In this document: piece after piece, positions 1 through 64,000 of the stretch | Position numbering within the stretch: the first letter of the stretch is position 1 | How the letters are laid out: each line of letters starts with the position of its first letter | From: Geosiphon pyriformis uo1 | Taxonomy: Eukaryota; Fungi; Glomeromycota | Assembly (NCBI GenBank): GCA_016748015.1 | Contig: JAAOMT010000512.1 | Coordinates: 902,719 to 966,718 of the forward strand | DNA length: 64,000 bases | Reading direction: 5' to 3' | Made by a program: the position numbers and the translations under genes | Notes under the pieces: model-generated | Told to the model about the DNA's origin: nothing | Seen by the model: the letters and a program-made list of their open reading frames with translations, nothing else | Database searches by the model: none

Positions 1-995
1 TGATTAAAGAGATGTTTATTAAGGCTGATGGGGTGGCAGTGTTTGGTAATGTTCAGCATTTTACTAGAAATATTTTTAGATCAGTGAATTGTGTTTGTTA
101 AGAGGCTGGACCTGGTTCTGCTGTTATTGGCAAAAACATGATTGGCAATGTGGATTGGGTTCGTACTGCTTTGGTCTGGCACCCCAATTCGCACATGACA
201 GCTGGATTCACCAGCAGGTCTATGGCTGGCCTGCACTTATATTTTTTAAAGGCATTGTATTATTGTTTGCCAGTTGCTGTGCAAAAGCACTTGTATAACA
301 AAAGTTATCCAAGTGTTCTATGTTTTCATTATGGAGAGGTAGAGAGCTTTAACTACTCTTTTATATATGCATTTGATTTGGGGGTCCATAAGAATCTGCT
401 TACTTCATATTTGGCCAAATGGCATTCTATGTCTGATGTAGATTTCTATTTGTCTCAGATCTCGCAGATGCTTTCTTTGAGCATTTCTGATGATGTGCTA
501 TACACCACTTTGGGCAAAGGCTTTTTGTTCAAAGATTGGTATCTGGAAGCTGTATCTGTTTTGGATGATATTAAGTTAGCGAGTAAATTTATTATTGACT
601 TTGTTTAGAATTTTGGTACTGCTCACCATGCTGATATATGGTTGGTTAAGGCCAAATATAAGACTTTTATAGAAAAATGTGGCTTAATTCCTTATAATGG
701 TTCTGCTTTTCTTGTTACTCAGGATCTGTTGTCTTCACTTTTGGCTAAGGTGGTTAGATTACTTGGTATTACTAAGGCATTTAATGTTTGTTTTGGTTTT
801 TGCAACCTTTGCTGTTTCTTTCTGATTTTGATAGAATAGTATCTGTTATGATAGATTCATAGTGTTGCTCTGATTGGTTCAAGTGGCTGGTCATGTGTAG
901 AAAATGCATAATTTGTGCCTAGTTTAGATCACTTAGTTTGATGTATTGTATTAAGTAATATTTAGGTCTCATTTGTTAAATGTTAATAAAAAAAA
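1..995 (+). mobile_element. 3' end of a degenerate LINE (post-RNase H region, C-terminal Zn knuckle, 3' UTR, A tail)
   Basis: Translation WHPNSHMTAGFT...LPVAVQKHLYNKSYPSVLCFHYGEVES matches the minus-strand LINE at 12.3-12.9 kb (WHPDFHLTSGFT...LPVAVQKCLYDRSYPSMMCLFCGNIE). The 3' UTR at 860-990 aligns with the reverse complement of 12015-12140, followed by an A-run. Confidence 0.85.
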
Positions 996-1703
996 TATAT
1001 ATATATATAATATTAACTTATAAATTAGTATTATAATTTTATATTTAAATTTAAAAAGTTTAATAATTTAAAAGTTTTGGTAATTGAATTTTTTATATAA
1101 TAAACAAAAATTCAAGTTATAATAACTAATAATACTTAGTGTTTTATTTTTTTAATATAATAACTAATGTTTTTTATTTTTTTAATAAACAATTCAATTA
1201 TTATTAAGTTAATTTTATGCTTATTTTTGCATTTTTTATTAGGCAATATAATTTTAGTGCTTTTTTTAATGAATTATAAATAATAAATAATAAATAATAA
1301 TAAAAATAATAATAATAATAAAGTATAAAATTAATATTCTATTAATAGTTATGATTATAAATTATTGTTTTAGTATTATTAGATTTTTTGAATAAATGTT
1401 ATTAATATTAGTTAAAAATAAATAATTTTAATTAGATGAATTTTAATTTATAAAATTAGTTAGTAAATAATTAATTATAAATTTTATTAAAAAAAATTTA
1501 TTTCAAATATTAAATTACTAACTTTTAAAATTATTTAATAAAGATCTGATTATTTTTTTTGCTTTTAATATTATCACTATATATACATATTTTTATAAGA
1601 TAAAATTTTTGGAATTCTTAGTAATTTTAATATTTTTCTTAAATTATCACTAAAATTTTTAACATTTCTGAATTTTTAAATTTTTTTTTAATATTATATT
1701 ATT

Positions 1704-3852
1704 TAATACCTAATATTAAATTTTAAAAGTGCTAATATAAGACATAAATTATATTAATGTGTTATTTTTTATTGACAATATAAAGTATTTTTTACCTTTA
1801 GATTTTCTTGTTATCTTTTGAAAAAAATAATAACTAAAATATTTATGAAACTGATCTTACATATTAAATTCTTATTAATTTAATTCGTTTATCAAAGTTG
1901 AATTACTTTTTTGATTATTTTATTGTAATATAATACTATTTTTCTTGCTATATATTAGTTTATTAATTTGACTGTAATAATATTATATGATATTTAAATA
2001 TATAATTGGTTAATAATATAGTTTTTGTCTTTTTTAATTGTTATTTTACAATAAAAATATTTAATTGTTGAATTTAAATACATGTTAAATAAAGCTGTTT
2101 TTTTGTTTTGTTATTACTTAATATAATATAATTTGATAAATAAAATAATATTTAACTTAATTATATATTTAATTTTATAATTTTTTCTTAAATTAATAAT
2201 TATTAATATAATAACATATATATTAATATATTTAATTGTTTATTATATAAATATAATAATAGTTTTATTGTTTTTTTATATTTGTATTATTTATAACAAA
2301 CTATTTTTTTTTATTTTTTGTAATGTATTTATACTTGAATTATAATAATATTGTCTTTTATTTAGCATTTTTATAATTTGTTAGTTTTTTTTATAGTAAT
2401 GTTAAATTTTTGTAATTTGTATATAAAATTAAATTATTTGTTGAAATATTTTTTTACTTAATAATTGTTTAATAAATTGTTAAGTATTTTAATATTGAAA
2501 TTTATAGCCTTTTTTAATAAATTTAAGTTTTGTTAATATATATTATTATATAATAATTTATTTATAACTGATATTTTTTTTATAGTTAGTAAAATAATTA
2601 AAAAATTTAAATAAATTAACATAATATTTTAAAAATTTTTTTAATCTGTTTTAATACAATTTTTTTCAATAATATTTTAATTTTAATTTTTTAAAAAAAA
2701 TATTTATTTATATTAAGTTTTAATTTAGTATATTTAAATTGTTTGAGTATTTGTGACAAGGTTTATCAAAAGTTTTTAAAAAAATATTAGTGTTATTTAA
2801 ATAAAAAATTACTAATTTTTATAGTTATTTTGAATAAACAATTTTTATTAATTGTTAAAAAGTGGTTAAAATTAATTAATTTAAATAATATAATATTAAA
2901 TTCAAATTTTTTTTTGTGATAATAATTGTTTTTTTTATCAATTAAACTTATAGTTACTTGTTAATAGCTATTATTTAAAATAAATATTAAAAATTATTTC
3001 TTTTTTTTAAATAAATTAAATAATTTTTGAATATGTAAAATTAAATAACTATTATTATAAATAATATTATTAAGTTTTTTGTAATTTACATAAAAATAGA
3101 TTTTTTTATTATTTTTTGTATTAATATAATTAATAATAATTATAAGTTTATTTATAATTATATTAATATACTGCTTAATATTTATTTGATTTTTTGTTAA
3201 ATAATTTTATAATTTGTTAATAGTATTTAATAAGTTTTTGTTTTATTAACATAATTATTTTAGTTTTAATTTTGTATTATATTATGTCTGTTTTTTTAAA
3301 TTTATTTACAAAAATATTAGTATAATTATTAAATAGTACTTTAATTTGCATCTGTTAAAATAAATTTAAGTTTTTAAGTTTATTTTTTTAATTGTTTTAG
3401 TTAAAACAAGTAATATTTTTCTGGTTTAATTTAAATTTGTAATATGAAATCTACATATTTGCATAGTTATAAAAAGTTTGAAATATATTGTAATAATAAT
3501 TGATTTTTTAGTTCTAAATTTAAGTATTTAATAATTGTACCAATTAAAATTTCAATATTATTTTTAATAATATTGTTAAGATAAAATTAAAAAGCTAATA
3601 AATAACAAGAAAAAACAGTATTGTATAACAATAAAATAATTAAAAAGATAATTTAATTTTAATGAGCAAATTAAATTAATAAAAATTTAATATATAAAAT
3701 TAGTCTTATAGATATTTCAGTTATTATTTTTTTTAAAAAGTAATAAGAAAATTTAAAAGTAAAAAGATAATTTGTACTGTTAACAAAAAATAATACACTA
3801 ATATAATTCTATGCTTCATATTAGCACTCTTAAAATTCAATATTAGGTATTA
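1704..3852. mobile_element. Degenerate DNA transposon relic with ~265-bp terminal inverted repeats
   Basis: 1704-~1970 (TAATACCTAATATTAAATTTTAAAAGTGCTAATAT...) is the reverse complement of ~3585-3852 (...ATATTAGCACTCTTAAAATTCAATATTAGGTATTA), with mostly transition mismatches. TA at both ends; the interior has no readable ORF. Confidence 0.75.
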
Positions 3853-4052
3853 GTTGTATTTTTTAGTAAATATTTATTTAATATACTTTACAAAAATTAA
3901 TAATTATACAAATTAAAAAAATAAAAAATAAAAAAAATAGCAAAAAAAAATAAAAAAATTGATATTGTTGTATTAATTTGAGTGTAAATGTTTTTTACAA
4001 CTCTTAATATGTTTTAGTTATATATAATTAAAAAGAAATTACTGATTACAAC

Positions 4053-4122
4053 AATAATTTAGTTAATAACCAAGTCAATAATTAAGTCAATGATCAAATC
4101 AATGATTAAATTAATGATCACA
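4053..4122. repeat. Degenerate 12-bp tandem repeat (~6 copies, consensus AATGATCAAGTC)
   Basis: aataatttagtt aataaccaagtc aataattaagtc aatgatcaaatc aatgattaaatt aatgatcaca. Confidence 0.6.
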
Positions 4123-4123
4123 T

Positions 4124-5073
4124 TGTTACTGGTAGAAATTTAAAATATTATTTAGCATAAAATTATTCTTATAATTTTTATCATTAATTAATATCTTAAT
4201 TTATTATTTATTATCTTATTAAATCATCTAAATTACTATTCAATTAATAACCCAATTTGTACAATACACAAATTATAATAAACAGATCACATAATATCCC
4301 AAACTATATAATATTCAAAAATTCACCAAAATTTGTAAAAATTTACCAGAATAATTAATAGTTTACCAAAATACTCAATAATTTATAGAAATAATTTGTA
4401 GTTTGCCCAAATATATTTTTAGTTAGACGAAATAATAGTAAAGAAAAAAATGTAACTTTATAGACTAGTATTATAACAAGTTGTATAAAACAAAAGCTTT
4501 TCTTTTCGAGAAAATATATCTTAACTAGATTTCATCTTCACTAAAAGTATCTTTCTTAATATCTATACAAATCACTTCAATAAAAACTACATTAAAAACA
4601 ACAAATTTATAATTATTTTGCTTGAAATATCTCGAATTTCAATTAATGTTTTAAAATTGATTAACTACCAATTTCAGTAATTTATTAATAATTCCAGGCC
4701 TGAACAGAAAACAATTTCTTAATAAAATATTTTTTTCTTTTATATTTCTTTTTTTAAAAAAATATATATATTAAGATAGTCTACAGATGAGATTTTTGTA
4801 AAAGAGTTGACTTTTACAGCAAAGTAATTACATATTTTAATGAGTTTTCAGACAAGTCTTTTCTGAAAAAGAGTTGACTTTCAATACAAAGTAACTATAT
4901 AAGTAACTAATACAGAGTTGGCCATTCTATTCATAAGCCCAGCAGTTCAAATTATAGAAAATAATTTGAAAATAAATTCAGTTATTAGAGGTTAATAGCT
5001 TCCAATAATTAGAGATTAACAGTAAAATAACAACAATAATATTCAAAAAAAAAACCAAAAACCTCCAGTAATA
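4124..5073 (+). repeat. 5' LTR of decayed Gypsy copy
   Basis: Starts TGTTACTGG, ends CCAGTAATA, followed by the PBS; homologous to the other three LTRs. Confidence 0.85.
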
Positions 5074-8000
5074 TTTGGTGCTTTTTTATGAATTAACACG
5101 GCAACAACAACTTCAAAGTAGTGACTTCAGTAAACACAACTAATTTAGAGTATTATTAATTGATTTACACTCATTGCAAGCAGAGATTCAATTCAAATAG
5201 AATTAAAATTTTCAAAAAAACATTCTACAAATACATTAAAAATCGTATAAACAACTATTTTTTTGGAGATTACAACATATTTAAAGTTAAAAAAAAGCTA
5301 TATAAAAACTTGTTATATTATTCTCACTTAAGTAATAAAAATTTCAACAGCCAAATACTCGATACTTACTTCTAAGAACTTGACTTCAATATTATTTAAT
5401 ATTGCAAAGAAAAATACCCAATACAATCTAAATTCTTTCTTGACTTAAAATTTAAATCAAAAAACAGTAAAAAAAAACAAAAACAAAAGTGAAACCTAAA
5501 ACCACTTACAATACTTCCCAAATTACAGTCAAATATTTGCAAACACCTGAACAGAAAACAAGTATTAAATTATTATTTTTAATTACACTATTTCTAATTT
5601 CATTTTTTAAGACCAAAAAATTTTTAGTTACTTAAAAGTTCCATTCAACAGCAAGAACCAATTTAAACCAGTACTAATTTTCTTGATTACTTAGCAAAGA
5701 ATTTAAGTAATCATTTAGAAGACTTAAAAAATAAAGAAAACGAATTAGAACAAAGCAAAAACTCAGAAAACGAAAAAAAAAGAAGAAATAGCAACCATTT
5801 ATATTGCGAAAATTCTTAAATTCACTAGAAAAGATGCCAAAACTAGTCTACAAAAATAGATAGATAAAGTTGAAAAAGCAGAAAATACAAATGAATAAAC
5901 CTTAACAAAGATAATAAAAGTGATTCCTTATTTTCTATAAGAAACTACTAGTAAATGGTTCGAAAATTTGAAAACACTACCAAAAACTTGACAAGCATAC
6001 AAAAATGCTTTTCTTAAACAATTTACAGACAACAACACTTTAATTACTCTCCGAAATTAGTTTTGAAATATCAAACAGAAACTCAGCAAATTTTTTATGA
6101 CCTATTTTGAGAAGTTCAACAAATTTTTCTGACAAATTTGCCAATTAGAATCCAATAAATATTATTCTAATACCTAAATTCTGGACCAGTTTATTGCTGG
6201 ATTAAAAGACAAACTAATTAAAAAAGTTTGTCTACACAATTTAGAAGATTTAACTACTACTATTTAATATGCTAAAGCCTATAAAATAGTTATTAAAAAA
6301 GCTAATAAGACTAAACTTATCAACTTAATTATTAGAAAAACCAGCTTAGCAACTAAAAAAAAAATTAATCAACTTACAAAAAAAATTGAGAATTACTTTA
6401 TTAGCTAACAATAGCAATAACAAAAATATTTACCATTATAATATTAAAACCAAAATGATTTCTTATTATTATCTAATAATCAACTTTAAAATTGTCATTA
6501 TAATAGAATTTTAAAATATTGGAAACAGAATTGCAGAAAATTACAAAGAAATCAGCAACAAAAAAATACTTAACATTATTTTTAATTACAGCAACCCTAT
6601 TATTAGTCTCTACTACCAGCTTATTATTTATTATAATTACAATATTAAAACAATTATTATTTACTTGTTTTATAGCAGCAATACTAATAATTTATACCAA
6701 TATTATAGTATTAACAACTATTATCAGTCCAACAATATTAAGTATTAGCAAAAAAATTGGTTCAACAAAATCAATTTATTTTACAAAATTAGTTTCAAAT
6801 AAACAACAACAGAACCAATATTAACAATCAATTAATATCTTAAAACTTAATTCAACAAAGATCCAACTATTATTATATTCAACTCAGCTACTTAATTATG
6901 CTTAAAAAACAAAATTTTTAACAAATTGTACTTTTTAAAAATAAAATTATAATATTAAAACAAAATTTTTCTAGCAATACGATTTTATCAGCAAAAATTG
7001 TTGAAAATACCAATTTTTTTAATATTTTTTCATTCAAATTTAAAGCAAATAAATTACTATTTTTGCTTAGCAATATAATAATAACTGAAAAAAAAGCTAT
7101 TATTACTATGTATACTAAAACCAAGATTGAAAAAAGACTAATTCAATTAATCTTAAACAGTAGATCTGCTGAAAACATTATTACTTACTAACTAATACAA
7201 CAACTTAAATAAAATATGAACTGGCCAGCTCAAACAGTAATTGTTATAATAAATAAAATAAAAAAAACTTCAATTAAAAAATTAACAAGTTTTTTTTTAT
7301 CATCAATAAAATTACTATTCCAATTAAAATTCTAGTTATAAATACATTCTAATATTAAGCTTTTGTCAAAAAAAATTGGTTTTTCAAGACCAATGCAAAC
7401 TTAAATTAATAAATTCAAGAACTAAAAAATTTATACCAAAAACAATCTATCAAAACACTTATTACTTGTAATACTTTTAACAAATAATTAAAAAAGCTTT
7501 AGTATTTAAATTTAAGAAAAAAAAAACTAATTATTAAAACATTTATAATACTTGAATTATTATCTAATTGGGCTGAAAAAACTAAGCATTAATTTTTTAA
7601 TAATACAGAGCTACAAAAAAAAACTACTTGGTCTAAAATCTCAAATTAAGAAACTAAATTAATCATCAATAAATAGAATAGATTATATTCAAAATAAAAA
7701 TCCAAAAAAAATTAGTTTATGTTCTTTTCAAATGTAAAGATTATAGAAAAAAACTTTTTTCTATAAAAATTTTTTTATACTTAAAAAAAATCTATAAAAG
7801 CCATACTTATTGTAAAGTTTGCCATAAAAAACAATTTGAATACTTGAAAAGAAGTAAAAAATAGAAAAAAATTTATTGTATTATATGTAAAAAACTATTA
7901 CCTAAAGAATACAACTGGATTAATATTACAATAAAAAAAAATTTATAATTAAACCTGCCAATATGCTTTATCAATTTCCAAAAAAGTTAAAAGAAAAACA

Positions 8001-10412
8001 TTTTTTAATGTAATATATAATTGTGCTTTTAATAAGCTTTATTATTACTTATATAATGCTAAAATAATTTATAACTTAAAATAGTCTTAATTAATAAAGC
8101 CACTCAAAAAAACATTAAACAGATAAAGTAATTAGAATACATAAAATATATTTTCGAAATAGCAAAATACAATTATAAAGATAAAGTAGAAATCTATTAT
8201 TAAATTAATAGTCACATTTATCCATCCAAAGATACTCAAATTTAATGATTAGAACAAATAAATATTTAATTATATAAAAAATATATTATGCTTTATAAAG
8301 ACCAATAATGTTCAAAATATTATGCTTTTAGTATACTATTATTTATTGAAAACAATAAATATAAAATCAAATTTGAAGAACCAGTACCAAAAAAAAAATT
8401 GCCAATTATACTAATTTACTTATTCAAAAAACAACCAGTCTTACAACTTAAGTATTTTAATAACAACAGTCAAAGAATTAAACCAAAAAAAACTTACAAA
8501 ATTGATACAAGATATGACTTAAGATATCCAAAAAAAGACATTTTGGTCTTTTTACCAAAATTATTTATAAAAACTAATCTCAAAATTGCTTTCAAAATTC
8601 TATCAGAAGTAATAATTCAAATTGTTTCTCAATTATTCTTAATCAGCAAAAAAATTAATGTCAAAAGAGAAGTTATTAATACAAAATATACAAGAAATAT
8701 TACAATTATACTACAAAATAAAACCAAAAAACACTTCAAAATTAAACATGCCAAAAAAATTGCTCAAGTAATTATCTATTTTTAATCAATATTTTAAGTT
8801 TACAATCTGTAAACAATAGAAAACAATTAGGAAAAAGTAAAAAAAAACACAAAATTTTGGTTTAACTAAACGATTCACAGTTTTAGTTAACATAATTTTT
8901 AATATACAAAATGAATTTTATTAAATTCTTTAACTTTTTTAACCAGTTATTATTTTACTCTTTGAAAAATATTAAGAAATTATATCTGCCCAAAATCTCT
9001 TAAATTATTTCAAATTTTATCAAAATTATAAAACATATTTTTTTTCCAAATCAAAATATTTTTACTATTACAAAAAACTACCATCTTATCGAAAAAAACT
9101 AGCAAAAATTAATATGAATCTCCTAGAATCCCAACAGCAAAAACAATTCAAACAGTTTATTGCTGAATATACTAAAATATTTGCAAAAGACAACAATAAT
9201 TTAGGAAATATAGATATTGTTTAATATTAAATTTATACAGAAAATGGTTTACCAAAACACCAACAAACATATCAAGTCTTACCTGTCAGTCATTAATTTA
9301 TCAAAAAAAAGTTTAATAAATACTTAACAATAATTTTATTTAATTATTAAGAAGTCTTTAAACTTTACTAACTGTATTAATAAAAAAAAATAAGAAAATA
9401 CAATTTTGTGTTAACTATTGTTAATTTAACAGTATTATAGTTAAAAATACTTACTTCTTATTTAAAATTAACAACATACTAGATGTTCTAAAGAAAGCCA
9501 AGTATTTTTCAACTTTAAACTTAGAAAGTGGATACTAACAAGTATAAATAAATCTCAAAGATTGTCCAAAAACAGTTTTTACAACACAAAAAAAAACTAC
9601 AAGTTTAATATTATATCTTTTAGACTTTATAATATACCAACAACATTTTAACAGCTTATAGATGTTTTTTATAAAGCTTTTTATGGCAATTAATAGTTGT
9701 TTATCTTAATAATATTAATATTTATTCACCAATCTTTAAAGTTTATTTGATTTACTTGTAAAAAGTTCTTTAATAATTACAAAAAAAAGATTAAAATTAA
9801 ATATTGCAAAATATTACTTTGGAAAAACAAGTTTGGTTTTTTTGGTTATATAATCAGCAAAATAGAGTTAAATCTGATTCAGAGAAAATTAATGCTATAC
9901 AAAACTTTAAAGTTTCCCAAAATATACCATAAAATTAACAAGATTTACTAAATTAATCTTTTATTATCAAAAATTCATTAAAAAATTTTCTGAAATTACC
10001 AAATCTTTTAACTATTTAACCAATAAAAATGTGAAATACCAATGAACTTTAGCTCAACAAAAAATATTTAATATTTTAAAAGAAAAATTAACAATGGCTT
10101 TAATTTTTGCATATTTAAACTTTAGTAAACAGTTTTAATTAGCTACTAATGCTTTTTATACAACATTTGGTGCTATTCTATTACTATTAAATAAAAAAGA
10201 CAATAAACAAGTTATTGTTTATGCTAATAAAACACTTAAGCCAACAAAATTTAAATATGGTTTAACAAAACTAAAAGCTGTAGTCATTATCTGAACTCTC
10301 AAACATTTTTAATAATTTTTAGAACAAATTAAATTAATAATTCTAGATTACTATTTAGAAATTATAAATAGTATTTGGACTTTAATAAAGCTCAGTTTTG
10401 AGAAGAAGATTA

Positions 10413-11310
10413 TGTTACTAATAAAAATTTAAAATATTATTTAACATAAAATTATTCTTATATTTTTTATTATTAATTAACATATATTATTATTTTAATT
10501 TATTACTTATTATTTTATCAAATTATCTGAATTACTATTTAATTAATAACTTAATTTATGCAATACATAAATTGTAATAATTAGATTATATAATATTCTG
10601 AACTATATAACATTCAAGAATTTATTAAAATTTGTAGAAATTTACCAGAATAATTAATAGTTTACCAAAATACTTAAAAATTTATAAAAATAACTTGTAA
10701 TTTGTCAAAATATATTTTTAGTTTAGTAAAATGATAGCAAAAAAAGTAAAAGTTTATAAACTAGTACTATAACAAGTTGTATAAAAAAAGAGCTTCTTTT
10801 TTTGAAAAAATGTATTTTAACTAGAATTAATCTTTATTAGAAATATTTTTTTTAGTATCTATACAAATTACTCCAATAAAAACTACATTAAAAACAACAA
10901 ATTTATAATTATTTTGCTTAAAATATTCTGAATTCTAACTAACATTTTGAAATTGATTAACTACCAATTTTTATTAATTTGTTAATGACTTCAGATTTAA
11001 ACAAAAAACAATTCCTAACAAAATTTCTATTTTTTTACATTTCTTTTATTTTTCTTTTTTTTCTAAAAAAAAATACATTAGAGTAATCTATAGACAAGAT
11101 TTCTATAAAAAAGTTGACTTTTATAACAAAGTAACTACATATTTTAGTAAGCTTCTAAATAAGTATTTTCTGGAAAAGAGTTGACTTTTACTGTAAAGTA
11201 ACTATATAAATAACTAGCACAGAATTGGCCATTCAATTTATAAGCTCAATAGTTCAAATTATAAAAAATAATTTAAAAATAAATTTAGTTATTAAAGATT
11301 CAATAGCTTT
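10413..11310 (+). repeat. 3' LTR of decayed Gypsy copy (right end missing)
   Basis: Starts TGTTACTA after a polypurine tract; aligns to 4124-5000 and then loses homology at ~11310. Confidence 0.8.
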
Positions 11311-11999
11311 GATTCTAATTTTTATATATTCTTATTAATAATTTTTTAATCTTAGAAATTATAAACAAAATTATATTTATTATAATATTTAAATAGCAAA
11401 AGATAAGATAATGTTTACATAATTTAATGCTTAAATTAGTAAGTTTTTGCTTTGTTTTTTTTAATAATACAAATAATTAATAATATTTATGAATTTTTTT
11501 TAAATTGTTAAGTAAAATAAAAAGTAAGTTTTTATTTAAGTTAATAATTAAAGTATTTTTAATTGTAAAAATTTGAACTAATATAATACTTTTAATTTTG
11601 GTTATGATTATTTATTAAAATCTTATTTTTATTATGTAAACAATTATTAAATCTGATTAAAACATATTTATAAACAACATTAAAGAATTTTTTTTAATTT
11701 AGTTATAAATTAAAATTATATATTGTTCTTTTTTTTAGAATATTATTTTATTTGGCTTTATTTAAAAAAAATTTTTTACAAATAAAATATAAAATATTGT
11801 TTCAAATTTTTAATTTTTTTAGATGGCCAAATTTTTTAATTATACAAAATTTGTAATAATATTTAATTATTGTTGATTATTTTCTATTATTATTATTATA
11901 GTATATTTTTATAAACAATAATTTTTTTACAATAAATATATTTTAGTTTTAAATATCTGTATTTTTGTTTTTTTTGGTATTTTATAATAAGAGATAATT
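11310..11999 (-). mobile_element. Relic of an older LTR-type element: post-protease Cys-rich region (continuation of 28258-30300)
   Basis: Minus strand reads K(C)IYCKKxLLFI...KYYYKFCIIKKFGHLKKLKI*NNILYFICK, a transition-eroded equivalent of KCKDCHKKLLSMG...CYYCKSCH...GKWNRTLCLTCGE at 17830-18005. Confidence 0.55.
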
Positions 12000-12135
12000 T
12001 TTATTTTATTTTATTATGTTTAATAAGTGAAGTCCAAATGCGACCTAGTACTATACATCATTCAAATAATCTAAACTAGGAGTAAATCATGCATTTTTTA
12101 CACGTAACCAGCCACTTAGGCCAACCAGAACAACA

Positions 12136-14218
12136 CTAAGCACCTATATAAATAGAGACTAAATTATCAATACTTGAAAAAAACAAATAGGACCTGCGAA
12201 ACCCAAAACCAACACCAAAAGCCTTAGCAATATCCAATAATCTGACCACACCAGGAGAAAACAATAAGGTAGAACCAAAAACCAAAACCGGAACAGAACC
12301 GTCATATGGAATGAGCCCATTTTTCTTCATAAAAGCCTGATGTTTAGTACGGACCAGCCAAATATCATTCTAAAAGGAGAGACAGAATCCATGCATAAAA
12401 TCCACAATGACCGAATTTGCAACCTTGGAATCCTTAAAAACCAAAACTGATTCACAAAACCAACCACTGAAAACAAAGCTCTTATACAGAGCTGTACTAA
12501 CCGCAGTATCAGTAACACCAATGGATAGCAACTGTGAGACACACAAAGAAGACCGAACCAAGCCAGAGTATACCTTCCAAGCCAATACATGATCATTAAA
12601 CAGCCGAGCACGACCAGCAGTCTCAAATGGACAAGAAAAAATATGGTCCAAGACCTCAATATTACCACAAAACAAACACATCATACTGGGGTAACTCCTA
12701 TCATATAAACACTTCTGCACAGCAACAGGGAGCTGATGGTAAAGAGCCTTCATAAAGTATGTCTGAAAGCCAGCAGTTCACACACTAGTAAAACCTGAAG
12801 TCAAGTGAAAGTCTGGGTGCCAAACCAGTGAAAACTTCAGCCAATCAATATCAGCACACAAACTATCTGAAACAACCCGGGAACTGGAACCAACTTCCCA
12901 ATGCACATGATAGATTGACCTAAAAACATCATGAACAAAGTGTCTAAAATTACCAGAAACTGCATCAACACCAGTCTTAATAAATCTTTCATTGACTAAG
13001 TGGGGCAGATGCCAAGCAGAGAGAACAGCATCTCTAGCCAACTCGTCAGCCCGCTCATTGCCTAAAATGCCTGAATAACCTTTAACCTTAACCCAATTCA
13101 CATCTAAATTTTTGTGACAAATAACATTGGCAATGTGACAATGCTTGATCCAACAACAATTTCTGTAATTAGGTCCAACCAACAAGAACTCCAACTTGTA
13201 TGCATCCAGAGCTGCCTGACTGTCTAAAAACAAGTTGACCGCACGGAAAGAAGGAACACACTCAAGAGCCAAAGCAATGACCTGCAACTCTGCCAAGGTA
13301 GAAGAAACCAAACCAGACACCCCCACACCCAAACCCAAATTAATGTCTTCAAAAAAAACAGCAGTGTTAGCCTTCATGTCAGTAGTATCCAAGTTACTCA
13401 GAGACCCATCCATATACACAGAAAGATAGGTGACACCAGCATTCAACAGACTGTTGCAGACAGCACCAAAACCAAAAAACCAGCAAACATCCGGAGAACC
13501 ACAAAATTCTACATAAGAAGAGCAAACAAAAAAAGAAGCAGTGCCACCAAGAAAATGAACAAAGAGATCAAACTAGGAAGGAACTGGGCCATGGGAATTC
13601 AGTCTCTTCCAATGCTTGAAAGTCTTTCAATCAAAAATTACACCATCCCAGCCACAAAGCTGTTTCACAAAAACAATACCATAATGTCTAAAAGAAAGAA
13701 CACATTTAAAAAAAACCTTTTCACCAAGAACCAAGGACATAAGAGTACCACCCTGAAAACGAAAAGCATTAGCCAGAGAGCCACCTAGAGATAACTCACA
13801 TCCAGAAAAAACATGCACCACACCCACCAGAAAGTTATTCAAAGGGCTAACTCTAACATGGGCCAAAATCAACAGAAGGTGGCGGGGGTGCCAGCTGAGA
13901 ATCTGGAGATCATGAAACTGGTAAGCAAACAGATGACCCAAAACACCAACAGAATTTGCAAAAGCAATAACAGAAGCCGACTTGCTCTTAGCCTGAATTT
14001 GCTCAAAAGTTTTTAAATTGTACAAGGAAAGATGATGAAGTGCATCATTAGGAAAATCCAGCGGCAGCCCAGATTTAGATTTTAAGCCCTTGTAAATTAA
14101 AGTGTTTTATTTATTACACATACTGAGAGGAACAAAACTGAACTGAGTTCTGTAGCTGATGATAAGAAAAAGAACTGAAGACACCAAATAAGCAAACTGT
14201 TTATCTGAAATTGTCTTC
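12136..14218 (-). pseudogene. LINE ORF2 C-terminal part: RNase H and CCHC-type Zn knuckle
   Basis: VYMDGS...LAELQVI...FLDSQAAL...WVKVKGYSGILGNERADELA (RNase H D-E-D-D) and CLFCGNIEVLDHIFSC; in-frame stops. Confidence 0.85.
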
Positions 14219-14222
14219 TTAA

Positions 14223-15181
14223 TGTTACCAGACAAAATTAGAGATATTATTTAGCATGAAATTATCTTTATAATTCCTATCATTAATTAGCATATATTAT
14301 TGTTTTAAATTATTACTTATTACATTAGCAAAATATCCGAAATTATCATTTAATTAATAACCCAATCTGCACATAACATAAATGTAATCTAATTGTGATG
14401 ATCAATCATGCAATACCCCGAACTATGTAACATTCAAAAAGTTTGCCAAAATTTGTAGAAATTCACTGAAATAATTAATAGTTTACCAAAATATCTAAAT
14501 AGTTCGTAAAAATAACTTGTAGTTTGCTGAAATGTATCTTTAGTTCAGCGAAATTGTAGAAAATAGCAAAGTTCAAGTTTATAGAATAGTGTTATGACAA
14601 GTTGTATAAAAAAAGAACTTCTCTCTTCAAAAAAAATGTATCTTACTTCAGATTTAACAATTAGAATCATTCTTTACACACAAAGACAAAATAAATATCA
14701 AATAAATTGAAAAGCCAAATTCTTAATTATTTCTCTTAAAATTGACTAGCTACTAATTTCAGTAAACTGTTAAAGCACTTCCAGGCCTGGATCTGAAATG
14801 ACTTTCATAAAATCATCTTTTATTTTCTTTACATTTTCTTTCTTTTTTTTTTTTTTTTTCTTATCATAATTATTAAGAATAGCCTACAGATAAGATTTCT
14901 GTAGAAGAGTTGACTTTCACAACAAAATAACTACATATTTTTAGTGAGCTTCCAGATGAGCAATTCTTGGGAAAGAGTTGACGTTTACTACAATGTAATT
15001 ACAATCAAGTAACTGGCATGGAATTGACCATTCCACTTATAAGCCCAGCAGTTCAAATTATAAGAGATAATTTGAAGATAAATTCAGTTACTGGAGGTCC
15101 AACTACTTCCTGGAAACGTGAATTCACAGCAAATCAATATCAACAACATTCAAAAAAAGAGACCAAAAACCTCCAGTAATA
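14223..15181 (+). repeat. 5' LTR
   Basis: TGTTACCAG start, CCAGTAATA end; TATA-like GTATAAAA at ~14603; followed by the PBS. Confidence 0.9.
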
Positions 15182-15183
15182 TT

Positions 15184-15201
15184 TGGTGCTCTCTCATAGA
15201 A
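15184..15201 (+). promoter_or_regulatory. tRNA primer-binding site
   Basis: TGGTGCTCTCTCATAGAA starts 2 nt after the LTR and is complementary to a tRNA ending ...GAGAGCACCA. tRNA identity not established; same motif at 5076. Confidence 0.75.
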
Positions 15202-18200
15202 ATAACACAACAACAACAAATTCAAAGTGGCGACCACACCAAACACAGCAACTTTAGAGTATTATCAGTCAATCTACACCCACTGCAAGCAGAGATTTAA
15301 CATCCCAGACGGAATTGAAACATTCAAGAAAACACTTTACTAGTATATTGAAAATTGCATCAACAATTATCTTTTTGGAGACTACAACATTTCAGAAGTT
15401 AGACACAACTTATATGAAAGCTTAGTACATCACTTTTGTTTAAACACTCAGGATTTTAACAGTCAAACACTTGAAACATACTTCCAAGAACTCAACTTCA
15501 ATATCATTCAGTATTGCGAAGAAAATTACTCAGTAGAACAGAAATTTTCTCTTGGTTTTGAATCAGAAACAGAAGAAGAGAAAGGAAAAAGAAAACAAAA
15601 ACTCAGAACTACTCCCAATACACCTAAAACCACTGCCAAACATTTACAAACTTCAGAACAAGAAACCAGCTTTAAATTACTACTTTTAATCACACTATTT
15701 CCAGCTTCACTTGCTCAACCGCAAACACCAAGCTTACCACTTATTCGGTTTTCAAGAATAGAAAATTTTCAGTCATCCAGAAGCCCTATTCAACAACAAG
15801 AACCAATATCAACCAGCACAAACCTTATTGACTACTTAACAGAAAATTGAAGTGAAGAGACCAAATCAGAACAAAAAACAGAAGACTCAGAAAATGAAGA
15901 AGAAATAGCCTCCACATATATTGCAAAAATCTCTGAGTTCACAGAAGAAGACAGTGAAACCAGTTCTCAAAAATGGCTTGACAAAGTCTCAAAAGCAGGA
16001 GATGCAAATGGTTGGAATGCTGTCAGAATGTTAAAAGCAATCCCATATTTCTTACAAAGAATGACTGGTGAATAATTTGAAAACTTGGAAGCCCTACCAG
16101 AAAACTGGGAAGCATTCAAAACTGCTTTTTTAGAACAATTTACTGACAATAACACTTCCATTACCCTTCAAAATCGATTCCAAAATATCAAGCAAGAACC
16201 AAGTGAATCAATTATGATCTATTTTGGGAAATTCAACAAACTGCTTAGAAGGATTCACCAATTGGAAACCAATGAATACTACTCCAATGCACAAATCTTG
16301 AATCAATTCATTGCTGGACTAAAAGACAAACTTATCAAAAAAGTTTGCCCACATGCACCAGAAGATTTAGCCATTGCTATTCAACAAGCAAAAAACAATG
16401 AAATGGCTATGGAAAAAGCCAACCATACCAAACTTGTTAACCTGGCTATTGGAAAGACCAGCTCAACAGCTGAAGAAAAAATTGACCAATTAACCAAGAA
16501 AGTTGAAAACTATTTCACCAACTAACAGCAACAACAGCAGCTGCAGCAATCACAACAACCACAAAGATACCAACCCTCACAACAATGCAATCAAAACAAC
16601 TTCAGACCATTATCCAACAACCAAATCCAAAATTATCATTATTGTGGAATTCTAGGACACTGGAAACGTGATTGTAGAAAATTGCAATGGGACCAACAAC
16701 AGAGGAATAATCAACATTATTCCCAACTACAACAATTATATTATCTACTACCACTACCAGCTTACTATCCACCAAGATCTCAATACCAAAGTAACTATTA
16801 TCAGCCTGCTCCACAGCCAATCCAACAGCAATACTAACAACTACTCACACAACATTATCAAGTACCTGCTTGAAGATTGATTCCGCAAAATCAATTTACA
16901 TCACAAAATCAATACCAAATAAACCACAATAGAATCAATTTGAACAACCAATTGGTTCCCTGAAATTCAGCTCAACCAAGACCCAACCACTATCATACTC
17001 AACCTAGTTATTTTATGATGCCAGAAGAACAGGATTTTTACCATATTACACTCTCAGAAGGTAGAGCTGTAGCACAACAACAAAACTCTTCCTATACTTC
17101 TACCACAATCCCATCAGCCAGAATTGCTGAAAACACCAACCTTTCAGATATATTCCCTTTCAAATTTGAAGCAAATGAATCACCATTCTTGCTTAGCAAT
17201 ACAGCAGCTAACAAGCAAAAAGCCATTACTGTAATGTACACAGAAGCTGAAGTAGAAGGAAAGCCAATTCACTTGATCCTAGACAGTGGATCCACCGGAA
17301 GCATCATCACATATCAATTGATGCAGCAGCTAAAGAGAAATGTTGACCAACCAGCTCAAACAGTCATTGTCACTGCTGATGGCATAAAAAAGACTTCAGT
17401 AGGAGAAATTGACAACTTTTTATTCACAATTGACAGAACTACCATTCTAGTCAAAGTTCTAGTTATGGCTGCTCCCCAATACTAAGCTCTCATCAGAAAT
17501 GATTGGCTCCAAAAAGCCAATGCTAATCTGAATTGGGAGACACAAGAGTTAACAATCTCTTACCAAGAACAACACACCCAAGTTCCTGTCACTTGTGATA
17601 CATTCAACAAATGCTCCAAAAAAGCCCCGGCTTTTGAATTCGAACCGGAAGAAGAAAAACCCATTATTAAAACATTTATGACACTTGGATCAACCTCCAA
17701 TTGGGCTGATAAAACTGAACAACAGTATTTTTTAACAAATGATTCTCTTGAAACAAAAAAACCAGTAACACCCGGATGGAATGTCTTCTATTTAAAACCA
17801 GAATTATGAAAACAATGCTCTTATATTCCACTCAAATGCAAAGATTGTCACAAGAAACTCTTATCAATGGGAGCTTGTATTTCACCTAAGGAAGAATACA
17901 GAAACCATATCTGTTATTATTGCAAGTCCTGCCACTGAGAATGATGGGGACACCTAGTCAAAAAAAGTGGAAAATGAAACAGAACGCTTTGTTTGACTTG
18001 TGGAGAACGATTATCTGATGAATGCAACTGGATTGATGTTGCATTCAAAGGAGGAGTCTGCAATCAAACATGCCAATATGCTTTTTTAATTTCAGAAAAA
18101 GTAGCAAGAAGAACCCCTTTTGATGCTGCTTACAACAGCACCCTCAACAAACTATACCATTATCCTCATGATGCCAAAATAATTTTTGATCTAGCAATGA

Positions 18201-18562
18201 CTTTAATCAATAGAGCCACTCAAGAAAATGTTCGTCAAATAAAAGAATCAGAATACATTACATACATCTTTGAAATTGCTGGATACAACTACAAAGATGA
18301 AGTAGAAGTATATTACCAAATTGCCAGTCATACCTACCCAACCAAAAAAGCTTAAGCTCAATGGCTAGAGCAAATGAACATTAAATTATGTGAGGAATGC
18401 ATAATGCCTTGTGATGAACAATAGTGTCCTGAATGCTACACTTGTAGCATTCCCTTGCCCAGCGAAAGTGATGAATATGAAATTGAATTTGGAGAACTTG
18501 AAGCAACAAAAAAAATTAAAGCCACACCTGTCTATCTCATCAAAAATCAGTCTGCTTCACAA

Positions 18563-18991
18563 CTCAAATACTTCAACAACAATGGACAAGGAATAAAGCC
18601 TGAAAAAGCCCATGAAATTGATGCTGGATATAATCTAAGATATTCAAGAAAAGAGACCCTTACTTTGAAACCTAAATTGCTCACAAAAATTAATCTCAAA
18701 ATTGCTCTTGAAATCCCACTAGGAGCAATAGTGCAAATTGCCTCACGATCATCATTGGCAAGCAAAGGAATCAATGTTAAAGGAGGAATCATAGATGCAG
18801 AATATACAGGAGACATTACAATCATATTACAAAATGAAACCAATAAATTTTTTCAGATTGAACATGCTGAAAAAATTGCTCAAGCTATTTATTTACCCTT
18901 AATCAACATTTCGGGTTTACAATTAGTTAATCAAAGAGAACAATTGAGAAAATGTGAAAAAAGAACCAAAAGTTTTGGTTCAACTAGATAA
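18563..18991 (+). other. Trimeric-type dUTPase domain inside Pol
   Basis: All five motifs in order: DAGYNL, RSSLASKG, GIIDAEYTG, KIAQ, RTKSFGST. Confidence 0.92.
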
Positions 18992-21900
18992 TTCACAATT
19001 CCAATAAACATAGCTCTCAATGAACAAAATAAATTTCACCATATTCTATGACTTCCACAATTAATTACTATTTCACCTTTTGGAGAACATCCAGAAATCT
19101 ACACCTGCCCAAAGCCAATAACCACACAACAAATTTTTGAGTCCAATAAACAAATCTACTTGGAACATAATATCTCGATCCCAAATATTTACATTCAAGA
19201 AGGAACAAAGAAAGTCCGAGTTACTTTTTACAATCCCAACAGTTACCTCATAGTTTTATTAAATAATATAGAAATTGGAGTTATTCACAGTAATATCTTT
19301 CAACAAAAATTACCCCAGACAGTTCCCAATTTCTCAGAAATCATTGAACATTCACTACCAAAAATCAACCCAAATCCCAGTTCTGAAAATTATCATGTTG
19401 TCATAGAAAAACTATCTCGAATCAACATGAGACAACTTGAACCACAACAACAGAACCAGTTCAAAGAGCTAATTGCAGAATTTGCTGATATCTTTGCCAA
19501 AAACAACAATGACTTAGGAAGAACTGATTTGGTTTAACACCAAATCTATACAGAAAATGCCAAACCAAAACAACAACAAGCCTACCAAGTTGCTTCAGAA
19601 AATCACCAATTTATCCAAAAAGAAGTACAATGGATGCTTAAAAATGGGCTTATTCAATCATCAATGAATCCATGGGCCTCATCTGTGGTCCTAATTAAAA
19701 AAAAAAATAGAAAAATACAATTTTGTGTTGATTATCGACAACTCAACAGTATTACTATTGAAGATACCTACCCTCTTCTCCAAATCAATGACATGTTAGA
19801 TGCTCTTGGAAAATCCAAATACTTTTCAACACTAGATTTAAAAAACAGATACTGGCAAGTTGCTATGGACCCCAAAGATTGCCCCAAGACAGCTTTTACT
19901 ACTCAAGAAGAAAATTACGAGTTTAATGTAATGCACCAGCAACATTCTAAAGACTTATGGATGTTGTTTACAAAGGCCTCCTTTAGAAATCCATAGTTGT
20001 CTATCTTGATGATACTAATGTTTATTCACCATCTTTTGAATTACACTTAAAACACCTGTGAAAAGTTTTTCAACGATTACGGAAAGCAGGATTAAAACTA
20101 AACGTCGAAAAATACTACTTTGGAAAAACAAGTTTGGCCTTTCTTGGTCACATTGTTAGTAAAAATGGAATCAAACCTAATTCAGAAAAAATAAGCACTG
20201 TCAAAAATTTCAAAACCCCTCAAAATACCACCAAACTAAGAGGATTCATCAGATTAGCATCCTACTATTGGAAATTTATTAAAGGATTCTTGGAAATTGC
20301 AAAACCTCTCAACCAGCTCACCACCAAAAACATTGAATACAAATAGACTACCAAACACCAAAAAGCTTTTGGAATTCTTAAGGAAAAACTGACAACAGCT
20401 TTAATTCTCGCCTACTCAAACTTCAGTAACCAATTTTAATTAGCTACAGATGCTTCTTATACTGTTTTTGGCACCATCTTATCACAACTAGATGACAACA
20501 GAAATGAGCGAATAATTGTTTATGCTAGCAGAACATTGAAACCAGCCAAGAAAAATTACCCTGCCACAGAACTAAAAACAGCAGCCATAATTTGGGCTCT
20601 ACACCACTTCAATCTTTATCTCAGACTTAAAGAATTTGATATTATCACTGATAATATTGGACTCAAATGGTTACAAAACAAAAACACCCAACTCAATACA
20701 AAATAAACCTGATGAATAGGATTTCTAGCAAACCATTGATATATAGTATACCACAAACCAGAAAAACTCCACACTAATGTCAACTGTCTCTCAAGAATGA
20801 GGCAAGATTAGAAAAATAAACCAACACTCAATCCAAACAACAAAAACAGCTACCAAACAATGAACTCTGAAAACTACAACAATATCAAACAATATTTAGA
20901 GACTTTAACAATCCCAACAGATTGGTCTCTAAAGGAAAAACATTGATTACAACAACAAGCCAAACAATATTTTCTACACAATAACATTATTTATTATCGA
21001 AACTTCCGAAATCCAGACAAACCACTCAAATTAATACAAGAAAATGAAAAGAAAACTATCTTATACAACATGTACTTAGACCCTTCATTAGCACATTTAG
21101 GAAAAGATAGCACCACCCAAAGAACATTAGAACACTACTTTTGGCCTCGAATGAGAAAAAACATTCATGAATATGTCAAATCTTGTGATAGTTGTCAAAG
21201 AAGAGAAAGAACTCGCCCTACAGAACTTTTAAATCCAATCAAAGTTGGACAACTCTTTGACTGAGTTGGTATCAATTTAGTCGGACCACTACCTATCACA
21301 AATCAAGGAAACTGTTATATCACAGTAACTGTAAACTATCTCACTAAATGGCCCGAAGTCAGAGCCATTCAATAAGCAGATGTGAAATCAGTAGCAAATT
21401 TCATTTACAAAGACATTATCTGTAGACATAGTTGTCCAATTGAACTTTTGTCCAACCAAGGAACACATTTCATGAACAATCTAATCTAAAAAATTTGTGA
21501 ACAATTCAATGTCAAAAGACCTTTGTCTTCACCTTACCATCCACAAACAAATGGACTTGTAGAACATTTCAATAGGACACTATGTGAATCATTAGCCAAA
21601 GTCTCAACCAATTTTGAACAGGAATGGAATATCTTTATTCCATCAGTGTTACTAGCATATAGAACACTAAAACAAGATACCACAAAACACACACCATTTG
21701 ACTTAACCTACAGAAAAACAGCAATGTTACCAATTAATTTCACTGTGGAACTATATCCAGTACAACTAATTAACAAAGAAAACTTTCAGGAAATGCTTTA
21801 ACAAAGAGCCTACACTCTTCTCAGCACATTAGAAAGAAAATGACAAATAGCAGCCACTCATATCAAACACTCCCAAGCTTAACAAAAAGAATGGCATGAC

Positions 21901-22394
21901 AACAAATTGCCACCAGTCACCAATGAATTTAAAGTTGAAAACAAAGTTCTCTTACACAGAACTAAAGCTGAAAAACAATGGAGTAGAAAATTTGAAAATA
22001 AATAGGATGGACCATTCTTTATTCACAAAATTTTAGGCAATAGATCATACAAGTTAAGACTTGATGATAAAATCCTAGCAAAAGTTGCACATGGAGATCA
22101 ATTAAAACACTATCACTCCAGAACACATCCTGAATCATTAATTCCACAAATTGGTACACATTCCCCTTTAATCAATCCCAAAGATATTTCCAGAAATTTG
22201 GAACCAATAGTTGTTATTGAACAACCTTCCAACTTGAACACTTAATTTAAATTTACTATAGTTATTCCCTTATAAATTAAAAATAATTTTACAAAAACAA
22301 AACAAAACAAAACACACTGAAAGACAAAAATAACATAAAAACCCACATACCAAAAATAATTTCAATCTATTTTTTTTTTCACACAAATTTTATA

Positions 22395-22756
22395 ATGACT
22401 ATTCCTCAAAATATTCAACAAATATCTCAAAAATTAATGCTAGCTTTAAAAACAATATCCGAATTATCTATCACTATTACAGGAAAACATATTAATTATA
22501 CCCAAACAGAAATAGTTGCCAATTTAGCCCCAAATTCACGAAATTATCACCCCTACAAAAAGAACACAAGAAGTTATTCTGGAATTCATTTACCAGAACT
22601 TTTGAAGCTTGCTTTAAGAGAAAATTTAATGTTCACTCCTATTAGTATTTCACCAAATGCTACTATTCAACAAAAACTTTAACTGGGTCTTAATAAAAAA
22701 AACCATGACTATACTTCAATATATAGATATTTCTACATTGGAAAAACACTTCACGA
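22395..22756 (+). pseudogene. Extra ORF3 downstream of integrase, unknown function, cut off by the 3' LTR
   Basis: ATG ORF of 95 aa; after one TAA the frame continues LGLNKKNHDYTSIYRYFYIGKTLH straight into the LTR. Confidence 0.55.
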
Positions 22757-23729
22757 TGTTACCAGTAGAATTTTAGCTATTAATTAGCATGAAATTACCC
22801 TTATAATTCCTATAATTCATTAGTATATTAATATCATTTCAAATTATCATTTATTATTTAATCAATTATCACATATCACAATTCAATTAAAATAATCTAA
22901 TTAGTATAACAGAAAGTAGGATGATCAAATTACACAATACTCTGAACTTTGTAACATTCAAAAATTCGCCGAAATTTACAGAAATTCGCCGAAATTATGA
23001 ATAGTTCACCCAAATTAATCAATAGTTCAGCGAAATAACTTGTAGTTCATCAAAATGTATCTTTAGTTCGCCGAAATTTGAGCAAAAAGAAAAAGTGCAA
23101 GTTCATAGACTAGTACTACAACAAGTTGTATAAAAGAAGAGCTTTTTTCTTCTGGAAAATGTATCTTACTTTAGATTTATCACTTAGAACCATTCCTACA
23201 TACACAAAAAGAAATAAATATCAAATAATTCAAAAAAACCAAATTCTTTAATTATTACACTTGGAAAATCCCCAAAACCCAACTAACATTTCGAAATTGA
23301 TTAGCTACCAATTTCAGTAAACTGTTAGTGACTCCAGGCCTGGATAGAAAACGTTTCTCTTGATAAAATTCTATTTCTTTTATATTTCTTTTATTTTTTC
23401 TTTCTTTTCTTATTACAATTATTAGAGTAGCCTACAGATGAGATTTCTGTAGAAGAGTTGACTTTCACAACAAAGTAACTACATATTTTTAATGAGCTTC
23501 CAGATAAGCAATTCCTGGGAAAGAGTTGACATTTACTACAATGTAACTACAATTAAGTAACTGGCATAGAATTGGTCATTTCACTTATAAGCCCAGCAGT
23601 TCAAATTATAGGAGATAATTTGAAGATAAATTCAATTACTGGAGATTCAACTACTTCCTGAAAATGTGAATTCACAGCAAATCAACATTAACAACATTCA
23701 AGAAAAGAGACCAAAAACCTCTGGTAATA
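22757..23729 (+). repeat. 3' LTR
   Basis: TGTTACCAG...CTGGTAATA terminal inverted repeat; LINE sequence resumes immediately afterwards. Confidence 0.9.
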
Positions 23730-26332
23730 CTGAGAACAAAATTGACAAAAAACCAAACATCCAAATGTGCTTTAGCCAGGCTAGGCTTTAAAAGACCATC
23801 AGAAGACAAAAATATACCCAGATAACAATGAGATACACCCTTTTTGGCGATGAAAATAGGTAAGTCACTAACAGTCAAAACTGGGTTCACAACTTTATAG
23901 TTGATGGAAATGGCCACAGTCTTGTCATTGTTAATTAAAATGTTATTAAACCTAAAAAAGTCACTAGCAATATTCAGAATATATTGAGTAGCAGCCTAGC
24001 TGTTACCAACCCAAATTGTATCATTAATGAAAGCACTAGTGGCCAGAAATGATGACAGCCCACTCTGAGATTCCACACGGCTGGTTCTAGTAACAAAATG
24101 AGAAATCAACCTGTAATCACACACACTCTCTTGTCATTTGACCTTACACAAAAGTGAATTATAAAATATGTGCCAAAGAAGAGGTGAGAAAATCTCACTC
24201 TGATCCAAACCATCATAAACATGGTAATTATCAGTCAATCCAAAATCCGTTATCACTCTGTTAACGTGGCCATTATGAATGCCACCAAAGAATCTAATAA
24301 ACCTATCACACATCTTGATCCTGATCAGACTTCTCCTAAGATGTTCCTAACCAACAGAGTCATAAGCCTTCTACATATCCTGCAACACCAGCCACAATTC
24401 CCGGTTTTTCTCCAAGGCATTTTTAATTACAGAACCAATGGCAAAAATGGGCGATTGTGTAGTTGTACTTTTCAAGACAGAAAAATTGTCCCTGCAAAGG
24501 ACATCAAAAGTACTATAAGCTAAAGAGATCTGGTCTGAAAGAATCTTGGAAAGTATTTTGCGAGCTGTTTCAATCAAAGCAATAGGACAGGTATTTGTGA
24601 GAACACCTTCCCACTCATAAGATTTAGGAATCATTGAAACCCAAGCCTCCCTCCAAGATCCAGGCACTGCCTCACTAATCAAGCAAAAGTTCAAGAATAC
24701 TAAAAGCATATCTAAAACCGACTTATCACAATGTTTCCAAAATTCATTAGATATACTGAAAAGACCAGCCATTTTCCCCTCAGGCAAATTGGAAATAACT
24801 CCGAACATTTCATCAAAACTAATTAAGCACATGACATTGGTGAAGACACCATCAAAAACATGATTCAAAGGCTAGAATTGTTGTTTCCAATCACTGAAAA
24901 TGTCAGGCATCACTACACACTTCCAAGTCTAACTCTCCATAATCACATCTACCTTAGATTTAACCAACATAGGCTCCAAGACCAACTCCTCACCCATGAT
25001 TAGATGATCCAACACCACCTTCTGAAATGGCCTCTCTAAAACACTCCAGATGGTATGACCCTTGTCTACCTCAAAACTCTCCATCTTTTTCTCAATAGCC
25101 TGTCTTATACAAAAATCTTCGGCATGCTTAGATTCCATTAATTTGGCAGAGCGGTAAAACTTTCTAGTCTTAGCCAGCTCAGAACAGACAGCATCAAATC
25201 CGGAGCCAGCAAAAAATAAAAACTTTACTAAAAAAGCATGCACAGAATCAAGTTTGTCCCAAGTATCCAATAAAGAAGCAAAGTCTCTACCAGAAACCAG
25301 AGAAACTTTAACCAGCTTAGACATAAGTAGCTCCAGTTTATGAAATCTGGATGACTTCTTATTAAAAACACTATCAAAGCACTTGAACCATTTTTTTCTG
25401 AAAGTTCTACCAGCCGAGAGAACCAAAACCTTGTGAACAATATCCCACATTACATCCAAATTTGAATACCACTTAGCCACAACAAAAACATCTGAGAACA
25501 TATCAGCATTAGCAGCTGTGGCCTCTCTGAATTCAGACCACTTAGACTTATTGACATTTTTGATATCATACTTCGAATGATCCTTATTCGCTTGCTTGCA
25601 TATCGAATTTAACTGGACATCAAGCAGGCCATCCAAGCCTATAGAAATAGAAACAGCTCTGTGATCAGTATTAAAAAAGGCCTCAACACCAGCCACACAG
25701 TAATCCACTACCACACCAACCAAATTAGAAGAGACAAAAACATAATTAATTGTCTTATTAACACCACGAAAGTTGCACCAAGTCAGTGTCTTCACAAATG
25801 AGCTTTCATACAGCAAGTTGACCAGACCCAACTCAAAACATTTCTTGAAGCTGACACACCTATAAGAACCATCCTTGTTGAAATCACCACCAAGGATAAC
25901 AAAAGAAGATTCATTAACAGCCTTTGCAATCAAAGAATTAATCTCGTCAGCCTGAGAAAATTGAACAACTGACAAGGCACCAGCATAAAGCCCCAGAACA
26001 GAAACTGAAAGTTTGTTTCTAAAAAGAAGTCTAATACACAAAAGGTGACCTGGAACCTCAGAAATTTTACAAACATGCTTAGCCAAAGAACTGTTCACTA
26101 CAATTGTGACACCAGCACCAACATAGCCAGAACTCAAACCAGAAGAGAACACATGAACACCATCAAACTTGTTAGCCAATCACAGATAAGTCTTATCTCT
26201 CAACTTTGTCTCCGTAAAAATTGAAACCAAATTGTCCATATCTTTGTGCCACCAAACAATATTATCCTGTTTGGCAGGATTGTTCATACCCCTAACATTA
26301 TACATGGCAATCTTTCAGATAATATTGGTCAT
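23730..26332 (-). pseudogene. LINE ORF2 N-terminal part: AP endonuclease and reverse transcriptase
   Basis: YNVRG, FTETK, LGGDFN, TDHRAV (APE); IPK...PIALIETARKIL, LQDM*KAYDSV, GLDQSEIFSPLLW, FINDT, YLGIFL (RT). Confidence 0.9.
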
Positions 26333-28116
26333 TGAAAAGGAGGTTGAGGAAGTGCACTGTCAGCCAGAACCAAACCATTAAAGCGAGCAGACAAGTTTAG
26401 AACAGAGGCCGAGAGACTTTTTAACATAGTTTCCAGCTTAATTACTTGGGGGAATACAAACAGATCCACAAGCATAGCAGTTTTGTTATGAATGGCTTCA
26501 CCTGAGCCTTCTCCCATTACTATATTATCCACTTGATCCTGTGATGGGGGGGTCACCGGCAGCTGACATCCAGGGCTAGGCTGGAAAACTGTTGGCATGA
26601 ATGAGTCCAACCTCTTAGCCAACTCACCAATTCATTCTGTGAGGCTGACAAGACTGTTTTCAATAGTAACCAACTATTTTTCCAAATTATTCACCACAAA
26701 AGGAGGAGGTTTACTAATACCAATAAAACCAAGTTGAGAATCATATCCACGAGACACACCCAAAAGAAAAGAGCCAACTACCAAAGCCCAAGTCTTACCA
26801 CCAAAAGCCAAAGGACAGAAAACGGGTGTGGACTTTTTCTTATAAATCTTTGCCAATCTGAACTGATCTTGAGCCAAGAGAGGAGCCTTCTTGCTCTTAA
26901 GACCTAAAAACTCACCATCTGACTTACAAACTAAAAACGTATGACCAAGAGAATTGCAAGAGGAACACAAGACAGTAGACAAACACGACCAGTGGAGATG
27001 TACACTCTTTATAACAGGCATGTTAGCCATAGCCTGCAATAGGACATCCTCAGACTCAAAACCCACAAAAGCGCAGCATGCACGAGTGTAGTCGACAGGA
27101 TTGTAATCAATGACGCATGTTTTTTCACCCACCAAATCCAGAAAATCTCACAGATTATAAGTGTTTGTTCTCATGGAAAGAGTGTAAAGCAATGTCCTAA
27201 ATCTGTCTCTAGAATCTTATGTTTGCTTATCTACATCAGTTCTGGCCACACGAATAGCATCTTTCCCAATAAGAATAGATCATTTGTTTGCCAAGAAATC
27301 AGCCTGATTTCGATCTTCTATCTCGATAATTGCTTTCTGCCACAATTCCACCAACTGCATTTTGATCTTCTTAATAATCTTAAATTCGAACACAGCCTCC
27401 ATTGATGTTCCCACAGGAATCTTTTTTAACACAATATTCTGATTCATACAAATATTACCAGAGTGCTTGAGATTGGTGTTTACCACAACACCACAATCAT
27501 TTGCCAACTTCCCAGCAGCCATCATTGTCTTTTCCAAAGTGAAAGTCACACGAATAATTCCACTAAATTTTGAGGAAGTAGAAGCTCCCCCAAAACCATT
27601 CACACTTAAAAAAATTTTTCTGATAAAACTCAATTTTTTCTGAGAAGATTTCTCAGCGATGACCACAAGATCAATATCTAATGCAAAAGATTTACGAACA
27701 GATACTTGAACGGATGGCTTGACAGATAGAGGAGGTGGAAGAAAAAAAGAATTATCTAACACGTCATTGTCTGTATTGACAGTATCATAATCAATCACAC
27801 CCAGAGGCTTTTTTAACATCTTTTTGGTCTTCACATGCAAACCTTTTGGCATTTGATTAGGATCCCCTTCCGCAAAAGCATCATTCTTACCATAGTTAAC
27901 ACTGGTTTCTTCAACCAAGCACTCCTTTTCTATGTCAATACTCTTAGATTCAGTAGTGTTGCCTGTCTCAGAACCCCATGAACAAGCATTAAGAGCTTCA
28001 GCAGCAACCCTTCTATTATCAATACCCTTTGCCAATACACCTCTCTTCCTCTTCTTTCTTAATACAACCACCTTGAAACCACTTTCAGAACCAGAAATTT
28101 TAATAATCTTTTTCAT
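26329..28116 (-). pseudogene. LINE ORF1 (gag-like, CCHC knuckle)
   Basis: Three same-frame ORF fragments; CSSCNSLGHTFLVC; lies upstream of ORF2. Confidence 0.8.
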
Positions 28117-28257
28117 AACAGCAATAACAAAGCCAACAGTAGTCTTGTAATTGAAAAACAGTTTTGATTTATCATACTAAATGGTAAAAAAACTTCTTTC
28201 GAGAAAACTTTTGACTCTTTTTTGGGAATTTTGGATAAAAGAGAGAAAGAAGTTTTT

Positions 28258-30300
28258 GATAATTATTGGTTAAATTTTTTTGTTTAATAATATATATATA
28301 AAAATACTTGTTATTAATAATTTTTTTTTGAAAAGTTTTTTTATAATAATAAAAATAACTAGTTAATATAATAGTTATCTGTTTAGAAAACTTAATAAGT
28401 TTTGTTTTTTTTTAAATTTAATCAATAGTTGTTTTTAAATAATAATTCTAATATAATTATTATATAGTATTTATAATAGTTAATTTAAAGTTTTTAAATT
28501 GTTTAGTTAAAAATGACTTTAATTTTAGTTAGTTAATTATTACTAATAAAATTTAATACTGTATAATTTTAATAGTAAAAACTTTAATAAATATTATTAT
28601 GTTGTTAATTTCAAATAAAAAATTATTTATTTTATTAATAAAAGTTTTTATAACTTTATTAATCATAATAATATGAATATTGGCAATACAATTAATTTAA
28701 TAATTTAATAAATTTATAAGTTATCTTATAATAATATTGTTTATTAAACTATTATTAAGAATAAATTTAATATTATAATCATTAACTTTAGTATTAATAT
28801 ATATAACTATAATTAATTTTTTAAAATTTAAAGTAGTTTTATTAGATAATAGTTTGTTTGTTTTTTCTAAATCAAAAAAAATGTAATAGTAAAAATATCA
28901 TTTTTAATAATAATAACAAATAGAATAATATTTGTTAAGTTAATACAAAATCCTAAATTGTTAATAGTAAGTTAAATTTTTGGAAAATTAAATATTTCTA
29001 AAAATTTGAATATTGTAAACTGTCCAAATTTTTGGCATAATTTTTTTGATATAAAATAGTAGTATTTAGAATTGGTTAATAAGTAATTATTACTAATTTC
29101 TAACTTTATTAATTGTTGTTAAAATAATTGCTGTAATTATAATAATGATTTTTATGACTATAACTATTAGGCAATTTATGATTATAATTGAAAATAGTAA
29201 TTAAATCTATATATAAATTGTTGCATTTATCATTAAAAAATAATATTAAAATAATTCATATTGTTTTTGTAAAACTTTAAATTTATAGTTTGGAATTTGG
29301 AATTAATAACCAAAGTTTTAATATTGATTTTTGATTATTAATTACTTAACTATAAACTACAATTAATTTTTATGTAGTTTTATTTATAATAGTAATTATA
29401 AATATAAGTTTTCTGTAGTCATTATTAATTTAATGATAATAATTATGACTAATTTTAAAAATTATTGTTGTTTTAATTTGGTATTTAAAATAAATTATTT
29501 ATTATTAAGTTTACAATTTAAGTATAATTGGCTTTTTATTTAGCTAATTCAAAATTTTTGGCCAATATAATTACTGTTTAAAAATTATTTGGACATAATA
29601 AATATATTTATTGAAATATATTGTTGTACAATCTTTTAATAAACTAATTTAAGATTTGAAATACTATATAACAGTTGAAATTAATATTTTGAATTTGCCA
29701 AAAATAACAATAAAAATGTTTTAAATAAGTAGTAATTGCTTTATTATTATTTTGCTTTATAGTAGTAAACAGAGTTTGTAATTTATTAATGTTGATTATA
29801 TTACTAAAATATTGTAAAAATATGGTTTAGAAAACAACAAATTTTTTTGATAATGCAGTTAAGCTTTAATATTATAAGTTAGCCATATTTTAAAAAAATA
29901 GAGAATTATTAGTGCTTTTATATTATTTTAATTATTGACAACAATAGTTTTTTTTATATTGTTAAGCCAATTAAGTATTATTCTTTTTATTGATAAATTT
30001 TTTAATTTTGTAATAGATATATAAATTATTAATACAGCTAATAAAAAAAATACATATAATAATTAATGAGCTTTGATAATTAGTAGTACTAATAATGAAT
30101 TTATTGGTACAGTTAAAGGTAAATTTCTGTGTATTAATATAATAGAGTTTAAAAGTATTGGGTTTTAAATAATTGAGTTTTGAATAATCTTTGAAGTTTG
30201 AATTATAGTAGATTTTAAGATTGAATTTTCTATAATGTTTTTTTGATTTAATATTTTTTCAATTATTGGTAGATTCGAAATTTGATGATAATAGTAGTAA
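28258..30300 (-). mobile_element. Extremely eroded gag-protease region of an older related LTR element
   Basis: Minus strand retains WLNNIKKTIVVN, FLQYFSN, FTTIKQNNNKAITTYL, QILN*FIKRL (capsid) and IKFILNNSL / NFLFEINNIIIFIKVL (protease), all matching the motifs at 15960-17560 after reversing C>T/G>A changes. Confidence 0.65.
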
Positions 30301-31201
30301 TTGAAAGAATAAAGACATAAATAGTCACAATATAATTTTTTTAAAAGAATTTACTATATTTTCCAAATAAGTTAATGTGTTTTAGATTGTTTTAAAATAA
30401 AAATCATGAATTCTTGGGCTTAACAGTAGATAATAACATGGTTTTATAACCAAATATCTGAAAAAAGTCTTTTAAGAATAATATTAAAGCTTAAACTAAC
30501 AGAGCACAAAAACATATAAATAATAATTAAAATTATATGGTGTTTAAAACATTGATTATATTATATTAAAAAACTGAATAAAATTTTTATGTGAAATGAC
30601 TTCTATAAAAAAGATAAAACAAGTTTATATTGTTTTTCAAATAAAAATTGTTTATGATCACATACCTAAAATGAGATAAATATTGGAAAACAGACAGTTT
30701 TAATAAAACAACAAGTTAAAGAATATCTTAAGATAAAAGAATAACATAATAATGTGGTTTTTATCAAACTTTATGTAACATACAGCAACTTTTGATTGAT
30801 TATTATTATACGATTGTTATGTGCATGTTTTTATAAAGTGTTCCAATATACTTGGAATTCAGAAACATTTGCGAAATATAACGAGTGTGCACTTAGCTAA
30901 GTTCCGAACATGGGACCTGGTTATAGCATGCATATAAAGAGAGTATGCACTTAGGAAGATTCTATATTTCATAAGATAACTAAAAAGTTCTAAATTAATA
31001 ATTTTAAAATAATTAAAATGTCAACAATGACAATATGTATTATTAAGCAACTAATTATTATTTTTGTCGATAGGTTTTATTATATAACAATCTATTTAAA
31101 ATATTAAAAGTCTTTTATTGGTGTTTTAATGTACAAAATAAATTAAATTTCGAGTTGCAAATATCAGAGTTAAACATTACATATCGTACCGTATCCACTG
31201 T

Positions 31202-33403
31202 TCAATTTGCACGAGGCAGATGGTCTCCCAACCGACGTCCCGTAGATCCCCACCAAAAAACAGGCTGCGGATTTCCACCACTGTTTCTCATGTTTATGCT
31301 GATCACTTTCGTGCTATCAACAGCAATAATACACCATCTTAGTTCACACTCAATATTGGGAACCTTCCCGAAATCATCTATGGTATGATTTTCAATTTCA
31401 AGTGCAATCAATCCTGAAGGGCTCCATGACTCGATATTAGCTGTCAAATTGAATTCTTGATTTGTTGGAGGAAAATGAAAAGAAGCAGAAAGGACAAACC
31501 CGGGAAATAGGGTAATTCCAGAATCAAATCGTGCTATCCATTCTATATCTGGTCCAAGTCTCAGCTTAAGCGTGCCCAGTCTAATAAAGATGAATCGATT
31601 ATCAGGATGAAAATAGCCGAGCTCTTGGGGAATACCTGTCAAGAACCAGATTATATAGTATCTAATATTTAAAAATTTGAAAAAACTCGGTAAATTTTCT
31701 AGTTTTTAATATTAAAGAGAAGGGATCAAATTCTTTAAAATTTACTTTTCATTAATGTTCAACGTTGGATTCTCTTTGCGCTTCTTACCCGTGGTATGAA
31801 TCGTGGCTGAAAATCCGTACTCATTTCTACATTCGAATTTTACGTATGTATCCGGCACCCGAAATCCAGAACTATCCACGAGTGACCCAAAAACTTGATA
31901 ATTGTCAGTTTTCAAAGGCTTCTTGAATTTCATTCGTCGATAAATAACATTGGGGGATTTTAAACGAGTGCATCCTGTCATGAGCACCTTTGGATATTTT
32001 ACAAGTAAATTGTCAAGCTCTTGTCTAATTGTGTCATCAAGAATTTCGTAAATTGGTGCTAATACACGTTTTATAATACACCATTGCCATGGCCTCTTGG
32101 GAATATTTGTAAACCATCTCTCTAGGTGTCTAGAAAAAGGTTAGATCGGAATGAATTTATAATGTAAGAAAATGAAAGCGATTAAATCATACTCTCTGTC
32201 AATGACATCTCCTCCAGAACTAACTAAATAAGAAGCGTTCAAAGGTCTTATTGTATCCTCCCACGTCAAGAAAAGTGGATCACACTTCACAAGTTCATCT
32301 GGAAAATTTCAGGTTTAGTAAGGTGGAAAAATATGAAGTGAAGAGGAAGTAAAAAATTAATGAAAAAATCCTAAAATACCATATATAGTCATTTCTTCTG
32401 ACTCTCTTAACAACCATTCAATCGATCGAGCTCTCTCATTTGAATAGGAATCAATGTTCAAAAAATCGACCTCACATTTTCTTTCCAATTTATTTCCAAG
32501 AATAACTGTTTTACACCACCAATGTCCATACTTTTGAAAAACCTCAGTTAATTGCTCAAAAGGATTATCATCAAGTAATGCACTGGTTATATCACTTTTT
32601 AATCCGTCAGAAGGTATAATATCTGATGGCTCAACCTCAATTAATACTTGCTGACATAAAGCTGAGCAATGAACATAGCCAGCTGGGGATTGATCAAAAA
32701 GAGGATTGAATGAAGGATTTGGCTCAAAGTCCAGGAATGGCTTCAATTTTTCAGGACTGGCTGATTCATTATTGAGTTCAATTCCTTGAGCAGACATGAA
32801 AGAATCTCGTGGTGTTGAAAAGCCATTAAATTCAACGCTTTGCTTGCCAATATACAGAATATTTGTAAGTTTCCCCGAATGATCAGGGTTAAAGTCAAAT
32901 GCAGGTAAAAATGCTTCCTCGACTCCGTATTTAGTAATCACCATTCCATGATTAAGTAAATAATTTGTGTTCAATTCTTTGAAGTCCGTCGAAAAACTTG
33001 ATGTGCATATACTTCGTCGAGGTTGGTTGGCGATAAGGAAAGTATTATCATTATGATCAGAAGCTATTCGAATTATAAGTGCTCGTGAACTCCCCTTTTC
33101 TTTCACATCGTTTGTCACTATTTTTTTCTTTTCTTTTTGATTTTCGAACACTTCAGGTTCATCTAAATGATAGATGACAATATTCGGATCAGATTTTCGT
33201 AATTTTGAAATTGATACGTTTGATGAGTTGGAATGGATAGATGGAACTGCTTTGTGTTGATTCAATCGCCGAACACTTTTATGATGTTCAACATTTTTCT
33301 GTGACCCGATACTTGAAGGTCGACTATGCAATACAGTATCGCTGGGCCATTTCAAAGGTCCGCGAGTATTATCAGTCTCTAAAATTTGTGCCATATTGGA
33401 CAT
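31202..33403 (-). CDS. Standalone MACPF-like domain protein (Glomeromycota family), 4 exons
   Basis: Exons 33403-32380, 32298-32193, 32129-31746 and 31661-31202 join in frame via GT-AG introns. Motifs FQKYGHWWCKTVILGNKL and W...LAPIYEIL; paralogous to the C-half of 44920-49484. Confidence 0.75.
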
Positions 33404-36400
33404 TATTGATTTACGAGAATTTTATAAAATAGTTGGCGCTTTATGATTAATTGCTCGTAAAAACCCACTACTTTCAGTATCTTACACGAAATTTTCAATC
33501 AGATTTTTCGATATCTCTACACAATTAGGAAATAATGAGAATTAGCAATGCCGGTATTATTTGGAAAAGTGAATTTTTCACTTTAACCTTTGTTTGACGA
33601 TTATCATTACAGGGCAAACGATATGGGTAGAAAGGGAAAATGCATACCATGGTCTGTCAGGTAGTTCTGTTGTCTTTGTAAATGAAAAAGATAACACGGA
33701 TGTTTTAAATCTTTAACCCGTGTAGTCTGATCAGGTTAGACTGAGAAATGGAAGATTCATAAATTTTGGATGCATATTTGTTTGTTCAACCTTTTTCATT
33801 TTCAAAGTTCACGTTGATCGGATGGATTATTTAATGCTAAAAAGCACGTGTCATTAAGACTATATCGTTCGAAAAAATCTAGATACATTTTTTAGATTAT
33901 TTACGAATTGTGTTTGAAAATAAACAAGCTTTTCGAAGAAAATTCCATGTGGAATTATGAGGAACTTAAAAATAAATGCGGCAAGTTAACCAAGAATTAT
34001 CGAATTGTGTACTGGAAATAAGCTTCACCTGGTGCCCCTGAAAAATAAGCATTAGAATTAATCATTAGAATTAATTTATCTTTAGGTTGTTTGATAAATT
34101 TATCAAAATGTATTCATTATTTTATATATATTTTTAATCTAAATAATGTTTTTATAGTCAACTTTTAATTAATTAATTAATTTTTTGCTTATAAATTTTT
34201 AATTTTTATTACTATTGATCTAATTATTATTATTATTATTATTTTGATAAATACATGTAATACTGTTTTATAACAAAAAAAATAGTATTATAAAAATTTA
34301 ATAATAATTAATAAGGCCAAATTCTGTTTTAATTATTTTATTTGATAAAATAAAATTTTATTTTTTTTCATTCCTGGTTAAAAATGTACTTAATTAAGTT
34401 TGTTTTAATTATAATCTTAAGCAAAAAATATTTTTAATAAATAAAATATTAGTTATAAATATATTAATTATAAATATTTATTTATGAATACAAATAGAAA
34501 AATCAATAAGGTTATCCAAGTTTTAAATAATTGACAAAATTAATTAATAATTTTTTTTTTACTCTAAATTCCCAATTCTGAAATATCAAAACAATTAATT
34601 AATAAATATTTATTTTATTTATCAATTTAAGCTATGTATAAACAATATTTATCTTTTTATTATGCATAAGAAATTCATATTAACTTGAAAAATAACATAA
34701 AATTTATAAAAATTTAAAAGATTAAAAATAATTATTATATATAAAATAAAAACTTTTTATTGTAATTTATATAAATAGAAGCCATAATATCTAATATAAA
34801 AATAAAGTAGAATAAGAATTGAAAGAATTATAAAAAATGGGTATTAAATTATTTAAGAGGTTAATAAAAAATTTTAAATAACAAAAAAATAATAATTAAA
34901 GCTGATTATGAAACTAAAAATGTTAATTAAGATGACTTACTTAATATGAAATATTTAATAGATATCGATTGTGCCGAATTTTATTTTATGTATTTAAAAC
35001 AGCTGAGATTATAAAAAACAATGTTTAATTGTTAAATAAATCAATCAATCTAATTTCTTGTATAAAAATAGTTTCAAGTAACTATTTTACAATTTACTTA
35101 GATAATATTATTACAAAAACAATAATGATGTTTGTTTAATGACGAGAGAATCAATTTAGGTTCCATTTATTGTTTTTGTAATTTTCAATTTATTTACTAC
35201 TGTTATTATTTTAATAATTATAACCAACTATTTATTTATTAAAAGTTATTTTTTTTTGAAACAATTATGAACCTTTTTTAGTCAAGACTAGCTTATCAAA
35301 TAAATTAAACCAAACCAATTTTTCACCGATATCTTTGAAAATTTTTATTTTTAATAATTTATACTTTTATATTATAACATAATTTATATAAATTTTTTCT
35401 TTGGTTTATAAATATTTTTAAAAAATTTAAATAAATAAAAAAAAAAGCTTTTTCTTAAAAAAGAACTTAATATGCTTATTTATTGTACCAAAAAAAAAAA
35501 ACACTATTAATTTATTATGTTGAAAATTTTTTACCAATAAAATTTTTTTTTGCTTTATATAAGAATTATTATTTATACAGGTGCTTTTGATAAATTGTCA
35601 AAAGATATGTTTATCATAAACTCGTATAAAATATTTGAAAAAAGATGTCATGTACGTATGAAAATTTCAAACCACTATATGTTATAAACAAAAACATAAA
35701 TTCTGCTAAAATTTAATATTAAAAAGTATATGCCGCGATAAGCAGAATCAATTTTTAAATAAGTAAATAAATAAATAAATAATTAGAGATTGATTTATGT
35801 CAAATACCTATTAAAATGCACAGAAATTAAGATTGCATATTAAAGTGCTAGAATAAAAACAATACATTTAATGATTGACTTTATACTTTATACTTTTATA
35901 TGAAAATTTTAAGTATAAAGCATAAAATCAAAAATTTTATTTTTTTTATTTTTTACAAAGAAACTTGATTTCAATCATATAATAATAAACCAAAAAAATT
36001 CAATTTAAAACATAAAATTTTCTTTTATAAAAGCTGCACTTTTTTTTTAAAAAATAATAAAATTTGATAAAATTTTGAAAATTTTTTTTTTTTTTTAAAT
36101 AAATCAAATCTTTAACAGATTAATATATATTGAAACAAAATAGGTTTAATGAAAAAACTATTTTATGAAATATTCAATCAAAATTTAAATTAAAAAGAAA
36201 GAATTTTTAATATCAAGTTATTTTATTTTAATTCAAACGATTACTGTTTATAATTTTTTGTAAAAACACAAAAAATAATTAAAATTAAAAAAAATGAGAG
36301 AAATAAAGAAAGAGAGAGAGAGAGATATATATATATATAAAATCCAGAATAATTTTTTTTAAAAATCAGAAATTAGGTTTCAATTTTTTATAATAAATTA

Positions 36401-37128
36401 ATATATATAATTTAGTTTTATTTCAAAATTTCTATTTTTTTTTTAATGCGTTTTGATCTGATTTAAAAAATGAATTTATAATAATGTCATTTATTTGAAA
36501 ATTATTAATGTTTCAGAATTAATTTGTAAAGAAATAATTTTAAATTTTTATTTTATTTTTAAAAAGAATCAATATTTTTATTTCCCCCTAGGTCAATTTG
36601 AAAAAGTGTATAATCAATGAGAAAAAAAATTAATAATAATATTATTATTACGATTTCTTTATAAACAAAAAACTAGCTAAAAATTCTTAAAAATCATATT
36701 TAGCTAAACATTTTTAAAATTCTAAACCCGTTTCAGGAATTTACAAAATTAGAAAAGGTTAAGGCCGGCTCTGTGTTTTTAAAAATGATTTTCACTGCAT
36801 AATATCAGTTCAAAGCTTTTAATTCCCTCAATGCATAAACTTCTGTGGATATTTTGGCAAGCTGGAAAGTTATTATGCTCCTATTCTTTTTTGATCGTTA
36901 CTCTATATAGTTTGTTTTTCTTCAAGAGCAAGCTCGTCGTACTTTGCCTCCATTTTTTGTTAAATCTAATGTTTGGAGCAATTAAAAATGTTCTAGAAGC
37001 CAGACGGCTTTTTAATATTTATTTGACTTTTTAATCCTGAGTTTACAAAGTGTATTATGAAAAATTTTTACATAAATGTCTTAAAGTTAACAAATTAAAT
37101 ATTTTGATTTGACCAAGCACTATTATAG

Positions 37129-38512
37129 TTAATTAAATATTTTTATAGGAAGGCGTACTGGCTTTACTTCAAATTTCTTGATTTTACTTTCTTCAAACCC
37201 CAAAATCTGTGCAATCATTTGAGCCATTGCTGAATGAATTTTCGTTGTTAGATGAAGTTTATCCCAAAAATAATGAGTTTCTGGATTTTGACATATGGTT
37301 GGTGGTTGTGGGTTTAAATCGAGACATTCGTCCTCGAAATTGTCGACACCATCAGTTACTGCTTTTGTCCTTTGATAAATATCCAAAAATTCATGATATG
37401 GGAACCGATAAACAATGGCGTCTGGATGACTTTGCTCAAAACGAGTAGCGGCTTCAAAAACTTTTTCAGTGTGTGTTGTTGAACGAAAGTGTGCCAGCTG
37501 TACAACTCTCCGTCGGTAAGTTTTGGCGATAGGTAATCTGGAAAGGTCAAAAAATCCCACTATTATAAATGCCCTAATACCATGTTCATAAAGTTTCGGC
37601 CAAGTGCCTGCAATTCGCTCAACTACTTCTTCTGGTTTAGCTTTAAGTGCAGTCTGTTCGTAGTCATTTCCTGCCAGAAAAGTCTAAAGAAATTGAAAAT
37701 GTTGAAGAACGTATTTGAAAAAGAAAGGGTACACTTTAATGATAAAAGGTTTAAATACTGACGGAAACGATCGTTTTGTTGATATTTTTTTTATCTTTTT
37801 GTGAGGCCAAGTATGTATCGACTTGTTGCACTAATCCTGGAATTTTTGTTATGCCATCTCCTGTTATGCCTGTTTACAAAAATGATTGTAGGTTAATAAG
37901 GGATAAATATTAAAAATATTTAACCAGTTACATTATGGATCGATAAAAAACTAAAAATTACCTTGGATAAAATTATTGCTATATAAAATTCATTTCCCGA
38001 AAAATTAAGGCTTCGATTAGCTAGAAGCTCATTGAAATGATCATATAAAAAAAAATTCGATATCCAGAAACTTACTCGGATGTAGCACCACCAAAAGCAA
38101 AGTTCATTAATCTCATGTTGTAAACCTTAGTAAGGTATTCTGACCAAACAGGACCATTTGAAAATCTGCCCTTAAAATACAAATTTGAAGGAGGATACTT
38201 CTTTTTTGTCAAAGCATAAACATTTCCACTGTCTTTTTAGATTTAGAGAAATAGAAATCTCATTCAGTACCAAGCCAGATTGGGTAATCATTATATTTTG
38301 AAAGAGCACATTTTTAAACGGAAAATATCCCACTTGCCTGATGACGAGTCACCAAATGTTACCAAAGTATTGTACCTTGGTCCTTGCATATAGCACATGC
38401 ATACTGTCCAAAGTTCTTTGACCGCTACAGGTGGTTCCCATGCTATTGAAGTTGGCAGTGAGATAAAAATTGCAACAGGAACTAGGATCGTTAATGAAAG
38501 TTTCAATTTCAT
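37129..38512 (-). CDS. Secreted GDSL/SGNH esterase-lipase, multi-exon
   Basis: Signal peptide; FGDSSSDSGN (across intron 1), GRFSNGPVWSEYL, NFAFGGAT, AGNDY, FWDKLH. Confidence 0.9.
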
Positions 38513-40790
38513 AATAGTTATAATTGTTCTTGTGATTCGTAACTTCTAAAAAATTTTCTAATGAGAGAAAAAAATCCAAGTCGTATCTCTTATTCATTTT
38601 AAAAGATATTTAAATGGAAAAATATTTATTTTGTAAGCGTAATTCAATTTTTGAAACGTTTGAATCTTTAATTTTTTTTCCCACAGTAATTGTCCAAAAA
38701 GGCAAAGGACATCATGAAACGAGACTAATGATTCGACAAGGTGATGAATATTAGCATTATATGAAGCCATATTGCTTTGATGAAGCGATTCTTTGCCGAC
38801 AAACAAAACAAAACAAAACCATACCAAACCAAACAAAGGAAAGCAAAGCAAAGTAAAAATTTTATCAATTTCCACTTAAAATCTCTTCAATTTGATCTTG
38901 GAATAACTTGAATGAAACATGATTTTGTTTTTAATGATCGTTTTTAATTTTGAAGATTTTTCGATTACGTTGAACGCGGGCATGAGAACTTTAGGAGAGG
39001 GGGGGGGGGAGAGGATGAGTATACTCAAAATTAGCAGCGGGATCACGATAAAGCAAACATGTAATATCTGATATTAAGGAAGTGGATCAACATATCCTGC
39101 CTAATCAAGAAAATCTTTGACAAAAATTTTAGGAAATTTTTAATTTTGAAAAATGTGGAGAAAATTCAATATTTGAAATTTTTTTTTTAAATTAAGATTA
39201 TTTCCGGTGATAGATCATATTATACCGAAATATTTTCCATAAATGAGTAAAGTGAAATATTTATAATAAATAATCACATCCATAGATCGGGATTGACATA
39301 TAAATTAGCATTCGATCGTCAAAATCAGCAATCAATGATCAAAGAGGGGTATTGGGGGAAAAAAGTTTTCACTTGTAGATTTTTAAGACTTTAAAAATTT
39401 CTAGTTCACAATGACGTGGTAAAAAAAACGTTTTGTCTTGTTTTTCGAGTGCGGGCAATATTTAAATTTTCTCACCGTAAGAGTCATTGATGTGATTGGT
39501 TCGAATCAGTTATTTAAGAATACACGCGTTCATCAACCCGGAATAATGAGATCATCTTTTTATCGGTGATTTAAAGCGAGAAACGATGATTCGACAATCA
39601 AACTATCACCTAAATCAATCTTTCCCGTTCTTTTGATCTGATATATGCTTTTTTTTTTTGTTTAAAATTTTCCCATATTAACAGATTTAACGGGAAATTA
39701 AAATCCATCAATTTTTCCCCCTTAAATCAGATAGGCTTGGAAAATAGAAAGAAGGATTTTGAGTTAGGATAAATTGATTAAAAGATGTTTTTGATAAAAT
39801 ATTTGTGTAAATTTAATACTCATTTCTATAAACAATTAAAAATTAGTAAATATTAAAAAAAGTTTTCAAATGAAAGCCCGAGTTATTTTCCAGGTTAGCT
39901 TTACTAAAATTATTTTTATTTTCAATTTTCAAACTTTACAATAAAACACTGTTTATTCCCTTTGAACATTATTGATAACAGAGGATGAAATTTTTAATAA
40001 ATTAATGTAAAATGAAATATGAAAAATTTAGTATTTAAATCTTAAAGGTCCTAACAATTTCATAAATTTTTTTTTTGTTTTATTCAAAATGAAAAAGAAT
40101 CTGAATTGATGTGAAAATATATAATAGGTTCAACACTAAAAATTACGAAAATCGAAAACTTTTAGAACCTTCAAATTTCTATGGAAAAATAATGCTAGTA
40201 AACATAAGGATCCAATTCATTAAATTTAAAAATAAAATTTTAAAATTCGGGTTAGTATATGATTTCATAAAAATTGCTAGGGAAACTGAAAGAATATTGA
40301 TCAAAAATATTTATTAAATTTTGAAGTAAGAATTTTTTGGTATGCTCTACCTATTTCCGAAAGTGTTTATTCAACGGAACTTTAATTAATAATAATTTGA
40401 GTTACTATACTTTTTTGTTTTTTCCTTGGAGATTTGGAATTAAAGAATTTAAAAAAATTATTGATTTTGAAAAATGTTATTTCAGAAAATTCGCGAGGTT
40501 TCCAAGATCTCATTAATAATTTTCAAAAAAGGCAATTTTAAAATTTGCTTTCTATGGAGTCGCTCAAATTCATCAGGAAATTAATAGTTTGACTAAAAAT
40601 CCCTTTACCTTTATTATACTACTTAAAGAAATGTCCCTATTAGTATCCCTGAAGAGGTTTTTGAAGGTAAAAAATTTTGGAGAGAGCTGAGCGGGACAGG
40701 AGCTTTGAAAAACCCGTAATCACGACGTAAATGGAAACATGCATATCACTGGACTTGATAATGTTCCTGTAATTGAAGGAAATGCAAGCG

Positions 40791-40800
40791 ATGATGATAT

Positions 40801-40831
<31 letters not shown>

Positions 40832-40832
40832 A
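40791..40832. repeat. (GAT)n microsatellite within a probable decayed coding remnant
   Basis: About 13 GAT units with one interruption. Confidence 0.85.
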
Positions 40833-43105
40833 TATTCAATTTCTCTTTCACAAGTTTAAATTTCTTTATGAAGGCTAACTGTGACTGTTGAAAGAAACAT
40901 GAATATATAATTTTAGATGGCTTATATTGATTGATCATACTCACACGATGTTAAGTATACTTTCTGGAAGTAGAACATACAAGTTTTAAATGACAATACT
41001 CCTTATTCCATCACCACAGAAAAATCTCGCTTATGTCGTCCCGAGGATATCTTTGATGAGGCCCTAGAGATGTGACCAATGAGATTTCAGGAGTTGAAAG
41101 GGAGGACTCGGGAGAACCCAAAGGAGATACAGTTTAACAATTCCACCTTGAAAAAATAAATTACAGAAAGACGATCAATAGAATTGTGAAGACGAGCAAA
41201 GACAGAATATAAAATAAAGCAAAAATACACTTTCCACAAACTCTTTTTTTTTTGCATGCTCCCGAAAAATTTGCTCTCCACTACTTTGTTTTACTTCGTC
41301 ATCACTGTCAGTTATCGAATGAGAACGGTTTAAGACATGCAGTGTTATTTGATATAACTAATCGTTTAAAAAAGCTGGTTTTAATTTTTGGAAACCTTAA
41401 TAAAATGAGCTTTTATTTATCATCTTCAACTATGATATTTATAGTAAATCCTACTTTTTTACAAACTTAAAAGTAGTAAATTTGGGAAACTTTATTTTTG
41501 AATTCAAAGTAAGATTGTTTATTTATTTTGAACGAATTTTTAAATTTATGTAAAATTGACATTATATTGTGTTTTTTAAATTTTTATAAAGTGCTAAAGG
41601 TCTCATTTTTAAAAATTTTCCCAACCTATAAAAATTTCTTATTTTAAAAGACAACTATTTTTTTATTAAAATTAAAAATAAAAATAAAATTCAATTTCAT
41701 TATACAAATTATTAGCTTAAATAATCAAAAGACTTCACTATTAAATTTTAGAGACTTGAAAATAATTCTCAATTTATCTTGATCGAAATATCAAATTTTT
41801 CTCTTAAAAATTAGGGTCTAATTCACGTTCAATATTGATGCAGGATATACGAAAATAGACTCTTTGTGAATGGGAAAGATTATTATTTGTGAATCTAAAA
41901 ATTTCTTGGCAGTTAATGGTTCCATGCAAAATATTAAGATGTCACGAGTTTACACTCCTTAAAAAAATCCAAAAGTTCTCAAGTAAAATAACATCATTCT
42001 ATAAAGATGTTTAAAAAATTAATTAACTAAAGAATTTTCAGCACGATATAAATATATAAACTAATAAATAAATAAATAAATAAATAAATTTTTACAGACA
42101 TAGAACAGAAAAAGGTAATAGTTTTAAGAAACGGTAACAACACAATTTTTTAAACTTAATTTTTTATTTATTTCATCCTAAATTTTCGAAAATTCCCAAC
42201 TCTTAAAGGAATTGTCTTTTAAATGCTATTTTTAAGTGACTAATCAACAAATTTCAGGATGATCAATGAAATGAAACATCGAATATTTCCAAAAATCTAC
42301 TCGATGTAGATTTTCTATAAAGACCTTTGTTGGTAATGCCTAGCTTATCATCAAAAAACAAGATGAAGGTATCATTACCTTTGTAGCCTTTGTTTTTAGC
42401 TCGAAGATTCTAATCTTCATTACATATGGTTTTTCAGATTATTTAAGGTCAAAAAAAGAGTTAATCAAATGCATCAAAGACATTCCTTACAATCTTATTT
42501 GTTCATTTTATGTGAAAAGAAAAGGCTTAGACGATGCATATCAATAAGTTTAATGAAATAATATATATAGTAATAACATTCTTGATCCAATTTTATTTTT
42601 AGAATTGACAACTATCACTATTCCTTTTAATGGTTAAAATCTTGATTTTCAAAAAGTATTGGAACTAGATCAAAACATCTAATTTCAAAAATGTTCAATT
42701 GAGATGTTTGTTTAGGCATAAAATGAAATAATACATAGGAACTAAATAAATAAATAAATGAGATTCCATCTTTACGAGACAGTTGCGCTTCTGCGTTTAA
42801 TCATAATTTCATTGACGCTATAACATTGCTCGTTTGAACAGGATTATCGGTCTTGCTGGTTAGTAATATTCGTAGCTTTTGAAGTCCTCAGAGTTTCAAA
42901 AAAAATTGTATTCAAAGTACTTCAACTATTCAAATTTTACGTCAAGTTGAAATATATGAACTTCAGAAACTAAGACCATATTCCCTTAATTTAACATACG
43001 AGATAATACAATTCAAAGAAACAACCTTTCTCGTCATCGTCATCTTTTCCAAGAAAGATTAACTAAATCTTTTGAATTTTTTAGAAATCCCAAACCAGCA
43101 ATAAA

Positions 43106-43599
43106 ATGACTAAAGTCAACTTCTCATTAACTTTTTACACGGTATTAAAAATTCTTATAAAAGAAACTTTTTAAAATTTTGTTTAGCTCTAAAATTCTAT
43201 TTTTTTTTTTTTACCGAATAGCTTCTCTTTATCCTGCTTGGATTTACCATTTTCCAAAAAACCTTTGCCTCGAATGTTGACGTGGCTTTATACAAAGATG
43301 AATCCCAAGAAGGTCAAAATTGGGCAATGACTTTAAAAACATCTAAATGTGTTGACCTTCCGGATTGGATCAATGGGAATAAGACAGAGTCATGTTATAC
43401 AAATGGTTGCTTTTGGGCTTTTACAAATCAAGGCTGTAAAGGACGAAAATTCAGGGTATGCCCAAGGACTTGCAATTTTTTCGGTGGCCTTTCAGATACT
43501 GTTAATTCTATTAGGAAAAACGTAAGAACTAGTTATTCTGTCAAATTCACCAAACATGTTCATGGACAGAGGAAAAAGATTAAAAGAAAAAATTACTAA
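43106..43599 (+). CDS. Small secreted Cys-containing beta/gamma-crystallin-like protein (~137 aa)
   Basis: Exon 43106-43141, GT-AG intron, exon from 43222. Signal peptide MTKVNFSLTFYTLLFILLGFTIFQKTFA; two Greek-key-like motifs LYKDESQEG...NKTES and AFTNQGCKG...DTVNSIR. Confidence 0.7.
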
Positions 43600-44919
43600 G
43601 AAATATTAAACTTTCGGAACATTTGTCTTTTCTTTAAAATATTGTAGTTTTAGCCCGACAATATGTATATTAGTATGTAATATAAAGAGTTCAATCATTT
43701 TTTTTTTAATTCGGGGGGGTTTTTTTTTTGAAAAATGGGATAAATTTTTATCCGAAATAACGGACAAAAAATGAGCCGATCGCGACTACGATTTTGTTAA
43801 CCAGTTTATGTAGTAAAGACTTTAACTTCCGAAGTAGTCACCATCAGATGTTTTGAATTATCTTAAAATTATAATTTCACAAATGAACGAATAGCATTAA
43901 TTTTAAATGAGCGAATCATGGTTACATGTATTTATAAACTCAATAATTATCGCATTTTAAAAAGTGATTTTCCTTTAGATGTAAAAAAAAAAGAATGGAA
44001 GAATATTATTATATCCAAGCGATACTTAAAGTTTATCCCCGCAATAAATCTTTTATTTTTAAAATTTTTAAATTTTCGATTTTCAGAAAACGAAAAAATA
44101 TATAAATTCTATTCTTTGTCTCGATGCAAAAATAAAAATTTTCATTACGAGTAAGTGAATGGGTATTTTGATTTAAACATTTTTTCTGATATACTTCAAG
44201 AAATGGCATTTTATAGAATTATTATTTTTTGGAAAAACGCCTAGCCGTAACACAGTAAATATAAAAAAGTTGATTTGTTTTATTTTAATCTTTAAAAAAT
44301 TCCTTGGTTCAAAATTCAATTTGTTTTTCGTCTTTTACAAAAATCTGCAACTAACTTTACCGTTTTATTCCATTTTATCCCTTTGACAAGATAAATTAAT
44401 ACTATTTAGTCAATAAAAGTTTCAATTCTAATGGATAATATTAATTGGAATAGTTTTTTATTCCTTCTAGTAATGCCAAAAACAAATCTCGCAGGTTTTT
44501 ATGGACTGACACATTTTTCTCTTTGAAACAAGTAATTTTTTGTTGTTGAATATTTCAACAGATGGCAATAAGTTTTTTTCAAGAGCATCGAAAAATTTCA
44601 AGCAATTCTTTTTCCTTATACCAAGATCGAAAGCACTCTCATTCATCTCTCGATTTATTTCCAAAAAACTTAAATTTGGTATTCACAAAAAGATTTTATT
44701 TACTTAATGATTAAGAAAAACACACCAATTGGAAAGAAAATTTTACATTGACCAATTTTACATTTTCTAATCCTAATTGTTAATTTTTTTACTTTGGTCA
44801 AATAACCTATGAAACTATTTCCATAACTGATTTAAAAAAAAATTTATATAGGTCATGGATTGATCTATCCAAAAACATATAACAGTGCCATTTGAGAAAG
44901 GATTCCGTTAAAATTTTGC

Positions 44920-47900
44920 TCATTCAAGCGTCCGGAATCCATATACTTTACCAAAATAGCGGGATTTTATAAAGCACCAATGAACGTTGAGATTAAGCGC
45001 TTCATTTTCGGATTCCAAAGAAAACTTTTCACATTCAACACGTCTTTGAATTTCCAAATTTAAACTTTTTGTATCCCAAGATCGATAAGCAATAGAAAAC
45101 TCTGGACTTTTACCTATCATTGGATACCGAAGGTTCAATGCGAGTGAATATTCCATAGCTGCTGATTCGTTTGTTGGTCTGAGTGGTTCTTCAATTGGAA
45201 GGGATATTCGTAGACTGCTTTCTCTAATTTTATACTTTTCGCTGGACTGGCCATGAAAGAATTTGTATTCTCGAAGTTTTGGATTAGAATATCCTATCGT
45301 CGATGGTACTCCGATCAAAAACCAATTAAAATGATATTTCCTAATCGAAGAGACATAATTGCTAGTTTATGAAATCTTGAGGTTTATTGTTCTAAAATGA
45401 TCAACTTTAAATTAAGGTCTCTTACTTTGCATTTTGCTCATCAGAATTCGTGTAATTTTCTAGTCGCCATGAAACTGAAAAGCCAAACTCATCTTGTAAG
45501 GAAAATAGTATTTGGAGACCATGTTCATTTACTGGACCTGATTGAGAGGTGATAGATCCGAAAAGTTGGTATTGAGTGCTTTTCAGCGGGCGCTCAAAAA
45601 GGATCCTTTTGTATTCCTTTTCGATATCGTTCAAGGCTTCTGATCCTTGCATGAGAATTCGCTCTTCTGGCTTACACAAATCGTTGAATCTTTCTTGTTG
45701 ATTCAACTCAAAAAGTTCGTATAGTGGAGCTATTGTTCGATCGATAATTCTCCATTCAGAATCAATTTGAGGCCAGTCTGAAACATTTCTTTTTCAAGCA
45801 ATCATTTTTTAAGACGAATGATGTTATTATCGCTAATTTAAATATGAAATATAAATTAATAAATATTTTCAGCAACAAACCTGATATCGTTTGGATATCC
45901 ATCCAGCGTCATTAAATATGAAGAGTCAAAAGGTACAATTAACGTTTCCCATTTTTTCAGAGCTTCTTTAACTCTGTCATCTCCGTCAACTGTGAAATTT
46001 CCAAAATTTGAATTATAAACAGACCTCGCAAATTTTGATGAGCTAGCCATTAAAAAAATTATTAGAAATACCCTTTTCGAAAGTGAATTCATCTCTATTA
46101 GAGTTCCGATCAGATTTTGCGGGGTTTCGAACGATTCGTCGCAGTTTATCACCGAGCACAAATTTCTTGCACCACCAATGCCCATAAGTCTTAAAAATTT
46201 CATTGAATTCTTCAAATGGATGCATATCATCCAAAGCATCGCCTACTTTTGAAATCAGTTCTGGTGAGACCTCTATATCATTGGGCATCAATGTAAATCT
46301 CGCTTTTTCAAACGAAAATTCACAAAAAACGTCAGAAGTTGGCGATAAATCGAACAGAGGATGATAAAGTTTTTGAGAGTGCAAGTTCGATTGGAATGAC
46401 TCGAATATTTTTATAGGAGAACTTTGGTTGAGGTTCGAGCTTTCTTGTTGTAAGTGACTCGATAACAAAAAAGATTCACTATTATTTGGACTTATGTGAA
46501 GTGCTAATCTTTTTGAGTCATTGAATTCCAATTTTGCCGAACGAATTCTCAATGTTGATTTGGAAGCCTGCAAAATTTTATCAGGCTGGATAACTATGCC
46601 AGTCTCAAGACATGAAAGATTTTCGGATTTCCAAAAATTAGGATGTTTGCAATTTTTGAAAACACTTGATCCGTTTTCCAAACCCATCAGGAATGAGTTC
46701 CAATCATTCAGTGTTTTATTTGTTGACTTGTCGCTTTGATAGACGATATTAGAATCTTTATAATTTGCTTTGCCATCTTTCTTTGTTGAACTTTCAGGAT
46801 GCCTTTGACTAAGGGCTCTTTGAGACTCTTCCTCTGTTAAGTGAAGTTCAATCAATAAAAATAATTAATACCATTATTGAAATAAATTTAATGTGCTTAC
46901 TTATATTAAAAACATTCAAATTTAAATAATAATAAATAATAAGTTTACCATTTGTAGAAAATCCAGATTTTGTTATTAATCGGCTTCTATATCTTGCCAT
47001 ATCTCGTATAGTATCTTGTGTCTCTTCAGATTCAAGGCTTTTTTCACGGATAGGTTGATTTAGGTCACAATTATCGCGAGCAGCAATAACGGTTCGTTGA
47101 AGTTCTTCTGCACTATCACGACAAGACGGATCATATTGCCAATTTTTTTTAATCATTTCCTGAATACATTGAGGCGTATGCTTTTTGATTATAGGGCGCT
47201 GTCCGTTAATCACATCAGATCGCACGTGAATAGGATCTGTATTATTAAGAGGTCTTTCTCCCGAAATAATTTCACAGGAAATGATGGCAAAGCTGTATAT
47301 ATCACTGCACTTAGTGTGAGGATCCCCCTTGCAGATCTCGGGTGCGAGATACTCAAGAACACCATAAATATTACTAGACCGTGGAGAGTAATCGGCACGA
47401 CGACAAAATCCGAGATCAGAAATGACAACTTTTAAGGGGTTTGTTTTCAAAATAAGGATATTTCCAGGATGTAGGTCTCCATGCACTAGCCCTGATTCAT
47501 GTATGAATCTTAGGCCACCAGTGATTTGAAAAAGAATATGAAGGAACACGTCCCAAGTGAAAATATCTTCGTTCAACTTGAGAAAGGCTCTGAGGTCCCC
47601 GTGTTCGGCAAATGGTAAAACCATAACAAATTTATTAGTTGTAATATCTTTTGTGATTCCATAGCATTGAAGGATGTATTTACAAGAGGCACAACGAAGA
47701 TGGGCAATAAGCTATTTCAATGCATTGTCTAGTGTTAGAAAAGAAAAGGGAAGAATAAAAATCAGAAAATTCTATTAAATGAAATTACCTCAATTGAATT
47801 AACGTATTCAATGTTTTGGCTATTATTAAGACATTTCAAAGCAACTCTCGTAACCCCAGTTCTCTCATACTTTTGTTTTTCTCTGTCCCAAAATAAAATT

Positions 47901-49484
47901 TTGCCTCTCTCCCATGTACCTTCTTTAACAACACCAAATCCTCCCGTTCCCACCATTTCCAAAAATTTGATCTCGTCGGGAGAAATCCATTCCAGGCAGC
48001 TTCTACTGCTCTCAGAAATTGACTGTGAATGGTATATATAACTATCAATATTATTATTTTCGCTATTCCATGTTCCCCAAAGGTTTGAAAATCGTGAAGA
48101 TTCACAAGATCTACACCAAAGTGGATCTTTTAATCTGCGATAGCATTCTGGACATTTTGGCAAACCAGCTTCAAATACATTATTATCATTGTTTTCGCTT
48201 TTATCAGTATCACAAAATGCACATATAGGATATCCACTAATGATTGTATACAAGTTACCACATTTAAAACACTTAAATTCATCTGAAAGCTGGTCAAAGA
48301 AAGCTTCAAAATCTAAGAGCTCTCCTTTAGAATTATCCGGACATTTTAATCCTCGACTTTGAAATCGCAAAATGAAATGTTCTAAATTATTTTGATCCTG
48401 TAAAGTGAAGTCAAGGGCATTCAACTCAAGAAAATCACTTTGATAACATAAGTTATTTGCTCCCGCTGCTTTTAAATAGAGTTCAAATGCTTTTTGGATG
48501 TTTTTTGTGGTTCCTCATCCATTTTGATAACACCATCCTAGGTTATATTGTGCATTTTGATTTCCCGCCTCTGCTGTTTTTAAATAGAATTGAAATGTTT
48601 CTTCTAAATTTTTCACTATTTCCCATCCCTTTCGATGATACGTTCCAATACTGTGGACTCGGATTTCCCTCTTTTTCCAGATCTTCCGTTATTTCTAATC
48701 GAGTTCGATGATATACTCTAAGAGCGATTTGTCCAAGTAAATCTCCCGCCTCTGCTGCTTTTGAATAAAGTTCAAATGCTTTTCCCTCGTTTATCGTTGT
48801 TCCTAATCCATCTACATAACAACTTGCAAGATTGTATTTTGCCTCTAAATGTCCCGCCTCTGCTGCTTTTCAATAAAGTTCAAATGCTTTTCCCTCGTTT
48901 ATCGTTGTTCCTAATCCATGTACATAACAACTTGCAAGATTATTTTGTGCATCTAAATGTCCCGCCTCTGCAGCTTTTGAATAAAGTTCAAACGCTTTTT
49001 CTGAATCTTCTGTCGTTCCTCTTCCATTTAAATAACAAAGTGGAAGATTATTTTGTGCATCTAAATTTCTCGCCTCTGCAGCTTTTGAATAAAGTTCAAA
49101 TGCTTTTCCTCGATCTTGTGAAGTACCAATTCCATCAAGATAACAATGACCTGAGAAGAATTGTCCAAAAGAATCTTTTGCATTCGCTGCTTTCTGATAT
49201 TCTAAAAATGCTTTTTTTAAATTAGGAATAGTTCCAATTCCATGTTCTAAAGAAAAGCCGAGCAAAATATGGTCTATTGAATGCTTTGAATTTTTATTTT
49301 TCAAATGATTGAATAAGTCTTCAGGTTTTTTCTGATTGCGTTCAAGATATTTTTTCACTAATTCAGCAACTTTTGAATATTTTCCAACTGGAAAAAAGGC
49401 TAAACTTTCTTTGAAGACAAACAATGTTCCTTCAAGCCAGTCGAGGAGTGGAGTTGCATTTTCAATTGATGAAGTTGAAGACAT
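44920..49484 (-). pseudogene. Sel1 repeats - Cys-rich linker - tyrosine-kinase-like kinase - MACPF-like domain fusion; lesions confined to the Sel1 array
   Basis: Exons 49484-47789, 47711-46949, 46833-46072, 45989-45881, 45788-45426 and 45340-44920 splice in frame. Motifs KAFELYSKAAEAG repeats, GTGGFG, VALK, HGDLHPGN, DLG, APE, FKTYGHWWCKKFVLGDKL. Stops at 48870-72 and 48515-17 plus a frameshift between them. Confidence 0.8.
48430..49300 (-). repeat. Sel1-like repeat array (108-bp units)
   Basis: Near-identical DNA units start at ~48764 and ~48872 (AATAAAGTTCAAATGCTTTTCCCTCGTTTATCGTTGTTCCTAATCCAT), with further units at ~48980 and ~49088. Confidence 0.9.
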
Positions 49485-51899
49485 GATTTGAATATTTTGT
49501 ATGGGTAAAGAAGGATTTTTAAAGAGTTCGTCTTGGTAATAAATAAGGATTTCAATCTATAATCACATTCTCGAAAAGGTTAGGGTTCAAAAATAGACGC
49601 TTACTTTATTCGCTCATTTATCTGGAACTGTTAAAAGGGATCATTCTTTTATTGCTATTGTTAAATGAAAACACTTTTGATTGGTGATTGCTGGTTTCAA
49701 TAGCTCATTGATAAATTTCTAAATGCATAAGGTTGCAGAGGCCCTAGCTGCTTCCAAAAATATTTTTAATAAAAAGTAGATCACTCTTACAGGAATTAAG
49801 GTCCTCAGTTGAATAAATTTATATTGTATTTCAACGAGTCGATAAAACCGACTTAATTGAAGCATTATTTAGAGATGCAAGATTTAGTTTTTCATGTTCT
49901 TTTAAATTAAACTCTAATGATATCAGAATTCATTTTTTGCTTTAGCTTAATAGATCATTTTTATTTAACAGAGTTTATATAATAACCAAACACTCGATTT
50001 CCAAAAATATAAAATTTATATGAAAATAAATTTTACTTAATATATTTCAATTTAATAAACATAATTTTGCATCATTACCAATTAATCAATTGTTTATTTT
50101 AATTATTGATTTCTTTTTCACTTTCCAGAAAATAGATCAATTAATCAATGCACTTTTCTTTAGAAAATTTTTACTTTGTTAAAATCTATTTCTTTTAATT
50201 ATGTATTAATTAAAAACACAAAAATATTCAAATATTTAAATAATAAACAATTAATAGATTTAAAATCTAAACACTTTTAAACTTTTTCAGCAATATCAGA
50301 TGGAATAAAAAAAATATTCATCACAAAAAATTGATTTTGAAACTGGAATTTTGCATGTTAAAAATTAGATTATTAAGTTTTATTTTGGTACCAAAGTTGT
50401 GCATAAAATATTAAAATTTCAAATACAAGTTGAAAAATTTTTGTTATTTTCACTGTGTTATAGGCTGATATCTGTTGAAAATTAGATTTTGAAAACAATT
50501 CAAATTAATATCTGATTAGATTAATATTCAGATAAATTTATAATTTCAAATATTAAAAATCAAATTCAAACATTTATTTAAATTATATTTAATCTTTCAG
50601 AAAACCAATGTTAAAAATAAAAATAAATTTCAAAAATAAAAAATTAGAAGCAATTGTCGCTTTTTAAGACTATGTGTTGGTTTGTTATTTTTAAAATTTA
50701 TAGTTAAATTTTATATATGTATATAATAGATATACTAATTTATGAAACATTAAAAATAGTTCACTCTAATTCAGTAACCCACTTTATATAATTAAACTTT
50801 TATTAATTCAAAAAATTTTTTATATTTTTTTATATTTTTTGTTAATTCAAGTCAATTTTTAATTCTGTATTAGTGTAAAAAGTAATCTACATTATTAATA
50901 TAAATTTTTTTAAATTTAATAGATTTTTTCTTTAATAAAATATTTCATTCAATTAAAATAATTAAAAAACATAGTTATGTATGTTTTTTTTAATGCACAA
51001 GGACAAATACACGAAAGTGATACAATGTAGGAATTTTAAGTTTTACATATAAAAATGCAAGGTAAAATAATTTTATAATTAAAATCTATTTGTTTAATAT
51101 TTTTGTTTGAGCATTTTTATCAAATATATAAAATAATATTTGTGTTTTAAATAAATTTTGATATGTTAAAAATGTTTTAAAGCTATTCAGTATTTTACAT
51201 TATTAATCAAAGTATTAAAACTAATAAAATAAAAATAATTACTTTATAACATATTTTTAAATATTTTTTCGAATAAAATTAAAAAAAAACAACTTAATAT
51301 AAATTTTCAATAGATTATTTATATACTAGATTTATGTTTGTAAATAGAAGATATTACTTTTGTTTAAAAAAATAATGAAAATTATTAAAATTATTATAGA
51401 ATTATCTGAAATATTATATTAGTTGATGATATTTTGCAATTTTAGGCTAAAAGTGTCAATTAGTTTAGACTTGAAACATTCCCTCATGTAAATTGTTTGA
51501 ACGGGTAGAGATCGTCCGGGATTTTAGACTGAAAGTTCTGAAAACACACATTCCCTTGATCCGGAACTCAAACATGAGATTTTTTCGCGTACCAATCTAA
51601 ATGAATTCTAAGGTTACAGATGGCCTTAACCGCTTCCAAAAATTATTTCTTTATATCAAAGAAACAAAGGACAAATATCCTTAATTAGTGATAGCCTTCA
51701 TAACAGGTTTAAAGTAATTCCTTGACTCATATATAGCAGAAGAAAATTTATTTTAGCTACTACATTAAAAAAATACGATTACAGTTTCTATCAAGATTTT
51801 TTAATGAAAAGTTAATGAGATTGAACTGATTAATTATATTATTTAATTAATTAAATAACTATTTTAAAAATAAAAGTTAATAATTAAATTATATTAAAA

Positions 51900-52245
51900 A
51901 CAATTCGAAATTTTTACTTATAATCCAAGAAACACTAAATTAAATATTTTTTGATAAAATTGAATATTTTTGTGCCAATTAAAAAAGAATTTTTTTTATA
52001 AATAATTGGAAATTTGAAAATACATATAGTTTATTTTTGAAAATGGCAACTTTCTCTCTTTCAATAAAATATATCTTAGCTTAATAACTTACAATAGAAT
52101 TATCTTCCACTTGATAATTTAATAATATCTTTTATATTTGCATTTCTTTAAAATTTACTTTTATCTCACTATAAATTAATAACTTTATAAATGATTAGCT
52201 ACCAATTTTAGTAGACTGATTAGTTTATTCTTATCTTAGGCCAGA
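51900..52245 (+). repeat. Degenerate solo-LTR fragment related to the Gypsy LTRs
   Basis: AACTTTCTCTCTTTCAATAAAATATATCTTA and TGATTAGCTACCAATTTTAGTAGACTG match LTR segments at 14616-14645 and 23298-23324, in the same order. Confidence 0.55.
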
Positions 52246-53068
52246 GAAATTGTTACTAGCTGAAACTTCCTAATGTCTCCGAACATTTAAACAAGGAATT
52301 TTTCCAAAAAAATCAAAAAATCAAAGAATAGTGTGTTGAATTTCAAATAAATTCCCTAGCAGGAATCATTAACTCTACTATGAAATAAACATCCAAATTT
52401 TGCTTGTGCTAATATTAGCATTGAAATTTTACTTATCAAAGATGCCTTTAACTACAATTTTTACATGCTAAATTTAAGCTTATATTCTTTTCAAGCATTA
52501 ACAAACTTTCTTTTAAAAAAGTTGCAATTTTGTAATTAGACTTGATACAAATTAATTTTTCTGAAAGTATGTCAAATTTTTTTTAACTTGAATTCTAAAA
52601 ATCTATATATTCTCTTGTCAAAACCTCTATTATAGGTTTTAAAATAGTTATTACGAAGTGTCAGCTAAATCTAATATTTTAGATTCTTTCTTGCTTAGCT
52701 TATAAATTAAATGTAAACTTATTAATTGAACCAAATTTAATCAAAGTATTAACAGAAAGACACTTTTAAAAAATATTATTCATTTGCACAGTTAAAAAGA
52801 CAACTTCTACAGACTGTTTAGGATGAATATCTGGTACGAGTTTAGTTGATACATCGCATCTCAATAGGGATGAGGTTATTTCACAATGACGTCGGAGGCT
52901 GCATAATTCATTTAAAATTTCCTGTTTATAGGAATTAAGAAGTACATGTATAACGAATTTTGGTAAGTATAAAGTAACTTGGTCTATCTGACGGCCTTAA
53001 TATTTTTAAAAACGTCCTAATTTTTATTTTTGCTGGTTAGCAGCTAAAAGACATTCTTTATCTTAATC

Positions 53069-55390
53069 ATGACGAATGTTTCTGAGCTTGAAGTTGAGGT
53101 TCAAGTTAATAATGAAATACCAGTGCTTTGCAAGTTGGAGTCAGATGCAAAATTGTGCAAAGTTCGAGAGAATTTTAATAAAAACAATAATATTCTTATG
53201 GGTGAAGAAATGTTCTTCATGAAGGGTAGTGCTAGGGTACAAAAGAAAGATGAGGGGGGCAAGGATGTCCAAGAAATTATTAAGGAAAGCACTTTGAAAA
53301 TTACGGGCTCGAGAGCACCAGACTGGGATTTCATAATAAACAGTTTAAAATTCGAGTATGGAATCAACTTTTTGAAGGAAGGGGCCTGTCGAGCTACCAA
53401 TAAGGCATTTAAATTCAAAAAAATTCCAAGTAAGCCTTTAGCTCAACCGGAAATACTCGAAGAAACGGTTACATGTAAAAATCAAAGTGACAAATTTGTT
53501 ATGAAAAATTTCCTTAATGAAGTAAATATAGAAGCAAGTCTACCATGGTAAGAGTACAATTTAAAAGATCTTGAAAATTTTTAACAAGCACAGTCTGAAT
53601 TTTGAGAACTTTTTCGAACATTAACCATTCTTTTTAAGGTCCTCCACATCGTTAGGTTTGGGAGTTTCCATTGATTCTAAAAAAGAAGTCCACCAAACCG
53701 TTGCAAAGTCCGAAACATTTTCCATTTCAAAAAGAATCCACTCATTTATTGATATGTCTGAAGATGAGGTCGAACCAACACCTGAATTTGTATCAGCTGT
53801 GGAAAAAGCTTTTATTGGTGAAAACAAAAAGAAGAACCTGGAAGATGTCCTAAAGGACTTTGGTCCATATTGGTGTAAAAGGATTGCCCTTGGGGGCAAG
53901 TTAATAACAGAAGAAAAAAAAGAGCAAAAGGTTGAAGGACAAAATAAAGGCAAAGAAACCCTTCTAAAAGGGAGTATGAAGGTGGGAGGGTCTAACATAG
54001 GCGCAGAGTCTGGGCCTTCTAAAACCACAACAAATTCAAATTCTTCATCTGAAGAAAGCCTTCGTTATTGGATGTATGGCGGTGAGGAAAGAAATTATCA
54101 AGAAAGTGGAATGAAGGGTAAATGACTTGGGGAAAATTTTCCATAATTTTGATAAAACATGATTATAATATATTTATTTAAAGTATATCATTAATTTTTA
54201 GGTTGGCTCAATTCGATTTATGAACCTAAAAATTGGTCGGCAGTACAATATGACAATGTCCACTGCATTTTCGAACTCTTGCCCGAGGAAACACATAATA
54301 GAATTAGGGAAGCTTTTGAAAAACGAATCGAATCTTCACGTGTTGAATCTATCGAATTTAAAATGGATTTATCCGTGGCGAATTATATTCATGAGCTGCC
54401 TAAAGATGTAAAAATATCAAAAGATCATCAAGTTTTTGTAACAGTAATGAACGAAAAACTCTCCGACTCAGACTTTGCCCCCAGGGTTCATTATCATGAC
54501 GAGAATAGTAGACCAGTCATTCAGCTTTATAGACTGGGCAAACTTGAAAAAGGGCGAAAATATAAAAAGTTCTCGCTAAAGCTTGGGTGGATAGTTTTGG
54601 GAACTTCAAATATGGTGGATTTGATTAATTCAAATCAATCCACACTGTTTATTAAATCTGCAGAGGAGACAATCACTAATAATCGGGCAGAAATTCTCTA
54701 TATTCCTGATCCTAATGATAGTCTTATCGTAACTTGTGTGTCCCGTTCTAAGGACAATCAAAATAATCCCAGAGATTGCTCTGTTGTAACAGGAACTCAT
54801 TTCGTGTACAACAATAAAAAAATGGAAGCCTGTACTTTTTGTTATGACCTCAAAAACTTTTCTTTGAATACAGTGAATCTTGATATTTATAATTTTGCCC
54901 TCGATAACAGCAAACCAAGTTGCTGATGTTTCCAAAATGCCTATGAATGTCTCAGTCAATTATAGGTAATGTTTTTCTTATTCAGAAACTTAGTGAAATT
55001 GGGCTAATTTTTTTTAAAATTCTTTTTTCATATCGTAGCACTATCAGACGTAATGGTAACGGTAAGAGCGATTCTCAATTTGGGCACACAGAAATTAGCA
55101 AGGGGGTACTAGGAAAACTAATACCCAATAGACTAATTCCCAATGCACTACGATTTGAAGTGTCGTTTGATGAATATAAAAATTTGTTGAAAAAACCCGT
55201 AATGTTTCAACCAATTTTCATCAGTCTCATCTTTATGGACTGTGTGTGTGGAGATAACTGTGCGCCTGGTTTCTTCAGCATCAATCCAAAAAGTGCAATT
55301 TATCGATCATTGAAGAAATGTTCTCTCAGTAGTGGGAAAATAGCCTATTTTTGTCCCTCAACCAATAGTCAATTGGAAAGTGAAAGTTGA
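53069..55390 (+). CDS. Ubiquitin-like N-terminus plus MACPF-like domain protein, multi-exon
   Basis: Exons 53069-53547, 53639-54117, 54202-~54965 and 55039-55390. Motifs VEPTPEFVSAVEKA, LKDFGPYWCKRIALGGKL, MYGGE, WLNSIYEPKNW...CIFELL. Frame junction near 54870-54925 unresolved. Confidence 0.75.
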
Positions 55391-56480
55391 AAGGGAGAGT
55401 TTTGTTGAAAGAAGTTTCCAAAATTTAGAACATAATTTTTTTTAGTCAAAATAAAAGTAAGTGGTATTAATAGTTTTTCTGAGGTGCTATAAGAATCCTA
55501 GCTATGTAATAGTATTTTATATTTGGAAATATCAGAGTGATTGGAAATCTTTCATTTTCAACGTCTAAATGCTTTTTTTCAACTTTCTTAATTGAAATTA
55601 CTAAAATTTATAAACTTGCTACTTGGGCTACAAGGTTACAGTTTTGAACATTTATATACGTATAGTAGCAATAATAATAATAATATTTCTAAATTTCAAC
55701 GATGAACACTTATGAAGTGGATATAAATAAAAGCTTCAAAAATGGTTTGCTAGCATTAGCTGAAGATATTATCATTACGCTTATTCTCCTAAATTTACAA
55801 ACCAACATTATGCGATTGACTTATTGTAAAAAGTCAAAAAAAATTTGCTTTACATTTTCCCATCTTTTTGTGAATCACACACATTACTAAAATCCGTTAA
55901 CCTAACATATCTCGCCTACATTAAAACCTAAATATTCCTGATGAGACTTCATATTACTATGTGAGTTTAATTTAGGTATGTACAAGTCCTATAAGGAAGT
56001 AGGCTCCCGCATCGGCCTAAACGGACTCATTTTTAGTAAGATAACAAAGAAGAATGTTCCGAACACCATTGATATCCCTATCAGGCTCTATTTTGCATTG
56101 GGGCAGAATTCACAAGTTTTACTTTTATATTCCTTTTTATGAGTAAATACGTGACACCATGGGTGCTTGCATGCCTTGTAGATTAGACATTGTTCATGAA
56201 ATCTTAAATTAAATGCATTTTTGTCTATGTCTGATAATTCTTTAAATGTAAAACTCACACAATAGTATAATTTTATAGTTAAATAGCAAGCTTATAATGA
56301 CAATCATAATAGTGCTCAATTTTAACTCAAATTGAACAAAAATATGTAAATTATATTTTAAATAAATTTATTTAAAACACTAAACAAAAGTATTTTAGTA
56401 AAAAATTAAACAACTAACAAAAAAAAATTTAATAATTTTAAATTAAACTCATGACTTGACCTATTAAAAAAACTAATATA

Positions 56481-57890
56481 CTATCCAAAAGTTTCCGAAC
56501 AAGATTTTATTCAACAATAATATTTATTTTTTTATAAAATAAAACAAAATAAACAACTTATTTATAATTTTATAGTAATTTTCTAAATTTTCTATTAAGC
56601 TTTTAATACTTTATTGGTCCTCCTTGTGCTATAATTACTGCTTGAATACGTCGAGGCATACTATCAACTAATTTTATAATCGTTGATTTAGGAATTGCTT
56701 TCCAAGCTTCTTTAACATACTTATCAAGTTTTTTAATAGTAGTTGGCGGTTTTTCTTTTTTACGAATATTACATTTTACTATAGCCCATAAATTTTCAAT
56801 TGGATTGAGATCTGGACTTTGAGGAGGCCAAGAAAGAATACGTAACTTGTTTTTGCTATGAAATTCTTTGGCAGTTTTTGATCGATGAGGGGTAGCATTA
56901 TCTTCTTGAAACCATCCATTGTTTTTAGGAAACATGCGTTGTAAAGTTGGTAAGACATAATGGTTAAGAATTTCAACATGTCTAGTACCATTTACCGTTT
57001 GATATAATGGTACAATTGGTCCAATGTTTTGTCGTGAAAAACAAGCCCAATATATTCGACTTGGACTATGTTTGACTGTTGCTGATACACAAGACAATTG
57101 CCATTCTTCAGATGGTTCACGCCATACTTTACTAGACCGATTGTGTTGAAATTGAGAGAAAGTTGATTCGTCACTCCATAATACTCTTGCCCATTTTCGA
57201 TTTGTCCAATTTTGATGTTTAATAAACCAAGCAAGACGTGCTGCTATATTTGCTGGTGAGATTAAAGGTTTCCTTCTTGCATAACGATTTCGTAATCCAA
57301 CCGATTTAAGAGCACGCCGAAGAGTTCTAAGAGAAATAGTTTGCTTTGTTTTTCGTTTCCAAAGAGTTCGTATATTTGCAATACATAAACGACGATTTTT
57401 TCCATTAAGTGTTACTAAACGTTTAAGTCGGCGATATTTTTGGTGAGCAAATAAACGTGGACGTCCTGAACGAGGTCTTGAATCAATTGAACCAGTTTCT
57501 TTAAATCGTTTTATTGTATCCGAAACTGTTGTCAAGCTGCAATTGACTATGTTGGCAATATCACGATATTTCTTGACATGCTGCTGTAATAAGCAAATAG
57601 TATTACGTTGAGCAATCATTAATTCTTTTTTTGCTCCCATTTCGTTTTAATAAAAACGACGAAAAAATCTTATATGCGCGTTACATTTCATTTTTATAAA
57701 AAAAACGAGTATGAATAAAATCGATTATGCGCGTCGCGAAAAAAAATTATACACGCGTGTTTAAAAAATAAAAAACGCGTAATTAAATAATTAACTAACT
57801 TAATTTAGTAATAAACTCGTGCTTTTCTAATTATTCAAGCATGTGGAATGTTACTCCAAAGTTTGTTCGGAAACTTTTGGACACCCTCTG
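56481..57890 (-). mobile_element. Tc1/mariner DNA transposon (1410 bp)
   Basis: TIR core TCCAAAAGTTTCCGAACAA at 56484-56502, inverted at 57863-57881; TA flanks at 56479-80 and 57891-92. Confidence 0.92.
56603..57640 (-). CDS. Tc1-family DD34E transposase, intact 345 aa
   Basis: N-terminal HTH, GRPR, WSDES, FQEDNATPH, SPDLNPIENLW; 34 residues between the second D and E. Confidence 0.95.
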   Translation of the reverse strand: MGAKKELMIAQRNTICLLQQHVKKYRDIANIVNCSLTTVSDTIKRFKETGSIDSRPRSGRPRLFAHQKYRRLKRLVTLNGKNRRLCIANIRTLWKRKTKQTISLRTLRRALKSVGLRNRYARRKPLISPANIAARLAWFIKHQNWTNRKWARVLWSDESTFSQFQHNRSSKVWREPSEEWQLSCVSATVKHSPSRIYWACFSRQNIGPIVPLYQTVNGTRHVEILNHYVLPTLQRMFPKNNGWFQEDNATPHRSKTAKEFHSKNKLRILSWPPQSPDLNPIENLWAIVKCNIRKKEKPPTTIKKLDKYVKEAWKAIPKSTIIKLVDSMPRRIQAVIIAQGGPIKY

Positions 57891-58212
57891 TATAATATTT
57901 AATGGGTTATAACTAATAGTAAATATATAAAAATAATAATATGGGACATTCTGCAACAAAACCAAACAAAGTAAACCTAACACCACAAAAATATTTCAAA
58001 GTTTCAAAACTGCTGAAGTAACAAATTTGGCTTATTCTATTTTTCTTTTAAGTCAATTAATTATGTTGACTAATGTTATTCTTCCCATTTTTTGCTTTCT
58101 ACCTTTAAATGCAAAAATTAAAATTAACTAGATAGACACTAAGAAATGTTTGCGGCTAAGAATTGAACACAACTTCTAGTTTATATTCTCTTTTATTTTG
58201 TCTTTTTCTAAT

Positions 58213-59570
58213 TTAATCTATTGGTAAAGGAGGACAATTGGCCATTATTGTTTCTTGACCGCTTTTTCCATCATAATTAAAATATGGACCAAAATGAGCT
58301 TGTATACTTGATTCTTCGGTTCCTTCGGAATCAGCATTGCACAACTAAATAGGGAAAAGTAAATAATCAGGATTAGAAATCATTTGGTAAAACTATTAAA
58401 TAAAATAAAAAAGATTTACCGTTGGTTCAATGTGCTCATCCTCGTATTGCCTCATTCCATAACATCGATAAACCTCGGTTCTCGAAATTTCCTTTGAAGC
58501 TGAACAGTCACAATCTCGCTGATTTATCCAATACTCGGTAGAATGATGATACCACGTGTTTGATTTTAAAAGCTTTGGAACAAAGTCATTCATGTTGGTC
58601 ACACGGTATACTGAGCCTGGTAAGAAGCGATTAACATAGAGAGCAAATAGTTTGTTTCCCATTCTTGGCTGACCGAATGTATAAACCTCAAGTTTCTTTG
58701 GTTTCGGCATAGATTTAATTCGCTTCAAGTAAAGCGCTGCAAACATTGCTAAAACTGAAAAATAAACAATTTAAAATATTTACTTCAAAATTGCTTGTCA
58801 ATTCAAACTTTTCTCTGTGCTTAATTACCTCCCCCAACACCATGTCCAATAAAACGAAGTTGATATCGCTCGAAAGGAATGGCTTCTGCTTCTTTTTTCA
58901 ATAATTTTGAAAAGCTTAACACACCATCTTGAAAATACTTAAAATATTCTGCATCTACCATTGCTAATGGGACATGCTTGCCATAAAGTGTTTTGTTTCT
59001 TGGGTTTATTGAAGGTTTTATTGATATCTTCGGACCTCTGACTAAAACATATATTACGTCTTGTTTAGGGACTTGTAATAGCTTTACTAGATATTTTTCT
59101 TGATAGTTAGGGTGATATTCAAGGTTCCGCAAAATGTTAAAAAAGCACAAACCATAGAAAAAAGGACCCAGTCTTTCTTCTACACCATTTAAACAAGATG
59201 CAATTTTTGCTGCCTTTGCAGATTCCTCTAGTCTTAAAACTATTGGGTCGTCATCATCTAATTGGTCTTTTACAGCGGTAGATGATCCTCCTATTCTTGA
59301 AACAAGTAGAGGCCTATATAAACTTAATGATTTATATGCTGCCGTCTCAACTTTTTTATAAACTAATATTTCGGGTAAATCTATGGCAAAAACATTTTTG
59401 GTTCTATTTGAACTTCTCAGCAAACAGGTTTTTCTTATTCTTAAATAGCTTAAAACTTGAAAATCACAATAAAATTTTGAAAGTAGCACGATCCCAAGAA
59501 AAAATCCAAAAAATAAAATTAGAGTTTTCATCATGAGCAAATATATTTTCTTCGAATACGCTGAATACAT
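58213..59570 (-). CDS. Class-3 lipase-like protein lacking the catalytic serine, 3+ exons
   Basis: Exons ~59570/59534-58829, 58754-58420, 58344-58213. Motifs FIGHGVGG, YTFGQPRMGN, RVTNMNDFVPKL, HHSTEYWI, AHFGPYF; hydrophobic N-terminus. Confidence 0.8.
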
Positions 59571-62500
59571 TTTATATATATATTGATGAAGATATTAGGG
59601 GGTTTTTTCAAACTATTATCTATGGTTTTATGTCGTTGAATATCAATAAAAGTTTATATAAGTTTCCCCGAAGATTCTATTTGTTTTTTAAATTTCAAAT
59701 AAATATTCCATCTAAAGACGAATATATCTGGTTGGAAATCAGGCAGTTAAGCCATTTTTGTTGAATAGGAAGAATGGGACTAAGAGCAAAGATAAGGAAA
59801 AATTTATTACATTCTCAAGTAATAAATGTCAACCTTTTTCATTTCAAAATTGAAAAATCTACTATAAATAGTTTTTAGAAGCTTTCTTTTCAGAGAACCT
59901 TGTAATGACACGGTCTATAGATCTTCCTGTGAGAAAGGTTCCAAGAAGTTTTTTCTACCAGCGAACAGAAGAAATGATCTTGTTCGGAATTTTTGACCAA
60001 CATTTTAAAATTCCTTTAAAGCATTCTATTTCAGCAAAACGATCATAATTCTTAAAGTTTTTTGAACATTTTTTCCATTGTGTAGATTTAATTGGAGTTA
60101 TTTTTTATAGATCCTATTGATGATAACGTTCGAAAAGTTTTTATCAAATTTATTAGCATTTATTTTTTTTATATTGAAATTTTTCCTTTTTGAAAACTTG
60201 AGCAAGTGAAAAATGCCACCAGAATTAAAAAAATTTCGGATTAGATAAACAACTCCCACACAATTTGTAACTCAGGAGCTAAATCATTTTTGGGGAGTTT
60301 CAAGTGAAAAAAACTAGTTATGAATTTAAGAATGAAAAACATCTAACAAATATTTTGATTTCGTAATTGAAGATAAATTTTGATGGAATAGTAACCATTT
60401 TTGAAGGAATTTTTTTTTATTTTGAAACATACAAAAAAAATTTTTTTTATTAAAGCTTAGTATATTATATATTATTGAAAAGCTTTGATGAAATTTTGTG
60501 TTCTATTAATTTTAAAAGGTTTATTGAAGTCTTATATTTCAAAAATTTTAATGGTATTTATATTATATATATATATATATATAGAAAAAGCTGCGGTTTT
60601 AATTTAATCTTGTTACAACTATAACATTAATAAAGGTGTTTTTAAAAAAATCAATTTTCACTTAATGTGTCGACATTTGATAATTTTTTTTCAGTAGATG
60701 AATCATTTTTCATTTCAAAAAAAAAAACATAAAGGAATTAATATAGCATCTTTGCTTGAAATTTTTTTGATATATACAATATAGTCGATATAAAGGAAAG
60801 TATTTCTTTATATGAATCAGAAAGCATTTTCATTAAAAATATTTATGATTCATTTACAGAATGATAAAATATTAATTTAGTTCAGTTTGCTTAAATAGCT
60901 AAATTTATTTAATTGATTAGACAGAGATCAATTAGTTAAAAATTAAAAGTTTCACATGGGCAAAAATATCTGGGAAATCATTTTCAACAAAATGAAATAA
61001 TTAACTTATGAGCACTATATATATATATATATTATATATTTTTTAATAATAAAAATAGAAATTGATTTTTTTTCTTTCTAAAAGATATAAATTTGGAGCT
61101 GACATTCCAAAAAAAGCTTTATTTTAAATTCTGACTTAAATTTAAAAGAAAAAAAAATTAAGAATGGAATCTTCAATTGTATCATTAATTTCAATATTTA
61201 TTTGACTTTTTAAAAAACTATATTAGAGAAAGGCTTTGATAATTTAATTTATTAAGGATTTCATAAAGAAGAGTATACTTAGTGTTAAGGTATCTCCCCC
61301 CTCCAAGTTAAAGAAGCTCAATTTTTTGAGCCTATAAACTCGAGGATTCTATTGAAAAAAAATATGGAAGTGGAAAGTTTCAATTAAATTCTAAATTAAA
61401 AATTTTATTCACATTAGGATTTTCTTCAGATTTCAAATTAAAAATAATAAGAAATTTAAGAAGGACTTTGATTTTAGAGAATATCAATTAGAGAATTTAA
61501 CGATGATTAAAAATCACATATTTTTAATCAATGGTTTTTAATTCTCTTTATAAAAGTTAGCTAGGTATCCATAAAATTTTTTTTCTCACATTTTAATTTA
61601 ACTAAATATATTTGTATATGTATATTTTTAAAGCTGAAATACGGCGTCGTCTGAGTATCAACCCATAGAATTGATCCATAACATAAATAAAATTCAAATA
61701 TTCAAGTATTCGTATTATACCATACAAAGAATTACAATTACCTGATCCGACTATCCAATATGGTGAACCCAAAGAAAACGAACAAAAATTGGATCATTTC
61801 AAATTTTACAATATGCTGTGATATTTTCAAAATTTTTTTTTGTTATTTCTTAGAAAATGAAACCGATCTCTCAAAAAAACACCATCTCATTACTTTTTAA
61901 CACTATTTTTAACAGCGCATGAATCCAATTTAATTCAATCAAGAATGAAAATCATAGTACCTTAATAAACTCCACCATCAAGTTTATTTTAAAAAATCGT
62001 TTTTAATTTAATTTAAAATTTCATCAATTATTGATTCTTTAATATAGTAAGTAAAAAAAAAAAATAGATTTTTTTGTTCTATTTTAAAAAGTGTTCAAAT
62101 AGTATGATGATCATCTTTATTTTCATCAGATGCAAATTACATTTATAAAGAATAATTTTATCTCAAGCAAGTATTTTTTTGCGAAATTAAAAATATTCTA
62201 AAAGTACAAAATTTATACCGCACTATTTTTTTTAATAGAATTTATTGGAAAGAAATTATTTGTCTTCAAAGGTATCAGAATTATCGATTTCGTCTTCCAT
62301 TTTTGGTAATTAGTAGATTATTCCAATTATTTTGAAAATTTTCTCTATAATCAAAGACGATTATCACATTCATTTGACCAAAACCGCTCTCTAATAGTCA
62401 ATATTTAAGATGAAGCTATTTTTCTTATAGTTTTTGAGGTTACACAGTTTCCTAACGGCGCATAGAACAAAATTACTTTATATAAATTGGTGAAAAATCT

Positions 62501-64000
62501 TTTTAAAATTAAAGTAATCGATTGGTTAGATTTTAAATTTAGATTTTAAATTGAAAATTATTTGCTTTGATGTTTCATAGAGTTTAACTACATTAATAAT
62601 TAAAATTTAGGAAAATAATTTTAGCATTTTCTGTTCATTTCATATATAACTTTAAGGTTTATTAGAAAAAGTACTAAAATCACCAACATGTTATACTAAT
62701 CATTATACTTTTAAAATGTAAATTTTATTCTCAAAATCCAAATTGTCAATCAAAAAAATGATTTTCATTTTGGAGTATATATTAAAAATTCAAGTATGTG
62801 TATTTGAATTGGAAGTCAAAAATATATATACAATTAAAAATAAAAGATTCTCATATAGTTTTCAGTTTGAAATTTTGTTTTTTCTTTATACTCTAGGAAT
62901 TTTTATGAAAAAAACAAAAAAAACCAATGGAACGAGTTAAAAAATTAAATAATTTCTTCTCACTTTACCATTCTGAATAAGGTTACTAATTAAAATTATT
63001 CGTTAATTTTCCCAAGATTATTAAAAGTCATTAGTAATCTCATAAATTTAATCAATTTCGAGCTCAAATCCTTCTTATTTGATAACAAAAAATAATATAT
63101 AAATTATTTGAAATATATTTGCAAAAAATTATTTGGAATCTAATTGTTTAGAATTGATTATTTTTTTGAATTTAAAATTAGCTATTATCAATTCAAATCT
63201 ACTTGAATTTTTATATTTATCATTAAAAACTTTTTTTGTCTAAATAGAGAATTCTTTCTCAACGTTTTTGACCAAGGTAGACACTATGAAGAGACAAAAA
63301 AAGAGCTTTCAAAAATAAAAATTGAACAAATACCTCACATAAAGTTGATATAATGCACATTAAAAAAAAAAAGTAATTATCCTCAGAGTGCTAAACAATA
63401 ACGGACACTTTCGGATACAATTTTTCAAAATAGAAAAGATTTCTACTAAAATTATTGAAGATTATGCAAATATAATTTAGCAAATTCTATTGTTTTTTCA
63501 TTTTCGTTGTTTGTAATTTTGTCCTGGGATTGCGGGGTGTTTCACTATGATCCAAAAAGACCTTACAATAAATATTCATCAAGTTTATGAGTGCAAAAAC
63601 ACAAGCAAGTTTTTCAAAAAATTCATTCTGAAACTTGCAAATTTTGAATGAATGGGGAAAATGATAAGAACGTTTTTTTTCAATAGATCAAAAGATCTTT
63701 CATATAAAAAATCATGTAAAAGCTTCGTGTTGCTTTTGACGATATTCGGATTCTTTATTTTGAAAAAAAATTTCGATCACAGAAAATTCTCAATAAATCC
63801 AAACGATATTATTTTGGGAAAAAATTTTTCAAGCCAATCTATAATTCAATTAAGATCCCGAGAAATCTTATCAACTCTTTACCCGAAAAAACCTAATCTC
63901 TTAGCCACGGACTTTTCACATAATACGGGTCAAATGAGGGCCAGAATGGAACGTATAACAGACAGTTCAATATTAGAATTATTGACCACGTACGCCATTT

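Follow-up and report, generated by a model that had tools for sequence, protein, structure and literature searches.

Duplicated MACPF genes with differing N-terminal modules in Geosiphon pyriformis belong to a Glomeromycota-restricted branch of a fungal family

The window, a stretch of 64,000 nucleotides of the Geosiphon pyriformis genome, contains three related genes within 24 kb: gene 1 (31202-33403, minus strand), gene 2 (44920-49484, minus strand) and gene 3 (53069-55390, plus strand). The initial annotation had grouped them by a common core, which blastp comparison of exon translations confirms: genes 1 and 2 share 44% identity over 77 aa (E 9e-20) and 35% in a downstream exon (E 6e-12), and gene 3 is 28-32% identical to both (E about 1e-7). 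An exon layout of four blocks is also common to genes 1 and 2. The shared module consists of a MACPF domain followed by two beta-sandwich domains, which form the Pfam DUF7431 region. The window also holds a mariner transposase and a retroelement. The GC content of the genome is roughly 30%.

Gene 1 corresponds to the public Geosiphon pyriformis model P0003 (657 aa, 'hypothetical protein G9A89_019144'), with coding blocks at 32360-33403, 32144-32308, 31745-32140 and 31205-31705 on the minus strand. It comprises a low-complexity N-terminus of 146 aa, the MACPF domain (aa 140-420) and the two beta-sandwiches (aa about 423-621). It is standalone, as described earlier, but it does bear this N-terminal extension. 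The MACPF signature, YGHWWCKTVILGN (32492-32530, minus strand), aligns to that of pleurotolysin B (PlyB), with N in place of the last G, and the match to Pfam MACPF_1 reaches 12.1 bits (E 0.16).

Genes 2 and 3 were examined exon by exon. Gene 3 exhibits a possible ubiquitin-like (Ubl) N-terminus, MACPF and DUF7431, encoded in blocks at 53069-53551, 53658-54125, 54195-54926 and 54947-55390 on the plus strand. The N-terminal 85 aa (53069-53323) are kept in the paralogue L001. A beta-grasp or ubiquitin-like fold is suggested for this part: the secondary-structure order in the AF2 model of the first exon, b-b-a-b-a-b, fits a beta-grasp, and five of 30 matches in an ESM feature search were Rad60-SLD/ubiquitin clusters (score 0.92). 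The proposed ubiquitin-like N-terminus is plausible, but the model, built on a two-sequence alignment, has a pLDDT of 34.9 and is unusable for fold search, and neither a Pfam match nor a PDB sequence match was obtained for the N-terminus. The signature of gene 3, FGPYWCKRIALGG (53859-53897, plus strand), retains the GG, and is followed at the TMH2 position by a stretch of 57 aa of which 47% are G/S/T/N/Q. The DUF7431 match (PF24209; 54279-54926, plus strand; 32.4 bits against a cut-off of 27) falls on the C-terminal beta-sandwiches common to the family, and MACPF_1 scored 23.8 bits (E 4e-5; cut-off 27.5) with one exon alone scanned.

Gene 2 joins a copy of a Sel1-CxxC-TKL kinase family to the MACPF/beta-sandwich module, all on the minus strand. 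The Sel1 repeat array (48453-49220) is built of 108-nt units and matches Pfam with an E of 4.5e-30. It is followed by a Cys-rich/kinase exon (47789-48424) with four CxxC pairs (48104-48271), the kinase G-loop GTGGFGVV (47927-47950) and VALK (47834-47845), by a GT..AG intron of 77 nt (47712-47788), and by the kinase C-lobe exon (46949-47711) with HGDLHPGN (47460-47483), DLG (47409-47417) and APE (47337-47345). The Tyr/Ser-Thr kinase domain thus has all its catalytic motifs (Pfam E 3.6e-30); the first ATG in its frame lies two codons ahead of the G-loop. The Sel1, kinase and MACPF modules of the fusion claimed initially are present, but the Sel1 array is broken: a first in-frame TGA is found at 48870-48872, where sister units read TCA, then comes a change of frame around 48600-48700 and another in-frame TGA at 48515-48517. 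Because of these two stops and the frame change, the assembly has no uninterrupted frame for Sel1-kinase-MACPF, and gene 2 at least, with its sensor part broken, may be in decay.

The linker, MACPF domain and C-terminal beta-sandwiches of gene 2 (44920-46833) are encoded by four open stretches of sequence (about 46080-46833, about 45895-45999, 45425-45793 and 44923-45366), which span positions 2-455 of the 481 in the family profile. The signature, YGHWWCKKFVLGD (46148-46186), has D in place of the last G, and the exons gave no match to Pfam MACPF_1 or DUF7431. Between kinase and MACPF module, a putative intron of 115 nt (46834-46948) is placed by its donor position and by similarity to paralogues: its donor agrees in codon and phase with those of three paralogous Sel1-kinase genes, its 3' part and the last intron of the paralogue L004 share 85% identity, and the nucleotide similarity of gene 2 to the kinase family stops within it. 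The kinase family itself is large, with at least 154 six-frame matches to the Cys-rich/kinase exon of gene 2 across the genome, many of the copies being decayed. Over its N-terminal half, gene 2 shares 65-97% identity with many of them and has its introns at the same positions. As judged from these nucleotide comparisons, gene 2 is a young chimera, in which the reading frame of a Sel1-CxxC-TKL kinase copy continues across the conserved last intron into a MACPF gene. The origin of such a fusion can be followed in it base by base, a last intron from an expanding kinase family having been reused as the way into a neighbouring effector gene.

The canonical MACPF signature is Y/W-G-T/S-H-F/Y-x6-G-G. 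Its spacing and the core Y/F-G..W-x6-G are retained in all three genes, but the signature is incomplete, as the T/S-H pair is replaced by HW in genes 1 and 2 and by PY in gene 3, and the final GG is present in gene 3 only. Gene 3 is also the only one to fit the looser fungal motif Y/F-G-x2-F/Y-x6-G-G (PMC9505663). The second motif, W...(P/C)(I/L)(Y/F)E(I/L), is located at 32042-32089 in gene 1, 45713-45754 in gene 2 and 54204-54278 in gene 3.

By sequence profile and by predicted fold, the three genes encode true perforin-type (MACPF) proteins, as first assigned. The family profile A1 matches PlyB chains with E values of 3.4e-9 to 2e-7, the best alignment (E 3.4e-9) covering 160 residues and both motifs. 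The fold on which the assignment had been made to depend is seen in the predicted model, namely a bent four-stranded antiparallel beta-sheet with a helical cluster on each side (TMH1 and TMH2). PlyB is the closest solved relative and, together with MPEG1, TgPLP1 and GNIP1Aa, one of the nearest by sequence and fold; all four are true pore formers. Astrotactin-2 is also among the structural matches. The C-terminal beta-sandwiches are weakly lectin-like or tailspike-knob-like, the lectin-like matches being borderline. The ESM Atlas clusters nearest to the gene 1 model are from Mucoromycota and carry MACPF_1 (PF22693) and DUF7431 (PF24209), and one Basidiomycota cluster has MACPF_1 joined to a jacalin lectin. 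Among the homologues scanned, MACPF_1 exceeds the Pfam cut-off in several, and most scores for Pfam MACPF (PF01823) are weak or fall below the threshold, with P0031 alone above it at 22.9 bits.

Protein and profile searches of the whole 128 Mb genome identified four genes and one fragment of the MACPF/DUF7431 type, all on a single contig. The fourth gene is a paralogue 223 kb from the other three, and the decayed fragment lies 12 kb beyond the window; genes 1 and 3 and the paralogue L001 are intact. The corresponding search with Pfam MACPF_1 gave no match and is uninformative, as the control genomes were silent too. Among 1.84 billion database representatives, 32 matches were obtained, and all 30 named ones are from Glomeromycota, across the orders of which the module is kept. 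A word-index search with P0003 or with alignment A4 returned P0003 only, the index being too coarse for so divergent a family. Within the MACPF_1/DUF7431 family of fungi, the three genes are local duplicates in a branch that evolves fast and is restricted to Glomeromycota. The literature searched on MACPF in Glomeromycota, on NLR effectors and on kinase fusions contained no account of it.

The N-terminal modules differ by exon-level fusion, and fusions of several types are observed in independent Glomeromycota assemblies: kinase+MACPF, MACPF+LRR, MACPF+SLOG and MACPF+kinase+Sel1. They occur in several genera and with varying domain order, some of the fused models coming from draft single-nucleus assemblies and being possible annotation artefacts. 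The Ambispora relatives are standalone, like gene 1. In three Gigaspora family proteins, MLKL_N was matched below threshold (18.6-20.9 bits, Pfam cut-off 27), and a profile of two of these MLKL_N-like regions retrieved nothing relevant from the PDB. The kinase, Sel1, LRR, SLOG and sub-threshold MLKL_N fusions in Glomeromycota argue circumstantially that the MACPF module may be under 'modular control'.

The initial annotation also reported that none of the three proteins has a signal peptide, and a simple hydropathy check agrees, as the 35 N-terminal residues of each contain no hydrophobic stretch resembling one. The missing signal peptides and the fusions to kinase-type modules support the intracellular, cytosolic location that had been assumed. 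Fungal MACPF proteins often have no recognised signal peptide, and some are intracellular (PMC9505663). The predicted TMH1 and TMH2 have median lengths of 42 and 45 aa, with 57 aa in gene 3. Segments of 42-57 aa are typical of pore-forming MACPFs. Charged residues make up 26-32% of these regions, and eight of the 47 residues in TMH1 of gene 1 are prolines. Their period-2 hydrophobicity was not above that of shuffles, in a test that was run without a positive control and is therefore not taken as evidence against pores.

The features of the family, as read from its sequences, fit regulated membrane-attacking effectors. The best explanation, to which we give an even chance of being right, is a duplicated cytosolic MACPF family acting as regulated membrane-damaging effectors. 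The charged TMH regions, the replaced last G in genes 1 and 2, the broken sensor part of gene 2 and the possibility that some fused models are artefacts speak against it. The pair of beta-sandwiches would dock the protein onto a target membrane or glycan, and the MACPF domain would then oligomerise and damage or perforate the docked membrane. The fused modules (kinase, Sel1, LRR, SLOG and the possible Ubl) would hold this activity off until a signal arrives. Such a system might act in conflict or defence, and its target could be a compartment of the fungus itself or intracellular bacteria. Pore formation, toxicity and an immune, cell-death or non-self-recognition role are at this stage inference; a link to endosymbiont control is speculation.

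A different use of the same proteins, which we consider unlikely, is as anti-feedant or antimicrobial toxins stored in the cytoplasm, in the manner of PlyB and further fungal defence proteins that have no signal peptide. They would be made constitutively and act only on wounding or grazing of hyphae or spores, their lectin-like C-terminal domains would attach to glycans or lipids on the grazer or microbe, and the kinase fusions would be secondary or non-functional. PlyB as the closest solved relative, the MACPF_1-jacalin cluster of Basidiomycota, the standalone form of gene 1 and the Ambispora relatives, and the frequent lack of signal peptides in fungal MACPFs, some of them intracellular, are in agreement with this. 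Nevertheless, the repeated, differently ordered kinase, LRR, SLOG and Sel1 fusions across genera are hard to explain in this way, and the lectin-like matches are borderline. Furthermore, no aegerolysin partner (PF06355) was detected in the whole genome, a weak negative as the control genomes were silent too, nor did the scanned ORFs of the window include one.

The more specific version of the regulated-effector reading is unlikely: a cytosolic perforin-type executioner of Glomeromycota, gated in cis by kinase, Sel1/LRR repeat or SLOG nucleotide-sensor modules in a necroptosis- or NLR-HeLo-like manner, which might serve abortive cell death in the coenocyte or the control of intracellular bacteria and symbiosomes.

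Not all MACPF proteins are pore formers, several exceptions being known, and the family could be a non-lytic one with ordinary signalling fusions, acting in signalling, trafficking or development as do astrotactins, Torso-like and plant CAD1/NSL1-type proteins. The hydrophilic, charged TMH regions without an alternation signal, the many prolines of TMH1 in gene 1, the degenerate GG of genes 1 and 2 and the presence of Astrotactin-2 among the structural matches all point in this direction, as does the membership of the Sel1-TKL kinases in a very large expansion of unassigned role. However, the closest relatives are true pore formers, the TMH lengths are those of pore-forming MACPFs, gene 3 has a Gly/Ser/Thr-rich stretch at the TMH2 position, and the alternation test had no positive control. 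We hold this reading to be improbable. That the cluster is mostly evolutionary debris, in which a lineage-specific family of a transposon-rich region undergoes duplication, shuffling with the expanding kinases and loss, and some copies, gene 2 above all, have little or no present function, is highly improbable. The stops and frame change in the Sel1 array, the decayed fragment downstream, the many decayed kinase copies and the mobile elements in the window agree with it, but gene 2 still has an open frame for its entire kinase domain and for about 480 codons of its MACPF module, in a genome of a GC content at which stops arise quickly. Gene 1, gene 3 and L001 are intact, and conservation of the module extends over several orders of Glomeromycota.

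MACPF proteins are known as weapons, secreted or granule-stored, and the executioners of fungal cell death and immunity to date are HeLo/MLKL-like, gasdermin-like, patatin and few others. If the regulated-effector reading is true, cytosolic MACPFs fused to a kinase, repeat sensors and a nucleotide-sensor domain would enlarge this set. Arbuscular mycorrhizal fungi are coenocytic and often harbour endobacteria, and to our knowledge they are not amenable to genetic handling; the family would be a first molecular handle on how they manage conflict. Should its members be stored toxins or non-lytic proteins, the locus would be a well-annotated lineage-specific MACPF cluster.

With regard to known systems, PlyB/erylysin B (PDB 4OEJ, 4V2T, 9DO6), a fungal two-component MACPF pore former, shares the MACPF fold with the Geosiphon family. 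The alignment comprises model residues 1-281, and the two C-terminal beta-sandwiches are unaligned to the PlyB C-terminus. The kinase, Sel1 and possible Ubl modules are found in the Geosiphon genes and are absent from PlyB, and the signature is partly kept. The core architecture of MACPF_1 and DUF7431 is already catalogued, as the Pfam matches of gene 3 and the Atlas clusters carry both families, and is uncharacterised in function; gene 3 matches PF24209 above the cut-off and PF22693 below it, whereas genes 1 and 2 have diverged too far for these models, and the Pfam description contains none of the fusions to kinase, Sel1, LRR or SLOG. Gene 2 has an N-terminal half typical of the Glomeromycota Sel1-TKL expansion, but where the kinase family has a short terminal exon (DEEFE...stop), an open frame leads into the MACPF module. 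Membership in the NLR, HET or HeLo classes was rejected, as no NACHT/NB-ARC, NLR, HET or HeLo domain was found by Pfam in the exon pieces of the three genes and ten neighbouring ORFs, which cover part of the window. The likeness to RIPK3-MLKL, NLR-HeLo/HET-S and gasdermin (HET-Q1) systems is one of analogy, in that a sensor or signalling module would be coupled to a cytosolic membrane executioner. The executioner fold is of the MACPF beta-pore type in Geosiphon, in contrast to the four-helix bundle or gasdermin of the known systems, and the coupling in the MACPF fusions would be in cis, within one chain, unlike that of RIPK3-MLKL and NLR-HeLo.

Judging from their exon translations, gene 1 (31202-33403, minus strand), gene 2 (44920-49484, minus strand) and gene 3 (53069-55390, plus strand) are true paralogues, gene 3 being the most distant. 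Genes 1 and 2 are 44% identical over 77 aa (E 9e-20), a second exon pair is 35% identical (E 6e-12), and gene 3 matches both at 28-32% identity (E ~1e-7). A motif scan located a signature-like motif at 32492-32530 and 46148-46186 on the minus strand and at 53859-53897 on the plus strand in genes 1, 2 and 3, respectively, and a second motif, on the same strands, at 32042-32089, 45713-45754 and 54204-54278. The cluster of three genes with a common core proposed in the initial annotation is borne out by these similarities and motifs. The 481-position profile A1, built from 26 homologous regions of relatives, covers gene 1 at positions 2-478, gene 2 at 2-455, and gene 3 at 100-156 and 222-399; four coding blocks are common to genes 1 and 2, with near-equal boundaries in profile positions. 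A spliced model was used for gene 1 only (P0003, 657 aa, encoded on a 2.06 Mb contig and public as 'hypothetical protein G9A89_019144 [Geosiphon pyriformis]'), genes 2 and 3 being examined exon by exon, with the exons unjoined. A hydropathy check of the first 35 residues revealed no signal peptide in the proteins of the three genes.

The shared module comprises a real MACPF fold and DUF7431 domains. The Pfam family PF22693 (MACPF_1, 'Fungal MACPF-like domain') matches the signature exon of gene 3 with an E value of 4e-5 (23.8 bits, slightly below the cut-off of 27.5) and gene 1 weakly. The C-terminal region of the module corresponds to DUF7431 (PF24209), which matches above its cut-off the gene 3 exon that follows the signature exon. 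When 1.84 billion representatives were searched exhaustively with phmmer, the core exon of gene 2 serving as query, only 32 proteins reached E <= 1e-3, with the top match at 34% identity. Homology to P0003 spans residues ~147-640. Against solved structures, A1 matches pleurotolysin B chains (E 3.4e-9, ~160 residues), in an alignment that includes the signature and the W...P.Y..L region. The AlphaFold2 model of P0003:140-657 obtained from A1 (pLDDT 81.6, pTM 0.79) was inspected for a bent sheet and helical clusters, and both were found: long strands at 42-56, 104-117 and 156-172, the last being the signature, shorter strands at 226-236 and 255-263, and helix-containing segments at 57-103 and 173-225, the positions of TMH1 and TMH2. 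The ESM Atlas cluster closest to the whole gene 1 model (TM 0.64, 434 residues aligned) combines MACPF_1 and DUF7431 and comes from Mucoromycota. The core family is already catalogued in Pfam, and one relative is labelled 'MACPF domain-containing protein' in UniProt.

We consider the chances about evenly balanced that the family is some form of regulated effector that attacks membranes. The C-terminal domains would bind a membrane, the protein would then oligomerise and damage it, and the added modules would gate this activity. That the proteins are PlyB-like toxins, stored passively, is rather unlikely. A non-lytic MACPF is distinctly unlikely, and is favoured by the composition of the TMH regions, of which 26-32% is charged, and by the eight prolines among the 47 residues of TMH1 in gene 1. 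It is also kept alive by the period-2 hydrophobicity of these regions, which gave z ~0 relative to shuffles in a simple test run without a pore-forming positive control. The family medians are 42 aa for TMH1 and 45 aa for TMH2; TMH2 of gene 3 has 57 aa, 47% of which are G/S/T/N/Q.

The single-chain fusion of Sel1 repeats, CxxC pairs, kinase and MACPF previously read in gene 2 holds as far as kinase and MACPF are concerned; the Sel1 part, as assembled here, does not bear it out. All kinase motifs were found (G-loop, VALK, HGDLHPGN, DLG and APE), with four CxxC pairs upstream and a 77-nt intron (47712-47788, minus strand; Pfam and paralogue comparison) splitting the domain. Gene 2 shares 80-96% nucleotide similarity with three kinase paralogues from ~49583 down to ~46917, and none thereafter. 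These paralogues have a GT donor after '...STKG', matching gene 2 in codon and phase, and the final exon behind it is short (DEEFE..., stop); the homologous acceptor of gene 2 leads into 'EEESQ...', from which the frame stays open into the MACPF module. Between the 3' part of this joining intron (46834-46948, minus strand) and the last intron of L004, a Geosiphon locus with a Sel1-CxxC-TKL kinase copy, identity is 85%. Gene structure, with the conserved donor and the frame open past the acceptor, is good evidence for a single transcription unit of kinase and MACPF. Within the Sel1 array (Pfam repeats at 48870-49484, minus strand), the fourth 108-nt unit carries a TGA at 48870-48872 where sister units have TCA, the frame shifts near 48600-48700, and a second TGA lies at 48515-48517; as both stops fall within well-formed repeats, their removal by introns is unlikely. 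The first ATG past the second TGA in the kinase frame is two codons before the G-loop. Gene 2 is a young chimera whose Sel1 array is damaged; a copy of the kinase family probably landed recently upstream of a MACPF gene. The Cys-rich/kinase exon (47762-48424) has at least 154 six-frame genome matches out of 324 candidates. The Sel1-CxxC-TKL kinase family (e.g. L003, L004 and L005) is very large in this genome. Identity to the exon is 65-76% for many copies and 96-97% for one, and many copies have decayed and carry stops, which points to fast birth and decay of members, with gene conversion. That the MACPF genes are themselves largely decaying is very unlikely.

The ubiquitin-like N-terminus attributed to gene 3 is plausible, since ESM features weakly suggest Rad60-SLD/ubiquitin clusters (0.92) and the AlphaFold2 model of the first exon, made from two sequences, has an element order compatible with a beta-grasp; however, its pLDDT is 34.9, and searches of Pfam and of PDB sequences matched nothing in the first ~85 residues. 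The rest of exon 1, matched by neither A1 nor MACPF_1, may, as a guess from weak similarity, encode the start of the MACPF domain.

Whole-genome six-frame protein and profile searches, whose copy counts are lower bounds, found genes 1-3, one paralogue and one fragment, all on contig JAAOMT010000512.1 (C714). The paralogue, of gene 3, lies 223 kb upstream at L001:3872-6392 (G000:C714:678871-681391). Its first exon resembles that of gene 3 (31% identity), and it shares the N-terminal region; the match at C714:679.6-680.8 kb is 31-37% identical. Having a DUF7431 match above cut-off as well as the MACPF signature YGPFWCQRIVLGG, it is apparently intact. The fragment, a decayed gene-3-type signature exon ~12 kb past the window end (L002:6339-6494; G000:C714:978338-978493), is 52% identical; it has lost 6 residues and contains two stops in frame. 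Since three of the four intact copies lie inside 24 kb of an AT-rich, intron-containing genome of 128 Mb, the three genes arose via local duplication. The family is confined to Glomeromycota as far as sampled: all 30 named phmmer matches belong there (Gigaspora, Dentiscutata, Racocetra, Cetraspora, Scutellospora, Acaulospora, Entrophospora and Ambispora), none of these matches at E <= 1e-3 coming from Rhizophagus or Glomus. In the core-region tree, which excludes the gene 3 exon (removed by the filters on domain and occupancy) and the relative P0021 (a 100-aa match that never entered), genes 1 and 2 group with Ambispora proteins (SH-aLRT 80), in line with the taxonomy of Geosiphon pyriformis (Glomeromycota, Archaeosporales). 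A clade of genes 1 and 2 is not rejected (p-AU 0.64), and kinase-fused proteins of Gigasporaceae form a separate clade (SH-aLRT 99).

Around the cluster, a GDSL-lipase-like gene (37129-38875, minus strand; weak Pfam match) lies between genes 1 and 2. Directly downstream of gene 3 are a Tc1/mariner transposase ORF of 345 aa (56603-57640, minus strand; HTH_Tnp_Tc3_2 and DDE_3) and then a class-3 lipase gene (58396-59570, minus strand; PF01764, E 2.4e-11); the lipase genes beside MACPF genes might be meaningful or due to chance. The region ~12000-28200, with many ORFs on both strands and a GC content of 0.29-0.40 against ~0.15-0.30 around it, is probably a retroelement region, and the two large ORFs scanned in this GC-richer block (24929-26179 and 27280-28116) have no Pfam match. 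Very low GC (0.10-0.18) occurs between gene-bearing blocks, at 2001-4000, 10001-12000, 28001-30000, 34001-36000 and 50001-52000. Pfam scans of the exons of the three genes and of the neighbouring window ORFs scanned revealed no NLR, HET, HeLo or aegerolysin domain.

Fusions to signalling domains recur in the family. Relatives combine a kinase with two MACPF modules (P0009 and P0033, Gigaspora margarita), with one (P0007, P0018 and P0029), with MACPF and Sel1 (P0012) or, as a partial kinase, with MACPF and LRR (P0035, G. rosea). Others have MACPF with LRR (P0015 and P0020), MACPF with a weak MLKL_N, kinase and Sel1 (P0036 and P0027), MACPF with a circularly permuted YpsA (cpYpsA) SLOG domain (P0025, Dentiscutata heterogama; E 7.5e-24), or three tandem MACPF modules (P0002). 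The MLKL_N matches score 18.6-20.9 bits, under the Pfam cut-off of 27, and a PDB profile search gave them no support. Some models come from draft single-nucleus assemblies, and kinase fusions are present too in assemblies of higher quality, those of G. margarita and G. rosea. A literature search found no description of Glomeromycota MACPF proteins or of MACPF-kinase, -LRR or -SLOG fusions. That the cytosolic signalling partners are so varied is what chiefly speaks, circumstantially, for a regulated intracellular effector; a necroptosis-like or endosymbiont-control role specifically is unlikely. In one ESM Atlas cluster, a fungal MACPF is linked to Ras/Roc/Arf GTPase domains, and such GTPases, like SLOG domains, are partners typical of conflict or signalling systems.

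Follow-up and report, generated by a model that had tools for sequence, protein, structure and literature searches.

The candidate Sel1/kinase/MACPF-like locus of Geosiphon pyriformis analyzed here, which we named A, is, with a probability of about one half, a young and decaying chimera of a Sel1-kinase copy and a MACPF gene that encodes no working single-chain receptor. It is located on the minus strand (49484 to 44920) of the window, that is, the whole 64,000 nt-long stretch of DNA that was analyzed. In the initial annotation, six exons were taken to splice in frame into a "one-protein receptor-switch-executioner". Exons 2-6 do join in frame, but exon 1 (49484-47789) is not a single open frame, and its Sel1 array is separated from the remainder by two TGA codons and a frameshifting loss of 35 nt, so that one protein cannot be made at A. 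The locus is a broken new copy of an architecture that is already present in the databases and unstudied in the literature; no paper on the kinase-MACPF_1 architecture was found in the literature searched.

According to this interpretation, a recent copy of a Sel1 array, a double-CxxC linker and a kinase (~49583-46851) lies directly upstream of an old gene (46833-44920) resembling the one for pleurotolysin B (PlyB), predicted to encode a MACPF domain and two beta-sandwich domains. The kinase copy probably occupies what was once 5′ coding sequence of this PlyB-like gene. Because the terminal exon of the kinase family was lost in A, the conserved splice donor can join the MACPF-like frame through a 115 nt GT-AG intron.

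Organization of the locus

The features of A are compiled in Table 1. The five introns have lengths of 77, 115, 82, 92 and 85 nt, all with GT-AG borders as read from the sequence. For intron 4, an acceptor at 45779/45778 was rejected because it breaks the frame, whereas the one at 45790/45789 preserves it and agrees with the annotated model of the paralogue B introduced below.

Table 1 Features of locus A, in order of transcription; positions refer to the window.
Feature	Position	Strand	Remarks
Sel1 array, first part	48873..49484	-	ATG 49484 to last codon before stop 1; 204 codons, frame 1; Pfam Sel1 E 4.5e-30, 4 repeats; 108-nt register
Stop 1, in-frame TGA within a Sel1 repeat	48870..48872	-	
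Degenerate Sel1 repeats with frameshift	48518..48869	-	73-nt unit instead of 108; 35 nt gone at ~48700-48640; frame 1 to frame 2
Stop 2, TGA in frame 2 within a Sel1 repeat	48515..48517	-	
Cys-rich linker, four CxxC as two C-x2-C...C-x2-C pairs	47987..48424	-	8 Cys invariant, 12 copies
Kinase N-lobe (G-loop, VALK), end of exon 1	47789..47986	-	includes ATG 47956
Intron 1, 77 nt	47712..47788	-	GT-AG, phase 0
Exon 2, kinase C-lobe (HGDLHPGN, DLG, APE) and tail	46949..47711	-	PF07714 E 2.1e-33; 96.4% DNA identity to paralogue L015
Intron 2, 115 nt, kinase-to-MACPF junction	46834..46948	-	donor conserved family-wide; kinase-family homology to ~46851; family's terminal coding exon missing
Exon 3, 73-codon spacer and first half of MACPF domain	46072..46833	-	core from ~46615; YGHWW..LGD; family HMM 10-178, E 8.4e-37
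Exon 4, second helix-cluster region of MACPF domain	45881..45989	-	family HMM 182-211, E 1.5e-6; same exon in annotated paralogue P0001
Exon 5, end of MACPF domain and beta-sandwich domain 1	45426..45788	-	family HMM 218-340, E 5.6e-29
Exon 6, beta-sandwich domain 2 and stop TGA 44922-44920	44920..45340	-	family HMM 338-466, E 2e-19

A recent copy from the Geosiphon Sel1/kinase family

The Sel1 repeats, CxxC linker and kinase assigned to the 5′ part of the locus were all recovered. The repeats match Pfam PF08238, and the eight Cys residues of the four CxxC motifs in the linker are invariant among 12 genomic copies. For this linker, the Pfam matches were limited to weak zinc-finger ones, and an AF2 model computed with 12 paralogues was unusable (pLDDT 43). 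In the kinase, the catalytic motifs GTGGFG, VALK, HGDLHPGN, DLG and APE could be read directly. Besides PF07714, PF00069 matched exon 2 (E 2.7e-30), with the Tyr/Ser-Thr Pfam model outscoring Pkinase, and the best solved relatives were mixed, led by PknA and followed by TAK1 and RIPK4 (both TKL), IKK-beta and DAPK.

At least 157 matches to the linker and kinase N-lobe were found in the Geosiphon genome, many of them carrying stops, and this part of A is 64-97% identical to its paralogues. The open frames of the paralogues span 1000-1400 codons, and the closest paralogue stays open for 1057 codons across the region that is broken in A. At the DNA level, the kinase block of A (~46917 to 49583) shares 82-96% identity with the paralogues. 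The splice donor following the kinase is conserved in all 11 of 11 paralogues, and the Geosiphon family members end a few codons after a single intron downstream of the kinase. The short terminal coding exon present in these paralogues is deleted in A, where homology to them resumes at 46906-46851. Compared with L015, the closest paralogue, the kinase C-lobe carries 12 non-synonymous and 2 synonymous codon changes, numbers with too little power to judge selection.

The expanded Sel1-repeat/kinase families of AM fungi have been described as high-copy "class C" genes that are more CG-methylated than core genes and lie in gene-sparse regions (Dallaire et al. 2021, preprint, 10.1101/2021.03.30.436303). 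The Geosiphon family resembles them in its high copy number, its repeat-like behaviour and its many broken copies, whereas the continuation into a MACPF-like frame is a feature of the A copy only.

The MACPF-like module

The C-terminal module of A had been called MACPF-like, and this assignment was borne out by profile homology via relatives and by the modelled fold of the paralogue B, annotated in the window as P0001 (module residues 140-657). Direct searches were negative: exons 3-6 of A, searched one at a time, gave no Pfam match at E ≤ 1, including the MACPF models PF01823 and PF22693, and PF22693 run against all six frames of the genome returned only gene C and one fragment, both below the cut-off. 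A word search with the module of B found only B itself, and one with exon 3 gave no match, its length window leaving out the long relatives. ESM features of exon 3 pointed to MACPF with a score of 0.93. With a module profile, the whole Geosiphon genome yielded nothing but A, B, C and a single fragment, B and C both being stand-alone genes. The profile built from A and B retrieved 171 proteins from a set of 1.8 billion, and the 20 representatives that were looked up all came from Glomeromycota, with the exception of one metagenome protein. This profile also matched P0002 (2.2e-30) and P0004 (2.3e-16), both of which pass PF22693 (50.0 and 59.2 bits, respectively; cut-off 27.5), and several of the scanned proteins pass this MACPF_1 model. 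Exons 3-6 of A are collinear with a family HMM of 62 sequences that was built without B, and a 63-sequence family profile matched PlyB with an E of 1.4e-13 (profile positions 4-262 to PlyB 18-297). At the sequence level, the module of A is significantly homologous to proven MACPF members, through profiles and intermediates.

The AF2 model of B (P0001:140-657) reached a pLDDT of 89 and a pTM of 0.87 and predicts the bent central beta-sheet and the two helix clusters of the MACPF fold. In a Foldseek search with this model, PlyB was matched with an E of 7.7e-13, and the matches listed at E ≤ 0.001 were all MACPF. The VIA Z scores for model residues 1-282 were 15.1 for PlyB, 11.3 for perforin-2 and 10.9 for perforin. 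For the C-terminal domains, the closest shapes were lectin or fibre-tip sandwiches, with Z values of 6.6-7.5 that are leads only.

PlyB of Pleurotus ostreatus (PDB 4oej, 4v2t, 9do6), the MACPF component of the two-part pore-former pleurotolysin, is the best match to the family in both sequence and fold. The MACPF signature is Y/W-G-T/S-H-F/Y-x6-G-G; it reads Y-G-H-V-F-x6-G-G in PlyB and Y-G-H-W-W-x6-G-D in A, where the spacing, the Y-G and the first G are unchanged but an Asp takes the place of the second G, at a position that is variable in the family. PlyB and the family seem to share the YGH-aromatic-aromatic-x6-G register, and each has a beta-rich C-terminal part. However, their identity is only 12-19%, the C-terminal part of PlyB is a trefoil whereas the domains of the A type may be closer to lectin or fibre-tip sandwiches, and the module of A is, unlike PlyB, preceded by a kinase. 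An aegerolysin partner (PF06355) gave no match in the Geosiphon genome, a weak negative because the search was silent in the control genomes, too.

Kinase-MACPF fusions in other Glomeromycota

Physical coupling of a kinase, often with Sel1 repeats, to a MACPF-type module is seen in annotated relatives, for instance in R. irregularis, G. margarita and R. clarus, and intact kinase-MACPF_1 proteins exist in other Glomeromycota. A kinase is present in 20 of 150 representatives of the module family (Glomeromycotina), with the kinase preceding the module in 16 of the 16 fusions that could be placed. The commonest fused form is kinase-MACPF_1 without Sel1, but R. irregularis CAB4426653.1 combines kinase, Sel1 and MACPF_1, and G. 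margarita CAG8677373.1 kinase, MACPF_1 and Sel1. In Rhizophagus clarus GES80298.1, the kinase C-lobe and the MACPF-like module share one uninterrupted ORF of 873 codons. Like A, the fusions with PF22693 (MACPF_1, "Fungal MACPF-like domain"), such as G. margarita KAF0418301.1, R. clarus GES80298.1 and R. irregularis CAB4378635.1 and CAB4426653.1, consist of a MACPF domain with C-terminal beta domains (~500 aa) and an N-terminal kinase, with Sel1 in some. A differs from them in that its exons stay below the Pfam threshold and in that its kinase belongs to the Geosiphon family with N-terminal Sel1 and was joined recently. By eye, no signal peptide was seen in the relatives.

The intact relatives may be cytosolic kinase-MACPF proteins that act as regulated, membrane-perforating effectors of the cell-death type. 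The MACPF oligomer would be nucleated through clustering driven by the sensor or the kinase, or through release from autoinhibition, and the choice of target membrane or glycan would fall to the C-terminal beta-sandwich domains. The further proposal that ligand binding to Sel1 gates phosphorylation-dependent pore formation is pure conjecture. A functional analogy, and no more than that, is offered by MLKL, a kinase-like domain with a membrane-disrupting four-helix bundle: in both cases a kinase-type domain is covalently tied to a membrane-permeabilizing module. In the kinase-MACPF proteins, the effector is instead C-terminal and of an unrelated fold, that of the MACPF beta-barrel formers, and the kinase of A keeps its catalytic residues. 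Separately, weak or faint MLKL_N-like matches were observed in a few family members (P0008, P0123).

The kinase-to-MACPF junction

Joining 46949 to 46833 creates a GAG codon and continues the frame, an outcome with a prior of ~1 in 3 by chance. The predicted spacer between kinase and module is ~130 aa in A compared with 230-490 aa in the Glomeromycotina fusions. The module of A has its nearest relatives among stand-alone proteins, so the junction seems to have arisen separately from those fusions. Judged from the sequence, it is young, with a recent kinase block beside an old MACPF part, and we consider it a recent chimera for which splicing is predicted.

The same observations leave room for a possible, though less probable, arrangement in two units, namely a dead Sel1-kinase pseudogene extending to the stop at 46850-46848 and a functional stand-alone MACPF-like gene made up of exons 3-6. 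Its start could be ATG 46687, 25 codons ahead of the family core; in many relatives, the protein begins 0-60 residues ahead of this core. The proximity of the module to stand-alone proteins, the stand-alone state of B and C within the window and the difference in age between the two parts all fit such a division, as does the contrast between the broken Sel1 array and a MACPF part that is open throughout and has conserved splice sites. On the other hand, the 48 codons between the acceptor of exon 3 and ATG 46687, the first ATG, are open, which occurs in 2.6% of shuffles, and the kinase copy ends (~46851) only ~165 nt upstream of this ATG, leaving scarcely any space for a promoter. Moreover, the donor conserved in the family can be joined in frame to a good acceptor, which has a CTTAAC branch-like site, and public protein sets hold no annotated protein spanning the module of A.

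The broken Sel1 array

The lesions in exon 1 are part of the chimera reading. The continuous first exon of the paralogues, consisting of Sel1 array, eight-Cys linker and kinase N-lobe, is not found in A. The frame opened by ATG 49484 ends at stop 1. Further downstream, the Sel1 anchors at 48779 and 48598 are spaced by 181 nt, one unit having been shortened, and the coding signal moves to frame 2, which is closed by the second TGA and which also carries both linker and kinase. The 35-nt loss thus places ATG 49484 out of frame with linker and kinase, and since translation from it stops after 204 residues, the sensor is uncoupled from the kinase and the pore-former. The interrupted stretches still score as Sel1 (E 6.5e-9 for the frame-1 piece and 3e-6 for the frame-2 piece), so the interruptions are lesions and not introns.

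Of the 4114 coding nt, the first 970 contain all three lesions (P ~0.013 if uniformly distributed), and downstream of them more than 1000 codons and all splice sites are intact. This pattern gives a hint that selection, and not decay, may be acting on the kinase and/or the MACPF part. It would suit a fusion without sensor, in which the Sel1 array is dead and selection keeps a product, translated for instance from an internal start, that comprises the MACPF part and all or most of the kinase. The open linker, kinase, junction and four MACPF exons, the intact catalytic motifs and the frequency of Sel1-free fusions among the relatives are in line with it. We nevertheless consider it improbable, because from 48515 to 47956 there is no in-frame ATG; the first one after the last lesion stop, 47956, is located at the kinase G-loop, so that the product would lack the strand preceding the G-loop and the entire linker. 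In the C-lobe, moreover, constraint is not evident from the codon changes given above, at low power. It is very improbable that A encodes an intact single chain of Sel1, CxxC, kinase and MACPF parts and that the lesions are errors of the assembly or are spliced out, even though all other parts of that model hold and three-domain proteins occur in relatives. Neither the two nonsense codons, which are separate from each other, nor the 35-nt loss are errors of the homopolymer type. An intron removing all three would need at least 360 nt, compared with the 77-115 nt of the real introns, and would delete recognizable Sel1 coding sequence. Many other genomic copies of the Sel1-kinase family are also broken.

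Implications

Being most likely a broken copy, A has little weight alone, and its value is that of a pointer to a wider class. It illustrates a simple route to fusion, in which a conserved donor is predicted to splice to the gene that follows once the terminal exon has been lost. PlyB-like MACPF domains with two beta-sandwich domains are widespread in Glomeromycota, and ~1/8 of the representatives are fused behind a kinase, sometimes with Sel1. To our knowledge, the huge kinase and Sel1 families of AM fungi have no known function. A broader view, to which we assign a low likelihood, is that cytosolic MACPF pore-formers coupled to a kinase, and in some cases to Sel1 sensors, make up an unstudied class in Glomeromycota, serving as regulated executioners of cell death or membrane attack, a perforin-fold counterpart of MLKL and gasdermin; the Geosiphon locus would then be an independent and recent re-invention by exon loss of a combination that is repeatedly favoured, and its kinase-MACPF remainder may be expressed. 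Were these proteins to work as regulated intracellular pore-formers, fungal immunity and cell death would gain an executioner with the perforin fold.

Exon structure and lesions of gene A

Gene A, the minus-strand gene at 49484-44920 in AT-rich, eukaryotic DNA, had been described as six exons splicing in frame, which held for e2 through e6 but not for e1. All introns are GT-AG (77, 115, 82, 92 and 85 nt), and the e2/e3 junction codon is GAG (46949 plus 46833-46832), beyond which the frame continues. In e1, frame 1 runs from ATG 49484 until TGA 48872-48870 interrupts it midway through a Sel1 repeat; the Sel1 anchors are spaced by 108 nt up to 48779 and then by 181 nt, so that one unit is short by 35 nt and the coding signal moves to frame 2. 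Frame 2, which is also that of the linker and kinase, has a second stop (TGA 48517-48515), again within a Sel1 repeat, and the earliest in-frame ATG past it is 47956, at the kinase G-loop. We rejected an intron hiding all three lesions, as it would need at least 360 nt compared with 77-115 nt for the introns of A, and Pfam still recognises Sel1 in the interrupted pieces. The closest paralogue has an open frame of 1057 codons across the same region. The lesions, as read in the assembled sequence, thus cut off the Sel1 sensor array and uncouple it from the kinase and MACPF part. All three fall within the first 970 of the 4114 coding nt (P about 0.013 if uniform), which could reflect a more mutable repeat array or continuing selection on the downstream parts.

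Exons of gene A (from the minus-strand sequence and three-frame reading; family HMM built from 62 units with B left out), further MACPF-like loci and related proteins.
Feature	Position	Strand	Content	Profile match
A e1	49484-47789	minus
A e2	47711-46949	minus
A e3	46833-46072	minus		HMM 10-178, E 8e-37
A e4	45989-45881	minus		HMM 182-211, E 1.5e-6
A e5	45788-45426	minus		HMM 218-340, E 6e-29
A e6	45340-44920	minus	stop TGA 44922-44920	HMM 338-466, E 2e-19
Gene C	53069-54926	plus	third, more divergent MACPF-like gene
Broken fragment	G000:C714:679613-680158 (outside window)	plus	MACPF-like	family profile 96-242, E 2.9e-12
R. irregularis CAB4426653.1			kinase+Sel1+MACPF_1
G. margarita CAG8677373.1			kinase+MACPF_1+Sel1
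P0139 (related protein)			thirteen Sel1 repeats+MACPF_1

Domains of gene A

The Sel1 repeats, CxxC linker and catalytically intact kinase of the initial annotation were all recovered. In a Pfam scan run one exon at a time, Sel1 matched 49484-48873 (E 4.5e-30), with weaker Sel1 matches on the next two pieces, and PK_Tyr_Ser-Thr matched e2 (E 2.1e-33); the GTGGFG, VALK, HGDLHPGN, DLG and APE motifs are all present. The linker holds four CxxC motifs, whose eight cysteines are unchanged across 12 genomic copies, and gave no nameable fold, with weak zinc-finger hints in Pfam and an AF2 model of pLDDT 43.

The same scan found no domain on e3-e6, and Pfam's own MACPF models did not directly reach A or the stand-alone MACPF-like gene B; the assignment of A therefore rests on intermediates, profile and fold. 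A language-model feature search with e3 led to MACPF and thiol-cytolysin clusters (0.93). Gene B (33403-31205, minus) has four exons matching e3-e6 in structure, no upstream kinase and a 657-aa product (P0001) identical to G. pyriformis KAG9293806.1, a 'hypothetical protein'. A profile from the e3 cores of A and B, searched against 1.84 billion proteins, returned 171 relatives; among 20 representatives checked, one was a metagenome protein and 19 came from Glomeromycota (Gigaspora, Dentiscutata, Racocetra, Rhizophagus, Entrophospora, Ambispora, Funneliformis). Several scanned relatives passed PF22693, 'Fungal MACPF-like domain'. Part of the C-terminal beta-sandwich region is labelled DUF7431 by Pfam in relatives. 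The conserved unit spans about 500 aa, and e3-e6 match its HMM collinearly. One relative, P0002 (Dentiscutata erythropus CAG8556509.1, 1674 aa), is predicted to carry three such modules in tandem in one chain.

A 63-sequence family profile matched the whole MACPF domain of pleurotolysin B (PlyB, E 1.4e-13), in which the motif is Y-G-H-V-F-x6-G-G as against Y-G-H-W-W-x6-G-D in A. The fold was modelled on paralogue B, standing in for A (AF2 with the 63-sequence alignment, pLDDT 89, pTM 0.87). At E<=0.001 the Foldseek matches listed were all MACPF proteins, headed by PlyB (7.7e-13), and residues 1-282 of the model gave VIA-align Z of 15.1 with PlyB, 11.3 with perforin-2 and 10.9 with perforin. 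The C-terminal module of A, claimed as MACPF-like, is thus a real MACPF relative. Behind the MACPF domain, the B model has two beta-sandwich domains (P0001:422-657); model residues 283-378 are similar to the C-terminal lectin domain of discoidin (Z 6.6), and model residues 391-484 to phage tailspike and R-pyocin fibre tips (Z 7.5), values in a range where maybe only a common arrangement is shared and which serve as leads. The two sandwiches may be carbohydrate- or target-binding parts.

Gene C lies 3.6 kb upstream of A, oriented away from it, carries the FGPYWCKRIALGG motif and scored below the cut-off for PF22693 (E 4.2e-5) and above it for DUF7431 (E 9.6e-8). With A, B and C, the window holds a cluster of three MACPF-like genes.

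Origin of the kinase-MACPF junction

The linker and N-lobe of A have at least 157 genomic matches, many with in-frame stops, and its kinase block (about 46917 to 49583) shares 82-96% DNA identity with paralogues. The donor directly after the kinase is kept in all 11 paralogues examined; beyond it they have a short intron and then a terminal exon measuring from a few to about 20 codons. In A this terminal exon is deleted, family homology picking up at 46906-46851 and then ending, so that the family donor faces an acceptor at 46835-46834, in frame to the MACPF-like part. The module of A is old, sharing 23-36% identity with that of B and having stand-alone proteins as its nearest relatives. A young kinase block beside such a module points to a recent, Geosiphon-specific juxtaposition, and an inherited fusion was rejected on the same grounds. 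A whole-genome module-profile search found A, B, C and one broken fragment, interrupted by TAG and TAA stops, and no MACPF-like tail on other kinase copies. The closest paralogue of the kinase block (L015, G000:C653:792000-801999), which matches A at 96% in C-lobe DNA and at 97% in linker protein, has itself undergone rearrangement: about 250 nt are missing in the region of the N-lobe and intron, and the C-lobe has a 1-nt gap.

We read A as a spliced, decaying chimera of a kinase copy and a MACPF gene, with a probability of about one half. The conserved donor, the good acceptor, the in-frame e2/e3 join, the 48 open codons from the acceptor to the first e3 ATG (open in 2.6% of shuffles) and the near absence of promoter space argue for the fused frame. 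Two separate units would explain the visible decay of the kinase copy beside an undamaged MACPF part, and ATG 46687 sits 25 codons ahead of the family core, a place at which many stand-alone relatives begin; we regard this arrangement as possible but less probable. A working kinase-MACPF fusion lacking the sensor seems improbable, and the intact single Sel1-to-MACPF chain first proposed, interrupted by the two TGAs and the 35-nt loss, very improbable.

Kinase-MACPF fusions in related fungi

The 150 best family representatives were searched for kinases with the C-lobe of A. Twenty carry a kinase, which is N-terminal of the module in 16/16 fusions with a near-full module. For R. clarus GES80298.1, an uninterrupted 873-codon ORF (L017:2711-5332) covers both the entire module and the kinase C-lobe, making this fusion independent of splice prediction. 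At the same locus (BLAL01000048.1:370988-378319) a 668-aa gene of the MACPF-module family (DUF7431) adjoins the fusion gene, pointing away, so that here as well module genes lie clustered with fused genes. Two further proteins, P0008 (G. margarita CAG8495097.1) and P0123 (JGI metagenome), combine kinase and module with weak or faint C-terminal MLKL_N-like matches, and P0123 has a second kinase domain. In R. irregularis, kinase and Sel1 families are reported in a preprint to be high-copy, methylated above core genes and mostly placed in gene-sparse regions (10.1101/2021.03.30.436303), consistent with the many broken copies in Geosiphon.

For the mechanism, the parts list is what has been demonstrated, and the mode of action is drawn by analogy. 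The module would behave like PlyB and other MACPF proteins, oligomerising and unfurling two helix clusters into a beta-barrel, with the beta-sandwich pair as the likely targeting part. The N-termini of B and of A's possible stand-alone start are hydrophilic, with no signal peptide seen by eye, making action from the cytosol plausible. At A the sensor cannot take part. The most economical model for relatives with an intact fusion is one in which clustering driven by the sensor or the kinase, or alternatively phosphorylation, would license oligomerisation and yield a cell-death-type executioner, for which MLKL is a proposed functional analogue. Full-text searches combining MACPF with Rhizophagus, arbuscular mycorrhizal or Glomeromycota, or kinase domain with pleurotolysin, did not find the kinase-MACPF architecture. 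Gene A is a broken instance of an architecture present in databases but unstudied, and while the A locus itself carries modest weight, more attaches to the kinase-MACPF class.
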